Shown here: piece after piece, positions 1 through 64,000 of the stretch
Layout: the number at the start of each line of letters is the position of its first letter
Position numbering within the stretch: position 1 is the first letter of the stretch
Made by a program: the position numbers and the translations under genes
Assembly: GCA_965214705.1 (NCBI GenBank)
Contig: CBDCCI010000001.1
Location: 416,001 to 480,000 of the forward strand
Direction: 5' to 3'
Length of the DNA stretch: 64,000 nucleotides
DNA from: Alphaproteobacteria bacterium
Lineage (GTDB): Bacteria; Pseudomonadota; Alphaproteobacteria; UBA828
Notes under the pieces: generated by a model
Databases searched by the model: none
Seen by the model: the letters and a program-made list of their open reading frames with translations, nothing else
What the model was told of the DNA's origin: nothing

Positions 1-289
1 CGGCCGCGGAGGATGCCGGGCAAGGCGTGTGACCGGGCAAGAGTTGGGTCGCCGCTTGGCACCGTTCTACAGATGGGTCCCGCCTCCCGGAACGTCACCA
101 CCGCTTGGATGCGGTATTGGGGTCACGGAGCCGGCAAGCGCCGGAGTTCCGAACCGGATAAGAGCTGAGCAGCGTGGCGGATCGCTGCGTGGAAACGACG
201 TTCTGCCTGGACATCGGCCGCGGATTCGAGTGGAGAGATTGCGAATGCCATTGACGTAGATGAAGCCGGGCCTTGCGGAGAGAGCTCAT

Positions 290-1345
290 AAGAACTCCTG
301 CCGCAACCGCCACTGCCCCACCTGCCAGGGTCTCGCCGCCAACCTCTGGAGCGAGGAGCGCGCCGGGGACATCCTGCCGGTGCCCTACTTCCATGTGGTC
401 TTCACCCTGCCCAAGGAGGTTGCCGCCATTGCCTTCTGCAACCGCAGGGTGGTGTTCGACATCCTCTTCCGGGCCGTCGCCGAGACCCTGCGCACCATCG
501 CCGCCGATCCCCGCCACGGCGGCATGCGCATCGGCGGCACCGCGGTCCTCCATACCTGGGATCAGAAGCTCCGCTTCCACCCGCACCTGCACGTGGTCGT
601 GCCCAACGCGGGCTTCGACGTAGACAGTGGCGAGTGGAAGACGGGGAGCACCACCTTCCTCGCCCCCGTCAAGGTCCTCGGCAGCCTGTTCCGCCGCCTC
701 TTCCTCAAGGAGCTCGCCCGCGCCCACGGCCGGGGGGACCTGGAGTTCCACGGCACCCTCGCCCACCTCGCCAATCCCGGCGAGTTCCACGCCACGCTTG
801 CCGCCGCCCGGGCCAGGGACTGGGTGGTCTACGCCAAGCGGCCCTTCCGCGGGCCTGAGCAGGTCTTCCGGTACCTCTCGCACTACACGCACAGGATCGC
901 CATCTCCGACAGCCGCATCGTCTCCTTCGACGGCGAGACGGTCTCCTTCCGCCACCGAAAGCCCAAGGCGCCGGGGCAGAGAAAGCCGCGCTACGGCATC
1001 GCCACCGTGAGCGCCGACGAGTTCATCCGCCGCTTCCTGAGGCACGTCCTGCCGGACGGCATGCACCGCATTCGCTACTTCGGCATCCTCGCCAACGGCT
1101 GCCGCGCCAGCACGCTGGAGAGAGCACGCCAGGCTCTCGGCGCCCTCGGCTGCGCCGCCCCCGAGGGAAGCGTGGACGGCGCTCAGGCCGAGCCCGACGA
1201 AGAGCCCGAGATCGGCACCGCGCCCGTGGCCTGCCCCCACTGCGGCGGCGTCATGCGCCTCGTCCGCGAAATCCGCCGCCGCCATGAGCCCCGCTCGACG
1301 CGCGGCCCGCCGGCGCTGCCGCCGACCCACAGGGGGAAACCGTGA
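290..1345 (+). pseudogene. IS91-family (Y2/HUH rolling-circle) transposase, N-terminally truncated
   Basis: NSCRNRHCPTCQ zinc motif, YFHVVFTLP, LHTW...HPHLH (HUH), YLSHYTHR (Y2), RIRYFG, C-terminal CPHCGG. The normal N-terminus is missing; recognisable homology starts at about 291. Confidence 0.85.
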
Positions 1346-1607
1346 GACGCCCGCTCGCTTCGGCCCCGCGCAACGGCGCCAAAGCGCCGACGCACGACCG
1401 AACCTGTCTCCGCTTGAGCCGGGCTGACAGCCCTCGGCTCACACCCCGCTCAGTCCTCGCAGCGTGCGCCCGCATGCCTGCCGAAAGACCGGCGCGAGCG
1501 TCGATTTTATGCGCAACTCTGCTGCCGGTGGATGCCGCCTGACGCTGACATCAGCGCACTTTCCACATAGCTCAACTTCGCCTCTCGTGGCCCGCGGCTT
1601 CGTTCAA
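290..1607 (+). mobile_element. IS91-like element remnant, ending at CGGCTTCGTTCAA
   Basis: Transposase followed by about 260 bp ending in ...cgcggcttcgttcaa (about 1607), a terminus I associate with this IS91 subgroup. Truncated integrase sequence begins just beyond the adjacent hairpin. Confidence 0.55.
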
Positions 1608-1649
1608 AAGGGTTGGGCAGGCTCTCGAGAGAGAGCCTGCCCAACCCTT
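1608..1649. repeat. Perfect 19-bp hairpin (AAGGGTTGGGCAGGCTCTC-gaga-GAGAGCCTGCCCAACCCTT)
   Basis: Read directly; it sits at the IS91/integrase junction. Confidence 0.9.
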
Positions 1650-1964
1650 AACCTTGCCCGGACCCGCGACGAAGTCCGCGAATGTCGGGACCGGTCCGCC
1701 TTCCGGCCTGCCGGACCGCGCCCCGGTCTCGATGGCGAGGCACCCGGCGCGTGCTTCGTCGATGCTTGTCAGTGTCGCCGGTCCCAGCGTGATCCTGCGC
1801 GCGTCGCCCTCGCCCTTCCGGCGATAGACGAAGCTCCGGTGTCCCGAGGGCCGCACCCGCACGCCGAGACCCGCATGGCGGGTGTCCCAGACCGTGTACT
1901 CGCGGGCTGCCGGTGCTAGCTTCCTGACGTTGGCGTCGGTCAGGCGCTGCCTCTTCACAGCCAT
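1650..1964 (-). pseudogene. Tyrosine integrase N-terminal (arm-binding) fragment, second gene of a tandem pair, truncated
   Basis: MAVKRQRLTDANVRKL...VWDTRHAGLGVRVRPSGHRSFVY...RRITLG is the same arm-binding domain as in the other integrases. Homology stops at the hairpin. Confidence 0.75.
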
Positions 1965-1967
1965 GAG

Positions 1968-3092
1968 TCAACCATCCAACGCGGTGCCGACGGCGTCGGC
2001 CGCCTCACGCACCATGGCGTCGGACAGGTGCGTGTATTTCAGCGTCGTAGCCGGATTCTTGTGTCCGAGCAGCCGGCCGATGGTCAGCACCGTCTCGCCC
2101 TGCGCCAGCGCCATGCTGGCGTACGTGTGGCGGCAGTCGTGAAGGCGGACATCGCATAGGTCTGCTTCAGCCCTCACGCGATGCCAGACTATGTCCACCG
2201 CCTCCGCGCTCAGAGAGCTGTTCCTTCGCAGCGACGGAAAGACCCAGGCTGCCGTGCGGGGCAGGCGGTCGAGGATCGCGCGCGCGGCGGACGAGAGCCA
2301 GATCGTTCGCGGACCAACTTTGCTGTCGGGCAGGAACAGCTTGCCCTCGCGGTAATAGCGCCACTTCAGGGTGACGATCTCGCCCTTCCGGCATCCGGTG
2401 AGCAGGAGCAGCCGTATGATCGCTACAGCCTGAGGATGATCGGCCTCGTAGTGTCCCAGCATCTCGCCCAGCCGGCGTATCTCCGCCGTCGACAAAAAGC
2501 GCTCCCGCCCCTGCCGCCGGTATCGCCTGATGCCCTTGCAAGGATTGGTGCCCTCCGGCCGGTAGCCGTAGACTTCGGCTTGGCGCATGATGACGGAGAG
2601 GATGGGGGCGGATCGGTCTGCCGCCACCGGGGTATTGTGGAGGGATGCAAACCATTGCTTGACGTCCTGGGCGGTGATGTCAGTGATCAGGCGCCCCTGG
2701 AACCAAGGCAGGATCTGGTTCCGGTAGTAGCCCCGGTTGACGCTGAGCGTCGAAGGCTTCCAGTTCCGGGCGTAGCGCCGAAACACTTCGTCGGCGACGG
2801 TCTCGAATGGGGTGTCCGGCAAAACCGTAGCGGCCTCGTCGTTTTCGTTCCGGATCGAGGCCAGCATGACTTTGGCCCGTTCGCGGGCGACATCCACGCC
2901 GATAGAGCCGGACTGGCCGACGATCTTCCAGACGCGACAACCATTGTGCTGGCTATGGATGAAGTAGCGCTTGTTGCCCGAGGGCAGCACCCTGACGCCG
3001 AAGCCCTTGAGTTCGCGGTCGCGAACGTCGTATGCGGACTTTCGGGGCTTGAGCGCGTCGACGCGGCGTTGACTGAGGCTAAGCGTTGCCAC
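1968..3092 (-). CDS. Tyrosine recombinase/integrase with N-terminal arm-binding domain
   Basis: RDRELKGFGVRV arm domain; catalytic TGCRKGE, DSK, HDCRH, LGHK, LKYTH. Confidence 0.92.
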   Translation of the reverse strand: MATLSLSQRRVDALKPRKSAYDVRDRELKGFGVRVLPSGNKRYFIHSQHNGCRVWKIVGQSGSIGVDVARERAKVMLASIRNENDEAATVLPDTPFETVADEVFRRYARNWKPSTLSVNRGYYRNQILPWFQGRLITDITAQDVKQWFASLHNTPVAADRSAPILSVIMRQAEVYGYRPEGTNPCKGIRRYRRQGRERFLSTAEIRRLGEMLGHYEADHPQAVAIIRLLLLTGCRKGEIVTLKWRYYREGKLFLPDSKVGPRTIWLSSAARAILDRLPRTAAWVFPSLRRNSSLSAEAVDIVWHRVRAEADLCDVRLHDCRHTYASMALAQGETVLTIGRLLGHKNPATTLKYTHLSDAMVREAADAVGTALDG

Positions 3093-3183
3093 TGGCTTTC
3101 CTCCTGCATTCCGTGTTGCAGCCGGGGCGAAAACGCGGACGGATTCCGCGCCTTCCGGCCAGAACAGGAGGAAAAAAGCAACG

Positions 3184-3495
3184 CTATGTCAGTACATTAG
3201 CACCGAAGGTGCGCATGAAGGTGTGGCCGATATCGATGGCGCCCGCGGCGACATCGCCAAAGACCTGCTCGCCGTAGCCGAGCTGGCCGGCGGGAAAGGT
3301 CTTGACGCTGAGGCCCACGTCAGCGGCTTCGAGGTCCGCCTGGATCTGGTTGAGCGCCTCCGTGCCGAAGTGATCGATCGGGTGCTGGCCCGCAATCTTG
3401 AGGCTTACCTCATCGGCGCTGGCCTGCGCCGCGAAGACGCCGGCGCTCAGGGCCACTGCCCCCACCAGGGCAGCAATCTGTTTATACAGTTTCAT
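3184..3495 (-). pseudogene. dctP: TRAP transporter substrate-binding protein DctP, truncated after about 95 aa
   Basis: Signal peptide, LKIAGQHP, VKTFPAGQLG.GEQVF.DV..GAIDIG. Stops at about 100 aa against about 330 expected, next to the integrase upstream region. Confidence 0.75.
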
Positions 3496-3798
3496 GATCT
3501 CCTCCATTGTTTGAGCCTGCCGCCGCACGGCACGGGCTTTTCACACAGACAGAGATTTTTTACCATATCGGATAATACATCCTTTTATGGCAAATTGTAT
3601 GCACGAATGTCATACCTGTGATCGGTCATCGAACGGCTCTGCAGCCAATCAGGCGCATCACTGGGTACAGCCCGTGCCGTATTGCGGCATGTTTTCCACG
3701 CGCCGACAGTGGAGGCTCCGGAACCTGTTGTCTTGCACGCACTGGATGATTTGGAGAATATTTTTTATACAGAGACGACTTTTCTAATATCGGACGCT

Positions 3799-4533
3799 AT
3801 GGACGCAGAGCAGGCACTCTTCACCGCGCCGGCGCTGCCGCCCGATATCGAGCCCGACATGCGCGTCGGCTTTATCCTCTCGCCGCGCTTCACGCTCACG
3901 CCGTTCGCAGCCTTTATCGACTGCCTGCGCCATGCGGCCGACGAGGCGGACTTCAGCCGGCAGGTCTATTGCCACTGGAAGATCGTCGCGCCGACGCTGG
4001 ACCCCGTGACGGCAAGCTGCGGCGTGGAGGTGCGCCCGCATGCGCTGCTGCCGGAAGACGAGACGTTCGACCATCTCGTCGTCATCGGCGGCTTGCTGCC
4101 CGCGAGCCTGGAGCACCCGGAAGAGACGCTGCGCTACCTGTGTCACGCCTACGCGCACAACACGATTATCGTCGGCCTGTGCACGGCGAGCTTCGTGCTC
4201 GCCAAGGCGGGGCTTCTCGAAAACCGCCGCTGTGCCCTGCACTTCGAGCACGTGGGTCAGTTCAAGCAGATGTTCCCGCGTGCCAGGCCGGAGGCTGACC
4301 AGTCATTCGTCAACGACGGCGAGATCATCACGAGCCCCGGCGACACCCCGGCCAGCTTGAGCCGCAAGATACGGCTCGCGCACGGCCACTGGCTGCTGGT
4401 CAACACGACCAGGACGGTGACGCAGATCGCCGCCGATTGCGGCTACGCCGACGGTGCGCACTTTTGCCGCTGGTTCGGAAGCGTCTACGGCGAGACACCG
4501 TCCCGCTTCCGCAACCGCCGCCGCCAGATTTAG
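3799..4533 (+). CDS. GlxA-type AraC regulator (DJ-1/PfpI domain plus HTH), probably with an in-frame internal deletion
   Basis: VGFILSPRFTL, GLCTASFVLAKAGLL, C-terminal IAADCGYADGAHFCRWF...GETPSRFR. IITSPG joins directly to DTPASLSRKIRL, so the linker and first HTH appear missing. Confidence 0.75.
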   Translation: MDAEQALFTAPALPPDIEPDMRVGFILSPRFTLTPFAAFIDCLRHAADEADFSRQVYCHWKIVAPTLDPVTASCGVEVRPHALLPEDETFDHLVVIGGLLPASLEHPEETLRYLCHAYAHNTIIVGLCTASFVLAKAGLLENRRCALHFEHVGQFKQMFPRARPEADQSFVNDGEIITSPGDTPASLSRKIRLAHGHWLLVNTTRTVTQIAADCGYADGAHFCRWFGSVYGETPSRFRNRRRQI

Positions 4534-4794
4534 ATGACAAGTCTCATCGGGATCAGCGCCTCCGATCGCGGCCAGTTGTGGCCGCGGCCTTCGATCTGGA
4601 GTAGCTTGACGGCGTTCGGGATCCTGCAACCGGTCCAGACGACCATGAGGATGTACGCCCGTCGTTGGGATCGCGGTCGTCCGGAAGCTGTCGCTCTGAC
4701 CAGTACAGCCTTGGAGCAGCCGGAAATGCTTCATGGTCTGGAGGAGGCCCCAAGGGCCCACTCTTCCGAGGTGTGAGGAGAGGAGAACCCGGTC

Positions 4795-6537
4795 GTGCCA
4801 AACGCTCTGCTGGTATATCTGGAACAGCCTCCTTCCTTTTGGGGCGCCGACTACGCGCTGGAAATGTCGGGGGTCAAGGCGACCTTTCCGCCTCTGGGGC
4901 TGCTGACCATCGCCGCAATGTTTCCCCCGAGCTACGCGCTCCGCGTGGTCGACATCAACGTCAGCGCCCTGGATGACGCCGATTTGGAGTGGGCGGATCT
5001 GGTGTTCACGTCCTCAATGATCACGCAGCACCCGTCGCTGTGCGCCGTGGTCGAGCGGTGCAATCGCGCAGGCGTTCCCGTGGTGGCCGGCGGGCCTCAC
5101 CCGACCACGTTTCACGATGACATCCCGGGCGTCGACCACTTCGTGCTGGGCGAGGCAGAGGAGATCTTTGCGGATTTCCTTCGGGATCTGGAGGCCGGCA
5201 CGGCCAAGGCCATTTATCGGGAGACGCGGAAGCCGGATGTGACCCGGACTCCGATACCCCGCTTCGACCTCATCGACATGAAGAACTACGCCACGATGAG
5301 CGTGCAGTTCTCCCGAGGATGTCCATTCGACTGCGAGTTCTGCGACATCATCAAGCTCTACGGTCGCGTGCCTCGCACCAAGGCTCCGGAACAGATTGTG
5401 GCGGAGCTCGACTCTCTGTATCGGCTGGGTTGGCGAGGCCCCGTCTTCATGGTCGACGACAATTTCATCGGCAACAAACGAGATGCCATGATGCTGCTGC
5501 CGGCGATAACCGAGTGGCAAAAGAGCAAGGGGTATCCGTTCACGCTGATTACGGAAGCGAGTGCAAACCTCGCGCTCTTGGACGAGCTGATGGATGCGAT
5601 GGTCGATGCCGGTTTCAATACAGTGTTTGTCGGTATCGAAACCCCCAACCCCGAGGCCTTGCTCAAGACCAAGAAGTCGCAAAACACCAGCAAGGACGAG
5701 GAGAACTACCTCTTCCGTGCCGTTCGGAAAATCCAGCAGCGTGGGATGCAGGTCCAGGGCGGGTTCATCCTGGGTCTTGATGGCGACGACGGAGGGGTAT
5801 TCGACGCCCAGATCGAGTTCATCCAGGAGACCGGCATTCCCGTGGCCCCCATCTACTTGCTGACGGCGTTGAAGGGCACGGACATGTACGAGCGCCTGAA
5901 GGCGGAGAACCGGCTTCTGGAGACGCCGATCGGAACCAATGCCATGTCTCTCAACTTCAAGACGGAGATGAGATACGAGACGTTGATCGAGGGTTACAAA
6001 CGAGTGATAGCCGCCCTCTACGATCCCACTTTGGAGAATTACTTCAAGCGCTGCCTGACCTTGTTTCAGCATCTGAAACCAGTTCCTCACCTACGGAAAC
6101 CGGTGAGCAAGGACAAGACTTTTGCAGCCCTTATGGGAGTTCGTCGTGGCCTGAGCGCCAGACAGATACCCGCCTACTCGAAGTTCATCGGCAAGGTCTC
6201 CAAGGACTACCCCCGCATGCTTCCGGAGGCGATCTACCTGGCTGCTCTGGGTCACCACTTCGAAAAGATCGGGCGCCAGCAGATCGCAATTCATGACTTT
6301 CTGGGCTTCCTGAGAGGCGAGCTGGAGACGTTCCGGGACGAGGCTGCAGGTCGCGCTTCGGAAGTGGAGGAAATCAGCGCCCGGCGACAGACGTCATTCG
6401 AGGGAGCCCGGCGACGCTACGAGTCCATACCCGATGAGTATCGATACGGGGTAGACGGGCTGGACCATGCGCTGGAGGACTTCCGGCGTGCGGTGGATGC
6501 GCGGTCGGATGAATCCGTGCGCTCGGCAGCGATTTGA
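4795..6537 (+). CDS. B12-binding radical SAM protein (DUF4070/HpnP-like)
   Basis: PPLGLLTIAA, VAGGPHPT, GEAE (B12-binding); SRGCPFDCEFC (CxxxCxxC); VDDNFIGN, VFVGIETP. Confidence 0.9.
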   Translation: MPNALLVYLEQPPSFWGADYALEMSGVKATFPPLGLLTIAAMFPPSYALRVVDINVSALDDADLEWADLVFTSSMITQHPSLCAVVERCNRAGVPVVAGGPHPTTFHDDIPGVDHFVLGEAEEIFADFLRDLEAGTAKAIYRETRKPDVTRTPIPRFDLIDMKNYATMSVQFSRGCPFDCEFCDIIKLYGRVPRTKAPEQIVAELDSLYRLGWRGPVFMVDDNFIGNKRDAMMLLPAITEWQKSKGYPFTLITEASANLALLDELMDAMVDAGFNTVFVGIETPNPEALLKTKKSQNTSKDEENYLFRAVRKIQQRGMQVQGGFILGLDGDDGGVFDAQIEFIQETGIPVAPIYLLTALKGTDMYERLKAENRLLETPIGTNAMSLNFKTEMRYETLIEGYKRVIAALYDPTLENYFKRCLTLFQHLKPVPHLRKPVSKDKTFAALMGVRRGLSARQIPAYSKFIGKVSKDYPRMLPEAIYLAALGHHFEKIGRQQIAIHDFLGFLRGELETFRDEAAGRASEVEEISARRQTSFEGARRRYESIPDEYRYGVDGLDHALEDFRRAVDARSDESVRSAAI

Positions 6538-6744
6538 AGAACATCTTTCTGGCCGATCGGTCTCACCGGGGTCAGCGCGGCAAATCGCTCCTGCGGAACT
6601 GACGCAGCAAGGCCCAAATCTCTTCGGTTCTCTCGATGCCGCGGCTGTGGGTGCCGGACCATCCGCGCCACGTGTCCACGTTATTCGACATATGGCGCTG
6701 TGCTATCGTGACGGAAAGTTGGAGGCCGCCGCGGGAGCGATCTC

Positions 6745-7446
6745 ATGGAATTGGCACTCGATGCCATCACATCGGGCTATGGCGGTATCCCGATCGTCCG
6801 CGAGGTCTCGCTCGAGGTGGGCACGGGCGAGATCGTCGCTATCGTCGGCCGCAACGGCGTCGGCAAGACGACGCTGATCGAGACCGTCGCGGGCCTACTG
6901 CCGGTGATGGGCGGCGGCATCACCTTCCGCGACCGAGATATCACCCGTACCGATGCGCGCCACCGGGCACGCTTGGGCATGGGATACGTGCCCCAAGGGC
7001 GCGGTATCTTCTCCCGGCTCTCGGTCGAGGAGAACCTGCGGATGGGCGAGCTTGTCGGCGGGAAGCGCGCCGAGGCCGCCTTCGAGCGGGTCTACGAGTG
7101 GTTCCCGCGGCTGCGCGAGCGGCGCCGGCAGCGGGCAGGCACCCTCAGCGGCGGCGAGCAGCAGATGCTCGCCATTGGGCGAATTCTGGTGGGCCAGCCC
7201 AGCATCCTGCTGCTCGACGAGCCCTCGGAGGGCATCCAGCCCACCATCGTCGAGCTCATCGCCGACGTGATCGCGAGCCTCAACCAGAAGGACTCGCTCA
7301 CGGTGCTGCTGGTCGAGCAGAACATCGACCTGGTCTGCGCGACCGCCCATCGCTGCATCGTGGTGGACAAGGGCGCGACGGCAGCGACGCTCACGCCGGA
7401 CGAGCTCGCCGACCCGGAGGTCGCGCGCAAGTACCTCGCGATCTAG
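6745..7446 (+). CDS. ABC ATP-binding protein, UrtE/LivF-like
   Basis: GRNGVGKT, YVPQGRGIF, LSGGEQQ, LLLDEPSEGIQP, LLVEQN. Confidence 0.92.
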   Translation: MELALDAITSGYGGIPIVREVSLEVGTGEIVAIVGRNGVGKTTLIETVAGLLPVMGGGITFRDRDITRTDARHRARLGMGYVPQGRGIFSRLSVEENLRMGELVGGKRAEAAFERVYEWFPRLRERRRQRAGTLSGGEQQMLAIGRILVGQPSILLLDEPSEGIQPTIVELIADVIASLNQKDSLTVLLVEQNIDLVCATAHRCIVVDKGATAATLTPDELADPEVARKYLAI

Positions 7447-7502
7447 CCTAGCTATCTCACCAGTGTCACGGCCCGCTTTACGGCCCAGGGAGGGAGAACA
7501 GG

Positions 7503-8920
7503 ATGAGCGGTGACGATCTCTGCTTTCAGACTGCGACCGAGGTGATCGCGGCATTCAAGGCGCGCACGCTGTCGCCCGTGGAACTGATGGACGCGATCAT
7601 CGATCGCTGCGAGCGAGTCAACCCGACGATCAGCGCGTTCACTTACACCTTCTTCGACCGCGCGCGGGAGCAGGCCAGGGAGGCCGAAAAGGCTTATGCG
7701 GCCGGTACCGCACGGGCGCTGGAGGGCGTGCCTTGCGTGATCAAGGACCTGCATCCGGTCGAGGGCGAAATCACCACGTGGGGCTCCAAGGTCTATGAAG
7801 GCGTACCAGCCGATTACACGGTGCCGACGGTGCAACGCCTGTTCGATGCAGGCATCATCATGCACGCCCGCTCGACCACATCGGAGTTCGCCCATACCGG
7901 GCACGGCCACAGCCCGCTTTGGGGCGTGACACGCAACCCGTGGAATCTCGAACTGAGTCCAGGTGGCTCTTCGGCCGGCGCAGGCGCCTCGGTCTGCGCA
8001 GGGCTCACCACCATCGCGGACGGCACCGACGGCGGCGGCTCGGTGCGCATTCCCGCCTCGGCATGCGGCGTCTTCGGCTACAAGCCGCCGTTCGGCCGCA
8101 ATCCGGTCAACCTGCTCGCCACCAATTGGGAGCCGATCCTTCACTTCGGCCCGATCACGCGGAGCGTGGCCGACGGGGCGCTGATGCAGAACGTGATGAG
8201 CGGACAGCACGTCAGCGACATCACCACGCTGCGGGACAAGGTGGTCTTGCCGGAGACATTCGAGAGCTTCCGGGGGCCAAGGTCGCGGTGTCGATGGACC
8301 TCCGCTATTTCGAGGTCGACGACGAGGTGCGCAAGAACACGCAGGCGGCCTTCGACGTGTTCGAGAACGAGCTCGGTTGCACCGTGACCGAGGTCGATCT
8401 CGGCTGGACCTATGCCACCTACGACGCCTGGGTCACCCACTGGCAGGGGCTGTTCTCGGCGATCGCAGGGCATTACCTGCCACGCTGGCAGTACGAAATG
8501 GACCCGGTGGTGGTCAATCTGCTCAAGACCGGCGACACCCACAGCGCCGCCCGTGTGCGCCAGATCGAGTTCGTCGCGACCGACATGTACCGCTCGCTCG
8601 GGCCGATCCTGGAGGAACACGATGTGCTGCTTTGCCCCACCCTCGCGGTTGCCGCCACTGGGGCCGAGCACGGCGGCGACGACACCGACTTCACCATCAA
8701 CGGCAAGCCCGTCGATGCCATGCTGCAATGGGCGATGACCTATCCGCTCAACCTAGTCAGCCAGTGCCCGGTCGCGAGCGTGCCGAGCGGCTTCGTGAGC
8801 AACGGCGCGCCCTCCGGTCTTCAGATCGTGGGCCGCACCTACGAGGACGAGACCGTGTTCCGCGCTGCGGCCGCGTTCGAGGCGGTCAGGCCCTGGCGGG
8901 GGCAGAGGCCGCCGGTTTGA
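7503..8920 (+). pseudogene. Amidase-signature family enzyme split by a 1-nt frameshift at about 8272-8276
   Basis: The first frame has IKDL, GGSSAG, GTDGGGSVRIPAS; the second has CPTL, YPLNL..CP..SVP, GLQIVGR. The frames join at the G5 run TTCCGGGGGCCAAG, where G6 would read FRGAKVAV. Confidence 0.8.
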
Positions 8921-9005
8921 CCGCCGGGGCGGTTGCCTTCCCGACGGCGGCCACGGCATACTGACATCGGGACAACAGGTTCTTCACAAGGGAGGAAAGT
9001 AAATC

Positions 9006-10274
9006 ATGTCTAAGGCGATACGACTCCGCTCCAAATGGAAATGGGCGGTTGTGCCGTTAACTCTTGCGGCAGTGGCCTTGTTTTCGAACACCGAAGCGGC
9101 CGCAGAGGATCCGATCAAGATCTGCGTGATCGACGATCATTCCGGCGACTTTGCGCTGATCGTAGCGCCAAAGACGCTCGGTTATGAGACCGCCATTAAG
9201 GAAATCAACGATGCCGGCGGCGTGCTGGGTCGCCAGCTCGAAATGGTCTTCTATGACGGCCAGTCTGACGTCAAAAGGCACCAAGAGCTCGCGCAAAAGT
9301 GCATTCTCGACGACGAAGTCGACGTCGTCATGGCCGGCGCGACCAGCTCCGCGCGTGAGGCGGCACGAGCAGTTGCGGTCGAAAACGAGGTGATTTACTG
9401 GCACAACAACCAGGGCGAGGGCGGAATCGCCGACAAGTACTCGTTTTTCACCGGGCCCATTCCCGAGCAGCAAATTCTCACCGGTGTGAGCTATATGATC
9501 GAGAAGTACGGGCCCAAGATGTACATCCTGGCGGCCGATTACGGCTTCGGTCAGGTCAGCGCCTTGTGGACGCACGCCGCCGCCGGTCTTTACGGCGGGG
9601 AAGTCGTCGGCGAAGAGTTCATTCCGCTCGGAAACTCCGACTTTGCCGCGACCATCGCGAACATTCAGAAGGCAAAGCCTGACTTCGGCGTCTTCTATTT
9701 GGTGGGTGGTGCCCAGTACAACTACTACCCGCAGGCCGCCGCTGCCGGCGCCAACATTCCGGCGGTTTCGACCGTGAACGTGCAGCAGGGATACGAGCAC
9801 AAGCGCTATCCGCCGCCCGCTCTGGTCGACATGTACATCCCCTTCGGGTTCGTCGAGGAGACACCGACGGAATCCGCGCGCGCGTTCGTCGAGAAGGCGC
9901 GGGCGATCAATCCGGACGAGCCCTACATCAACCAGATGACGCGCTGCGCCTACGTCGCCATTCACCTCATGGCGCTGGCGTGGGAGCGGGCCGGAACGAC
10001 CGAGACGCAGGCCACAATCGCGGCTCTGGAATCGGGCCTCTCCTTCGATGCGCCTGAAGGGCCGGTCTTCCTCGATCCGGCGACGCACCATCTGACCATG
10101 GATATCAGGATGGGGCGCGTGAACGAGAACCACGATCTGGAATTCGTTCACGACTTCGGCGCCATCGAGCCTTGGTGGCTCAGGACGCTCGGCGTTAACC
10201 TGGTACGGACCGACGAGGCGAGGCAGTTCCTGCCCTGGGACGACCCGCGCCTCGCGCAGTACAAGACTGAGTAG
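9006..10274 (+). CDS. Urea/amide ABC substrate-binding protein (UrtA/AmiC-like)
   Basis: Signal peptide, EINDAGGVLGRQLE, DGQSD, TSSAREA, GPIPEQQ, FDAPEGPV.LDPATHH. Confidence 0.88.
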   Translation: MSKAIRLRSKWKWAVVPLTLAAVALFSNTEAAAEDPIKICVIDDHSGDFALIVAPKTLGYETAIKEINDAGGVLGRQLEMVFYDGQSDVKRHQELAQKCILDDEVDVVMAGATSSAREAARAVAVENEVIYWHNNQGEGGIADKYSFFTGPIPEQQILTGVSYMIEKYGPKMYILAADYGFGQVSALWTHAAAGLYGGEVVGEEFIPLGNSDFAATIANIQKAKPDFGVFYLVGGAQYNYYPQAAAAGANIPAVSTVNVQQGYEHKRYPPPALVDMYIPFGFVEETPTESARAFVEKARAINPDEPYINQMTRCAYVAIHLMALAWERAGTTETQATIAALESGLSFDAPEGPVFLDPATHHLTMDIRMGRVNENHDLEFVHDFGAIEPWWLRTLGVNLVRTDEARQFLPWDDPRLAQYKTE

Positions 10275-10384
10275 CGATTACTTCTCCTGTAGTCCGGTAG
10301 CGGGGCCGCCGTTCAAGGCTCCGCTGCCGGACGCTGACATGCTCTTGTCAGAAAGAGGCGCCGACTAGGGGGAAGGCCCGTCGC

Positions 10385-11275
10385 ATGGAGACGATCTCGT
10401 TCATCGTCGGCCTGCTTTACCAATACGCCGACACGATCACGCTCCTCGCCCTCTCGGCCATCGGCCTCATCATCATCTTCGGCATGATGGGCGTCATCAA
10501 TATGGCGCACGGCGAGATGATGATGATCGGCGCCTACATCACGTCGTTCTCGTACTACGCCGGCATCCCGACCGCGCTTGCCGTCATCTTCGGCGGCATT
10601 GGCGCCGGCGTCGCCGGGATGGTCCTGGAACGCTTGGTCATACGACGATTCTACGGGCAACTCTTATCGTCCCTTGTGGCGACATGGGGGCTCAGCCTCA
10701 TCTTGAGCCAGGGGGCTCTGCTCGTCTTCGGCCAGCTCATCCAGAGCGTGCCGACACCGTTCGGCAGCTTCACGGTCGCCGATCTGTCCTACTCCTACTA
10801 CCGCGTGTTCATCTTCCTGGTCGCGCTGGTCATGATCGCGGGCCTTTGGGGGCTCTTCCGCTTCACCCGCTTCGGCGTGCGCGCGCGGGCGACCATGGAA
10901 AACCCGCGGATGGCACGCGCGCTCGGCGTCGATACCACCCGCGTCTACGCGCTCACCTTCGGGCTCGGCACCATGCTGGGGGGCTTTGCCGGCGGACTGC
11001 TGGCGCTGACGTCGACCATCGGCCCCTTCTACGGCATGACCTATACGCCGCAGGCCTTCATCACGGTGGTCGTGGGCGGCGGCGCGGAGGTGGTGACGGG
11101 GCTACTCGCCAGCGTCCTCTCCCTCGGTGCCATCAAGACCATCTTCATGAACCAGACGAACATCCTGCTCGGGCACGTCGCGATGCTGGTGCTCGCCTTC
11201 GTGATCATTCGCCTGATGCCGTCCGGAATCTCCGACTGGGTGGAGAGGCGACAGGTCAGGGTGCGGGAGCGGTAG
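10385..11275 (+). CDS. ABC permease, UrtB/LivH-like
   Basis: GLIIIFGMMGVINMAHGE, TRFGVRARAT..N..MARALGV, FITVVVGG. Confidence 0.9.
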   Translation: METISFIVGLLYQYADTITLLALSAIGLIIIFGMMGVINMAHGEMMMIGAYITSFSYYAGIPTALAVIFGGIGAGVAGMVLERLVIRRFYGQLLSSLVATWGLSLILSQGALLVFGQLIQSVPTPFGSFTVADLSYSYYRVFIFLVALVMIAGLWGLFRFTRFGVRARATMENPRMARALGVDTTRVYALTFGLGTMLGGFAGGLLALTSTIGPFYGMTYTPQAFITVVVGGGAEVVTGLLASVLSLGAIKTIFMNQTNILLGHVAMLVLAFVIIRLMPSGISDWVERRQVRVRER

Positions 11276-11284
11276 GCAGCCGGG

Positions 11285-12370
11285 ATGTCGGTCATCCAGC
11301 GACCTTTGGCGCTCCTGGTCGGCCCGCAGGAGATGGGCCGGACCTGGTACTTCTGGGTCGGCTTCGTGATCGTGATCGGCGTCGGTGCCGCCGCCCCCCA
11401 ATATCTGGGGCGCTTCGATCTGCTCAACCTTGCCAATTTCCTGACAAGCATCTTCCTGGCGCTCAGCCTCTGCCTGATCTGGGGCTTCTGCGGCATCCTG
11501 AGCCTCGGTCAGGCGGCCTTCCTCGGGCTCGGTGGCTACGCCTACGGTGTCGCCGGCATCAACTTCATCGAGAGCCACGGCAACACCTGGGCCGCGCTCG
11601 GAATCGGTCTTTCGGTGCCGGTGGCGCTCGCGGCCGTGCTCGGCTTCGTCATGTTCTATGCGCGGCTCAAGGGCGTCTACGTGGCAATCCTGATGCTCGT
11701 GGTGACGCTGCTGTTCGAGACCTTCCTCAATCAGACCGCAGGCCAGGGCTGGTTCATCGGCGACGCTCACTTGGGCGGAAACAACGGCCTCGGGCGGTTC
11801 TCGGGCGTCATCAAGAAGCCCCCCAGCTTCATTTTCAGCGAAGGGGGCATCAAGTTCCTCGGCAAGAGCTACGCCTTCTTCTATCTGACGTTCGGGCTGG
11901 CGGTGCTCTGCTATCTGGGCCTGCGCATCATGGTGAACTCGAAGCTCGGCTTCGTCATGGTCGCAATCCGCGAGGACCCGGAGCGAACCGAGGCGCTCGG
12001 CTACGACGTGCGCCTGATCCAGCTGATCGTCTTCTGCGTCTCCGCTCTCCTGGCCTCGATGTCCGGCATTCTCTACGTCTCCTGGGGCCGCTTCATCACG
12101 CCGGACGTGTTCGGCGTGTACAACAATATCCTGCCGGTCATCTGGGTTGCCGTCGCAGGCCGTAAGAGCCTGACCGCAACCGTCATCGGGACCCTCGTGC
12201 TGGTCTGGATGTCGCAGCGCCTGACCGAGACCGACTACGCCTTCGTGGTGCTCGGCGGCATTCTGGTGGGCGCCATGCTGCTGCTCCCGGAGGGAGTCAT
12301 CACCGGGATCGTCGATCGCAGCGCCGGACTCCGCGCCCGGCTGGCGGCAAGAATCAGGGCGCAGGCCTGA
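11285..12370 (+). CDS. ABC permease, UrtC/LivM-like
   Basis: LIWGFCGILSLGQAAFLGLGGY, AIREDPERTEALGY, IWVAVAGR. Confidence 0.9.
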   Translation: MSVIQRPLALLVGPQEMGRTWYFWVGFVIVIGVGAAAPQYLGRFDLLNLANFLTSIFLALSLCLIWGFCGILSLGQAAFLGLGGYAYGVAGINFIESHGNTWAALGIGLSVPVALAAVLGFVMFYARLKGVYVAILMLVVTLLFETFLNQTAGQGWFIGDAHLGGNNGLGRFSGVIKKPPSFIFSEGGIKFLGKSYAFFYLTFGLAVLCYLGLRIMVNSKLGFVMVAIREDPERTEALGYDVRLIQLIVFCVSALLASMSGILYVSWGRFITPDVFGVYNNILPVIWVAVAGRKSLTATVIGTLVLVWMSQRLTETDYAFVVLGGILVGAMLLLPEGVITGIVDRSAGLRARLAARIRAQA

Positions 12371-12373
12371 GCG

Positions 12374-13114
12374 ATGCCGTTGCTGGAGGTCAAGAATCTG
12401 TCCAAGGCGTTCGGCGGGGTGCGGGCGGTGGACGGCGTCGACTTCTCCCTGGAGCAAGGCGAGCTGCGCTCCATCATCGGCCCCAACGGCGCCGGCAAGA
12501 GCACCCTCTTCAAGCTGCTGCTCGGCAGCATCAAGCCGGACAAGGGCAAGATCTGGTTCCGGGACCGGGATGTCACTCGGGCCGAGCCGCACAAGCGCGC
12601 CCACATGGGGATCGGCGTCAAGTTTCAGCATCTCGGCGTCTACGGCGACCTCACGGTGCGCCACAACATGCAGCTGCCGCTGCAGCACAGCCTCTCGGGC
12701 GAGGCGATGGATGCCGAGATCGCGCGGCTGCTGGAGCGGCTCAACCTTGCCGGCACCGAGGACCGCCGCGTGGCCGAGCTCAGCCACGGCCAACGGCAGT
12801 GGCTGGCGATCGGCATGGCGCTCGCCATGCGTCCGGTCCTTCTCCTGCTCGACGAGCCGACTGCCGGCATGGGGCCGGAAGAGACCCGCGAGACAGGTAC
12901 GCTCGTCCACTCGGTCCACGAGGAAGGTGTTACGATCGTCGTCGTCGAGCACGACATGGCGTTCGTGCGTCAGCTGGGCGCGCCGGTTACCGTGCTGCAC
13001 TATGGCCGCGTGTTCGCCGAGGGATCGCTCGCGGCGATCGAGGGCAACGAGGACGTTCGCAACATCTATCTCGGCGCGTCACGAACGATGGCCGTTCGAG
13101 GCCGCCACCACTGA
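12374..13114 (+). CDS. ABC ATP-binding protein, UrtD/LivG-like
   Basis: GPNGAGKST, LSHGQRQWLAIG, LLLDEPTAGM, VEHDM. Confidence 0.92.
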   Translation: MPLLEVKNLSKAFGGVRAVDGVDFSLEQGELRSIIGPNGAGKSTLFKLLLGSIKPDKGKIWFRDRDVTRAEPHKRAHMGIGVKFQHLGVYGDLTVRHNMQLPLQHSLSGEAMDAEIARLLERLNLAGTEDRRVAELSHGQRQWLAIGMALAMRPVLLLLDEPTAGMGPEETRETGTLVHSVHEEGVTIVVVEHDMAFVRQLGAPVTVLHYGRVFAEGSLAAIEGNEDVRNIYLGASRTMAVRGRHH

Positions 13115-13141
13115 GGCCGACAGACCAAGGGAGAGACGGCG

Positions 13142-14131
13142 ATGCAGAGAATTAATCGGGGCGATATTCCCGCCAAGTACGCCTTCGACTGGGAAGACGA
13201 GCCGGTGCTTCGGGTGGCGCAGGGCGAGGCCTTTCAACTGGAGACCGACGACGCGCTTTCCGGCCTGATCGTCGACGACAGTGACGACCCCGAGGTTCAC
13301 GACTTCACCGGCGAGCATGTCGTCTCCCTGCAGAGCGTCTGGCCGCCGACCTACAATCCGGTGGTCGGCCCGATCTACGTGGAAGGCTGCGAGCGGGGCG
13401 ATACGCTTGCCGTCCATATCGATTGGATCGATCCCTGGCGCTACGGCTTCTCGGGTATCCTGCCGGGCATCGGCCCGCTGGGGGATTCCAAGCGCTGGGC
13501 GGACTGCTCGGAGCCGCACGTGCAGGTGATCGAGCACTTTCCCGGCCCGAGCGGGCATACGCGGGATGGCACGGGGAAGTACTCCGACAAGCTGACCTGG
13601 GACCTGATGCCCTTCTGCGGCACGCTCGCGTGCGCGCCGGAGCGCGAGGTGTTCACCTCGCTGCTGGGCCAGGGTCCGTTCGGCGGCAACATCGACTGCC
13701 GCGACGTGCGCGCCGGCCACACGATCTTGCTCAACGCCTACCACGAGGGCGGCCTGCTCTACGTGGGCGACATGCACGGCGGGCAGGGCGACACGGAGTT
13801 CACCGGCATTGCCGACGAGACGCGGGCGACGATCCAGCTGAGCGCAACCGTGATCAAGAACAAGCACGCGCCCTGCGTGCGCATCGAGAAGCCGGACAGC
13901 ATCGTGGCGGTCGGCGTCAACCTGCCGATGGAGCACGCGGTCTACGACGCCTGCGACAACATGATGCAGTGGCTCAGGGACGACTACGGCATCAGCGGCA
14001 AGGACACGTACATCCGCATGTCGTGCGACCCGGCGTTCCGCATCCGCACCTATCAGATGGTGCGCGCGGTAACGATCCAACACGTGGTCGGCGCCGAGTA
14101 TCCCAAGGAGCGCCTCATCCCCGCCATCTGA
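13142..14131 (+). CDS. Acetamidase/formamidase family protein
   Basis: NPVVGPIYVEGCERGDTLAVHI, GPFGGNID, GGLLYVGDMHGGQGDTE. Confidence 0.9.
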   Translation: MQRINRGDIPAKYAFDWEDEPVLRVAQGEAFQLETDDALSGLIVDDSDDPEVHDFTGEHVVSLQSVWPPTYNPVVGPIYVEGCERGDTLAVHIDWIDPWRYGFSGILPGIGPLGDSKRWADCSEPHVQVIEHFPGPSGHTRDGTGKYSDKLTWDLMPFCGTLACAPEREVFTSLLGQGPFGGNIDCRDVRAGHTILLNAYHEGGLLYVGDMHGGQGDTEFTGIADETRATIQLSATVIKNKHAPCVRIEKPDSIVAVGVNLPMEHAVYDACDNMMQWLRDDYGISGKDTYIRMSCDPAFRIRTYQMVRAVTIQHVVGAEYPKERLIPAI

Positions 14132-14344
14132 AACGCCCCTCAGAGCGCCTCCGCGCGCGGAGGCCGCCGGCCGATGTCAGCGGTGGGCTGGGGTGCGCCG
14201 GTGTTGATGCGGAACCTCGCCGAGCGCCAGCTCGTGTGACCGGCGCGGCCGGCGCGTCAGCCAGCCGGCACCTGCGCGTCGCTACGCAGTAGCTGTGCGT
14301 CCTTCAGATCGGTCCACAACGCAGACGGGATCGACCCTTCCAGC

Positions 14345-14452
14345 AGGCCGGGCTTATCCCGGCCATCCATGGTTTGCCCGACGTCCGGCGGGCCCGGCGG
14401 AGAGAGATGCCCGGAACACCCCCGGACCTGATCCGGGGGCCGGGCATGACAA
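14345..14452. repeat. Alphaproteobacterial REP-like palindromic element between convergent genes
   Basis: GGCCGGGCTTATCCCGGCCATCCA ... GATGCCCGG...CCCCCGGACCTGATCCGGGGG...CCGGGCATGAC resembles the Rhizobiales-type GTCATGGCCGGGCTTGTCCCGGCCATCCA repeat. Confidence 0.65.
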
Positions 14453-14509
14453 GTGTGGGGGAGGCTCGGTCGGAGAGACCGCGCATCGCGCCCGGCGCCT
14501 GAGGGAAAA

Positions 14510-15880
14510 CTAGAACTGCCTTACGAACCTCAGCTCTCCCCGCGTGCGCTCGTAGTCGTAGAGCTGCGCGTTGGTGTCGCGCTCCTCGTACACCGCCACA
14601 AGCTCGGGGCTGAAGCCATAGAGCGTGAAGGCCCGGTTGTGGACGGAGAGGTGCACGCTCCGCGTCCGGTCCGCCCGCTTCTCGCCGGCCGGCGTGTGCG
14701 GAAACCATTCGTCCTCGAAGTCGGTCCAGCGCACCTCGCCGCCGCCGCCCACGGTGAAGCCCGCAGGCAGGATCACCGAGACCCCGGCGCCAAGCCAGCG
14801 GCTGCGGCTGCGCGCGCGCTCCTGCTCGGGTCGCTCCCGCCCGTAGCCCGCAGAAAGGTCCGCCCGCACCGTGGGCATCACCACCCAGGAACCCCTGAGC
14901 GACGCGTCCCACACCGGGCCATCCAGGTGGCTCTGCGTCCGGTAGCGCCGGTCGTGCCAGGAAGCGTCGCCGAACACCGTCACCCGCGGGGTCAGCCGGC
15001 GCGCCACCTCAAGGCGGGTGCCGAACTCGCGGTTGTCCGGCACGGTGCCGATCCAGCGCTGCCGCGCGCTCGCCAGCAGGCTCCCCTCCGTGTTCCCGTC
15101 CATCAGCCAGCGCGGCCCAAGATGGGTGCCGAGGTAGAGCTGATCGAACTGCGAGCCCTCGTACTCCCGCCGCGCCGCCTGGCCGCCTGCGCGCAGCCGC
15201 CAGCGCTCCGCCAGCGGCACCTGATACTCGGCCCCGCCCCAGAGCGACACGCCGACGCCGGAGGTCGTGAGCTGCGCCGCGTCCCGCTGGAAGGGCAGGC
15301 CGAAGATGTAGATGGTTCGTGCGTCGGAGCCCGCGCCGATGTTGGTGTCGGGGGCAAGAGCGAAGCCCGCGTTGAAGCTCCAGCGCCCGCGCGCCCTGAT
15401 CTCGTCGAGGAAGCGCTGGACGTTCAGGGCCACCGCTTCCGGCACGCCGCCGGCCAGCACCGCCTCGAAGTGGCGCGTCGCGAGATCGTCCTCGCCCTTG
15501 AGGTAGAAGGCACGCGCCAGTTCCAGCCGCACCCGCACCAGCCCCGGCGCCTCCACCAGCATGGCGTGGAAGGCGGCGATGGCCTCGTTCAGCAGGATCT
15601 CCCGCTCCTCGTCCGCCCGGCCGGGCCGCTGCGATGCCTCCAGCGATGCCACGCCATAGAGGAAGAGCAAGTTGCCGTCGACCGGCTCCTGCTCGAGCAG
15701 CGGCCGGAGCAAGACGATCGCCTCCTCGAAGCGGCCGCCGTCGATCAGCGCCCGTGCGTCGACGGCTTCTGCGCGGGGAGACGGCGGGAATACGGGCGTC
15801 TCCTCGCCCTGCGGCTCCATGTCCTGAGCGGCAGCGGGAAAGCAGAGCAACAGGAGCAGGGCGGCAACGAGGCTACGCAT
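14510..15880 (-). CDS. Slam / T11SS outer-membrane translocon (TPR plus DUF560 barrel), copy 1
   Basis: Signal peptide; TPR region with RVRLELARAFYLKGED; APDTNIG; barrel ending NAQLYDYERTRGELRFVRQF; downstream of TbpB-like cargo genes. Confidence 0.88.
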   Translation of the reverse strand: MRSLVAALLLLLCFPAAAQDMEPQGEETPVFPPSPRAEAVDARALIDGGRFEEAIVLLRPLLEQEPVDGNLLFLYGVASLEASQRPGRADEEREILLNEAIAAFHAMLVEAPGLVRVRLELARAFYLKGEDDLATRHFEAVLAGGVPEAVALNVQRFLDEIRARGRWSFNAGFALAPDTNIGAGSDARTIYIFGLPFQRDAAQLTTSGVGVSLWGGAEYQVPLAERWRLRAGGQAARREYEGSQFDQLYLGTHLGPRWLMDGNTEGSLLASARQRWIGTVPDNREFGTRLEVARRLTPRVTVFGDASWHDRRYRTQSHLDGPVWDASLRGSWVVMPTVRADLSAGYGRERPEQERARSRSRWLGAGVSVILPAGFTVGGGGEVRWTDFEDEWFPHTPAGEKRADRTRSVHLSVHNRAFTLYGFSPELVAVYEERDTNAQLYDYERTRGELRFVRQF

Positions 15881-16633
15881 CCGAGTCCTTTTCGGTGAAG
15901 GAATGGTGCCGGTTACTGTCTGGTCGCCCCAAACGCGCCGGTGATCCGGTTGCGCTCAAAGACGCCGCCGACTTCCTGATGGCGTGAGCCGTAGAAGCGA
16001 CCTTGGATGGAATTGGTATCCGATCCGCGACTGAAGGCCCCATTCCACACCGGCACGTCATACCAAGCCATGTCAGTGCGGGGATTGAGCGTCGCGACGT
16101 CGTAGACATCGGTGAACGCGACATCGACCGTATGCTGCGTTTGCCGGCCATCGAAACGAACGTCCGCCTTCCCCAAGATAAAGTTGCCACGGCTGGAAGC
16201 GTCACTGACATCGACACCCGACATGAAGCCGGACCATCGGGCGATGAAAGCGACCGGATTACTACGTGAAGCCACGCCTGCGGAGTAGGAGTCGGTATCG
16301 AGGTATCCGGCATATTCACCAGCGATACCCTGCCGCCACCTCGCAAAGAAAGCACTCTCGTTTGCCCAACCGCCGTACCCCATCTGGTCGTATTCCGTGT
16401 CGTTGTCAGAGCCCGTGCTCCGTGATCCCCGTTTCACAAGGGTAATGCCTTCGCTCTCCCCGAGAGGTATCCATTGAATGCCCCGACCAGAAAATGAACC
16501 GCTGCGCGTCTGAGTTACCGAACTCCCGGTCTCTGAGTCGGTCCAGCTGCATGTCCGACCGGAACAGTCGACCCGCCAGCGCCCTTTTGACGAGTCCGGG
16601 TCATCGAAGTCGAAGAAATAATGGCTGTCGGCA

Positions 16634-18135
16634 GAGCCACTTGCAAAACTCCCAGGCGCGGTCTGCTTTTCCCGAGAGCCCGGCGTGAGGACATTGACGG
16701 TCGGAACGTAACATGAACTTCGGGACGAGCGGACGTCGCTGGCTGCCGCCGGGGCGCCGATTCGCCGCAAACCGATGCCCATGCGGGCGCATTTTGGACC
16801 CGCCGTCGCGATGCGGACATGGCTTTTTGCGCCTCCGCGGAGGGAGGCGTGCCGGCGTGACAGCGACGGAGGCGCCGCTCAGGCCAGGAGGCGCATCAGC
16901 TGGTCGACCGTCAGCACCAGGATGCCGAACATCAGGTGGCAATGAACCTTGGCATGGCCGCGCACGCGGACATGGCGGCCCCCGCAGTTGTCCTTCAGCC
17001 CACCGTTGATGCGCTCGATGTTCGAGCGCTCGTTGTAGCGCTCGTCCGCCGGGTGGCGGTGACCGACGCCTCTCTGCGCCCTGGCCTCGCGCGCCAGCTC
17101 CTCCTTGTACTCCTTGTCGCGAGGGTTGACGTCGATGATCGGGACGTGGCCCAGCAGGTAGCTGTGCCAGCCGATCTCGGGCGCGTCATAGGCTGAGTCC
17201 ATGAGGTCGTACAGATTGGTGACGCGGTCGGCGGTCATACTCGCCAGCGGGATCGCGGCCTGGCTGTCGTGCAGCGAGGCGGACGTCAGGATGCAACTGA
17301 TCGGAATGCCGCCATCGGCGGCGTCGATGTGCAGCTTGTAACCGATCCACGATGTGGTATGGCCCCTGGCGTTGCGCTTGGTGCCGACGTCGCAGGCTTT
17401 CGGCAGGTCGTCGAGCATCTGGGGCAAGCTCATCGTGAGCTGGCGTTTCACGCGGCGCTCCTCCTTGGGCCGCTCCTCGCCCTTGCGCGGGCGGCCGCGC
17501 TTGCGCTTCGGCTTCTCCGCCTTGGGCTTGGGCTGAGGCTTCTCGCGCGCCTCGATCGCCGTCGAGTCGCGCGAGACGTGCCCGACCAGATGGTCTCCGA
17601 GGGTCTGCTTGATCAGCGCCTCATGCACGCGAGCGGGCAACGCACTCTCGGAGAACTCCGCAAACGCCCGCGAAAACGTCGCCTCGCTCGGGATCTCTGC
17701 GGCATAGGTCCAGCCGCAGAGACGGCGTAGCGTCTTGTCGTTCTCAAGGCGCTCGATCAGGGCGCGCGTCGTGGGTACGTCGAACACCGCCTTGGCGATG
17801 AAGGCGCGGGCCAAGGCCGCCCGATCCTCGACCGGCCGACCGGGCAGGCCATGGAAATGGGGAAGGAAGCTCTCGACCCGCGCAAGCTCAAGCACGGTGA
17901 CGAAGCGCCGGTACCTCTCGCCGAGCGGCCCGAGCTCCTCCTCAAGCCACGGGAAAAGATCCGCTTGAATGTGATGCCAGAATCCGGATAGTGTCTGTCC
18001 CAGCGACATGGGGCCGCCCTCTCCGTCGACGTTGTCCGAAACCCGACAGGAACAGAGAGCGGTCCCGATTTCCAGGACAATCTGACCGCCACGGCGGCAA
18101 AATCCCGCTCAAATGCGGAATTTTGCAAGTGGCTC
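16634..18135 (-). mobile_element. IS5/IS1182-like insertion sequence, copy 1 (1502 bp)
   Basis: 15-bp TIR GAGCCACTTGCAAAA; 4-bp TSD GGCA (16630-33, 18136-39). Confidence 0.9.
16879..18009 (-). CDS. DDE transposase (IS5/IS1182-like)
   Basis: PSEATFSRAF, SRDSTAI, GYKLH, LHDSQ, MDSAYD, YNERSNIER.N. Confidence 0.9.
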   Translation of the reverse strand: MSLGQTLSGFWHHIQADLFPWLEEELGPLGERYRRFVTVLELARVESFLPHFHGLPGRPVEDRAALARAFIAKAVFDVPTTRALIERLENDKTLRRLCGWTYAAEIPSEATFSRAFAEFSESALPARVHEALIKQTLGDHLVGHVSRDSTAIEAREKPQPKPKAEKPKRKRGRPRKGEERPKEERRVKRQLTMSLPQMLDDLPKACDVGTKRNARGHTTSWIGYKLHIDAADGGIPISCILTSASLHDSQAAIPLASMTADRVTNLYDLMDSAYDAPEIGWHSYLLGHVPIIDVNPRDKEYKEELAREARAQRGVGHRHPADERYNERSNIERINGGLKDNCGGRHVRVRGHAKVHCHLMFGILVLTVDQLMRLLA

Positions 18136-18520
18136 GGCAGTGAGATATTCCGTGAAGTCTTCATATATCCCGTCGAGATGCACCGATACCGTCGACGGGT
18201 GAATGCCCGTCGCCCGGAGGTCGTACAGCGTAGGGATCAACAGCAGGTCAACGAAAGCGTCAAACGTCGCCACGCACCACCGCGACAAGACAGAAGACGA
18301 CGCGTCGGCGGTGGCCGCGATTCCAGGCCGATCATTGCGAAGCTGGCCGCAAATGTCGTCCGCGAATGAATCCGCCTTCGCCTCCCTCGATGCGATAGAG
18401 GAAACCACCACCGCTATGCCAAAGACAATGAGAAGCGATTTGAGCGCATGGGTCATTTTGTAACCCTCCCAAAGAAAACCCCGGCGCCAGCTACGCGCCA
18501 ACGCCGGGGAAAGCAAAGAG

Positions 18521-18557
18521 GAGAGGGGCAAAGGGATCGGTGGAAAATGCCCCTCTC
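18521..18557 (-). terminator. Possible stem-loop downstream of lipoprotein A
   Basis: GAGAGGGGCA...TGCCCCTCTC 10-bp stem with a long loop, followed on the minus strand by CTCTTTGCTTT. Confidence 0.4.
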
Positions 18558-19385
18558 TCGGTGTCAGGTGCTACCTGCGCGCGCCGAACGCGCCGCCGAT
18601 GCTGACCTCGTCGTTGTCGGCCTGGAAGGTGCCGCCGACTCCGAGCGGGTAGGCGTTGCCGGCGTTGCCGGCAGTGGCATCCCCGAAGAACTGCCCGGTC
18701 CAGTCGCCGTACGCCGTCTGATCGCCCATCGTCGCCGTCGTGCCATCGTAGGTGGCGCGTGACGAATCGGTCTCGGTGATGGCCGGGAACGCGTTGGGCA
18801 GATTGGCCTGCGCACCCAACGTCTTCGAGTGGAGCGTCACTCCCCAACCCGACACGTCCACGTCAGCGTTGTCACTGGCGAAGCCCGAGATGCTACCGGA
18901 GATCGAATTGGCGGCAGCTCCGAAGTTGGCGGTCAGAGAGGCGGCAGCCGTGAACATGCCCGCCTCACCGCCGGTCACGCCCCCGTCTTCGACTGTCTGA
19001 ACGACATACTTGCCTGCGGCCCGCCCGTTATAGGTCGCTGACCCAGTGGCAATGGTTCCGGGCGGCGCCGTGTAGGCATTGCCGTCGGCATAATACTGGA
19101 ATGTGTAGGCACCGTCCGGGTTGTTCGGCTCCTGGAGCCACCAGCCGAAGCTCATGAACTCCTGGTCGTTCTGCCACGCCGTGGCGCCGAGCTCGGGCGT
19201 GAATGTCCAGGCGCCCGTCGTCTCCGTGTACGTCCCATCCGGGGCGATGGTCAGGACACAGGCTGTTCCCGCTACTCCGGAGTCGCAGGAGTAAGGTAAG
19301 CGGTATCGGGCCCCCATACTTCCAGCGGATCTGATTTCGGGGCTGACTCTCCGCCTTGACCACGAGCCACACAGGAGAGATCGCG

Positions 19386-19811
19386 ATGACAGATTCGATT
19401 TTGGCATCTGGCGACGGTGTCGCTGTTGCTTCGGTTGAGATCCCAGCTTCTGAGGGAGCCGCCCCGGCTCCGTCTGAGCCGGCCCCCATGCGACGCTGGC
19501 CGGACGATGAGAAGGCGCGGATTGTCTCGGAGAGCTTTGAGCCGGGCTCTTCGGTTGCGGCGGTCGCGCGCCGCCATGGCGTCAGCGATACGACCCTGAC
19601 CAAGTGGCGGCGGCGCGCGCGGGAGGGAACTCTTCCGGGCGCTCGGATTGGTGGCTCTGCACCGCCATTTGTTCCCGTGGTGGTTGATAGCGTGACGTCC
19701 GAGCGGACGGTGGCGATCGAGGCGCTAGGCGTGGTCGTTCGCCTTCCGGTGGAGAGCGCGGTCGATCGGATTGTTGCGGTGGCCTCGGGCCTGGGCCGGG
19801 CGTCGTCATGA
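19386..19811 (+). CDS. tnpA: IS66 TnpA (HTH)
   Basis: RRWPDDEKARIVSES..PGSSVAAVARRHGV....LTKWRR. Confidence 0.85.
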   Translation: MTDSILASGDGVAVASVEIPASEGAAPAPSEPAPMRRWPDDEKARIVSESFEPGSSVAAVARRHGVSDTTLTKWRRRAREGTLPGARIGGSAPPFVPVVVDSVTSERTVAIEALGVVVRLPVESAVDRIVAVASGLGRASS

Positions 19812-20158
19812 TCGCGGCCCCCTCGCTTCGCATCGTGTTGGCGACGCGGCCGGTTGATTTTCGTCGCGGCCACGACGCGCTTGCGGCGACGGCGGCGGGG
19901 GAGCTGGACCTCGATATCTATTCCGGGGTGATCGTGATCTTCCGCTCGCGCCGCGGCGACAGGCTCAAGCTCCTTGCGTGGGACGGCAGCGGTCTGGTGA
20001 TGACCTACAAGCGTCTGGAGCAGGGCCGCTTCGCCTGGCCTCGGATCGAGGATGGTGTGATGCGCCTTACGAAGGGCCAGTTCGAGGCCCTCTTCGAGGG
20101 TCTGGACTGGCGCCGGGTGAAGGCCCGCCCGGTTCGCCGCCCGCTGGCGGCGGAGTGA
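19808..20158 (+). CDS. tnpB: IS66 TnpB accessory protein
   Basis: PVDFRRGHDAL, FRSRRGDRLKLL.WDG.GL...KRLE.GRFAWP. Confidence 0.92.
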   Translation: MIAAPSLRIVLATRPVDFRRGHDALAATAAGELDLDIYSGVIVIFRSRRGDRLKLLAWDGSGLVMTYKRLEQGRFAWPRIEDGVMRLTKGQFEALFEGLDWRRVKARPVRRPLAAE

Positions 20159-20251
20159 GGCGGCACGCAGGCGGGGCCGCAGATTTCGGTCGCGGTCCCG
20201 CCTGCACTTTTCCCTGGTCATGCATTGGCGAATCGGATTAAGGGGTGGCCC

Positions 20252-21967
20252 ATGCCGAAGGTCACGCCCTCACCCCTCAGCAGCGCCGGTTCGCCGTCGC
20301 CTGCGGTGGTTTCGGCGGCGCTGGCGGCCCTGCATGCGGAGCTTGACGACGAGCGCGCGGCGCGCCGGGCGACGGAAGCAGCCCTATGCGAAGCGGAGCA
20401 GGCACGCGGCGCGGCGGAGGCGGCGAGGCAGACGGCGGAAGCGCGGGCGGCACGGCTGGAGGCCGAGAACGCGCAGAGCGCGGAGCAGATCAGCCGGCTT
20501 GAGCATCTCAACAAGGAGCTCAGGAAGGCGCTGTTCGGTCCGCGCTCCGAGAAGCTCGGCGAGGACGAGCGCCAGCTTACGTTCGAGGAGTTTTGGGCGG
20601 CGATCGCTGAAGCCGGCGGTCGGCCCGAGGCAGATGACCAGGAGCAGGACGAGGGGGCTGGCGGCAAGCGCCGGCGGCGCTCTTCCCGGGGGTCGCGCAG
20701 CGGGGTGCGCTTCGGGCCCCAGGTCGACCGGCGCGAGGAGGTGATCGAGCCGGACACGATCATGTGCCCCTGCGGCTGCGGCGAGATGACGAAGATCGGC
20801 GAGGACCGCAGCGAGCGGCTGGACTATGAGCCGGCGAAGTTCACCGTCATCGAGACCGTGCGCCCCCGCTACGCCTGCAACAAGTGCAAGGGGGGCGGGG
20901 TGGTGCAGTCGCCGGCGCCGGCCGCTCTGGTCGAGGGCGGCCTTCCCACCGAGGCTCTTCTGGCGCAGGTGCTGATCGCGAAGTACGGCGATCATTGCCC
21001 GCTCTATCGCCAGTCGCAGATCTACGAGCGCTCGGGGATCGAGGTTCACCGTGCGACGCTGGCGACGTGGGTGGGCCAGGCGTCGTTTCACCTGCGCCCC
21101 GTGGTCGCTTGCCTGGAGGATGAGCTGAAGAAGTCGGATCACCTGGGTCTGGACGAGACCACGATCCGCGTTCTCGACCCGGGCCGGGGCAAGACGAAGA
21201 CGGGCTACATGTGGACCCTTGTGCGTGACGAGCGCCACTGGAGCGGCACGGACCCGCCGGGCGTCGTCTATCGCTATGCGCCCGGCCGCGGCGGCAAGTA
21301 TGGCGCCGAGCTTATGGAGGGCTTTTCGGGGACGGTGCAGCTCGACGGCTACTCGGGCCACAACATCCTGGCGCGGCCGGACCGGGCGGAAGGCCCTGTG
21401 ACGCGGGCCCTCTGTTGGGCGCATGTAAGACGGAAGCTGAAAGAGGTATACGACTCGAGCGCATCGCCGATCGCGCTGGCCGGTCTGAATCGGATCGCGA
21501 AGCTCTATGCGATCGAGAAGAAGATCCGGGGCAAGCCGCCGGCGGAGCGCCGCGCGATCCGTTGGGAGGAGTCGGCGCCGATCGTGAACACCTTCGGTGT
21601 CTGGCTCGACGAGCAGCGCTCGCGCGTCTCACCGCGCTCGCGTCTCGGCGAGAAGCTGACCTATATCGCCAACCAGTGGGACGGGCTGCTGGAGTTCCTG
21701 CACGACGGTCGTGTCGAGATCGACTCGAACCTGGTGGAAAACCGAATCCGGCCGCTGAAGCTCACCGCCAAGAACGCGCTCTTCGCCGGCAACGACGAGG
21801 GTGCGCAAGCCTGGGCCCGCATCGCCTCGCTGATCGAGACCTGCAAGATGAACGGCGTCGAGCCCTACGCCTGGATGCGGAGCACGCTCGAGAAGATCGC
21901 CAAGGGCCACCCGCAGTCGGGCATCCAGGAGCTTCTGCCGTGGAACTTCCAGCCCGAGGCAAAATGA
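20252..21967 (+). CDS. tnpC: IS66 TnpC DDE transposase
   Basis: LFGPRSEK, CPCGC, KYGDHCPLYRQ, DET, CWAHVRRK, IDSNLVENRIRP, SLIETCKMNG, ELLPWN. Confidence 0.93.
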   Translation: MPKVTPSPLSSAGSPSPAVVSAALAALHAELDDERAARRATEAALCEAEQARGAAEAARQTAEARAARLEAENAQSAEQISRLEHLNKELRKALFGPRSEKLGEDERQLTFEEFWAAIAEAGGRPEADDQEQDEGAGGKRRRRSSRGSRSGVRFGPQVDRREEVIEPDTIMCPCGCGEMTKIGEDRSERLDYEPAKFTVIETVRPRYACNKCKGGGVVQSPAPAALVEGGLPTEALLAQVLIAKYGDHCPLYRQSQIYERSGIEVHRATLATWVGQASFHLRPVVACLEDELKKSDHLGLDETTIRVLDPGRGKTKTGYMWTLVRDERHWSGTDPPGVVYRYAPGRGGKYGAELMEGFSGTVQLDGYSGHNILARPDRAEGPVTRALCWAHVRRKLKEVYDSSASPIALAGLNRIAKLYAIEKKIRGKPPAERRAIRWEESAPIVNTFGVWLDEQRSRVSPRSRLGEKLTYIANQWDGLLEFLHDGRVEIDSNLVENRIRPLKLTAKNALFAGNDEGAQAWARIASLIETCKMNGVEPYAWMRSTLEKIAKGHPQSGIQELLPWNFQPEAK

Positions 21968-23725
21968 CTCGCGCGCTCACGGCGCTCCTCAAGAAATCCC
22001 CGTCGTAGTCAAGCCAGATTCCGGTATGGGGTCTGCGTACCGCTTACGGAGTAAGTGCCGGGAGCCCCGTTATAGTTACCTTGGCGCGTGATAACCTGCG
22101 TCGCGGCGGTGGGCATCGGGAACCTCTGTACCACGTTGCCATCTGCCGCAGGTCCGGGCGAGTCGAAGTTGCTATCCAGGCTGCTCCGGATGAGTCCCGT
22201 GGTTCCCGCCCCGTCGATGTCGCTCAGGTCCAGGGGAACGGCGGTGGTAATGGCGTTGGTTCCGTACCGGGCATCCGTCAACGGGTCACCGTCAAAGTTA
22301 TAGAACTGAACTCGCGACGGCGTACCGATGTCCGTGTAGACGAACAGGTGCTGACTGAAACCTGGAATATTCCTCACCAAACGTCTCGCAGCCCACCCGG
22401 AGTTGGGCAAAATGGCTTCGTCGGAATCGGAATAGCCCGCAGGATCGGCCACCGTAACGCTGGCCATCGCACCTGCGCCGCGCGTGATGGTGATATCGTT
22501 CTCATCCAGCGTACCAGCGGTGGCGCCGTCGGGAATGTTCGCGGCCCCCTCGATTGCCGTATCCTTGCCGATGATCCGGTCGCGCAGCACCTCGGCCGCG
22601 GCATCCGCCTTGTCCTTTTCCGCCTTCTTGGCCTGGGCGACCTGCATCTTGGCGTCGTCCGAAAGCGAGGCCGTAACCGTGCCTCCCGTGGAAGTCGCGG
22701 AACCGTCCGCCGCAACGGTGACGGTGCAATCGTCGCCGCCCGCGGCGCAAGCGTAGGTCACGCCGTTGTTGGTCGCCGACTCGCCCGCCGGGATCACATG
22801 CGTGGCCGCGCTCGGCTTGTTATCGGCGTCCAGATACATGAGGTCGGCAACCGCGACTGCAACCGAAGGATCGGGCTCGGGCACTGGATCCGGCTGATTC
22901 TCGGGCGCGTCTTCGTTGCCCGGCAGCTTCAGTGCTTCTGCAACGGCCATCTGAGCCGCTGCGAGTTCATTTGCCGTGACATCGCCTGGGTCCATGGCCT
23001 CAAGTTCGGCCAAGTCCGCTCGCGCGTCCGCCAAGGTTTGCTGATTCGCCGCCTCCACCGCAGCTTGCCTTGTCGCCGCAGTCGTGATGGCAACCGTCCC
23101 TCCCGTCGATGACGCAGAGAGCGCGCCCGTGACCGACTCGATGCCGATGGTGAGCGTGCAGTCCGCGTCGCCCTCACAGGTGATGTACGTGCCGGACGCC
23201 AGCATGACCGTCGTTCCGGCCGGAATCATGGTCATTCCCGGATTGAGGCCATGGCCTGCCGGAAGCATAACCGAGTATTCCATCGGCGCCGGCGTCAGCT
23301 CCGCAATCCGCGCATCGACCGCTGCCTGCAACTCGGCAGCCTCAGTGCCAGTAGCGACATCGTCCACCGCATCCTTGGCCGCCTGAGCAGCTTCAGCCGT
23401 CTCGGCTGCCGCGATGGCGTCCCTGGCGCCTTGGATCTGCGCCAGCCTTGCAGTCTCGGCCTGTGCGGCCGCCTGTTCGGCGGCCAGCCTGGCCGCCTCT
23501 GCCTCTGCGGCGGCAGCGGCCTCGGCTTCTGCCTTGGCCTCCGCAGCGGCTTCCGCAGCAGCTTCCGCCGCCTGCCGGTCAGCCTCGCTCTGGCTGATGC
23601 CGCTCGAGCAACCGTATGCGACGGCGGTGAGGGCGACGATCGAGCACGCCGCCAACAAACTGCGAGTCAGCTTCGTCTTCTTCATGTCTGAGGCTCTCCT
23701 CTTGTTTGGGCATGGTGAAGCCGGT

Positions 23726-23851
23726 TATGACAGGTCTACGCACGGGTACGCTGGAGTACGCTGGAGTGCGATAAGACACATTGACACAAAGGGTTGATTG
23801 CCTCATCTACCCCTTGACGCGATGTCAGACCTACGCTCCAATACGCTGGAG
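23726..23851. promoter_or_regulatory. Divergent lipoprotein/integrase control region with TACGC(T) boxes at 10-bp spacing
   Basis: TACGC at 23737, 23747, 23757 and at 23832, 23842, each array preceded by ATG(A/T)CAG. TTGACA at 23781 and TTGACG at 23814 have no convincing -10 box. Confidence 0.55.
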
Positions 23852-24736
23852 TTTGATGTCGGTGGCTTACGAAGTGATTACGGTTGTTACGACGACACAG
23901 ACGCGCCGCGAGGCGAGGGGTGCACGATGCCAAAGCGAGGCGAGCTGACCATCTCGAAGCAATCCGTCGACGGGCTTTCCGCCGAGGGCAAGGAGACGGT
24001 CTTCTGGGACCGGGAGCTCCCGGGCTTCGGCGTGAGGGTCTACCCCTCGGGCTCCAAGACATACGTGGCCCAGAGCCGGGGGCCGAACGGCATCAGACGC
24101 CTGTCATTGGGCCGCCACGGGGAGATCACCGCCGAGCAGGCACGCAAGCATGCCGCCGCCGCCGTCGCCCGCATCAAGCGGGGCGAGGACCCCGAGGCGA
24201 GGCCGCTCGAGCGCGCGCTCACCGTCGCCGACCTGGCCGAGCGCTACATGGAGGCCCATGTCGAGGTGCGCTGCAACGCGCACACCCAGGGGATCTACGC
24301 GGGCTCGCTGAGGAACCACATCCTGCCCGCGTTCGGCGCGATGGCGGTGGCCTCCGTCGGCCGGGAGGAGGTTGCAGCGTTTCACTACCGCCTGCGGGAG
24401 ACGCCCCGTGCCGCGAACCGGGCGCTGATGGTTCTCTCCAAGATGTTCTCGCTGGCGGAGGCTTGGGGAATGGCGCCGGCAAGTGGCAACCCGTGCCGGT
24501 TCGTATTGCGCTACAGGGAGGGCCGTCGCGAGCGCTTTCTGAGCGAGGAGGAGTACCGGCGGGTTGGCCGGGCGCTGTGCGCGCTGGAGGCGGAGGGCCC
24601 GGTGCAGGCGCGGGCTGCGGCGGCGCTGCGGCTGATCATGCTGACGGGATGCCGCGTGGGGGAGGTGCTGACGCTGAGGTGGAGCGACATCGACCGCAAG
24701 TCCGGGGAGTTTCGCCTGCGCGATGCGAAGACGGGA

Positions 24737-26896
24737 CCCAAGTTGGCACTTTTTCCGACCAGCCGAGCCTGTTCGAGCCAGTTTTGCGGCGCTGAACCAC
24801 TAGATGTTGGGGTTGGAGGACACCTGAGACCCACATTTGCCATTCGTGGTCCTGGAAGCCAATTGTGGGGCCAGGACTTTGGAGTTGAGTCGATATCCCT
24901 CTTGCCAGATGCCGCGAACGCCGTGTATGCGAAACAGGCATCGCAGAAACGGCGCCGCCATGTACATCAAGGCAACCAGGACACACACCGACAAGGCCGG
25001 CCAGCCGGTCCGAAGCCATCGCCTCGTGCTCGCCCAGCGCGTCGGCGACAAGGTGCGCCACAGGACGCTGCTCAATCTCGGCACCGACTATCCGGTGCCG
25101 CGCGAGAAGTGGAAGGCCGTCACCGAACTCGCCGAGGCGCTGCTTCACGGCAAGCCGCCGCTGTTCGAGGGCGAGGCGGATGTGCGGGCCGCAGCCGAGG
25201 ACATCGTCGCCAAGCTCAGGGCCAGGGGGTTCCGCGTCGAGGCGATGCAGGAAGAGGCGCGCAAGCCCGACATCGCCACCGTCGACCTCGATACCCTGGA
25301 GCACGAGAACCCGCGCACCGTCGGCTGCGAGCGCCTGTGCCTCAAGGCCCTCGACGCCCTCGGCTTCGCCGAAATCCTCCACGGCCTCGACATCAAGGGC
25401 CGCGACGGGCGCATCGCCAGCGCGCTGATCGTCGCCAGGATGGTCCATCCCGCCAGCGAGCGTGATACCAGCCGCTGGCTCCGCCACGACAGCGCGGCCG
25501 CCGAGCTCCTGGGCCTGGAGGGCGACCGCAAGGCGCTGCGGCGCAAGACGCTCTACCGCATCGGCGACCTGCTCTGGCGCCACCGCGCCGCCATCCAGCG
25601 GGAGCTGTTCAACCGTGAGCGCGCACTGCTCGACCTGCCCGAGACGATCGCCTTCTACGATCTCACCAACGTCCACTACCACGGCCACACGGGCGGCGAG
25701 CTTCCCAGGTTCGGGCGCTCCAAGCAGAAGCGCGACGACTGTCCCCTCATCACGCTGGCGCTGGCGCTCGACGGCGCGGGCTTCCCGCGCAGTTGCGAGA
25801 TCCTGCCGGGCAACGTGAGCGAGCCGGGCACGCTGCACGAGGCGCTGGCGCGGCTCGAGGCGGTGTGCGGCGGCACGGCGGCGAAGCCCACGGTGGTCAT
25901 GGACGCGGGCATCGCCACCGAGAAAAACATCGCGTGGCTGGGCGAGCAGGGCTACGACTGGATCGCGGTCAGCCGCGGTGCCAGGCCTGCGCCGCCCGAG
26001 GGCGGACCCGAGGCCCTGCTGATCACCAGCGCGCGCCACGAGGTGCGGGCCTGGCGGCTTGCCAGCGAGGACGGCGAGGCGCGGCTCTACGTCGTCAGCG
26101 AGGGCAAGAAGAAGGCCGAGAACGCGATCATCGGCCTGAGGCGGAACCGCTTCGAGGCGGCGCTGGAAAGGCTCCACGGCGGCCTCCCGGTCAAGGGCCG
26201 CCTCAAGCGCTACGACAAGGTGCTGGAGAGCATAGGCCGCCTCAAGCAGCGCTTCTCCGCCGTCGCCAGGCACTACGAGATCACGGTCGAGAGGGCGAAA
26301 ACCGGCCCCAATGCCACCGCCGTGCGCTTCAAGCGCAGGCCGCGATACGACGAGGCCGATGAGGGCGCCGGTGCCTATGTGCTGCGCACCAGCCACGTCG
26401 ACTGGGACATCGAGACGGTCCTGCGGACGTACTGGCGGATCACGGATATCGAGGCGACATTCCGGAGCCTGAAATCCGAGCTCGGCCTTCGCCCGATCTG
26501 GCACCAGCTCGACCGGCGCATCGCGGCCCACCTGCTGATCGCCGTGCTGGCCTACCACGCCGTGCATCTGATCCGTACCCGGCTGGCCGCGCGCGGCATC
26601 CACAAGTGCTGGGCGTCGATCCGCGAGAGCATGCGGACCTGGGTGCGGATCACCACGCGCCTGCGCCAGACCGACGGCACCTTGATCGTCAACCGCCAGG
26701 ACACGCGCCCGGCCGCCGAGGTTGCCGCAATCTCCTCGGCGGCGGGCGTGGACCCCGCCATCCACCGCACGAGGACCCGTCTGATGAGCTGACAGAATCT
26801 CACAAAATGTGGGGCCATGTTGGAATCGACCGAGAAAAATATCGCGTTGAATCAAACCAATAGGGAACACAGGCAGCGGAAAAGTGCCAACTTGGG
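24737..26896 (+). mobile_element. IS1634-family element (2160 bp)
   Basis: 16-bp TIR CCCAAGTTGGCACTTT; flanking duplication GGGA. Confidence 0.85.
24960..26792 (+). CDS. IS1634-family transposase
   Basis: MYIK...R.GDKVRHRTLLNLG, FYDLTNVHY.G, GRSKQKRDDCP, VVMDAGI, IEATFRSLKSELGLRPIWHQ. Confidence 0.88.
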   Translation: MYIKATRTHTDKAGQPVRSHRLVLAQRVGDKVRHRTLLNLGTDYPVPREKWKAVTELAEALLHGKPPLFEGEADVRAAAEDIVAKLRARGFRVEAMQEEARKPDIATVDLDTLEHENPRTVGCERLCLKALDALGFAEILHGLDIKGRDGRIASALIVARMVHPASERDTSRWLRHDSAAAELLGLEGDRKALRRKTLYRIGDLLWRHRAAIQRELFNRERALLDLPETIAFYDLTNVHYHGHTGGELPRFGRSKQKRDDCPLITLALALDGAGFPRSCEILPGNVSEPGTLHEALARLEAVCGGTAAKPTVVMDAGIATEKNIAWLGEQGYDWIAVSRGARPAPPEGGPEALLITSARHEVRAWRLASEDGEARLYVVSEGKKKAENAIIGLRRNRFEAALERLHGGLPVKGRLKRYDKVLESIGRLKQRFSAVARHYEITVERAKTGPNATAVRFKRRPRYDEADEGAGAYVLRTSHVDWDIETVLRTYWRITDIEATFRSLKSELGLRPIWHQLDRRIAAHLLIAVLAYHAVHLIRTRLAARGIHKCWASIRESMRTWVRITTRLRQTDGTLIVNRQDTRPAAEVAAISSAAGVDPAIHRTRTRLMS

Positions 26897-27326
26897 GGGA
26901 TCGCGGATGGTGCCGCTGACGCCTACGGCCTCACAGCTGCTGGCGGGGATCGTGCGAGTCAGGCGAAGCCCCTGGGTGTTCCCGGGCAGCCGGCCGGATC
27001 GTCACCTGTTCCAGCTCGCGTCCTTCTGGCATCGTGTGCGGGAGCGTGCCGAGGCCGAAGACGTGCGGATCCACGACTTGCGGCACAGCTACGCCTCGCG
27101 GGCTCTGGCGCTGGGCCTGGCGCTTCCGATGATCGGGCGGCTTCTCGGCCACACGGACATCGGCAGCACCGCCCGCTACGCCCATCTCTCGCGGGACGCG
27201 GAGAAGATCGCGGTCGCCCGTGTGGGCGACAGCATCGAAGCCGACATCCTGCGGGCGGAGACCGCCGCCCATGCCGGCGGGCAGGAATCCTCGCCGGTCA
27301 CGCCGGCTTAGGGAGGGGATTGCGGC

Positions 27327-28484
27327 ATGGCGAGACTGGAGCGGAGGTCGCTGTCGAACCGCGTGGTCGACGGCCTGACCGCCGGGGACAAGGAGATCAT
27401 CTGCTGGGACCGGGACTTGCCGGGGTTCGGCGTTCGGGTCTATCCCAACGGCGCGAAGACGTATCTGGTGCAGGGCCGTGGTCCGCGCGGGTCGAAGCGG
27501 ATCACGATTGGCCGGCACGGCACGATCCCGGCGGACGAGGCGCGGCGCCGGGGGGCCGCGCTCCTGATCCGCATCAAGGCGGGCAAGGAGCCGGGATACG
27601 GGAAGGGGCCGACGGTGGCCGAGCTCGCCGAGAGGTATCTGCGCGAGCACGTCGAGGTCCGCTGCAAGCCGCTCACGGTCAAGGGCTACCGCCAGATGAT
27701 CGTCGGGCACATCCTGCCCGCTCTCGGCAAGCTGCCGATCGCCGCCGTCGGCCGCGAGCACGTTGCCGAGCTTCACTACCGTCTGCGCAAGACGCCGGTT
27801 GCGGCGAACGACACGGTGGGCGCTCTGTCGCGGATGCTGAACCGTGCCGAGGCGTGGGGACTGGTTCCGGCGGGGAGCAATCCCTGCCGCTTCGTGACGC
27901 CGTACCGGACGCGGCGGCCGGAGCGCTTCCTGACGGAGGATGAGTTCGGACGCCTTGGGCACGCCCTGGACGAGCTGGAGGCCGGGGGCCGTCTTCCTGT
28001 TCATGCGGCGGCAGCGCTCCGGCTTCTGATGCTGACGGGGTGCCGCTGCGGCGAGGTGCTGACGCTTCGGTGGGAGGACGTGGCGCTGGAGCGGAACGAG
28101 ATCCGGCTGGCCGACAGCAAGACCGGCCCTCGCATCGTTCCGCTGTCGCCGGCGGCGGCGCGGGTGCTCGCGGCCATTCCCCGCCCCCCTGACAATCCGT
28201 GGGTCATCGCGGGCCGCGAGCCGGGCGCGCGGCAGACGCACATCGCGGACTACTGGTACCGGGTCAGGGAGCGCGCCGGGTTGGACGACGTCAGGCTTCA
28301 CGACCTTCGGCACAGCTTTGCCTCGCGAGCACTGGCGCTGGGCGAGGACCTCACGATGATCGGCAAGCTACTCGGCCACAAGAAAATCCAGACCACCGCA
28401 CGCTATGCCCACCTGGCACGCGACTCGGTGAAGGAATCGGCGGCCCTCGTGGCGGCCAGCATCGGCAAGGACATCCTGCCCTGA
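27327..28484 (+). CDS. Tyrosine integrase int2, copy 1 (intact)
   Basis: WDRDLPGFGVRV arm domain; TGCRCGE, DSKTG, HDLRHS, LGHK, ARYAH. Confidence 0.93.
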   Translation: MARLERRSLSNRVVDGLTAGDKEIICWDRDLPGFGVRVYPNGAKTYLVQGRGPRGSKRITIGRHGTIPADEARRRGAALLIRIKAGKEPGYGKGPTVAELAERYLREHVEVRCKPLTVKGYRQMIVGHILPALGKLPIAAVGREHVAELHYRLRKTPVAANDTVGALSRMLNRAEAWGLVPAGSNPCRFVTPYRTRRPERFLTEDEFGRLGHALDELEAGGRLPVHAAAALRLLMLTGCRCGEVLTLRWEDVALERNEIRLADSKTGPRIVPLSPAAARVLAAIPRPPDNPWVIAGREPGARQTHIADYWYRVRERAGLDDVRLHDLRHSFASRALALGEDLTMIGKLLGHKKIQTTARYAHLARDSVKESAALVAASIGKDILP

Positions 28485-28858
28485 GCGCGGCGGGGCTGCC
28501 CCGGACCGCGCAACGCGCGAGAATTCATGGCGAGCATCACGATCGAAAACGACGACGGGCCGATTGCTTGGGCTGGGTGTGTGCGCGCGCCGCCGGCAAC
28601 GGCCGCTCCGCCGCCTTCGGCGGCGTCGAGCTCGAACTTCCCGAGCGCGGACCGATGCGGCCTCTGCCGGAGTTCCATTGATCGGGCGGCGACGATCTTC
28701 ATGGGCACGAACGCGGTCTGCGAACCGATGCGGCCCCCCCCTTGCCTGCTGACATGACGTGCTTCTCTACGGGGATACGGACACCTGACTGCATCGGTCT
28801 ATTGCCGCCGCCGGCGAGGCGGTGAGCGCGTGGAGAGCGGCGATCGCAAGGTGCGACG

Positions 28859-29107
28859 CTACAGCAGCTTGAGAACGGCGATCGCCATGCCGGCTACGGC
28901 TACCGCAATCGTGACGATGCGCCACGTCAGGCGCGCCTCGAGGGCGGCAAGGTCGGCTCGCACGTCGGCGATATCGGCTTTGGTCGCCACGCCTTCGGTG
29001 ACGGCATCGCGCACGGTCGCCGTGATCGCCTCGGCCTGACGCTCATTCAGACCGGCTTCGGAGAGCGCCTTGACCGCCTCGTGAGTGTCGAATGTCGCGC
29101 TCGGCAT
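28859..29107 (-). CDS. DUF1640/CCDC90-like membrane-anchored coiled-coil protein, copy 1
   Basis: FDTHEAVKAL.EAG..ERQAEAI...VATKADI, C-terminal hydrophobic helix. Confidence 0.75.
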   Translation of the reverse strand: MPSATFDTHEAVKALSEAGLNERQAEAITATVRDAVTEGVATKADIADVRADLAALEARLTWRIVTIAVAVAGMAIAVLKLL

Positions 29108-29536
29108 GATGCGACGATAGCCCAGGGCGGCGCCGAACGCCATTGGACGGCCTCATCGCCCCGCAGGTCCCCGCTGAAAGCCTGCGCCCTCTCGCCTGGT
29201 CTTTTCCGCCGCGCCCTCGGGCTCGCCGTAATTTCCGTCATCACTGCGTCGGCGAGACGACCGGCAAGACGCCCCCAGCTCGCATTGGCGCGGATGGGCG
29301 AGGTGCCGAACATCGTACGAGCCAAGCCGCGGGGACCGGGCGACTCCGCCACTCACGACCGGCCCCGCCGCACCTTGGCCTCGTCGCGCAACTCGGCGAA
29401 AGACGGTGCCGGCTCTTGCGGGAACGGGATGGTTGGGGGCTCGGCCTCCCGGCTGGGCAGCGCCCTTGCGGGCCGGTCCTGAAGCAGCGGTCGGCGGGAG
29501 AGTGCGGGCGTATCGAGTTTCGTGCTGCGTTGCAGA

Positions 29537-31739
29537 CAGGGCAAATTTGTCCAAGCGGCTGGTAGGCAGTTGAGTTCTGGCCACGGGTTGTGCGGATCGG
29601 CTTTGTTGCGGGGTTTGCGGCGGGGTCTGGCCGAGCATCCGGTTCGGTCAGAGGGTTCTGGCATTACCGTGTGGGCGGTGCGGGCGGTGCCGTCGCGATT
29701 TGGCGGTGCCCCGACATGATGGATCGCGCCACCGGCGTGGTCGGGAGCGAGGGCAGGTACGATCTTTGCGCCCGGCTTGCCGGGCGCCGGGGTTCAGGCC
29801 GGCGCGGCGCGCTTTGCGGTCCTCGGCTGGGTGTTCCCGGTCATTTTCAGGAAGTCGAGGACGGCGCGGACGTTGCGGGCGAGCCTGCGCACGGTCGAGG
29901 CGACCTCGAGCCCCCGGCCCTTGATCAGGCCGATGGCGAAGCGCCGCAGGCGGGTCATGTTCTCGGGGCCGAAGCCTGTGCGTATGCGGCTGCGGTCCTC
30001 GTCCCAGGTCCAGTCGAGGCAGTGGTGCGAGCTGTTCTCGATGCACCAGTGGCCGCGGTTGAGGGCGAGCAGGCTCTGCGCGTTGGCCGTGCCGGGCGTG
30101 TGGCTGGAGATCCCGTAGGCGGTCTCGGTGCCGGTCTCGCCGGTCTTCTTGTCCTGGCGGGAGCGCTCGATCATGAAGACCTGGCCGACGCCCGGGAAGT
30201 CGAGAAAGCCGTTCAACTCCGTGCTCGTCCAGATTGCCCGCTGCTCGATGCGTCCGTGCGACAGCGCGGCCTCCTCCTCGAAGTCGGGCTCACGCTCCGG
30301 CGCCTCTTCGAAGAGCAGCGTCACATCGTCCCGCATGGTCTTCTGGTTCCCTTTCACGATGAACATGAAGTGCGCGCCCCGGTCGAGCAGGTAGCGGGCG
30401 AACTTGCGCTGGGTTAGCAGCGCGTCCGTCGTGACCGTCTTGCCCGCGATGTTCGGGATCAGGTCCACCAGCGCCGTCACGGTGCCGATCTCGTTGGTGC
30501 GCTTTGTCTCCTCGTCGGCCCCGACTTTCAGGAGAAGTTTTTTTGGGCGAGCGTGGCCTTGGTCTCGTGCCCGACCGCGCTCATGACATGAGCCTGGGTC
30601 CCGTCCTCGTCGATGGCCCCCCTCAGGGTCTTGCCGTCGATGGCAAGCGCCGCGTCGCCTGAGCCGTGGGCCTCCTGCCACTTGCGCAACGCCTCGTCCA
30701 ACTGGTCCGGGTCCACCCGGATCACCACATTGCGGATGGTCGACATCGAAGGCGGCCGGCGCACCCCGTCGCGCAGCCGCACGCCGAAGCGGGCCAGCGC
30801 CTTCTCGCCGAGATCGTCGACCCACTCGGACATGGCCTTCCAGCCTCGCATGCCGCAGAGCGTCGCGCCACTCGCAAGCGCGAGCACGCTGGGCAGCGAA
30901 TGCCGCCGTCCCTTGCGCGTGCGGGGGTCGTCGATGTCCTTGAAGTAGGCGTAGAGCGACTCTTGCTGAGCGGCGCTGATCATGGTTCTCGGAACTCCTT
31001 TCTTCCACAACTCCCGATCCAGCCCGGCAGCGGACAGCCGGCGGCAGGCGTCGGGAACCAGGGGGCGCAGCAGCACAAGCTTCGGCGTCGAGCCGGCGAC
31101 ATAGCCCGAGCGGTGGCGCCGGAAGCCGCGGGTCTGGCCGACCGCCAGCCATCCAGCCGCCCGGTAGACCGTGCCCCGGAACCTCGCCGCGTCCACGAAT
31201 GTTTCCAGCATCAGCACGGGGTGGCCGAAGCGGGCCGGCCAGTCGCGCGCCAAGCGCCGCGCGCAAAGCCCCAGCACCCGCGAGCCGAGGTTCGGAACAC
31301 CCCGTCCCGGCAGGATCAGGAAGCGCGCGTTGTTCGCGATCAGATGCAGCCGCCCGTGCTGCGTGCGGAAGTCCCAGCCGATCCACTCGTCCCGCGCCCG
31401 GCACTTGCGCGCCGCAGCCGAAAACACGGCCAGCGCCAGCCACTCGCCGCGCCGATGGGCGACGTACCACGCCGTCGCCCCCACCTTCGCAGACGCACCC
31501 AGGTAGTGATGCCCCTCCATCAGCGCGCGGAACCGGGCCTCGTCCTGCGGCCGGACAGCAGCGACATCGACCTCGGAAAGATCCACCGTAGAAACCGTCC
31601 CCCTGCTCGAAGCCGATCCGCAGCAGAACACCGCGAATCCAGTCGCCTCAATCCATAGCAGGGTTGGCGCGCGCTGACCAGACCCAAGGTCAACTCGTAG
31701 CGCAGAACTCAAAAATCAGGCTTGGACAAATTCGCCCTG
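29537..31739 (-). mobile_element. ISAs1-family element with fused DUF4338 domain (2203 bp)
   Basis: TIR CAGGGCAAATTTGTCCAAGC / GCTTGGACAAATTCGCCCTG; 10-bp TSD GCGTTGCAGA; the empty site is visible in cassette copy 2. Confidence 0.9.
29794..31712 (-). CDS. DUF4338-ISAs1 transposase fusion, joined by a -1 frameshift at the A7 run (30538-30544)
   Basis: The first frame has HHYLG, NNARFLILP, ETFVD..RFRGTVYRAAGW, then DPRTRKGRRH and AIDGKTLRG. The second frame has NEIG, TTDALLTQ, VKGNQ, HGRIE.R, RGHWCIENSSH..LD..WDED. Confidence 0.8.
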
Positions 31740-32190
31740 GCGTTGCAGATTTGGCGCTTGCAAAGGCGCTTGAAATATGGCGTGATTAGGGACGGCGCGC
31801 CGGACGGCATGGAGGATGTCGCGAGGATGTGCAGGAGGGCCGCAGCGACGGGGGGCGGAGGCCCCGGACGGGTTTGGGAGCGTTCCATGGTTCACCGCCG
31901 TGAGGGGCCGTTGGGACGGCCCGCTTGGGCAGGGGCCACCCCGAGGTGGACAAGCGGGAAATGGTGTGGTGGAATTCCCGACTATGGACACTGCCCGAGT
32001 CGTCATGTACGTTGACGGCTGCAATGTTTAACCCAGCGAGGCCTCGCCGAGGCCTCTTCGCAAAAGGAGAGCCTCAGGGGTAGGACATTCGCTACACCCG
32101 CCGATGGCTCCCGCAAGACCCCCTAACCCACCGATATCACAGCATAATCTTCCACCCTCCGGGGCTCCGCCGCCGCGTTGGGTCGCACTG

Positions 32191-33177
32191 TCATACCCTA
32201 ACCGGCATCACTGCGTAAGCGAGTGAATTCGAACTCCAGCGTAGCCCTGTCATATCGATTGTAATGGTTCGGTAATGCCGTGGAGGGGCCGGATTCAGCG
32301 ATTTGAGGGCCCGTTTCCAGTTTTTTCGCAGCGGCCTGAGCCAGATGTCCTTCCTGGGCTTGTCGTAGAGCTTGTGCCGGTCGTAGCGCCCACGCCCCTG
32401 GGTGTTTCCGACGCGGATCCAGCCGGATGCCTTGTAGACGGCGCCGGTGTAGCGCGGGGTCTGGACGAAGGTCTCGATGAGTACGGGCGCGGTGTTGTAG
32501 CGCTCGGCCCAGTCGATGGGCAGGCGGCGGCGGACGATGGCGAGGATGTGCGAGCCCAGGTTGGGGATCTTGATCCAGGGCAGGATCAGGAACCTGGGAT
32601 TGTCGACCACCAGCGGCAGGTTCTTCTCGCGCATCTCAGGGGTCCAGCCGACGAAGGCATCGCGCGGCGCCAGCTTCCAGGCGGCGGTTGAGAAGCCGAG
32701 CATGGCGAGCGGCCAGCCGTTCCGGTCGTGGACGGCGTAGCGCATCTGGGCGCCGACCAGGGTCTTGTAACCGAGGTAGTGGTAGCGGGCGACGAACTCG
32801 TTCCAGAGCTTGCCCTCTCGGGTTCCGCGCACGACGGTGCGCATGTTGAGCGGGCGGACCTCGTCCAGCGCCGTCGGGGCGGGGAAGAGCGGCGGCTCGG
32901 TGTCGGGCCCGAAGACGATCGGCTTTGGCGGACCCGGTTGCCACCTCGGCGGCGGCAGGGTGATCAGACCATCCTTGTGCATGGCCAGCATGGTGACGCG
33001 GGCCATCATGTCCTTCAGGCCTCCGTCGGGCTTGAGCCAGCCGATGCGCCGGCAGAACTCCCTGGACAACGCATGGCGGCTGAGCGGCGGGGGTCCGGCG
33101 ATCAGCGCGCGCAGCAGCGCCATCTCTTCAGCGCTGAAGTCTCGCCCGTAATAGCGGCACTCCACGGTGCCGCTCAC
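32191..33177 (-). CDS. DUF4338 (DruA-like) protein; an extra A near 32302 makes it read past the normal stop
   Basis: RYYGRDF, RYHYLGY, RDAFVGW, NPRFLILPW, ETFV..PRYTGAVYKASGW..VG.TQGRG. The GTG start overlaps the transposase stop (GTGA). Confidence 0.8.
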   Translation of the reverse strand: MSGTVECRYYGRDFSAEEMALLRALIAGPPPLSRHALSREFCRRIGWLKPDGGLKDMMARVTMLAMHKDGLITLPPPRWQPGPPKPIVFGPDTEPPLFPAPTALDEVRPLNMRTVVRGTREGKLWNEFVARYHYLGYKTLVGAQMRYAVHDRNGWPLAMLGFSTAAWKLAPRDAFVGWTPEMREKNLPLVVDNPRFLILPWIKIPNLGSHILAIVRRRLPIDWAERYNTAPVLIETFVQTPRYTGAVYKASGWIRVGNTQGRGRYDRHKLYDKPRKDIWLRPLRKNWKRALKSLNPAPPRHYRTITIDMTGLRWSSNSLAYAVMPVRV

Positions 33178-35673
33178 CCCGGCACCAGGAACTCGCGCCT
33201 GCGCTTCTCGCTCATCGACCACGGCAGCCACGGCTTGAGGTCTTCCGGCGGTTGGCCGCCATTCTCCGCGCACGCCTCCAGCCATGCCCGAAGCCAGCGC
33301 AGGATGTCGATGTCGTTCATCTTGAGGGTGCACACGACCGTGTACATCATCGCCGTGAACTCGGCACCGCGCTCGCTGTCGGAGCCGAAGCTGAGGCGTC
33401 TTCCGATCACCGGCGCCCTCAGCACGCGCTCGGCAAAATTGTTGTCCATCGGGACCGGTGGGTGGTCGACGAAGACGCGCAATCCCTTGCGGTGGTTCAG
33501 CAGCGAGCGCAGCGCCTTGCCCTCGCGTGCCCCGGCCGGCAGGTCGGACAGCTGCCGTTCAGCCTCGGAGAACAAGGCGTCGAGCCCCTCCTTCAGCGCG
33601 CCCTGTGCGGCGTCGAACTCCGGCGTCCGGCGCGCGCAGCCGGGGTCGTAGTGCTTCAGCCGCTCATCGTTCAAGCGGTAGATCTCCGCGATCCGCTCGA
33701 TCCATCCCTGGCACCACTCCGTCAGCCGCACCTGGCCGGCCGCGCAGTCGATGAATGTCCGGCGTTGATGCGCCCAACACCACTGCAGGATCATCTTGCC
33801 GGCGAGATCGCGTGCCAACTTCTTGTAGGCGGACAGGCGGTCGCACACCAGGATCGTGCTGCCGGCGGTGTCGCCGAACAACTTCATCGCGACCTCTGCG
33901 GAACGCGAGGGATCGCTATGGAAGAAGGCCGCGTCTTCGGTCACCGAGGTCCACAGCCAGGAGCGGGCGGAGCCGCCCGTCTCGCGTAGCGAACGGATGC
34001 GCCAGCCGGTCTCGTCGCCGTGGCGCACCGCCGCCTTGTTCTGGTGATCGAGGATCGCTTCCGCCACCGGCTTGAACAGCGGCACGAAGGGCTTGACGCT
34101 GCTGCCCAGCGTCCCCGGCGAGATCGAAAGGCCCATATCGGACATCCATGCCGCGACCCGCTTGAGCGGGCGGAAGCAGGCGTAGCGCTCGTATAGATAC
34201 TGCGACCAGACGCTGATCCCGTAGGGCGTCCTGTCGAACAGGCGCGGCACCGGAGGCGCGATCACCTCCTGGGGCGAGGACGCGCACTCGCAGGCCCGGC
34301 GCCAGCGGGGACGGACGATCCTGCGCTTGTGGGCCTTGACCTCGATCTCGAAGATGGCGCTCTCTTCCGTGCCGTTCGGCGCGTAGGGCTTGCCGCAACA
34401 GGAACAGATGAGCGCGTCCTCCGGCGGGGTCTTCTCTTCTTTCCGCTCCTCGAGCCCGGGCCGCTGGGTGCGGCCATGGCCGGGTGCGCCGCGCTGCTGG
34501 CCGCGCGTGCGCCCAGTGGACGGCTTCTTCTGCTTCTCGCTCTTCCTGCCAAACAGCGTCCTGGATAGCGCCGCTCCGGTCGCGCGAAGCTTGGAAACCC
34601 GCGCCTCCAGCGCCGCGATCCGGGCCTGCGACGTCTTCGCGGCCTTGCGCAGCCGGACGTTCTTCCGGGTCAACGACTTGATCGTGGCCTTCTGGCGCCT
34701 CGATCTCCGCAGGGCCTTGCGCAGATCGGCGTCGGCGCCGGACAAAGCTTCCCTGTGGGCTTTCGATATCCGCAAGACCCTGGCCACCCGGGCCTTCAAC
34801 GTCTCTTCCCTCGCGTCGGCACCCTTCACCGAATGGCGCAACCAGAAGACCTCGTCGGTCAGCGAGATAACTCTGTCCGCCTGATCGCGCCGGTGCCTCA
34901 GCTCCGCGTGAAGCTCAATGACCTCGCCGGACAGCTTTCTACCCGTCGCCTTGAGGTCCTCCGTGCGCTGCCTCTCCTGGTCCAGCTTCTTGTTCAGACG
35001 GCTGACGTCCCTGCGTAGCCCGCTAACCTCTTTGCGTAGCTCACCACGCTCCGCGCGCAAAGACTCGATCGCCTGCTGGCTCTTCGCTGGCGCCGGGGCG
35101 TGTTGACGCTCGCGGCGAGCTGGCGGCGCGGACTTGGACCTGCCGGTGCCAGCCTCCGGCCTGCCCAGCGCACGACGCAGCCGACGAATATCGTCGAGCA
35201 GCTCCTGCACTCGTGCCTCGGCCGCCTTCGCGCGCTTGAGCTCCCGCTCGTACAGAGATTTCCAGTTGCGCGGCGCGCTCGACGGGGTTGCGGCGGGCGG
35301 CGACCAGTTTCCATCGTCGCCCTCGACCAGCGCCAGGTCCGCGCTGAAATCCTCGTCGCGAATCGCCATGCGCTCGACGATATCGCATCCGAAAAACCGT
35401 TACCAGCCCCCGCGCGGGGGCGCTCACCGCGGCGTCGGCGAGCCCGACGCCGCCTCATCGAGACCTTCGTCCAGACCCCGCGCTACTCCGGCGCCGTCTA
35501 CAAGGCATCCGGCTGGATCCGCGTCGGAAACACCCAGGGGCGTGGGCGCTACGACCGGCACAAGCTCTACGACAAGCCCAGGAAGGACATCTGGCTCAGG
35601 CCGCTGCGAAAAGACTGGAAACGGGCCCTCAATCGCTGAATCCGGCCCCTCCACGGCATTACCGAACCATTAC
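32261..35673 (-). mobile_element. IS66-like element carrying DUF4338, with about 220-bp terminal inverted repeats (3413 bp)
   Basis: Termini GTAATGGTTCGG and CCGAACCATTAC; 8-bp TSD TATCGATT; 32261-32481 is inverted at 35454-35673. Confidence 0.9.
33174..35369 (-). CDS. IS66-family transposase with long N-terminal coiled coil
   Basis: LFGRKSEK, GAPGHGR, CSCCG, HGDETGW, CWAHQRR, PMDNNFAERVLR, WLPW. Confidence 0.9.
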   Translation of the reverse strand: MAIRDEDFSADLALVEGDDGNWSPPAATPSSAPRNWKSLYERELKRAKAAEARVQELLDDIRRLRRALGRPEAGTGRSKSAPPARRERQHAPAPAKSQQAIESLRAERGELRKEVSGLRRDVSRLNKKLDQERQRTEDLKATGRKLSGEVIELHAELRHRRDQADRVISLTDEVFWLRHSVKGADAREETLKARVARVLRISKAHREALSGADADLRKALRRSRRQKATIKSLTRKNVRLRKAAKTSQARIAALEARVSKLRATGAALSRTLFGRKSEKQKKPSTGRTRGQQRGAPGHGRTQRPGLEERKEEKTPPEDALICSCCGKPYAPNGTEESAIFEIEVKAHKRRIVRPRWRRACECASSPQEVIAPPVPRLFDRTPYGISVWSQYLYERYACFRPLKRVAAWMSDMGLSISPGTLGSSVKPFVPLFKPVAEAILDHQNKAAVRHGDETGWRIRSLRETGGSARSWLWTSVTEDAAFFHSDPSRSAEVAMKLFGDTAGSTILVCDRLSAYKKLARDLAGKMILQWCWAHQRRTFIDCAAGQVRLTEWCQGWIERIAEIYRLNDERLKHYDPGCARRTPEFDAAQGALKEGLDALFSEAERQLSDLPAGAREGKALRSLLNHRKGLRVFVDHPPVPMDNNFAERVLRAPVIGRRLSFGSDSERGAEFTAMMYTVVCTLKMNDIDILRWLRAWLEACAENGGQPPEDLKPWLPWSMSEKRRREFLVPG

Positions 35674-36011
35674 TATCGATTCGGCGAATCGCCACATTTT
35701 GGGACCTGGCGGTACCCGCGCCGCCGGAATCAAGACCGCCCGCCGGGCAGTGAATACGGATGCGGCCGCGGGACCGGATCGGGGTGGTGGCGGTCTCGAC
35801 CGGGCGCGGCCAGAACCCTCCATCCTGCCTGAGATCGCGAGCCGGCAGCCGTCCGCCAGCCGTCGTGGTCAGTGGAGATCGCCCACTCGCTATTGGGCGC
35901 GGAGGGACGAACGGCGTCCTGGTGCGGGCCCGGACTGCGAGGTCGTGCAGGCCGCTATTCACCGATGCGGTGCAGCCCCCGGCACCGTCCCGCGGGGGCG
36001 GACGATCGGGC

Positions 36012-37043
36012 CTAAGCCGAATTCTCCAGCCGCGCGATCAGCTCGTCGCCCGAAGCGCAGTCGATGATCCACTCGCCAACTTCGGCCAGCCGCGCGGGCT
36101 CCCCGATCTCGGCCAGCAGAGGCGCCGCGCGACCGGCGGCATCCGCGCCGAACTTCCGCTCGATCTGGCGCAGTAGCAGCGCCCGCTCCTGCTCGATGCC
36201 CTGCTCGACGCCCTCGGCACGGCCCTGCTCGCGTTCGGCCTCTTGCCATGCGCGGACCCGGTCCTGAACCGGCGTCCGCAGCTCGCCCGCTTCCTCAAGT
36301 CGCTCCATCTCCTCGAACCCCTCGATCACGGCGCCTCCGGCACCCTGCCCGACAAGCAGGCTGAACCACTCGTGGAATATACGCCGCAAGTCCCGGTGCT
36401 CGGAACCCCGAAGTACCGAAAACGCCTCAAGCAGCGTCGCATACCCTTCCTCAAGCGACGACATCCGCTCGATGCCGATCACCAGGGAAACGACATCGTC
36501 CGGCGGAGAGTCTCCGCCCCCGGCCCGGCCCACGTCAAGCGTCACGTAGCCCGAGCCGGCATAGAGAGGCACAGGGGCCGTGGCGCCGGAGGGCCGGCCC
36601 TCCGGCGCAACCAGCGCCTCGACACTCGCCGCCGCCGTCCATGGCGAGGCGCCGTTGTAGAGCACCACCGGCAGCACTGGCGGCAGACGGTCCGAGGCGC
36701 CGAAGCGGCGGCCCGCCCACAGGCCCCGGTACAGAAGATTGACGTAGGTGTTGACCCGCAGCGCCATCAGGTGGTCCACCGCAGACTGGAACTCGATCAG
36801 CACGAACAGGTAGGCCCAGTCCTCCTCGCCGCCGTCCCGCAGGCACACGCGCCAGACCAGATCGCTCAGGTGGCGGTGCAGGGTGTCGTCGATACGCTCG
36901 GTCGGCACCGGCTCCAGGGTCTGCGGGTCGAAGGCCGCGAGCCACTCGGGGCCGTCGTCGATCATGCCGGCGACGAAGCGGAGCAGGTGCTCGACGGAGA
37001 TCCTTCGGGAGAAGATGGATTTGTAGATCTCGTCGTGACGCAT
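36012..37043 (-). CDS. Rpn/YhgA-like PD-(D/E)XK nuclease (putative transposase)
   Basis: HDEIYKSIFS, SDLVWRV, LIEFQS, LPPVLPVVLYNG..PW, C-terminal EQGRAEGVEQG...LLRQIERKFG. Confidence 0.85.
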   Translation of the reverse strand: MRHDEIYKSIFSRRISVEHLLRFVAGMIDDGPEWLAAFDPQTLEPVPTERIDDTLHRHLSDLVWRVCLRDGGEEDWAYLFVLIEFQSAVDHLMALRVNTYVNLLYRGLWAGRRFGASDRLPPVLPVVLYNGASPWTAAASVEALVAPEGRPSGATAPVPLYAGSGYVTLDVGRAGGGDSPPDDVVSLVIGIERMSSLEEGYATLLEAFSVLRGSEHRDLRRIFHEWFSLLVGQGAGGAVIEGFEEMERLEEAGELRTPVQDRVRAWQEAEREQGRAEGVEQGIEQERALLLRQIERKFGADAAGRAAPLLAEIGEPARLAEVGEWIIDCASGDELIARLENSA

Positions 37044-38017
37044 GGCCGCTTCGTCTCCGGGCGGCCGCGCTCACAATGCAACCGTCGGGCGTGATCGTAG
37101 ACGAGGGCTCGGGGCGAGGCCAGGAACCGGGGCCCCACGCATGATCCTGGCGGAGGGTTCCGCGTGCGTGGCGCAGCACGGGGCCACACTCACGCCATAG
37201 CCGTCCTTTGCTTGCCCGGACGGCTGCCGGGGCGCTACCCTGCCCGACATTGAGCGGCCACGGCCCTAGCGCATCCCTGTTCTGGCCTGCCCGTCGCTTG
37301 AGGTGCCCCGATCTTGGCAGCGGCCGGACGGGACGCCGACCTTACCGGGGCGCTCGTTCCTGTCCTCGTGAGCTGACATGGGCTCATTGGTTCGGGCGTT
37401 CCGGGGGCCGGGAGGGGCGGCCCTCCCGGCTTTTGCCGGTCAGGCAGGGCCGGCGCGGCGTCGGCATCCTCGCCGTCCCCGCCGGAATTCATACGCCGCG
37501 CAGCTTCGCGTCGATCTGCTTCTTCAGGACCCGCGACGCTGCCCAGCGCGCCCTGGACGGCTTGCTGCTCCACCAAGGGTACGACGACATGCCGAGACCG
37601 GCGGAGCGGCGCCACAGGCCGCTCCAGGGACGGCACAGATGCCTTCTGCGAGCGAACAGCGTCGCCTCGCAGAAGCCTCCACGTTCGCTCGCCCCGTCCC
37701 CGTCAGCGTCGCGATCGCCTCTCCGTCCATCGGCCCGGCGGCCACCGGGCACGCCAACGGCATGGTCTCCGCCGGGGGCAGTGATCCGCCTCTCCGCGCA
37801 ACGCCTCCAGCCGACAGCTGACCTGCTGCATCGCAACCCGAACCAAGCCCAAACCAGAGCAGATGCCCGCGGGTCCGGACAGTCACCAGCAGCAATTCCT
37901 CGTCGCGCCCGTGCCGTGCGCCGCCAGGAGCGAGAGGTCGGCCGTGACGCGGGCGGCGGGGGCGGCGCTGTGGAGCGTGTCCCCGCCGTCGGCAGCCACC
38001 ACCGGGGAGACGAAGCC

Positions 38018-38341
38018 ATGCGGACCGGCCGGATGTTCCATCGCGACGCGCAGACCTTCTTGGTCCACCTGTTCGGGCGAGGCCTCGAGGACAACCGCTA
38101 CGTGGTCGAGAAGTACCGCTCCCACCCCGACGGGCAGATTGAGCCCGTCGAGCCGGGCCTGCCCGGGACAAAGGGCCGGCGCAAACAGCGACGCACGATC
38201 GCGAGCCTGGCCGCCGTGAAGAAAATGCGGCCCAGGCAAGACGAGATCATCGTGTGTACCGCGCTCAACCTGAAGGACTCGGGCATGCAGATTTGGGGGA
38301 TCGGCGCGGCCGGGATCTTCGCCACCGGGCGCGCGCGCTGA
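38018..38341 (+). CDS. Hypothetical protein
   Basis: GGGGAGA RBS before ATG; directly upstream of the Zn-finger gene. Confidence 0.5.
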   Translation: MRTGRMFHRDAQTFLVHLFGRGLEDNRYVVEKYRSHPDGQIEPVEPGLPGTKGRRKQRRTIASLAAVKKMRPRQDEIIVCTALNLKDSGMQIWGIGAAGIFATGRAR

Positions 38342-38355
38342 ATGGGGCGCCGGTC

Positions 38356-39174
38356 ATGTCACCGGAGATGCCGGTCAAGGAGGGGGACTGCGGCCGCAGC
38401 CGCCAGCAGCAACTCCGGGCCGAGCGCGCCGATCGAGGGCTTTGTTCAAGATGCGGCAAGTGTCCGCCCGAGCCCGGGCGCTCGAAGTGCGAGCGCTGCC
38501 TCCAACGGCAGCGCGACGCCGACCGCGCCCGCCGCGCCAAAGCCAGGCGGCAAGGAAAGCCCTACGCCGGCCGCGATCCTGACCGTTGCCGTCGCGCCGA
38601 CCGCGCCGGCGACAGGCGGCGGCGGAGGGCGCGGCAGGAGGCGGGACTATGCACGTCCTGTGGCCACCGCCGGCCATCGGACAACCGCTCCGTCTGCGAG
38701 CCGTGCCGCGAGGAGCGGCGCGCACGCGACCGCCGGCGCTATGACGCGCGAAAGGCTGCCGGCCGCTGCGTGCGCTGCAACCAGCTTGCGGTCGGCGGTC
38801 TGTCGCGCTGCGGCCGGTGCCTCGCGCTGGAGAAGGAGCGCGTCTCTCCCGAGCAAAAGAGCGCCGCCGGGAAGAGACGCTATGTCGCTAGGCGCGCGCA
38901 GGGCGCGTGTGTGGATTGTGGGGTCCGCACCGGTGGTGCGGCCCGCTGTGAACGCTGCGCCTATCGTTCCAATTCCCGCGCGCCAGAGCGTCACCTGGCG
39001 GCGCTCTGGCCGCCGCAGATCACCGTGATCGAGTTGCAGAGCTCGCGGGAGCTGGGGACCTTCGAGACGGAGGCCGAGGCCGCCGCCTGCATCGCCTTCG
39101 CCAGGCTGCGGCCCGACCAGGTCGAAGTCCTCTCCAACGTCCCGCTCATGGCGCGCTGCTTCCACCACGATTGA
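38356..39174 (+). CDS. Arg-rich protein with four CxxC-(x8-11)-CxxC repeats
   Basis: GLCSRC..KCERC, GLCTSC..VCEPC, GRCVRC..RCGRC, GACVDC..RCERC. Confidence 0.7.
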   Translation: MSPEMPVKEGDCGRSRQQQLRAERADRGLCSRCGKCPPEPGRSKCERCLQRQRDADRARRAKARRQGKPYAGRDPDRCRRADRAGDRRRRRARQEAGLCTSCGHRRPSDNRSVCEPCREERRARDRRRYDARKAAGRCVRCNQLAVGGLSRCGRCLALEKERVSPEQKSAAGKRRYVARRAQGACVDCGVRTGGAARCERCAYRSNSRAPERHLAALWPPQITVIELQSSRELGTFETEAEAAACIAFARLRPDQVEVLSNVPLMARCFHHD

Positions 39175-39420
39175 GGCGGTCGCCGCCGACGTGCCGATCG
39201 GCACGGCCCGTTCTTCATCTCATACCGCCGTGCGCTCCGCCGCCACTGGATCTGCCGGCCGAACGGTTTGCGATGCCCTCGCGAACCTGGCGGGCGCCGA
39301 GGCGGGCCGAACGCTGGAGAGGTAGGGAGGAGATTCGAGAAGGGTGAACGGAGGAGGTCAAGAGAGTGATCGATCCGTTCGCCAACCATCGTCAGAACTC
39401 GCACGTGAAGGAGCACGATC

Positions 39421-39876
39421 ATGAGTTTCGGACTGAACCGCGCAGAAGTCATCGGCCGCCTGGGTGCGGACGTCACCGTCAACAGCCTCGCCTCCGGCGG
39501 GCGCGTGGCCAACTTGAGCATCGCGACCGACGAAAGCTACATCGACAGGGCCGCCGGGGGCCAGCGGGTCGACAAGACCGAGTGGCATCGCGTCGTCACG
39601 TTCCAGGACGGCCTGATCGACATGCTGGCGAAGCACGCGAAGAAGGGCCGCTTGGTCTACGTCGCGGGCAAGATGCAGACCAGGAAGTGGCGCAAGGACG
39701 GCGAGGACAGCGACCGGTTCTCCACCGAGATCCTGCTCGTGCCCGGTGGCCGCGTCCAATTTCTTGATCGGCCTGCCGGGACCAACGGCACCGCGCCGGC
39801 CAACGGTGAGACGCCCTCTGCCGCAAGCGGCAGCGGCGTTGAAGAGCCGACGGACCATCACAATCTACCCTTCTGA
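39421..39876 (+). CDS. ssb: Single-stranded DNA-binding protein
   Basis: LNRAEVIGRLGAD, VANLSIAT, KTEWHRVV, KKGRLVYVAGK.QTRKW, C-terminal LPF. Confidence 0.95.
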   Translation: MSFGLNRAEVIGRLGADVTVNSLASGGRVANLSIATDESYIDRAAGGQRVDKTEWHRVVTFQDGLIDMLAKHAKKGRLVYVAGKMQTRKWRKDGEDSDRFSTEILLVPGGRVQFLDRPAGTNGTAPANGETPSAASGSGVEEPTDHHNLPF

Positions 39877-40019
39877 ACGGGCGACCTCCCCCCGTTCGCC
39901 CGGGGCCGTGTTCCGCGTCGTCTCCCTGCGCGGGGCACGGCCCCTTCCCCTTTCAACCCTGGCACGCGGCATGCGCCCTCCGGGCGCCGCCGCGCGTCCT
40001 CCACACGGGAGGCCCCGCC

Positions 40020-40319
40020 ATGTCCGGCTACAGCCTTACCGCCGAAGATGTCGTCTTTCGCGCCAGCGGCGATGACGAATGGCTCGTCATCGCGGACGGC
40101 GAGACAGTCGGCACCGTCATGAAGCGCCCCGCCTACTCCACTCCGGATCACGGGGTCTACTACGTCCATCTCTACGACGATGCCGCAGGACCCGTGGCAG
40201 TCGAGGATGCGCGCGCCGTGCGCGCGACCGTCGCCGAGCTGCTCGTCGAGCGCGACCTCGCTCCCGCCATGCCGATGTTGCATCCCGCTTGGCGGACACA
40301 GCAGCTCGTGGTCGCCTGA
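40020..40319 (+). CDS. Hypothetical protein
   Basis: GGAGG RBS and plausible coding composition, inside the plasmid-like backbone. Confidence 0.55.
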   Translation: MSGYSLTAEDVVFRASGDDEWLVIADGETVGTVMKRPAYSTPDHGVYYVHLYDDAAGPVAVEDARAVRATVAELLVERDLAPAMPMLHPAWRTQQLVVA

Positions 40320-41153
40320 CAGCCTCGCCGCCGTCCTCCGGCACCCTGGGGGCCGCGCCCGCGCCGATTACCGGCGCGCGCGCGTGCCCCCTTCTCCGTG
40401 CAGCACGAACAGAGGCCCGTCCTGCCGGGAGGCGCGCAGGTGCGCTGCGCGCCTCCCCGCCGCCCGCGCGCCGCCGAGAGGCCGAGGCCGGCTGGAACGC
40501 GGGCACTCTCTGGACGGAGCGGGGGAGCCGCATGAACGCCACCCGGATCGCAAAGGCCCTCGGCGAGCGCGCCGAAGAGGTCTGCCGCGCCTACCTGCCC
40601 CACGGGCGCAGGCAGGGCAGGTACTGGACCGCCGGCGACATTCGCGGCGCCCGCGGGCGCTCGCTCTTCGTCCGCCTCGCGCCCCCCGGCGTTCCCGGCA
40701 AGTGGACCGACGCCGCCGAGGGAACCCATGGCGATCTCCTCGACCTCATCCGTCACCGCATGGGCGACGTGCCGCTCAGCGACGCCATGGCCGAGGCCCG
40801 CGCATTCCTGGCGCTGCCGACTTCGCCGGCAGCGGCGCCGGACGGGGCCTACGACTCCAGCGAGGCGGCGCGCCGCCTCTGGCGGCGCTGCCGCGCCATC
40901 GACGGCACGCATGCCGAGGCGTACCTCAGGGCCCGCGCCATCCACCGCTGCCGCCTCCCCGCGCTGCGCTGTAGAGTAGGACGCAAGCGCCTTGCGGCCC
41001 TTACGGGTCGCAGGTTTCTCGCGCCCTCTCTCCGAACCGGACATGCACCTTTCGTAATGCATCGTAAGCGGTATCGAGGCCCCATACTTCCAACGCATCT
41101 GATTTCGCGGCTGACTCTTGGCCTTGGCAAGGAGCCTTGGAGGAGGCATCGCG

Positions 41154-41756
41154 ATGAAGGATTTGGATTTTCTGCGTGGCCACGAGTTCGGCGGTCACTC
41201 GGTCGAGGCGCGAGCGCCTGAAGAGGCCGCCCCATCTGCCGCAGCCCCATCTACGGCAACTGTTCCGGCTGATCACACTCGGCGGTCATGGTCCGCCGAG
41301 GAGAAGGCACGGATCGTCGCGGAGAGCGACAGGCCGGGAGTTGTGCAGAAGGAGGTCGCGGCTCGCCACGGCATCAGCGCACAAACTCTTCGTCAGTGGC
41401 GCAGTCGGTCAGCGGCTTCCGGGAAGCGGCGTGGCCGGCCTTGGCCGGCTGATGTGAAGGCGCGGATTGTTGCGGAGAGCGAGCGCCCGGATGCATCGAT
41501 ATCGGCAGTTGCCCGCCGTCACGGCATCAGCGAGAAGACGCTGCGCACCTGGCGTCGCCAGGCGGCGAGTGACGCTGGTGGCGATCGGCAGGGAGCCGGG
41601 TCTTCGCCCCCCTATATTCCGGTTGTAGTTGACGGGTCTGCGTCCGAGCGGACGGTCGCGATTGAGGCGCTGGGCGTCGTCGTTCGCCTTCCGGTGGAGA
41701 GCGCGGTCGATCGGATCGTGGCTGTGGCCTCGGGCCTGGGTCGTGCGTCGTCATGA
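41154..41756 (+). CDS. tnpA: IS66 TnpA with duplicated HTH
   Basis: Two units of W....KARIVAES.RP......VA.RHGIS..TLR.WR. Confidence 0.85.
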   Translation: MKDLDFLRGHEFGGHSVEARAPEEAAPSAAAPSTATVPADHTRRSWSAEEKARIVAESDRPGVVQKEVAARHGISAQTLRQWRSRSAASGKRRGRPWPADVKARIVAESERPDASISAVARRHGISEKTLRTWRRQAASDAGGDRQGAGSSPPYIPVVVDGSASERTVAIEALGVVVRLPVESAVDRIVAVASGLGRASS

Positions 41757-42103
41757 TCGCGGTGCCCTCGCTTCGCATCGTGTTGGCGACGCGTCCGGTT
41801 GATTTTCGTCGCGGCCACGACGCGCTTGCGGCGACGGCGGCGAGGGAGCTGGACCTCGATATCTATTCCGGGGTGATCGTGATCTTCCGCTCGCGCCGCG
41901 GGGACAGGCTCAAGCTTCTCACCTGGGACGGGACCGGTCTGGTGATGACCTACAAGCGTCTGGAGCAAGGCCGCTTCGCCTGGCCCCGGATCGAGGACGG
42001 TGTGATTCGCCTTACGAAGGGCCAGTTCGAGGCTCTCTTCGAGGGCCTCGACTGGCGCCGGGTGAAGGCCCGCCCGGTTCGCCGCCCGCTGGCGGCGGAG
42101 TGA
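41753..42103 (+). CDS. tnpB: IS66 TnpB accessory protein
   Basis: Near-identical to 19808-20158. Confidence 0.92.
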   Translation: MIAVPSLRIVLATRPVDFRRGHDALAATAARELDLDIYSGVIVIFRSRRGDRLKLLTWDGTGLVMTYKRLEQGRFAWPRIEDGVIRLTKGQFEALFEGLDWRRVKARPVRRPLAAE

Positions 42104-42196
42104 GGCGAGACGCAGGCGGGTCCGCAGATTTTTGTCGAGGTCCCGCCTGCACTTTTCCCTGGTCACGCATTGGCGAATCGGATTAAGGGATCGGCC

Positions 42197-43912
42197 ATGC
42201 CGAAGGTCACGCCCTCACCCCTCAGCAGCGCCGGTTCGCCGTCGCCTGCGGTGGTTTCGGCGGCGCTGGCGACCCTGCAGGCGGAGCTTGCCGAGGAGCG
42301 CGCGGCGCGCCGTGCGACCGAAGCAGCCCTATGCGAAGCGGAGCAGGCACGCGGCGCGGCGGAGGCGGCGAGGCAGACGGCGGAAGCGCGGGCGGCACGG
42401 CTGGAGGCCGAGAACGCGCACAGCGCGGAGCAGATCAGCCGGCTTGAGCATCTCAACAAGGAGCTCAGGAAGGCGCTGTTCGGTCCGCGCTCCGAGAAGC
42501 TCAACGAGGACGAGCGCCAGCTTACGTTCGAGGAGTTTTGGGCGGCGATCGCTGAAGCCGGCGGTCGGCCCGAGGCAGATGACCAGGAGCAGGACGAGGG
42601 GGCTGGCGGCAAGCGCCGGCGGCGCTCTTCCCGGGGGTCGCGCAGCGGGGTGCGCTTCGGGCCCCAGGTCGACCGGCGCGAGGAGGTGATCGAGCCGGAC
42701 ACGATCATGTGCCCCTGCGGCTGCGGCGAGATGACGAAGATCGGCGAGGACCGCAGCGAGCGGCTGGACTATGAGCCGGCGAAGTTCACCGTCATCGAGA
42801 CCGTGCGCCCCCGCTACGCCTGCAACAAGTGCAAGGGCGGCGGGGTGGTGCAGGCGTCGGCGCCCGCCTCTCTGGTGGAGGGCGGCCTTCCCACCGAGGC
42901 TCTTCTGGCGCAGGTGCTGATCGCGAAGTACGGCGATCATTGCCCGCTCTACCGTCAGTCGCAGATTTACGAGCGCTCGGGGATCGAGGTTCACCGTGCG
43001 ACGCTGGCGACGTGGGTGGGGCAGGCGTCGTTTCACCTGCGCCCCGTGGTCGCTTGCCTGAAGGATGAGCTGAAGAAGTCGGATCACCTGGGTCTGGACG
43101 AGACCACGATCCGCGTTCTCGACCCGGGCCGGGGCAAGACGAAGACGGGCTACATGTGGACCCTTGTGCGCGACGAGCGCCACTGGAGCGGCGCCGACCC
43201 GCCGGGCGTTGTCTATCGCTATGAGCCCGGTCGCGGCGGCAAGTATGGCGCCAGGCTCTTGAAGGGCTTTTCGGGGACGGTGCAGCTCGACGCCTACTCG
43301 GGCCACAACATCCTGGCGCGGCCGGACCGGCCCGGCGGCCCCGTGACGCGGGCTCTGTGCTGGGCGCACGTCAGGCGCAAGCTGAAAGAGGTGTACGACT
43401 CGAGCGCCTCGCCGATCGCGCTGGCTGGCCTGAAGCGGATCGCGACGCTCTATGCGATCGAGGAGAAGATCCGGGGCGAGCCGCCGGCGACGCGTCAGGC
43501 GATCCGCTGGGAGGAGTCGGCGCCGATCGTGAACGCCTTCGGTGTCTGGCTCGACGAACAGCGCTCGCGGGTCTCACCGCGCTCGCGTCTCGGCGAGAAG
43601 CTCACCTATATCGCCAACCAGTGGGACGGGCTGCTGGAGTTCCTGCACGACGGCCGCGTCGAGATCGACTCGAACCTGGTGGAAAACCGAATCCGCCCGC
43701 TGAAGCTCACCGCCAAGAATGCGCTCTTCGCCGGCAACGACGAGGGTGCGCAAGCCTGGGCCCGCATCGCATCGCTGATCGAGACCTGCAAGATGAACGG
43801 CGTCGAGCCTTACGCCTGGATGCGGAGCACGCTCGAGAAGATCGCCAAGGGTCACCCGCAGTCCAAAATCCAGGAACTGCTGCCGTGGAACTTCGAGCCC
43901 GAGACAAATTGA
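42197..43912 (+). CDS. tnpC: IS66 TnpC DDE transposase
   Basis: Near-identical to 20252-21967. Confidence 0.93.
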   Translation: MPKVTPSPLSSAGSPSPAVVSAALATLQAELAEERAARRATEAALCEAEQARGAAEAARQTAEARAARLEAENAHSAEQISRLEHLNKELRKALFGPRSEKLNEDERQLTFEEFWAAIAEAGGRPEADDQEQDEGAGGKRRRRSSRGSRSGVRFGPQVDRREEVIEPDTIMCPCGCGEMTKIGEDRSERLDYEPAKFTVIETVRPRYACNKCKGGGVVQASAPASLVEGGLPTEALLAQVLIAKYGDHCPLYRQSQIYERSGIEVHRATLATWVGQASFHLRPVVACLKDELKKSDHLGLDETTIRVLDPGRGKTKTGYMWTLVRDERHWSGADPPGVVYRYEPGRGGKYGARLLKGFSGTVQLDAYSGHNILARPDRPGGPVTRALCWAHVRRKLKEVYDSSASPIALAGLKRIATLYAIEEKIRGEPPATRQAIRWEESAPIVNAFGVWLDEQRSRVSPRSRLGEKLTYIANQWDGLLEFLHDGRVEIDSNLVENRIRPLKLTAKNALFAGNDEGAQAWARIASLIETCKMNGVEPYAWMRSTLEKIAKGHPQSKIQELLPWNFEPETN

Positions 43913-43988
43913 CTCGCGCGCTCACGGCGCTCCTCAACAAGTCCCCCTCGTAGTCAACCCAGATTCCGGCATGGGGTCTGCGTAACGC

Positions 43989-45566
43989 TTACAATGCATC
44001 CGGCTCTCCAAAGGCTTTCGCAAAGTCAGGAGACCTCATCCATTTGAGCTCGAACCTCCGAACCTGTCGGTAGCCCATGAGGTATTGCTCGGTGCCACCC
44101 TCGGCCCAGACCTGGTAGCCAGGATGTTCCCGGCTAGCCCTGCGCCAGTCCGCGGACAGCTTCCTGCCGGGGACGCCCTTATGCTTGCCCCGCAGCCACA
44201 GCCAGAGCCTATAACTCGCATACCAATCCAAGGTGGACAGGATGCGCTTGGCCCCTATGCAGTAGCGGTAGTAGCCGGACCATCCCCGGAGGATCGGATT
44301 GATTTCCCGGAGCATGCTTTCCAACGACCGAACTTGCGTTTGCCGCCTCAGCACCTTCTTGATCCGCCAGCGGAAGTCGTTGACCACCTCCTTCGGGATT
44401 TCGATCCGACACCCGTAGCCATACCGGTCGTCCCATTTGAGGCGAACCCGGCAGCCTAGGAACCGGAACCCTTCCGTCAGTTCGGTGATCCGCGTCTTCT
44501 CTTCCGATAGCGTCAGCCCCATCTCCTCGCGCAGCCAGTCCGCGAGCGCCCGCCTCTCGGCAGCCGCATCGTCGTACCCGCCCGCCACAAAGATCAGGAA
44601 GTCGTCGGCATACCGGACCGGGTAGAAGACCGGTCGCCCGGCCTCCCTGTCCCGGTGTCGCCGGTCCGAGGCCCTTCTCACCCCGTCTCTGCGGAGCTTG
44701 GGATCATGCGGGTGCTTGACCCACCACCAGTACCGCTCCTCGATCGCGCCCAGCGCGATGTTGGCCAGCAGCGGTGACAGGACGCCCCCTTGAGGCGTGC
44801 CGGTAGCCGTCGGACTGTAAATGAAGTCCTCCAGCACCCCGGCCTTGAGGAACCGCACGATCAGCCGGTTCACCTTCCGGTCCGCGCAGGATTTCCGCAC
44901 GCGCTCCATCAAGTGATGGTGGCCGATGTTATCGAAGCAGCCCTCAATGTCGCCTTCGATCACCCATTGATAGGGAGTGTCACGGCGCATTCCATCCGGC
45001 CCGTCGCGTCGGGGCCGAATGGTCTGCCGGATATGTTCGAGTGCGCCATGGCAGCCCCGACCGGGCCGGAACCCGTAGGACACTTGCCAGAATCGCGCCT
45101 CGAAGATCGGCTCCAAGATATTCTTGACCGCGCCTTGCACTACGCGATCAGCAACGGTGGGGATACCAAGGGGTCGGAACTTCCCCGGTCTGCCCGGCTT
45201 CGGAATCCACTTGCGTCTGGCGGGCGACGGTCGGTAGCTGCCATTCCGCAGCGTCTCCCGAAGCTCGGCCAGAAAGAGCGGTACGCCTCCGTCACCAGCG
45301 GCAATGCTCGCCACCGTCAACCCGTCGACACCCGGCGTCCGCCTGCCCTTGTTCTGGGCAATCGAATGCCAAGCACAGCGAAGATTGCGCGGATCGGTTA
45401 CCCAGTTCCACACATCGCCGTAGGCGCCCTCGGGCGTCTCCTTACTCCACCGATACAACTTCCGCTGCACGTTGAGGAGCCAAGCCTTATCGGCCTGATT
45501 ATCCGAGTCCACGGATAGTCCCTCCGTCATGCGTACGTTGATCCGCCTTCTGCCCCCCTTCGCCAT
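43989..45566 (-). CDS. ltrA: Group II intron reverse transcriptase/maturase, no endonuclease domain
   Basis: TPGVDG, RPLGIPTVADRVVQ, SYGFRPGR, GDIEGCFDNI.H, GTPQGGVLSPLLANI, RYADDF, FLG, X domain INPILRGWSGYY. Confidence 0.93.
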   Translation of the reverse strand: MAKGGRRRINVRMTEGLSVDSDNQADKAWLLNVQRKLYRWSKETPEGAYGDVWNWVTDPRNLRCAWHSIAQNKGRRTPGVDGLTVASIAAGDGGVPLFLAELRETLRNGSYRPSPARRKWIPKPGRPGKFRPLGIPTVADRVVQGAVKNILEPIFEARFWQVSYGFRPGRGCHGALEHIRQTIRPRRDGPDGMRRDTPYQWVIEGDIEGCFDNIGHHHLMERVRKSCADRKVNRLIVRFLKAGVLEDFIYSPTATGTPQGGVLSPLLANIALGAIEERYWWWVKHPHDPKLRRDGVRRASDRRHRDREAGRPVFYPVRYADDFLIFVAGGYDDAAAERRALADWLREEMGLTLSEEKTRITELTEGFRFLGCRVRLKWDDRYGYGCRIEIPKEVVNDFRWRIKKVLRRQTQVRSLESMLREINPILRGWSGYYRYCIGAKRILSTLDWYASYRLWLWLRGKHKGVPGRKLSADWRRASREHPGYQVWAEGGTEQYLMGYRQVRRFELKWMRSPDFAKAFGEPDAL

Positions 45567-47195
45567 GTATGCGGCTTTCCCACACTCGGACTACTACGAG
45601 GGCTCCGCCCCTATGCGGCCCATCTCCGTTCTCCGCAGCTAGCCCGGCTCCGTACCGGGCGGACAGCACAGGTTCCTGTGTTCCGATAACCAACCTGAGA
45701 CCCTTAGGCGGCACGCTATACCCCTTGCGGTTCAGGGACCCGGGATAGAAGGGTTGACCCGTGCCCGGGTGCGCGTGGCGCACCCGCCAGAAGGCAGATG
45801 AAAGACCATCCGGCTCGGTCCGCAGTCCCTCCGCCCCGTCGGGCCATTGAGGGTCCAGTCCTAAATAAGGAGGCTTCCGTCGCATGCTTCGCTCTAGCTC
45901 GCCATAGATCCTGTGGTAGCCCGGCCCGCAGGCGACGGCCCGCGTCCGGTCCAGTTCAGGTCGCAGCGTTTTCGCCCCACCGCCGGAAAACGGCGGAACT
46001 TAGCGACCCCCTTTCCCCCAACACCCTTCGCTGGGAGAGGTGGCGTCTCAGCCACCGGTCGATCATCAGCATGACCAAGTGACTGGATTACTGCATGTTT
46101 TCCTCCTCTTGGTCTTCACAGCGCTCTCCACCCGGAACTCTTCTACCGCGACGGCGGCGGCATGCGTCGCCTGCCGGCCCTCGTCGCCGCCGTCACCGCC
46201 GACGCGGGGAAACACCCCGGTCAGGAGGATCACTCCGGTCCAGGCGAGCAGACCGCTCACGGCGCCATTGTCGGCGTGCATCGGACATGGCTCGATCCCA
46301 GACATCCCGCGAAGGCAGACGTGTCCTTCCCGCGCAAGGCGCTCGGCCGTGTCCACGGCCATGCCGTCCGCTTCGGTCAAGCCGACGCCGGCACACTGAT
46401 GGTAGGCGAGGGCATCGAGACGATGCTCTCTCTGGTCACCGCCGTGCCGGCCGTCACCGCCGCAGCCGCACTCTCGGCCGGAGGCCTCGGCGCGTTCACG
46501 CCGCCGCAAGCCATCGCACGTCTCGTGGTGGCCTGCGACAACGATGCGGCCGGAGAGCGCGCTGCGCTTCGCCTCCGGCGGCGATGTTCCGCGCTGGGCA
46601 TCGAGTGCGCCGTCGTCGTCTCCGAAACCGGCGACTTCAACGAGGACATGGTGATCTTCGGTCCGCAAGCCCTGGCCGCCCGCATCGCGCCCCTGATCCG
46701 CACCGGCCCGGCCGTGCCCACGGCCAGGAAAGAAACAGGGGGCCGTGCGTGATGAAATGGAATCCTCTTCCGTCGTGTCCTCCAATTCTTCCACGCGTGC
46801 TCGCACCAGCAACCCTGCGGGTCCTCCAGTCGCTCCGCTCCTTCCGGCCTGGCCCAAGGAACTCTAGGGCGGGCCGTGAAGGTCGCCGACCGTGAAGATG
46901 GCGCTCGCGAACTCTCCAAGGCCTCGCGTGTGGCGCACCGGCCCCTGGCGCGGGGCCGGCGCGTCGGCCCGGCGCTAGCAGTTGTTGAGAAGGCCAACTC
47001 GTAACGCGGCCAGTCACCAAGGCAGCGCGCCGGACCTCCCAGATCCCGAGAGCGCCATCTTCCGCACCATCGGCGACCTTCCGCACCACCCCGCCCAAGA
47101 GTTCCTAAGGCCAGGTGCCGATCCTGCGCGCGCGTGAAGAAGGAGGACACCACGACGGGGCACAGGGTCCCGGTGGATAGACAAGGGAGATCGTC

Positions 47196-48125
47196 ATGAT
47201 CGACACTACCAGCACTACCGCATCAGCTTCTTCCACTGCCACCGTTTGCGAGAGCATGGCCCTCTACGGCGCAGCGCCCGAGCGCGGCGAGCTCGACAGC
47301 AGGGTCGTCTGGGACGAGGACGACGCCATCGATGCGCTGAACGAAGCCATCCGCGTCATCGTCGATGGCATCACCGTCGACGGCACACAGATGGCCGACG
47401 AGCGCGAGCCCCTCATGTGGGGCCTGACCAACATGCTGCACTCGCAGGTCGCCCGCCTCGACCGCGCCGTCGACCGCATCACACCCGAGATGCGCGACCT
47501 CGAGAAGGCGCAGGATGGATCGGAGGTGAAGGCGTGGGAGCTGCAGACCATGACCGACCGCGCGCAGAGCCTCGGCGACCGCCGCGACGCCTTCGAGAAG
47601 ATGCGCGACATCGCAGCCGATGCCTACCGTGCTGAGACCGGCGACACATGGCGCCCGAGACACGGATCGCACGCGAGCCAGACCGGCACGCTCACCTTCA
47701 CCTCCGCCGCCATCGACGCCCGCGACTTCCGCCGCGCCCGCAAGGACCGCGAGACCCGCGCGCACCTGCCGGAGGGGACGCTGGTCGCCATCACCGGCGG
47801 CAAGACCGTCAGCGATGCCGACGCGGTCTGGACCACACTCGACATGGCGCACGCGAAGTACGGCGACATGGTGCTGCTACATGGTGGAGGTCCCGGCGTC
47901 GAGAAGATCGCCGCGAGCTGGGCCGAGGCCAGAGGCGTCAACCAGGTCGTCTGCCGCCCTGACTGGAACGCCCACGGCAAGGCCGCGCCCTTCCGCCGCA
48001 ACGACGACCTGCTCAACCTGCTGCCCAAGGGCGTCATCGCCTTCCCCGGCAGCGGCATCACGGGCAACCTCGTCGACAAAGCCCGGCAGCTCGGCATACC
48101 GGTTCTCCAGGTCAAGGCCGCGTAA
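47196..48125 (+). CDS. DUF2493 / YspA-SLOG domain protein of plasmid-like backbones
   Basis: LVAITGG, MVLLHGGGPGVEKIAASWA, PDW.AHGKAAPFRRND, IAFPGSGITGNLVDKARQLGIPV. Confidence 0.85.
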   Translation: MIDTTSTTASASSTATVCESMALYGAAPERGELDSRVVWDEDDAIDALNEAIRVIVDGITVDGTQMADEREPLMWGLTNMLHSQVARLDRAVDRITPEMRDLEKAQDGSEVKAWELQTMTDRAQSLGDRRDAFEKMRDIAADAYRAETGDTWRPRHGSHASQTGTLTFTSAAIDARDFRRARKDRETRAHLPEGTLVAITGGKTVSDADAVWTTLDMAHAKYGDMVLLHGGGPGVEKIAASWAEARGVNQVVCRPDWNAHGKAAPFRRNDDLLNLLPKGVIAFPGSGITGNLVDKARQLGIPVLQVKAA

Positions 48126-48143
48126 GCAGCGCGCGCCTCGACG

Positions 48144-48180
48144 AAGCGGCCGGTGCCTTGCGGCACCGGCCGCTTTCTTC
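48144..48180 (+). terminator. Rho-independent terminator
   Basis: AAGCGGCCGGTGCC-ttgc-GGCACCGGCCGCTT followed by TCTTC, just after the stop codon. Confidence 0.8.
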
Positions 48181-48499
48181 GTGTTTCACGTCGGGCGTCA
48201 TCAGCGTCGGCTGTGCACCCGTCCATCGGATTGTGCACCGCCAACCCGAGTGCGCGCTCGAACGCCGGCGTCGCCGCGCTTCGCACCGGCGCCGTCCGTG
48301 CTCGCTGCAGCGGCCCTGCTTCCCCGCCTCCCTCCGCCGCCGTGCATCAGGCTCGGCGCTACGCGCCGTCGCCGGACGATCGCCTCGCAGCAGAAAGACA
48401 GACCGCGGTTCAGTCCGCGACGGTCTGCCCGCAGTCGAGCAGCGCACGCCGTCGCCGGCCCTTGCAGCGGCACGCGCATGGACTGCGCGTGCTCCCGCC

Positions 48500-49160
48500 C
48501 GTGCCGGTGACGATGATCAGGGCGATGAGGATGGCCATGGTGCACCAGCGAGTGCGGCCGCCGACATCGTGCCGCAACTCACCCTCGACCGCCGCACTGC
48601 AAGTCACGCGCGCACCCTCGGCGTCAGCGCCGTCGCCGATGGCGACGAGCGCCTCCGCACTTCGACGGACATTGGTGCCGTCGCGCCTGAACGGCCCGAC
48701 GCCACTGAGCCCGGCGCTCGTGACGATCATGGCGAGCGGCTCGCTGCGCCGATCACGGTCGCGAGCGCCTGCACCTCCTCCCGCTTGCCGTCCGGCCTCG
48801 ACCCTCGCCCGGTTGCCGCAGGCACGCGCCCGCCTGACCGCGAGGTCCGCCCCCGTGATCGAGCCGCCCACCGCCATTCCCGGTCCCACCACCGGCACGC
48901 GCATCGCCGCACGCGCTTTCGCGTGCGGCGATGACGATGACCAAGGCGATCACGATGATGATGGTGCGCCGACGTCTGCGGCCGCCGACATCGTGCCGCA
49001 GTTCACCTTCGACCCATGGACTGCACGTCCCATGCGCGTGCTCTGCGTCAGCGCCGTCGCCGAAGACGACGAGCGCCTCCGCGGTTCGACGGACATTGGC
49101 GCCGTCGTGCCTGAACGGCCCGACGTCACCACGTCCGACACTCGTGGCGATCATAGTGAT
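48500..49160 (+). repeat. Two diverged direct repeats of about 200-240 bp
   Basis: GCGGCCGCCGACATCGTGCCGCA...GCCTGAACGGCCCGACG occurs at about 48554-48700 and 48978-49125, with similar flanks. Confidence 0.75.
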
Positions 49161-49765
49161 CGGTCCACTGCGCCGACCGTGACCGCATGCCCCAATTCCG
49201 CCGCATTTCCGAACGCCGCCAGGCCAGCGAGAACATACCCCCGCACGAGCTCGGCAGATCGATCCCCGAGTGCATCCCGAGCCGTGCCGAGCGCTCCGGC
49301 ATCGCCACACAAGGACAACATAAGCCGCCACTTGTGTTCTGCATAACGCGTGCCATAAGAAATTCCGCGTATGCTCTGCGTAATACGCCCGAATTCCCGG
49401 ATTCCTGGCCTCACCAAGCATCCTGCGCCGCCTAAGTGGCTGGGCCTGAACGCTTTTCTTCGGACCCTTGGACCTGTCCTACGCCCTCAGGGCGCTTTTA
49501 CCGTCACACCCCACGCATCGCTGATGCCGGACCGACATATCGATGACATGCGCCGTCACAGCTACGCTCCAGTACGCCCTGGTATGACAAGTGTCATGAC
49601 AGGAGCGTTGGAACGAGAGAATCTCATTGAAATACGCCACTATCGCACTGAAATCATTCACATCTTTCTCAGATCGAAATACATTGACATACGTTGATCT
49701 TGTCCGGTCAGCCGCGCGTATTTCGCGCGAATGCCCGCCCGAGGCCCCGCCGGGCCGCCCGGTGA

Positions 49766-51160
49766 CTAGAACTGGCGCACGAAGCGAAGCTCGCCCCGCG
49801 TGCGCTCGTAGTCATAGAGCTGTGCGTTGGTCTTGCGGACCTCGTGAACCACCCCCACCGCCGGGCTGAAGCCGTAGAGTGTGATCCCACGGTTGTACAC
49901 CGACGCCCGCGCGCTCCACGTCCGGTCCTCGCGCGCCCCGTTGTCCGGCACGTACGGGTGCCACCCCGCCTCGAAGTCCGTCCAGCGATAGTCCCCGCCG
50001 CCGCTCACCGTGAAGCCCAGCGGCAGGAGCACCGAAACGCCCGCGCCAACGCGATACCTCTCATGGCGATCGCGCATCACCTCCGGGCGCTCGCGCCCAT
50101 ACCCCGCAGACACATCCGCCCGAACCGTGGGCGCGATCACCCAGGCGCCGCCCAGCGAAACATCCAGAGCCGGCCCGTCCCGGCTCGTCCCCGTCCGGTG
50201 GTGCCGGTCTTCCCAGCCGACCCGCCCGTTCACCGTCACCGCACGGTTGATCCGGTGCCCCACCTCGACGCGCCCGCCGAGGGCGTGTCGATCCTTCACC
50301 GTGCCGGCCCAGCGCTGGCTCGCGGTGGCCAGCACGCTCGCCTCCGTGCGCTCGCCCAGCAGCAGGCGAGGCCCGAGATGGACCGACGCGAAAACCTCGT
50401 CGAACCGCGATCCCTCGTGCTCCCGCCGCGAGAGATTGGCGCCGCTGCGCAGCCGCACCCGCTCGCTCAGCGGATACTGATACTCGGCGCCGCCCCACAC
50501 CGAGAGGCCTATGCCCGACGTGGTCAGCTCCTCGATGTCGCGCTCGAACGGCAAACCGAAGATATAGATGGTGCGCTCGTCCGAGCTGCCGCCGATATTG
50601 GTGTCGGGCGCGATGGCGGCGCCAAGGCTGAAGCTCCAGCGCCGCCGTGCCCTGATCCGGTTCAGGAAGTGTCGGACGTTGGCGGCCACCGCCTCAGGCG
50701 GGTCGCCGGCGAGCACCCGCTCGAAGTGGCGCTGCGACAGGCTGTCCTCGCCCTTGAGGAAGAAGGCGCGGGCCAGCTCCAGACGCACCCGCACGAGCGC
50801 GGGCCGATCGATCAGGATGACGCGGAAGGACGCGATGGCGAGGCTCAACAGAAGCTCCCGCCGCCCCTCCCGGAGATCGGGGTTCAGCGACGCCTGGGTC
50901 GCCGCCAGACCCAGCAGGAAGAGGACATCGGTGCGCCGGGGATGGTCGGGATAGTCCTGTGCCAGCGCATTCAGGATGGTCAACGCCTCCCCGAAGCGGC
51001 CTTCATCGACCAGCGCTTGCGCCGACGCCAAGCCCGGCAGCGCGGGTGCGGACTGTGCGGAGAACTCACCTGCCGCCTGCTCCGTGGCGCCCCAGGCCGG
51101 GAGGGCGAGCGACAGGCAAGCGGCAAACGCGAGGGCACGGCAAAGCGGGGCAAACATCAT
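49766..51160 (-). CDS. Slam / T11SS translocon, copy 2
   Basis: Paralogue of 14510-15880: RVRLELARAFFLKGED, APDTNIGG, identical C-terminus NAQLYDYERTRGELRFVRQF. Confidence 0.88.
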   Translation of the reverse strand: MMFAPLCRALAFAACLSLALPAWGATEQAAGEFSAQSAPALPGLASAQALVDEGRFGEALTILNALAQDYPDHPRRTDVLFLLGLAATQASLNPDLREGRRELLLSLAIASFRVILIDRPALVRVRLELARAFFLKGEDSLSQRHFERVLAGDPPEAVAANVRHFLNRIRARRRWSFSLGAAIAPDTNIGGSSDERTIYIFGLPFERDIEELTTSGIGLSVWGGAEYQYPLSERVRLRSGANLSRREHEGSRFDEVFASVHLGPRLLLGERTEASVLATASQRWAGTVKDRHALGGRVEVGHRINRAVTVNGRVGWEDRHHRTGTSRDGPALDVSLGGAWVIAPTVRADVSAGYGRERPEVMRDRHERYRVGAGVSVLLPLGFTVSGGGDYRWTDFEAGWHPYVPDNGAREDRTWSARASVYNRGITLYGFSPAVGVVHEVRKTNAQLYDYERTRGELRFVRQF

Positions 51161-51256
51161 CGCAGCAGGCCTCGGACGGAACTCAACAGAGAGAGAATGA
51201 GAAAGAAGAAGAGGGTGGCACATCCCGCCACCCTCTTCCGGAAGTCCGGACCTAAA

Positions 51257-51287
51257 GGATCGGGGTCTTACGAGGCGACCCCGATCC
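51257..51287 (-). terminator. Stem-loop between lipoprotein B and slam
   Basis: GGATCGGGGTC...GACCCCGATCC 11-bp stem, followed by TTT on the minus strand. Confidence 0.6.
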
Positions 51288-51298
51288 CGCCAATCCGG

Positions 51299-53872
51299 CT
51301 ACTGCTTCGTCGCACCGAATGCGCCGATCAGGCTGGCAGTGTCCGTTACCGCATCGAACATGCCCGCGACCGTGCCTGGCTGATCCTCGGCGGGGTCCGC
51401 GCCAGCATCGTAGAACGAGCCTCCCCACGACCCGACATCCGACTCGGTGGGGCCGCCGCCGAAGTCAACTTCACTCGTACCGCTGAAGGTGCCGTCCCCG
51501 TTTATGCCGGTATCTTCCAACATCACCTTCCAAGCAGCGGATGTTCCATCGCCCAGCGTGAAGTCCGTGATCGTCCCGTCGATGGTTCCGGTCGCGGCTT
51601 CATCGCCGAACTTCGCCACGAGACTGGCAGTCGCCGTGAAATCACCAACAGCGGCCTCCGTCTGCGCACCGGCGGTGAAAGTCTGCGTCTGATAGATGCC
51701 GGCCGCCGGACCCGAATAGGTCGCGGTGCCCTCAATGGTGTCGGCGACAGCAGCCACATGGGCGTCCGTGCCGGCCGCGAAGACCTCGACAGTGTGCGGA
51801 TCGTCGCTCTCCTTCGGCTCGTTCATCCACCAGCCGAAGTACGCGTAAGCGACATCCGGATCCTTGATCGTGGCCAAATTGGAGTCGGGCGTGAACCTCC
51901 AGTTCGCCGCCATAACCAAGTCGCCGTCGGCGTCGGTGGTCACCGTGCAAGTCGTGCCGCTAGTGCACTCATACGTACCAGACACACCGGCGAAGGTGCC
52001 GGCGAACGACTCCGGGTTGCCGGTGTCGCCGCCGTACGTCACCGACTGGCTTGCCCCCGAGGGGAAGTCCGCGGCCTGAGCCAGCTTGACCCGATCCGCA
52101 TCATTGAGGATGTCATCGCGAGCAGCCCGGTCATATAGATCCGTGAACGGCTTGTCCGCTGGCTCCTCGATGTCCGTATAGATTACTAGGGTGTGAGTGG
52201 ACTCATCGCCAGCGTCTTCCCTCGTCATCCTGACACTGTTCCAGTCGTCGTCACCGGCCGTGGTCTCGCCGCCATCGTAGTCGTCGTCATCATCGCCGTT
52301 CACGTCGACCGTTATCGTGCCGGCCACGTCGCGCTCCACCGACAATCCGTCAACACCGCTGCTATCGGGGAGCGTGTCGATGGTCCTGGCAGTGGAAGTC
52401 GCATAATCCCCAAGCCTGTTGGTTGAGATCGCCGTCTCAATCGCCCCACCTCTGGCAATCCGATCCGCGAGTGCCAAGGCCTCCAACTCTTCTTCCAACT
52501 CCTCCTCGATCTTGGCGAGCTCTTCCTCCGCGTCCTCGGCACGCTTGAGCGCTGCGGCAAGTTTCTCGTTGGCGTCCTCCAGAGCGTCCTCGGCCAACTT
52601 CTGCGCTTCTTGCGCTTCCATCTGGGCCTTTTCCGCCAACCCTCTGGCAACTTCGGCGTTATCCGCTTCTTCAATGGCCGCGTCACGCTCGGCCTCGGCC
52701 ACCGCCTGCGCGGCCTCCGCAACCTGTTGAGCCGCTTCCGCAGTGGTCTTGGCAGTGTTGGCCGCGTCACGCTCGGCCTCGGCCGCCATCTGCGCGGCCT
52801 CCGCAGCCGCTTGGGCCGCTTCCGCAGCCGCCTGGGCGGCCTCGGCGGCCTCCTGGGCAGCTTCCGCCTCTGCCTGGCCCGTCTCGGCCGCCGCCTGCGC
52901 AGCTTCCGCCTCTGCCTGAGCCTGCATTGCAGCCGCAGCGTCAGCCTCAGCCTGCATCGCACGCTGCTCGGCAGCCGCAGCCGCAGCTTCCGCAGCCGCC
53001 TTGTCAGCCTCGGCGGCCTCCTGGGCAGCGGCAGCAGCGGCCGCTGCTGCGTTGGCCGCATCACGCTCGGCCTCGGCCGTCGCCTGGGCCGCCGCCGCCG
53101 CACGCGCGGCGTCCTCCGCAGCCGCCCTGGCGGCCTCCGCGTCCATCCGAGCCTGCTCCGACACCGCCGCCGCGGCGTTGGCCGCGTCACGCTCGGCCTC
53201 GGCCGCCATCTGCGCGGCCTCCGCAGCCGCCTGGGCTGCTTCCGCAGCCGCCTGTGCCGCTTCCGCTTCGGCCTGAGCCTGAGCGGCAGCGGCCGCTGCC
53301 GCATTGGCCGCGTCACGCTCGCCCTCAGCCGCCATCTGCGCGGCCTCCGCAGCCTCTTCGGCCGCTTCGGCAAGCGCCTGTGCCGCTTCCGCAGCCGCCT
53401 GCGCCGCCTCAGCAGCCGCCTGCGCCGCTTCGGCCGTTGCCTTGGCCTCATCGGCAGCGGCCTTGGCAGTGTTGGCCGCGTCACGCTCGGCCTCGGCCGC
53501 CATCTGCGCGGCTTCCGCGGCCATCTGGGCGGCTAGGGCCGCGTCCCTCGCGGCGATCGCATCGAGGGCCACCAGCGCTTCCACGAGCGCTTGGGCATCG
53601 TCGACGGCCTGTTGCGCAGCCGCCTTATCGTCGTCGCTGGCATCGTCCGGCAACTCCTCGAGCGCCGTCTGGGCTTCATCGAGGGCGGCCTCGGCTTCCG
53701 CAATCGCCTCTGCCAGCGCTGCGGCGTACTCTTGTGCCTCTTTCTCGAGTTGTTCCGCCTGTTCGTCAAGTGTTGGGGTGCCGTCGCCGCCGGAACAGCC
53801 GTACATGACGGCCGAGAGCGCAACGATCGAGCACGCCGCCAGCAAACTGCGAGTCAGTTTCGACTTTTTCAT
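51299..53872 (-). CDS. Surface lipoprotein B (long Ala/Glu coiled-coil stalk plus TbpB-like barrel)
   Basis: MKKSKLTRSLLAACSIVALSAVMYG-CSGG; repeated AEAAQMAAEAERDAAN; C-terminus GTATYSGPAAGIY...GSWGGSFY...LIGAFGATKQ; directly upstream of slam. Confidence 0.88.
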   Translation of the reverse strand: MKKSKLTRSLLAACSIVALSAVMYGCSGGDGTPTLDEQAEQLEKEAQEYAAALAEAIAEAEAALDEAQTALEELPDDASDDDKAAAQQAVDDAQALVEALVALDAIAARDAALAAQMAAEAAQMAAEAERDAANTAKAAADEAKATAEAAQAAAEAAQAAAEAAQALAEAAEEAAEAAQMAAEGERDAANAAAAAAAQAQAEAEAAQAAAEAAQAAAEAAQMAAEAERDAANAAAAVSEQARMDAEAARAAAEDAARAAAAAQATAEAERDAANAAAAAAAAAQEAAEADKAAAEAAAAAAEQRAMQAEADAAAAMQAQAEAEAAQAAAETGQAEAEAAQEAAEAAQAAAEAAQAAAEAAQMAAEAERDAANTAKTTAEAAQQVAEAAQAVAEAERDAAIEEADNAEVARGLAEKAQMEAQEAQKLAEDALEDANEKLAAALKRAEDAEEELAKIEEELEEELEALALADRIARGGAIETAISTNRLGDYATSTARTIDTLPDSSGVDGLSVERDVAGTITVDVNGDDDDDYDGGETTAGDDDWNSVRMTREDAGDESTHTLVIYTDIEEPADKPFTDLYDRAARDDILNDADRVKLAQAADFPSGASQSVTYGGDTGNPESFAGTFAGVSGTYECTSGTTCTVTTDADGDLVMAANWRFTPDSNLATIKDPDVAYAYFGWWMNEPKESDDPHTVEVFAAGTDAHVAAVADTIEGTATYSGPAAGIYQTQTFTAGAQTEAAVGDFTATASLVAKFGDEAATGTIDGTITDFTLGDGTSAAWKVMLEDTGINGDGTFSGTSEVDFGGGPTESDVGSWGGSFYDAGADPAEDQPGTVAGMFDAVTDTASLIGAFGATKQ

Positions 53873-54235
53873 GGCCTCAAGGCTCTCCTTTTGCGAAGAG
53901 GCCTCGGCGAGGCCTCGCTGGGTTAAACATTGCAGCCGTCAACGTACATGACGACTCGGGCAGTGTCCATAGTCGGGAATTCCACCACACCATTTCCCGC
54001 TTGTCCACCTCGGGGTGGCCCCTGCCCAAGCGGGCCGTCCCAACGGCCCCTCACGGCGGTGAACCATGGAACGCTCCCAAACCCGTCCGGGGCCTCCGCC
54101 CCCCGTCGCTGCGGCCCTCCTGCACATCCTCGCGACATCCTCCATGCCGTCCGGCGCGCCGTCCCTAACCACGCCATATTTCAAGCGCCTTTGCAAGCGC
54201 CAAATCTGCAACGCAGCACGAAACTCGATACGCCC

Positions 54236-55737
54236 GAGCCACTTGCAAAACTCCCAGGCGCGGTCTGCTTTTCCCGAGAGCCCGGCGTGAGGACATTGAC
54301 GGTCGGAACGTAACATGAACTTCGGGACGAGCGGACGTCGCTGGCTGCCGCCGGGGCGCCGATTCGCCGCAAACCGATGCCCATGCGGGCGCATTTTGGA
54401 CCCGCCGTCGCGATGCGGACATGGCTTTTTGCGCCTCCGCGGAGGGAGGCGTGCCGGCGTGACAGCGACGGAGGCGCCGCTCAGGCCAGGAGGCGCATCA
54501 GCTGGTCGACCGTCAGCACCAGGATGCCGAACATCAGGTGGCAATGAACCTTGGCATGGCCGCGCACGCGGACATGGCGGCCCCCGCAGTTGTCCTTCAG
54601 CCCACCGTTGATGCGCTCGATGTTCGAGCGCTCGTTGTAGCGCTCGTCCGCCGGGTGGCGGTGACCGACGCCTCTCTGCGCCCTGGCCTCGCGCGCCAGC
54701 TCCTCCTTGTACTCCTTGTCGCGAGGGTTGACGTCGATGATCGGGACGTGGCCCAGCAGGTAGCTGTGCCAGCCGATCTCGGGCGCGTCATAGGCTGAGT
54801 CCATGAGGTCGTACAGATTGGTGACGCGGTCGGCGGTCATACTCGCCAGCGGGATCGCGGCCTGGCTGTCGTGCAGCGAGGCGGACGTCAGGATGCAACT
54901 GATCGGAATGCCGCCATCGGCGGCGTCGATGTGCAGCTTGTAACCGATCCACGATGTGGTATGGCCCCTGGCGTTGCGCTTGGTGCCGACGTCGCAGGCT
55001 TTCGGCAGGTCGTCGAGCATCTGGGGCAAGCTCATCGTGAGCTGGCGTTTCACGCGGCGCTCCTCCTTGGGCCGCTCCTCGCCCTTGCGCGGGCGGCCGC
55101 GCTTGCGCTTCGGCTTCTCCGCCTTGGGCTTGGGCTGAGGCTTCTCGCGCGCCTCGATCGCCGTCGAGTCGCGCGAGACGTGCCCGACCAGATGGTCTCC
55201 GAGGGTCTGCTTGATCAGCGCCTCATGCACGCGAGCGGGCAACGCACTCTCGGAGAACTCCGCAAACGCCCGCGAAAACGTCGCCTCGCTCGGGATCTCT
55301 GCGGCATAGGTCCAGCCGCAGAGACGGCGTAGCGTCTTGTCGTTCTCAAGGCGCTCGATCAGGGCGCGCGTCGTGGGTACGTCGAACACCGCCTTGGCGA
55401 TGAAGGCGCGGGCCAAGGCCGCCCGATCCTCGACCGGCCGACCGGGCAGGCCATGGAAATGGGGAAGGAAGCTCTCGACCCGCGCAAGCTCAAGCACGGT
55501 GACGAAGCGCCGGTACCTCTCGCCGAGCGGCCCGAGCTCCTCCTCAAGCCACGGGAAAAGATCCGCTTGAATGTGATGCCAGAATCCGGATAGTGTCTGT
55601 CCCAGCGACATGGGGCCGCCCTCTCCGTCGACGTTGTCCGAAACCCGACAGGAACAGAGAGCGGTCCCGATTTCCAGGACAATCTGACCGCCACGGCGGC
55701 AAAATCCCGCTCAAATGCGGAATTTTGCAAGTGGCTC
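54236..55737 (-). mobile_element. IS5/IS1182-like element, copy 2 (1502 bp)
   Basis: Same TIR and length as 16634-18135; TSD GCCC. Confidence 0.92.
54481..55611 (-). CDS. DDE transposase (same protein as 16879-18009)
   Basis: Identical translated ORF. Confidence 0.9.
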   Translation of the reverse strand: MSLGQTLSGFWHHIQADLFPWLEEELGPLGERYRRFVTVLELARVESFLPHFHGLPGRPVEDRAALARAFIAKAVFDVPTTRALIERLENDKTLRRLCGWTYAAEIPSEATFSRAFAEFSESALPARVHEALIKQTLGDHLVGHVSRDSTAIEAREKPQPKPKAEKPKRKRGRPRKGEERPKEERRVKRQLTMSLPQMLDDLPKACDVGTKRNARGHTTSWIGYKLHIDAADGGIPISCILTSASLHDSQAAIPLASMTADRVTNLYDLMDSAYDAPEIGWHSYLLGHVPIIDVNPRDKEYKEELAREARAQRGVGHRHPADERYNERSNIERINGGLKDNCGGRHVRVRGHAKVHCHLMFGILVLTVDQLMRLLA

Positions 55738-56139
55738 GCCCGCACTCTCCCGCCGACCGCTGCTTCAGGACCGGCCCGCAAGGGCGCTGCCCAGCCGGGA
55801 GGCCGAGCCCCCAACCATCCCGTTCCCGCAAGAGCCGGCACCGTCTTTCGCCGAGTTGCGCGACGAGGCCAAGGTGCGGCGGGGCCGGTCGTGAGTGGCG
55901 GAGTCGCCCGGTCCCCGCGGCTTGGCTCGTACGATGTTCGGCACCTCGCCCATCCGCGCCAATGCGAGCTGGGGGCGTCTTGCCGGTCGTCTCGCCGACG
56001 CAGTGATGACGGAAATTACGGCGAGCCCGAGGGCGCGGCGGAAAAGACCAGGCGAGAGGGCGCAGGCTTTCAGCGGGGACCTGCGGGGCGATGAGGCCGT
56101 CCAATGGCGTTCGGCGCCGCCCTGGGCTATCGTCGCATC

Positions 56140-56388
56140 ATGCCGAGCGCGACATTCGACACTCACGAGGCGGTCAAGGCGCTCTCCGAAGCCGGTCTGA
56201 ATGAGCGTCAGGCCGAGGCGATCACGGCGACCGTGCGCGATGCCGTCACCGAAGGCGTGGCGACCAAAGCCGATATCGCCGACGTGCGAGCCGACCTTGC
56301 CGCCCTCGAGGCGCGCCTGACGTGGCGCATCGTCACGATTGCGGTAGCCGTAGCCGGCATGGCGATCGCCGTTCTCAAGCTGCTGTAG
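56140..56388 (+). CDS. DUF1640/CCDC90-like protein, copy 2
   Basis: Identical to 28859-29107. Confidence 0.75.
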   Translation: MPSATFDTHEAVKALSEAGLNERQAEAITATVRDAVTEGVATKADIADVRADLAALEARLTWRIVTIAVAVAGMAIAVLKLL

Positions 56389-56762
56389 CGTCGCACCTTG
56401 CGATCGCCGCTCTCCACGCGCTCACCGCCTCGCCGGCGGCGGCAATAGACCGATGCAGTCAGGTGTCCGTATCCCCGTAGAGAAGCACGTCATGTCAGCA
56501 GGCAAGGGGGGGGCCGCATCGGTTCGCAGACCGCGTTCGTGCCCATGAAGATCGTCGCCGCCCGATCAATGGAACTCCGGCAGAGGCCGCATCGGTCCGC
56601 GCTCGGGAAGTTCGAGCTCGACGCCGCCGAAGGCGGCGGAGCGGCCGTTGCCGGCGGCGCGCGCACACACCCAGCCCAAGCAATCGGCCCGTCGTCGTTT
56701 TCGATCGTGATGCTCGCCATGAATTCTCGCGCGTTGCGCGGTCCGGGGCAGCCCCGCCGCGC

Positions 56763-57920
56763 TCAGGGCAGGATGTCCTTGCCGATGCTGGCCGCCACGA
56801 GGGCCGCCGATTCCTTCACCGAGTCGCGTGCCAGGTGGGCATAGCGTGCGGTGGTCTGGATTTTCTTGTGGCCGAGTAGCTTGCCGATCATCGTGAGGTC
56901 CTCGCCCAGCGCCAGTGCTCGCGAGGCAAAGCTGTGCCGAAGGTCGTGAAGCCTGACGTCGTCCAACCCGGCGCGCTCCCTGACCCGGTACCAGTAGTCC
57001 GCGATGTGCGTCTGCCGCGCGCCCGGCTCGCGGCCCGCGATGACCCACGGATTGTCAGGGGGGCGGGGAATGGCCGCGAGCACCCGCGCCGCCGCCGGCG
57101 ACAGCGGAACGATGCGAGGGCCGGTCTTGCTGTCGGCCAGCCGGATCTCGTTCCGCTCCAGCGCCACGTCCTCCCACCGAAGCGTCAGCACCTCGCCGCA
57201 GCGGCACCCCGTCAGCATCAGAAGCCGGAGCGCTGCCGCCGCATGAACAGGAAGACGGCCCCCGGCCTCCAGCTCGTCCAGGGCGTGCCCAAGGCGTCCG
57301 AACTCATCCTCCGTCAGGAAGCGCTCCGGCCGCCGCGTCCGGTACGGCGTCACGAAGCGGCAGGGATTGCTCCCCGCCGGAACCAGTCCCCACGCCTCGG
57401 CACGGTTCAGCATCCGCGACAGAGCGCCCACCGTGTCGTTCGCCGCAACCGGCGTCTTGCGCAGACGGTAGTGAAGCTCGGCAACGTGCTCGCGGCCGAC
57501 GGCGGCGATCGGCAGCTTGCCGAGAGCGGGCAGGATGTGCCCGACGATCATCTGGCGGTAGCCCTTGACCGTGAGCGGCTTGCAGCGGACCTCGACGTGC
57601 TCGCGCAGATACCTCTCGGCGAGCTCGGCCACCGTCGGCCCCTTCCCGTATCCCGGCTCCTTGCCCGCCTTGATGCGGATCAGGAGCGCGGCCCCCCGGC
57701 GCCGCGCCTCGTCCGCCGGGATCGTGCCGTGCCGGCCAATCGTGATCCGCTTCGACCCGCGCGGACCACGGCCCTGCACCAGATACGTCTTCGCGCCGTT
57801 GGGATAGACCCGAACGCCGAACCCCGGCAAGTCCCGGTCCCAGCAGATGATCTCCTTGTCCCCGGCGGTCAGGCCGTCGACCACGCGGTTCGACAGCGAC
57901 CTCCGCTCCAGTCTCGCCAT
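56763..57920 (-). CDS. Tyrosine integrase int2, copy 2
   Basis: Identical protein to 27327-28484. Confidence 0.93.
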   Translation of the reverse strand: MARLERRSLSNRVVDGLTAGDKEIICWDRDLPGFGVRVYPNGAKTYLVQGRGPRGSKRITIGRHGTIPADEARRRGAALLIRIKAGKEPGYGKGPTVAELAERYLREHVEVRCKPLTVKGYRQMIVGHILPALGKLPIAAVGREHVAELHYRLRKTPVAANDTVGALSRMLNRAEAWGLVPAGSNPCRFVTPYRTRRPERFLTEDEFGRLGHALDELEAGGRLPVHAAAALRLLMLTGCRCGEVLTLRWEDVALERNEIRLADSKTGPRIVPLSPAAARVLAAIPRPPDNPWVIAGREPGARQTHIADYWYRVRERAGLDDVRLHDLRHSFASRALALGEDLTMIGKLLGHKKIQTTARYAHLARDSVKESAALVAASIGKDILP

Positions 57921-57935
57921 GCCGCAATCCCCTCC

Positions 57936-59156
57936 CTAAGCCGGCGTGACCGGCGAGGATTCCTGCCCGCCGGCATGGGCGGCGGTCTCCGCCCGCAGGA
58001 TGTCGGCTTCGATGCTGTCGCCCACACGGGCGACCGCGATCTTCTCCGCGTCCCGCGAGAGATGGGCGTAGCGGGCGGTGCTGCCGATGTCCGTGTGGCC
58101 GAGAAGCCGCCCGATCATCGGAAGCGCCAGGCCCAGCGCCAGAGCCCGCGAGGCGTAGCTGTGCCGCAAGTCGTGGATCCGCACGTCTTCGGCCTCGGCA
58201 CGCTCCCGCACACGATGCCAGAAGGACGCGAGCTGGAACAGGTGACGATCCGGCCGGCTGCCCGGGAACACCCAGGGGCTTCGCCTGACTCGCACGATCC
58301 CCGCCAGCAGCTGTGAGGCCGTAGGCGTCAGCGGCACCATCCGCGCTCCCGTCTTCGCATCGCGCAGGCGAAACTCCCCGGACTTGCGGTCGATGTCGCT
58401 CCACCTCAGCGTCAGCACCTCCCCCACGCGGCATCCCGTCAGCATGATCAGCCGCAGCGCCGCCGCAGCCCGCGCCTGCACCGGGCCCTCCGCCTCCAGC
58501 GCGCACAGCGCCCGGCCAACCCGCCGGTACTCCTCCTCGCTCAGAAAGCGCTCGCGACGGCCCTCCCTGTAGCGCAATACGAACCGGCACGGGTTGCCAC
58601 TTGCCGGCGCCATTCCCCAAGCCTCCGCCAGCGAGAACATCTTGGAGAGAACCATCAGCGCCCGGTTCGCGGCACGGGGCGTCTCCCGCAGGCGGTAGTG
58701 AAACGCTGCAACCTCCTCCCGGCCGACGGAGGCCACCGCCATCGCGCCGAACGCGGGCAGGATGTGGTTCCTCAGCGAGCCCGCGTAGATCCCCTGGGTG
58801 TGCGCGTTGCAGCGCACCTCGACATGGGCCTCCATGTAGCGCTCGGCCAGGTCGGCGACGGTGAGCGCGCGCTCGAGCGGCCTCGCCTCGGGGTCCTCGC
58901 CCCGCTTGATGCGGGCGACGGCGGCGGCGGCATGCTTGCGTGCCTGCTCGGCGGTGATCTCCCCGTGGCGGCCCAATGACAGGCGTCTGATGCCGTTCGG
59001 CCCCCGGCTCTGGGCCACGTATGTCTTGGAGCCCGAGGGGTAGACCCTCACGCCGAAGCCCGGGAGCTCCCGGTCCCAGAAGACCGTCTCCTTGCCCTCG
59101 GCGGAAAGCCCGTCGACGGATTGCTTCGAGATGGTCAGCTCGCCTCGCTTTGGCAT
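57936..59156 (-). CDS. Tyrosine integrase int1, copy 2 (ORF intact, cut off from its upstream region by an IS)
   Basis: MPKRGELTIS...; TGCRVGE, DAKTG, HDLRHS, LGHT, ARYAH; the ATG lies inside the TSD GCATCGTG. Confidence 0.92.
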   Translation of the reverse strand: MPKRGELTISKQSVDGLSAEGKETVFWDRELPGFGVRVYPSGSKTYVAQSRGPNGIRRLSLGRHGEITAEQARKHAAAAVARIKRGEDPEARPLERALTVADLAERYMEAHVEVRCNAHTQGIYAGSLRNHILPAFGAMAVASVGREEVAAFHYRLRETPRAANRALMVLSKMFSLAEAWGMAPASGNPCRFVLRYREGRRERFLSEEEYRRVGRALCALEAEGPVQARAAAALRLIMLTGCRVGEVLTLRWSDIDRKSGEFRLRDAKTGARMVPLTPTASQLLAGIVRVRRSPWVFPGSRPDRHLFQLASFWHRVRERAEAEDVRIHDLRHSYASRALALGLALPMIGRLLGHTDIGSTARYAHLSRDAEKIAVARVGDSIEADILRAETAAHAGGQESSPVTPA

Positions 59157-59197
59157 CGTGGTAAGCCTTCGGTTGTCTGGTGATGGGTGCGATGGAT

Positions 59198-60079
59198 TCA
59201 ACGATTGAGCGTTCGTCTCCAGTCACGTCTGAGGGGCCTGAGCCAGATGTCCTTCCTGGGCTTGGCCCGCTCCATATGTGTGTCGTAGCGCCCGCGCCCC
59301 TGGGTGATGCCGACATGGATCCAGCCCGAGGCCTTGTAGACGGCGCCGGTGTAGCGCGGGGTCTCGACGAAGGTCTCGATCAGCACGGGCGTGGTGTTGT
59401 AGCGCTCGGTCCAATCCTCAGGCAGGCGGCGGCGGACGATGGCAAGGATGTGCGAGCCGAGGTTGGGGACTTCGATCCAGGGCAGGATGAGGAAGCGCGG
59501 GTTGTCGACCACCAGGGGGAGGTTCTTCTCGCGCAACTCGGGCGTCCATCCGATGAATGTGTCGCGCGGGGCGAGCTTCCACGCGGCGGTGGAGAAGCCG
59601 AGCATGGCGAGCGGCCAGCCGTTTCGGTCGTGGACGGCGTAGCGCATCTGGGCGCCGACCAGGGTCTTGTAGCCGAGGTAGTGGTAGCGGGCGACGAACT
59701 CGTTCCAGAGCCTGCCCTCGCGGGTATTGCGCACGACGATGCGGAAGTCGAGCGGTCGGACCTCGTCCAGGCTCGTCGGGGCCGGGAACAGCGGCGGCTC
59801 GGTGTCCGGTCCGAAGACGATGGGCTTCGGCCCGCCGGTGCGCCGCTTCGGCGGCGGCAGGACGATCACGCCGTCGCGGTGCATGGCGAGCATGGCGACC
59901 TTCGCCATCATGTCCTTGAGCCCGCCGTCGGGCTTGTACCAGCCGATGCGCCGGCAGAACTCGCGTGCCAGGGCGGCACGGGACGTCTGTGGATCGGCGG
60001 CGATCAGGGCGCGCAGCAGCGCCATCTCTTCAACGGTGAAGTCGCGGCCGTAGTAGCGGCACTCGATCCGGCCGGTCAT
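59198..60079 (-). CDS. DUF4338 (DruA-like) protein
   Basis: MTGRIECRYYGRDF..., same motifs as 32191-33177; ATGA overlap with the transposase stop. Confidence 0.85.
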   Translation of the reverse strand: MTGRIECRYYGRDFTVEEMALLRALIAADPQTSRAALAREFCRRIGWYKPDGGLKDMMAKVAMLAMHRDGVIVLPPPKRRTGGPKPIVFGPDTEPPLFPAPTSLDEVRPLDFRIVVRNTREGRLWNEFVARYHYLGYKTLVGAQMRYAVHDRNGWPLAMLGFSTAAWKLAPRDTFIGWTPELREKNLPLVVDNPRFLILPWIEVPNLGSHILAIVRRRLPEDWTERYNTTPVLIETFVETPRYTGAVYKASGWIHVGITQGRGRYDTHMERAKPRKDIWLRPLRRDWRRTLNR

Positions 60080-62484
60080 CCCGGTGCCGTGAACTTGCGC
60101 TTGCGTGCCTCGCTCATCGACCACGGCAGCCAGGGCGACAGGTCGTCCGGCGGCTTGCCGCCGTTCTTTGCGCAGGCGTCCAGCCATGCCTTCAGCCAGC
60201 GCAGCACGTCGATGCCGTTCATCGAGAGCGTGCCCACGACCGAGTACATGATCGCAATGAACGTCGCGCCGTCCTCGCTGTTGGAACCGAAGCTCAACTT
60301 CCTGCCGATGGACGGCCCGCGGAGCACGCGCTCGGCCGTGTTGTTGTCCATGGGGACCAGGGGGTGGTCGACGAAGACGCACAACCCCTCGCGATGCCTG
60401 AGCAGCGAGCGCAGGGCCTTGGCCTTGCGCCCCTTCTTCGGCAGGCCGGCCAACTCCGCCCCGGCGTCCGCGAACAGACCCTCGACCGCCTTCCTCAACG
60501 CGTCCTGCGCCGCGTCGAACGCCGGTGTCCGGCGTTCGAGGGAGGCGTCGTAATGCTTCAGCCTCTCGTCGTTCAGGTTGTAGATCTCCCCGATCCGCTC
60601 GATCCATCTCTCGCACCAGCGGGTGAGCCGCACATGGCCGGCGGCGCAGTCGATAAAGGTCCGCCTCTGGTGCGCCCAACAGAAGCAGAGGATCACCTTG
60701 CCGTCGAGTTCGCGCGCGAGCTTCCTGTAGGCGCTGAACCGGTCGCAGACCACGAGCACGGTGCAGGCGGTATCGCCGAACAGGGTTTTGGCCACCTCGG
60801 CGCTGCGCGAGGGGTCGATAAGGAAGTAGACCGTGTCCCGGCTGACCGAAGTCCACAGCCAGGCGCGGCTCGAGCGGCCGTTCCGGCGGAACTCCTGCAC
60901 GCGCCAGCCGGTCTCGTCGGCATGGCGCAGCGCCGCCTTGTTCTGGTGCGCGAGGATCGCCTCGTGGATCGGCTCGAACAGCGGCACGAAGCGCTTCTGG
61001 CTGTCGGCCAGCGTGCCCGGCGAGACCGGCAGGCCCTGGTCGGCATACCACGCCGCGACCCGGCTCAGCGGGCGGAAGCACGCACAGTGCTCGAACAGGA
61101 ACCGTGCCCAGAAGCTGGTCCCGTAGAGCGTTCCCGGGAACAGCCGCGCCGCCGGCGGCGCGATCGCCTCCAGCGGCGACGACGGGCACTCGCAGCCCCG
61201 GCGCCAGCGCGGGCGGACGATCCTGCGGATATGGGCCTTGACCTCGATCTCGATGACGTTCGTCGAGTGCTCGCCGTTGGCGACGTAGGGCTTGCCGCAA
61301 CAGGAGCAGACGCGCGCATCCTTCGGCGGGTTGCGCCGCTCCTCCTTCTCCCGCAGACCGGCTCGCTGGGTGCGGCCGTGGCCGGGCGCGCCGGGCTGCT
61401 GGCCGCGCGTGCGCCCCGTGCCCGCCTTCTTCTGCTTCTCGCTCCTGCTGCCGAACAGCGCCTTCGACAGAACGGAGCGGGTCGAGCGGAGCTTCTCGAC
61501 CCGGGATTCCAGCGTCTCGACGCGGGAGGTCAGCGTCGCCGTCTCGGCCTCCAGCGCCGCCCCCTTGGCCCTCAACTCCCGCACCTCGGTGCGCAGTCGG
61601 GCGTTGCGTTGGCGCAGCGATTCGACAAGGCCCTTCGCCCGCGCGGTCGCTGCACGGAGCTGAGCGATCCGCCTGCGCAGCGGGGCCAGCATGGCCCGCC
61701 GTTCCCGCGAAGCCTCCACGCAGAACGCGTTCCGCCGGTCGATCTCCCGGTTCAGCCCGTCGACCTCGTCGCGATGCCAGGCATCGAGCCGAAGCTCGCG
61801 CTCGTGGGAGTTGCACAGCGCCGAGTGAAGACCGGCGTTCTCGCCGGCCAGCCGCTTGCACCGTCTCTCCGAGGCCCTCGCCGCCTTCTGCAACGCGACA
61901 TTCTCCGCGCGCAGCGCCTTGTTCGTATCGGTCAGGCTCGCCGACGCCGACGCCTGCTCGCTCAGAGCCGCGACCTCGCCCTTCAGCCGTGCCACCTCCT
62001 TGTTCAGCCGCACCGCTTCCTTGTTCAGCCGCACCGCTTCCTTGCGCGAGCCGCGCAGTTCCGCACGCAGTGCCTCGTTCGTGTCTTTCTGCCCCTGCGC
62101 CTGCTCCTGCGAGCGCTCCAGCGCCCTGTGCAGCCCCCGAATCTCCTGGGATCGACGGCCGGATGTGTCGTTCCGGGCTTTCGATGCCGGGGCCTGGTGC
62201 GCTCCACGGGTATTCCTCGGCACCGGACCGCTCGCGCCCTTGCCAGCCTCTGCCTTGCGCAGAGAAGTACGGAGCCGGCGAACATCGTTGAGCAGCTCCT
62301 GCACGCGCGCTTCGGCCGCGTCCGCCCGCGCCCGCTCCGTCTCCGCGCAGGCTCGCGCCTGCTCGTACAGAGATTGCCCGTCGCGCGGCTCCGACACCAC
62401 GGCCGCCGTCGAGGGCAGCCAGACCCCGTCGTCGCCTTCGATCGACGCCAGCGCCGCCCCGGAATCCTCGTCGCGAATCGTCAC
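60076..62484 (-). CDS. IS66-family transposase with long N-terminal coiled coil
   Basis: LFGSRSEK, CSCCG, HADETGW, CWAHQRR, PMDNNTAER, WLPW. Confidence 0.9.
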   Translation of the reverse strand: MTIRDEDSGAALASIEGDDGVWLPSTAAVVSEPRDGQSLYEQARACAETERARADAAEARVQELLNDVRRLRTSLRKAEAGKGASGPVPRNTRGAHQAPASKARNDTSGRRSQEIRGLHRALERSQEQAQGQKDTNEALRAELRGSRKEAVRLNKEAVRLNKEVARLKGEVAALSEQASASASLTDTNKALRAENVALQKAARASERRCKRLAGENAGLHSALCNSHERELRLDAWHRDEVDGLNREIDRRNAFCVEASRERRAMLAPLRRRIAQLRAATARAKGLVESLRQRNARLRTEVRELRAKGAALEAETATLTSRVETLESRVEKLRSTRSVLSKALFGSRSEKQKKAGTGRTRGQQPGAPGHGRTQRAGLREKEERRNPPKDARVCSCCGKPYVANGEHSTNVIEIEVKAHIRRIVRPRWRRGCECPSSPLEAIAPPAARLFPGTLYGTSFWARFLFEHCACFRPLSRVAAWYADQGLPVSPGTLADSQKRFVPLFEPIHEAILAHQNKAALRHADETGWRVQEFRRNGRSSRAWLWTSVSRDTVYFLIDPSRSAEVAKTLFGDTACTVLVVCDRFSAYRKLARELDGKVILCFCWAHQRRTFIDCAAGHVRLTRWCERWIERIGEIYNLNDERLKHYDASLERRTPAFDAAQDALRKAVEGLFADAGAELAGLPKKGRKAKALRSLLRHREGLCVFVDHPLVPMDNNTAERVLRGPSIGRKLSFGSNSEDGATFIAIMYSVVGTLSMNGIDVLRWLKAWLDACAKNGGKPPDDLSPWLPWSMSEARKRKFTAPG

Positions 62485-62976
62485 GAGCGCGACGATAGCC
62501 GACGGTCGAGAGAGTTACCAGTAGGCACCCCCGCGCTACACCGGCGCCGTCTACAAGGCCTCGGGCTGGATCCATGTCGGGATCACCCAGGGGCGCGGGC
62601 GCTACGACACACATATGGAGCGGGCCAAGCCCAGGAAGGACATCTGGCTCAGGCCCCTCAGACGTGACTGGAGACGAACGCTCAATCGTTGAATCCATCG
62701 CACCCATCACCAGACAACCGAAGGCTTACGCATCGTGCACCCCTCGCCTCGCGGCGCGTCTGTGTCGTCGTAACAACCGTAATCACTTCGTAAGCCACCG
62801 ACATCAAACTCCAGCGTATTGGAGCGTAGGTCTGACATCGCGTCAAGGGGTAGATGAGGCAATCAACCCTTTGTGTCAATGTGTCTTATCGCACTCCAGC
62901 GTACTCCAGCGTACCCGTGCGTAGACCTGTCATAACCGGCTTCACCATTCCCAAACAAGAGGAGAGCCTTGAGGTC

Positions 62977-64000
62977 ATGAAAAAGTCGAAACTGACTCGC
63001 AGTTTGCTGGCGGCGTGCTCGATCGTCGCCCTCACGGCCGTCATGTACGGCTGCTCGAGCTCCGGGGAGGACCGGGCCAAAGCGGATCGGGACGAACTGC
63101 AAGCGCAGATCGATGCCCTGCAAGAAGCATTCGGGGACGAGGACATAACGCCGGAAGCCATCATGGCGCTCATTGCCGAGAGGGATGATGCCACGGCCGA
63201 TGTGACCCGCCTCGAAGGTGAGCTGGCCACGGCCACGGGCGAGAGGGACGGCCTCCAGACCATGTTGGACGCGGCCACGGCCGAAGTGACCCGCCTCGAA
63301 GGTGAACTGGCCACGGCCACGGACGAGAGGGACGGCCTCCAGACCATGTTGGACGCGGCCACGGCCGAAGTGACCCGCCTCGAAGGTGAACTGGCGACCG
63401 CTCAGACTGCGCTGGATGACGCCAATACGGCCCTTGCCGCAGCGCTCAAGCGTGCCGAGGACGCGGAGGCCGAGCTCACCCAGCTCGAGGAGGACGCGGC
63501 CGAGGCTCTGGCAGCCTTGGCACTCGCGGATCGGATTGCCAGAGGTGGGGCGATTGAGACGGCGATCTCAACCAACAGGCTTGGGGATTATGCGACTTCC
63601 ACTGCCAGGACCATCGACACGCTCCCCGATAGCAGCGGTGTTGACGGATTGTCGGTGGAGCGCGACGTGGCCGGCACGATAACGGTCGACGTGAACGGCG
63701 ATGACGACGACGACTACGCTGGCGGCGAGACCACGGCCGGTGACGACGACTGGAACAGTGTCAGGATGACGAGGGAAGACGCTGGCGGTGAGTCCACTCA
63801 CACCCTAGTAATCTACACGGACATCGAGGAGCCAGCGGACAAGCCGTTCACGGATCTATATGACCGGAATGCTCGCGATGACATCCTCAATGATGCGGAT
63901 CGGGTCAAGCTGGCTCAGGCCGCGGACTTCCCCTCGGGGGCAAGCCAGTCGGTGACGTACGGCGGCGACACCGGCAACCCGGAGTCGTTCGCCGGCACCT
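62977..64000 (+). CDS. Surface lipoprotein C (partial, runs off the window; absent from the ORF track)
   Basis: AGGAGAG RBS; MKKSKLTRSLLAACSIVALTAVMYG-CSSS; frame open to 64000; the distal part is near-identical to lipoprotein B. Confidence 0.88.
   Translation, partial: MKKSKLTRSLLAACSIVALTAVMYGCSSSGEDRAKADRDELQAQIDALQEAFGDEDITPEAIMALIAERDDATADVTRLEGELATATGERDGLQTMLDAATAEVTRLEGELATATDERDGLQTMLDAATAEVTRLEGELATAQTALDDANTALAAALKRAEDAEAELTQLEEDAAEALAALALADRIARGGAIETAISTNRLGDYATSTARTIDTLPDSSGVDGLSVERDVAGTITVDVNGDDDDDYAGGETTAGDDDWNSVRMTREDAGGESTHTLVIYTDIEEPADKPFTDLYDRNARDDILNDADRVKLAQAADFPSGASQSVTYGGDTGNPESFAGT
63190..63395 (+). repeat. 84-bp (28-aa) coding tandem repeat, about 2.5 copies
   Basis: ATA(D/E)VTRLEGELATAT(G/D)ERDGLQTMLDA repeated. 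Confidence 0.85.

What the first reader, a model, noticed from the sequence alone, without database searches (positions are those of the whole stretch)
23688..63055. Candidate dual-integrase invertible switch that phase-varies Slam-exported surface lipoproteins
Seen: (1) a cassette [end P1 - int1 - int2 - DUF1640-like - end P2] occurs twice and is 4007 bp in both copies after subtracting ISs and TSDs. (2) All four ends stop at the inverted core AGGAGAGCCT, which overlaps the lipoprotein RBS. (3) In copy 2 it separates two divergent lipoprotein genes whose RBS and signal-peptide DNA form an inverted repeat of about 100 bp. (4) Relative to the slam-linked gene the cassette is flipped: A is preceded by P1, B by P2, and C by P1. 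(5) The bases just outside the core match within each locus (CTCAG at both ends of copy 1, CTTGAGG at both ends of copy 2). Known: tyrosine recombinases invert promoter segments (FimB/FimE, Mycoplasma vsp/vsa lipoprotein loci). Inference: inversion at the RBS core swaps which upstream region drives which lipoprotein. I know of no described system pairing phage-type arm-domain integrases with T11SS cargo.
Basis: partly seen in the sequence, partly recalled or inferred. Interest (0 to 1): 0.9.

Follow-up and report, generated by a model that had tools for sequence, protein, structure and literature searches.

The report
Integrase-pair cassette at lipoprotein start sites
A 4-kb DNA cassette carrying two integrase genes is bounded by inverted copies of a 10-base sequence that also serves as the ribosome-binding site of variable surface lipoprotein genes; related genomes show DNA is cut and rejoined exactly there, but flipping as an on/off switch is not yet shown.

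Summary
All five observations hold. Both cassette copies measure 4007 bp core to core once the ISs are removed, and they differ at 3 bases. The core AGGAGAGCCT occurs exactly four times in the window, always at a cassette end.

The structure is conserved across the genus.
- Five cassettes in this genome and more than 20 in relatives have the same exact inverted cores.
- Each carries two intact arm-domain tyrosine recombinases.
- One end (P1) always abuts a lipoprotein ATG.
- The other end (P2) abuts a conserved non-coding segment I call X, or in 7 loci a second, divergent lipoprotein.

The lipoproteins are hypervariable, sit next to slam genes, and have a TbpB/HpuA/fHbp-like C-terminal fold.

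Near-identical cassette ends are joined to unrelated flanks, with the switch exactly at the core. So the core is a real site-specific crossover point.

Inversion itself is unproven.
- Only assembled contigs could be laid, and none showed a flipped junction.
- 25 of 26 typed X junctions sit at P2. One, in G013, sits at P1, as a flip would produce.
- Both int1 copies in the window are IS-damaged.

Verdict: a real and probably undescribed recombination module. The switch reading is partly supported.

The parts
14510..15955 (-). slam (SlipAM) gene of the A operon, separated from A by IS insertions
   Evidence: Pfam PF04575, 89.6 bits
22009..23685 (-). lipoprotein A (558 aa, lipobox YGC); ATG lies 5 nt after the core
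23691..23700 (-). P1 core of copy 1 (AGGAGAGCCT on the - strand), which is the RBS of A
23701..23926 (+). P1 region of copy 1. It holds 10-bp-phased TACGC repeats (23737-23765), a second repeat cluster, and a weak conserved TTGACG-N17-TCCAAT motif facing int1
23927..27311 (+). int1 of copy 1, split by a DDE-transposase IS (about 24737-26900)
27327..28484 (+). int2 of copy 1 (385 aa, intact)
   Evidence: identical to the copy-2 int2
28859..29143 (-). DUF1640-like 94-aa ORF, copy 1
29527..31739 (.). IS in the P2 region of copy 1 (2213 bp with its target duplication; boundaries approximate)
32038..32056 (+). P2 palindromic hairpin GAGGCCTC-N3-GAGGCCTC, 8 nt before the core
32065..32074 (+). P2 core of copy 1
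32075..32253 (+). X: conserved non-coding partner of the P2 core, cut here by an IS66-like element (32254-35680)
49766..51223 (-). slam of the B operon
   Evidence: Pfam PF04575, 75.4 bits
51299..53872 (-). lipoprotein B (857 aa). The C-terminal 260 aa fold like TbpB C-lobe, HpuA and fHbp
53880..53889 (-). P2 core of copy 2, which is the RBS of B
53898..53916 (-). P2 hairpin of copy 2
54231..55736 (.). IS5-like insertion in the P2 region of copy 2 (1506 bp). It is absent from some public contigs
56104..56388 (+). DUF1640-like ORF, copy 2
56763..57920 (-). int2 of copy 2
   Evidence: Pfam PF00589 and PF13356
57936..59156 (-). int1 of copy 2 (406 aa from the ATG). It is cut off from its upstream region by an IS 4 nt before the ATG
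59161..62723 (.). IS66-like element with about 200-nt terminal inverted repeats, inserted in P1 of copy 2
62724..62959 (-). P1 region of copy 2, with TACGC repeats near 62895-62923
62960..62969 (+). P1 core of copy 2, which is the RBS of C
62977..64000 (+). lipoprotein C, which runs off the window; slam follows at C2 482479-483909

Best explanation
The cassette is a conserved site-specific recombination module. Its two heterobivalent (arm-domain) tyrosine recombinases, Int1 and Int2, act on an invariant 10-bp crossover core, AGGAGAGCCT. The core lies in inverted orientation at both cassette ends and doubles as the Shine-Dalgarno sequence of hypervariable, Slam-dependent (TbpB-like) surface lipoprotein genes.

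Because the two cores are inverted, the reaction within one cassette is inversion. Inversion would exchange which end abuts the lipoprotein-slam operon(s). P1 carries phased TACGC arm-type repeats and the int1 upstream region. P2 carries a GAGGCCTC palindrome/hairpin.

Between loci or sister copies, the same reaction exchanges cassettes, lipoprotein modules and X flanks.

Shown: the anatomy, its conservation, the nature of the cargo, and that breakpoints fall exactly at the core.

Inferred: that Int1 and Int2 are the enzymes, that inversion happens within a cassette, and that it changes lipoprotein expression.
For: Core placement.
- The core is exact at all 10 ends of the 5 cassettes in this genome and at 18 P1 and 13 P2 ends tabulated from this genome plus 10 relatives.
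- It is also exact at X junctions, where no ORF follows. RBS function alone therefore cannot explain its invariance.

Linkage to the lipoprotein family.
- The family's signal-peptide DNA was found 45 times in 14 of 21 genomes of the genus.
- 41 of these have the exact core upstream by a strict pattern, and 3 more do by inspection.
- In this genome, 5 of 5 such gene starts follow a cassette core.

Breakpoints at the core.
- G005, G020_a and G017_a have identical P2 inner 45 nt. They are joined to a lipoprotein, to X, and to a mirror copy of the cassette's own P1 flank.
- G020 has one X flank (1848 nt, 99.5% identical) joined to two different cassettes.
- Metagenome contigs L108 and L079 share the P2 inner sequence but have different X.
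- L3 and L4 share the P1 inner sequence but have different lipoprotein 5'UTRs. C and the L3 lipoprotein share their 5' ends but sit next to different cassettes.
- Copies 1 and 2 differ at 3 of 4007 bases but have unrelated flanks.

Both reciprocal products of a P1 x P2 exchange exist.
- P2-lipoprotein occurs in 7 loci.
- X-P1 occurs once, in G013.

Site structure.
- A sister cassette class has 23-29-bp terminal inverted repeats that include the core.
- Phased TACG repeats occur inside P1 and, in the same polarity relative to the core, outside P2 within X. In the window such clusters occur only at the two P1 ends.

Enzymes and cargo.
- The Int1 alignment to XerD shows the catalytic RHR-H-Y residues. 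The matching Int2 motifs were read by eye from the sequence printed.
- All 4 non-mirror lipoprotein ORFs at P2 ends are intact, at 657-1240 aa.
- No empty site (X next to a lipoprotein ATG) was found in 21 genomes.
Against: - No read-level evidence of inversion. All four runs laid were assembled contigs, which drop rare variants, and no strand-change joint between the cores was listed.
- 25 of 26 typed X junctions have X at P2. Single-lipoprotein loci are essentially always seen in one orientation.
- The single X-P1 case is a degenerate cassette. Its int1 is IS-split, its int2 is truncated, and its far end is lost.
- In the cassette class found in the window, the inverted repeat is only the 10-bp core, and P1 lacks the GAGGCCTC element.
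- In the window, int1 is IS-split in copy 1 and separated from its upstream region in copy 2.
- No promoter was detected by the consensus scan at either end.
- One family member in G002 has an ordinary upstream region with no core.
Confidence: 0.5

Rival explanations
1. The cassette is a selfish mobile unit: a tyrosine-recombinase element with terminal inverted repeats. It spreads by site-specific cassette exchange or insertion at lipoprotein start sites. It supplies the RBS and so becomes indispensable, but it does not act as a programmed switch.
For: - Near-identical cassettes sit at two loci with different flanks.
- There are several cassettes per genome.
- The genome also holds at least 15 copies of a compact 2.4-kb element that carries only an int-int pair, with unrelated flanks, so the recombinase-pair family is mobile.
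- A sister cassette class has 23-29-bp terminal inverted repeats.
- One orientation dominates at X junctions.
Against: - The flanks are never arbitrary. In the 18 P1 and 13 P2 ends tabulated, P1 always abuts a lipoprotein of one family, and P2 always abuts X or such a lipoprotein.
- No empty site was found in 21 genomes.
- Inverted cores cannot be excised as a circle by a simple tyrosine-recombinase reaction.
- The divergent two-lipoprotein arrangement has persisted long enough for the flanking genes to diverge (G013, G005).
Confidence: 0.25
2. The unit is a larger mobile island running from X through the cassette and lipoprotein to slam, with the integrase pair as its integration module. The inner cores are incidental.
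For: - Whole modules are repeated on the 707-kb replicon at 97-99% identity: B-slam, C-slam, L3 and L4.
- X is conserved for 165-250 bp beyond the P2 core.
Against: - Homology between loci breaks exactly at the cores rather than at outer island ends.
- The B-slam arm ends 15 nt after the slam stop, with no att-like repeat there.
- This model gives no reason for an exact inverted core at a junction that has no gene.
Confidence: 0.1
3. The architecture is static. AGGAGAGCCT is simply the conserved RBS/5'UTR of the gene family, the P2 copy is a relic of an old inverted duplication, and the rearrangements arose by homologous recombination.
For: - The first 95-130 nt of all family members are highly conserved, which could support homologous exchange.
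- One orientation dominates.
Against: - Sequence differences begin at the first base after the core, inside the region that would have to carry the homology.
- A 10-bp identity is too short for homologous recombination (general knowledge).
- The core is exact at about 26 X junctions that have no ORF, while the neighbouring bases diverge.
Confidence: 0.1

Closest known systems
fim-type invertible switches (FimB/FimE, E. coli)
   Same: - Two tandem paralogous tyrosine recombinases.
- Short (9-10 bp) inverted repeats with non-identical flanking binding sequences.
- Control of a surface structure.
(All recalled knowledge.)
   Different: - The Fim recombinases are small, lack arm-binding domains and lie outside a 314-bp element.
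- Here the recombinases are 385-406 aa P4-type integrases with PF13356 arm domains.
- They lie inside a 4-10 kb element, and the repeat is the RBS itself.
Mycoplasma vsa/vpma/vsp lipoprotein inversion systems (HvsR, Xer1)
   Same: A tyrosine recombinase acts at a short site in the conserved 5' end of variable surface lipoprotein genes. The genes have conserved 5' ends and variable bodies. (From the abstract of PMC2268961 as listed, plus recalled knowledge.)
   Different: - Those systems have one expression site and many silent genes, each with its own site, and a single recombinase without arm sites.
- Here every gene has its own cassette and no orphan silent copies were found.
- Here there are two recombinases and arm-type repeats.
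Lambda/P4-type integrase att systems (attL/attR versus attP/attB)
   Same: - Heterobivalent integrases.
- P1 reads arm-core-gene and P2 reads hairpin-core-arm(X), which resembles attR and attL.
   Different: The two sites are inverted on one molecule, so the reaction is inversion rather than excision. No Xis-like gene was identified, and there are two integrases.
Slam/T11SS cargo loci (TbpB, LbpB, HpuA, fHbp)
   Same: - Adjacent SlipAM gene.
- Lipobox.
- C-terminal handle/barrel fold that matches TbpB, HpuA, fHbp and NHBA.
   Different: No recombinase-controlled Slam cargo turned up in my literature searches. The host is an uncultured alphaproteobacterial lineage.
RIT and BIM tyrosine-recombinase modules
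   Same: Clustered tyrosine recombinase genes repeated within proteobacterial genomes.
   Different: RIT elements have three recombinases. BIM elements have one recombinase plus an unrelated protein (passages of PMC3414803). Neither is described there with RBS-core inverted repeats.

Membership tests
Tyrosine recombinase (PF00589) with arm-binding domain (PF13356) | Catalytic domain with the R..HxxR..H/W..Y residues | tested here: met
   PF00589 scores 84.8 and 89.4 bits. The Int1 alignment to XerD 1a0p shows R, HxxR, H and Y conserved. The Int2 motifs were read by eye.
Tyrosine recombinase (PF00589) with arm-binding domain (PF13356) | N-terminal arm-type DNA-binding domain | tested here: met
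   PF13356 scores 49.8 and 32.4 bits against a cut-off of 27.
Programmed invertible element (inverton) | Inverted repeats flanking the segment, with a recombinase encoded nearby | tested here: met
   (10-bp repeats here; 23-29 bp in the sister class).
Programmed invertible element (inverton) | Both orientations present within one population | tested here: inconclusive
   Only Logan contigs could be laid and no strand-change joint was listed. Across assemblies, 25 of 26 X junctions are in one state.
Programmed invertible element (inverton) | A promoter or other expression signal whose linkage to the target gene changes on inversion | tested here: inconclusive
   The consensus scan found 0 promoter-like sites at P1 or P2. 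The RBS stays with both ends in either state.
Slam (T11SS)-dependent surface lipoprotein | Adjacent SlipAM outer-membrane gene | tested here: met
   PF04575 at 49766-51223 and at 14510-15955.
Slam (T11SS)-dependent surface lipoprotein | Lipoprotein signal with lipobox, and a C-terminal TbpB-like barrel/handle domain | tested here: met
   Lipobox seen. Model pLDDT is 79.7. All top PDB matches are known Slam cargo, at E 2e-5 to 1e-3 with modest TM scores of 0.3-0.5.
Slam (T11SS)-dependent surface lipoprotein | Slam-dependent surface exposure | not testable with these tools
   Needs experiment.
Mycoplasma-type multi-gene lipoprotein shuffling | A single expression site plus silent genes, each carrying the recombination site | tested here: not met
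   In this genome every core next to a lipoprotein gene is a cassette end, and there are no orphan copies.
Integron | IntI-type integrase, and cassettes with attC sites | tested here: not met
   The integron integrase models score 44-53 bits against a cut-off of 265. No attC-like second site lies after slam.
Tyrosine-recombinase transposon (Tn916/Tn554-like) | Insertion into varied targets, with empty sites present in relatives | tested here: not met
   The flanks are always a lipoprotein or X. The empty-site pattern gave 0 hits in 21 genomes (a pattern-limited test).
DUF1640 / CCDC90-like (PF07798) | Score above the Pfam gathering threshold | tested here: not met
   31.4 bits against 33.5, covering only profile positions 1-36 of 175.

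The most novel reading that the evidence does not exclude
The module is a directional 'integrative inversion' switch built from phage-type att logic. In the state seen almost everywhere, P1 reads arm-core-lipoprotein (attR-like) and P2 reads hairpin-core-arm X (attL-like). Inversion would create an arm-core-arm site (attP-like, as in the G013 X-P1 junction) and a hairpin-core-lipoprotein site (attB-like). That would place the lipoprotein-slam operon downstream of, and co-directional with, int1-int2, behind the hairpin. The two integrases, or an unidentified directionality factor, would set the direction. The result would be regulated rather than stochastic variation of T11SS surface antigens. 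At two-lipoprotein loci it would toggle between two antigens.
Probability: 0.2. Interest if true: 0.85.

Novelty: new variant of a known kind. Interest (0 to 1): 0.62.

Why it matters
If the cores are active recombination sites, this would be, as far as my searches found, the first case of Slam/T11SS surface lipoproteins placed under DNA-rearrangement control. It would also be an unusual use of heterobivalent phage-type integrases, as a pair, for inversion or cassette exchange rather than integration.

The crossover core coincides with the Shine-Dalgarno sequence. Every recombination product therefore keeps a translatable gene, which is a neat design principle.

The system is compact: two genes plus sites of roughly 30-250 bp. 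It could be tested in E. coli as a reporter. It may also explain how an uncultured, IS-rich alphaproteobacterial lineage diversifies its surface.

Tried and rejected
Read evidence. The run search returned only Logan contigs. Four runs were laid. The joints listed there (54230>55737 and 59152>62730) are IS-less forms. The 59152>62730 joint matches the state of copy 1. The 54230>55737 joint lies on a contig that carries the B flank and neither IS, so it is an IS-less form of copy 2 rather than copy 1. The loose end at 53892 matches the L3 P1 junction. None of these bears on inversion.

Promoter and terminator scans at P1 and P2 found no promoter-like site, and one terminator-like site in 53700-56900, below the shuffle mean. 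Rfam found 0 families in 20000-64000.

A k-mer search for inverted repeats around the 55%-identity int pairs gave only noise and was dropped.

I first treated the GAGGCCTC hairpin as diagnostic of P2. Searches showed that some P1 ends (G008 beta, G010 C58) carry it too. I therefore retyped ends by the neighbouring int gene or by longer homology.

The apparent 'flipped' loci L134 (G020 C4) and G008 beta were rejected. L134 has a P2-type inner sequence next to a different int pair. Beta is a normal P1 end that carries a full hairpin.

The pattern ended in B, which excludes A at that position. It therefore misses about a quarter of sites, and its counts (11 X, 9 lipoprotein) are lower bounds that mix some P1 ends.

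I looked for orthologous two-lipoprotein loci with the cassette in opposite orientations in different species and found none. Only the first 95-130 nt and slam align between flanks.

BIM and RIT were considered and rejected. NCBIfam gave only generic Xer or integron hits, far below their cut-offs.

Literature searches found no description of this system. I saw search listings and abstracts only, plus passages of PMC3414803. Supplements were not consulted.

Full report
WHAT IS IN THE WINDOW

The window is C2:416001-480000 of a 7.9-Mb, 67% GC genome in three contigs.

Two copies of one cassette lie in inverted orientation, at 23691-32074 and 53880-62969. Each copy is interrupted by two different ISs. 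With the ISs and their target duplications removed, both copies are 4007 bp from core to core and differ at 3 bases.

The cassette holds three genes.
- int1 is 406 aa from its ATG.
- int2 is 385 aa.
- A 94-aa ORF on the opposite strand scores just below the DUF1640 threshold.

Both integrases carry an Arm-DNA-bind_3 domain and a Phage_integrase domain. The Int1 alignment to XerD shows the catalytic residues, and Int2 carries the same motifs by eye.

The sequence AGGAGAGCCT occurs four times in the window, and all four are the inverted cassette ends. The int1-proximal end, P1, abuts lipoprotein A in copy 1 and lipoprotein C in copy 2. The ATG follows 5-7 nt after the core. The int2-distal end, P2, abuts lipoprotein B in copy 2. 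In copy 1 it abuts a non-coding stretch that I call X.

B is followed by a slam gene. The slam of A lies at 14510-15955, beyond two ISs. C also has a slam, just outside the window. The argument that the cassette is 'flipped relative to the slam-linked gene' does not hold, because locus 2 has a lipoprotein-slam module on each side.

THE CARGO

Every lipoprotein I examined at a cassette end has a lipobox and an intact ORF of 268-1369 aa, with two exceptions. One contig ends inside the gene. C in this genome appears truncated at its C-terminus, outside the window.

Between paralogues and between species, three zones can be told apart.
- The first 95-130 nt are 86-99% identical.
- The next 1.7-2.3 kb cannot be aligned.
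- The slam region is 80-87% identical.

The C-terminal 260 aa of B were modelled from a 15-sequence alignment (pLDDT 79.7). The best PDB matches were TbpB C-lobe, NHBA, HpuA and fHbp, at E 2e-5 to 1e-3 with modest TM-scores. These are the classical Slam cargo proteins. Pfam and NCBIfam did not name the proteins.

A GENUS-WIDE ARCHITECTURE

This genome has five such cassettes. All 10 of their ends carry the exact core, out of 30 exact copies genome-wide.

A DNA search with the int1-int2 region found matches in all 20 other genomes of the genus and in some genomes outside it. I fetched flanks for 14 loci and tabulated 18 P1 ends and 13 P2 ends.
- Every end carries the exact core.
- All 18 P1 ends run into a lipoprotein ATG.
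- 5 P2 ends run into a lipoprotein and 8 run into X.

The conserved signal-peptide DNA of the family occurs 45 times in 14 of 21 genomes.
- 41 occurrences have the exact core 18-34 nt upstream by a strict pattern.
- 3 more have it by inspection.
- 1, in G002, has an ordinary upstream region with no core.

A more distant genome, G035 from another family, keeps the exact core at P2 and has a one-mismatch core before a lipoprotein at P1. Tool-printed record titles call the relatives alphaproteobacterial or Rhodospirillales MAGs.

THE CORE IS A CROSSOVER POINT

Several comparisons show near-identical sequence on one side of the core and unrelated sequence on the other, with the change at the first base after the core.
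- Three cassettes with identical P2 inner 45 nt are joined to a lipoprotein (G005), to X (G020_a) and to a mirror copy of the cassette's own P1 flank (G017_a).
- G020_b and G017_b show the same pattern.
- In G020, one X flank (1848 nt, 99.5% identical) is joined to two different cassettes.
- Metagenome contigs repeat this pattern.
- L3 and L4 share the P1 inner sequence but have different 5'UTRs. C and the L3 lipoprotein share 5' ends but sit beside cassettes that are only about 83% identical.
- Copies 1 and 2 are near-identical inside the cores and unrelated outside them.

Ten identical bases are too few for homologous recombination. The core is also invariant at junctions with no ORF, while its neighbours diverge. 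This fits the identity requirement of a tyrosine-recombinase overlap region, which is established knowledge for the family. An exchange between like sites of sister copies would explain why two loci carry the same cassette.

SITE STRUCTURE

P2 always carries a GAGGCCTC-N3-5-GAGGCCTC palindrome 8-10 nt inside the core.

In a sister cassette class (about 67% DNA identity), the two ends share longer terminal repeats.
- In one cassette (G004, L130) both ends share a perfect 23-bp terminal inverted repeat.
- P1 and P2 ends of other cassettes in the class share 29 nt.

In the window's own class, only the 10-bp core is shared.

P1 carries 10-bp-phased TACGC repeats at about -40 to -80 and about -170 to -213 from the core. 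In the whole window such clusters exist only at the two P1 ends.

X is conserved for 165-250 bp. It holds the same type of repeat at +143 to +163 (6 loci) or +198 (2 loci), in the same polarity relative to the core. It also has a block that is homologous to part of the P1 region.

Relative to the core, P1 is therefore arm-core-gene and P2 is hairpin-core-arm. That resembles attR and attL placed in inverted orientation. This reading is an inference.

IS IT A SWITCH?

For:
- Inverted sites on one molecule can only invert.
- Both kinds of P1 x P2 product exist. A lipoprotein sits at P2 in 7 loci: this genome, G005, G009, G013, G014, G017 and G020. X sits at P1 once, in G013.
- The four non-mirror lipoprotein ORFs at P2 ends are intact.
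- In G017 the two flanks are mirror images, 99.98% identical over 5966 nt up to the contig start. This is either a recent exchange at the cores or an assembly walk through a flipping segment.

Against:
- 25 of 26 typed X junctions (15 of 16 in genomes, 10 of 10 in metagenome contigs) have X at P2.
- The single exception is a decayed cassette whose far end is lost.
- The only sequencing data I could lay were contigs, and they show no flipped junction.
- No promoters could be assigned.
- In the window, int1 is split in copy 1 and separated from its upstream region in copy 2.

The data fit a switch that is strongly biased or regulated. They also fit a module that recombines only rarely, on evolutionary time scales.

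RIVALS

- A mobile-cassette reading is favoured by the genome's many compact 2.4-kb int-int-only elements. It is weakened by the invariant flanks and by the absence of empty sites in 21 genomes.
- A larger-island reading is contradicted by breakpoints that fall at the cores.
- A static-RBS reading is contradicted by the exact cores at X junctions, where no gene follows.

NOVELTY

My searches found no description of Slam cargo under recombinase control or of this integrase-pair architecture (listings and abstracts only). It works most like the fim and Mycoplasma lipoprotein inversion systems, but it is built from phage-type arm-binding integrases. I rate it a new variant of a known kind.

Noticed in passing
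G000 genome-wide, e.g. C1:433481-435851, C1:4139696-4142067, C3:480174-482545: There are at least 15 copies (74-98% identical) of a compact 2.4-kb element that holds only an int1-int2 pair (35-43% aa identity to the cassette integrases). Their flanks are unrelated. The left end lies near ACACC..GCGCACCTGCGGTGC and the right end lies at the int2 stop. It looks like a minimal two-recombinase mobile element, and I found no description of it.
   Followed up: partly
window 32254-35680 and 59161-62723: Two related IS66-family elements have unusually long transposases (731 and 802 aa, with a coiled-coil N-terminus) and 180-200-nt terminal inverted repeats. The same type of element is inserted in X at two loci, L1 and L3.
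   Followed up: partly
window 43989-45566 (-): A group II intron reverse transcriptase/maturase ORF (RVT_1 plus GIIM). It sits beside a second IS66 copy at 42170-43912.
   Followed up: no
window 52608-53588 and 63183-63434: Lipoprotein B contains 21/42-nt periodic repeats (heptad coiled coil). Lipoprotein C contains 84-nt tandem repeats. These repeat arrays could add length variation to the proteins.
   Followed up: no
window 18574-19293 (-): A second TbpB-like C-terminal domain (36% identity to B residues 634-856) lies between A and its slam. This suggests a two-lipoprotein operon that ISs have broken up.
   Followed up: no
L020 (G017 contig C8, 1-5966 versus 11154-17119): The flanks of the cassette are mirror images, 99.98% identical, running to the contig start. 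This is either a real inverted duplication or an assembly artefact of an inverting segment.
   Followed up: partly
C2:480494-480990 (just outside the window): Lipoprotein C appears to be frameshifted or truncated near its C-terminus, and a 1.5-kb insertion lies between it and its slam.
   Followed up: no
L136 (G002 C5, about 24293-24420): One member of the lipoprotein family has an ordinary upstream region (GGAAGGA RBS and a TTGACA-like motif) with no core and no cassette.
   Followed up: partly
window 39421-39876 and 47196-48125: An SSB gene and a YspA/SLOG-domain gene lie between the two cassette copies, among ORFs with no family match. The segment looks plasmid- or island-like.
   Followed up: no
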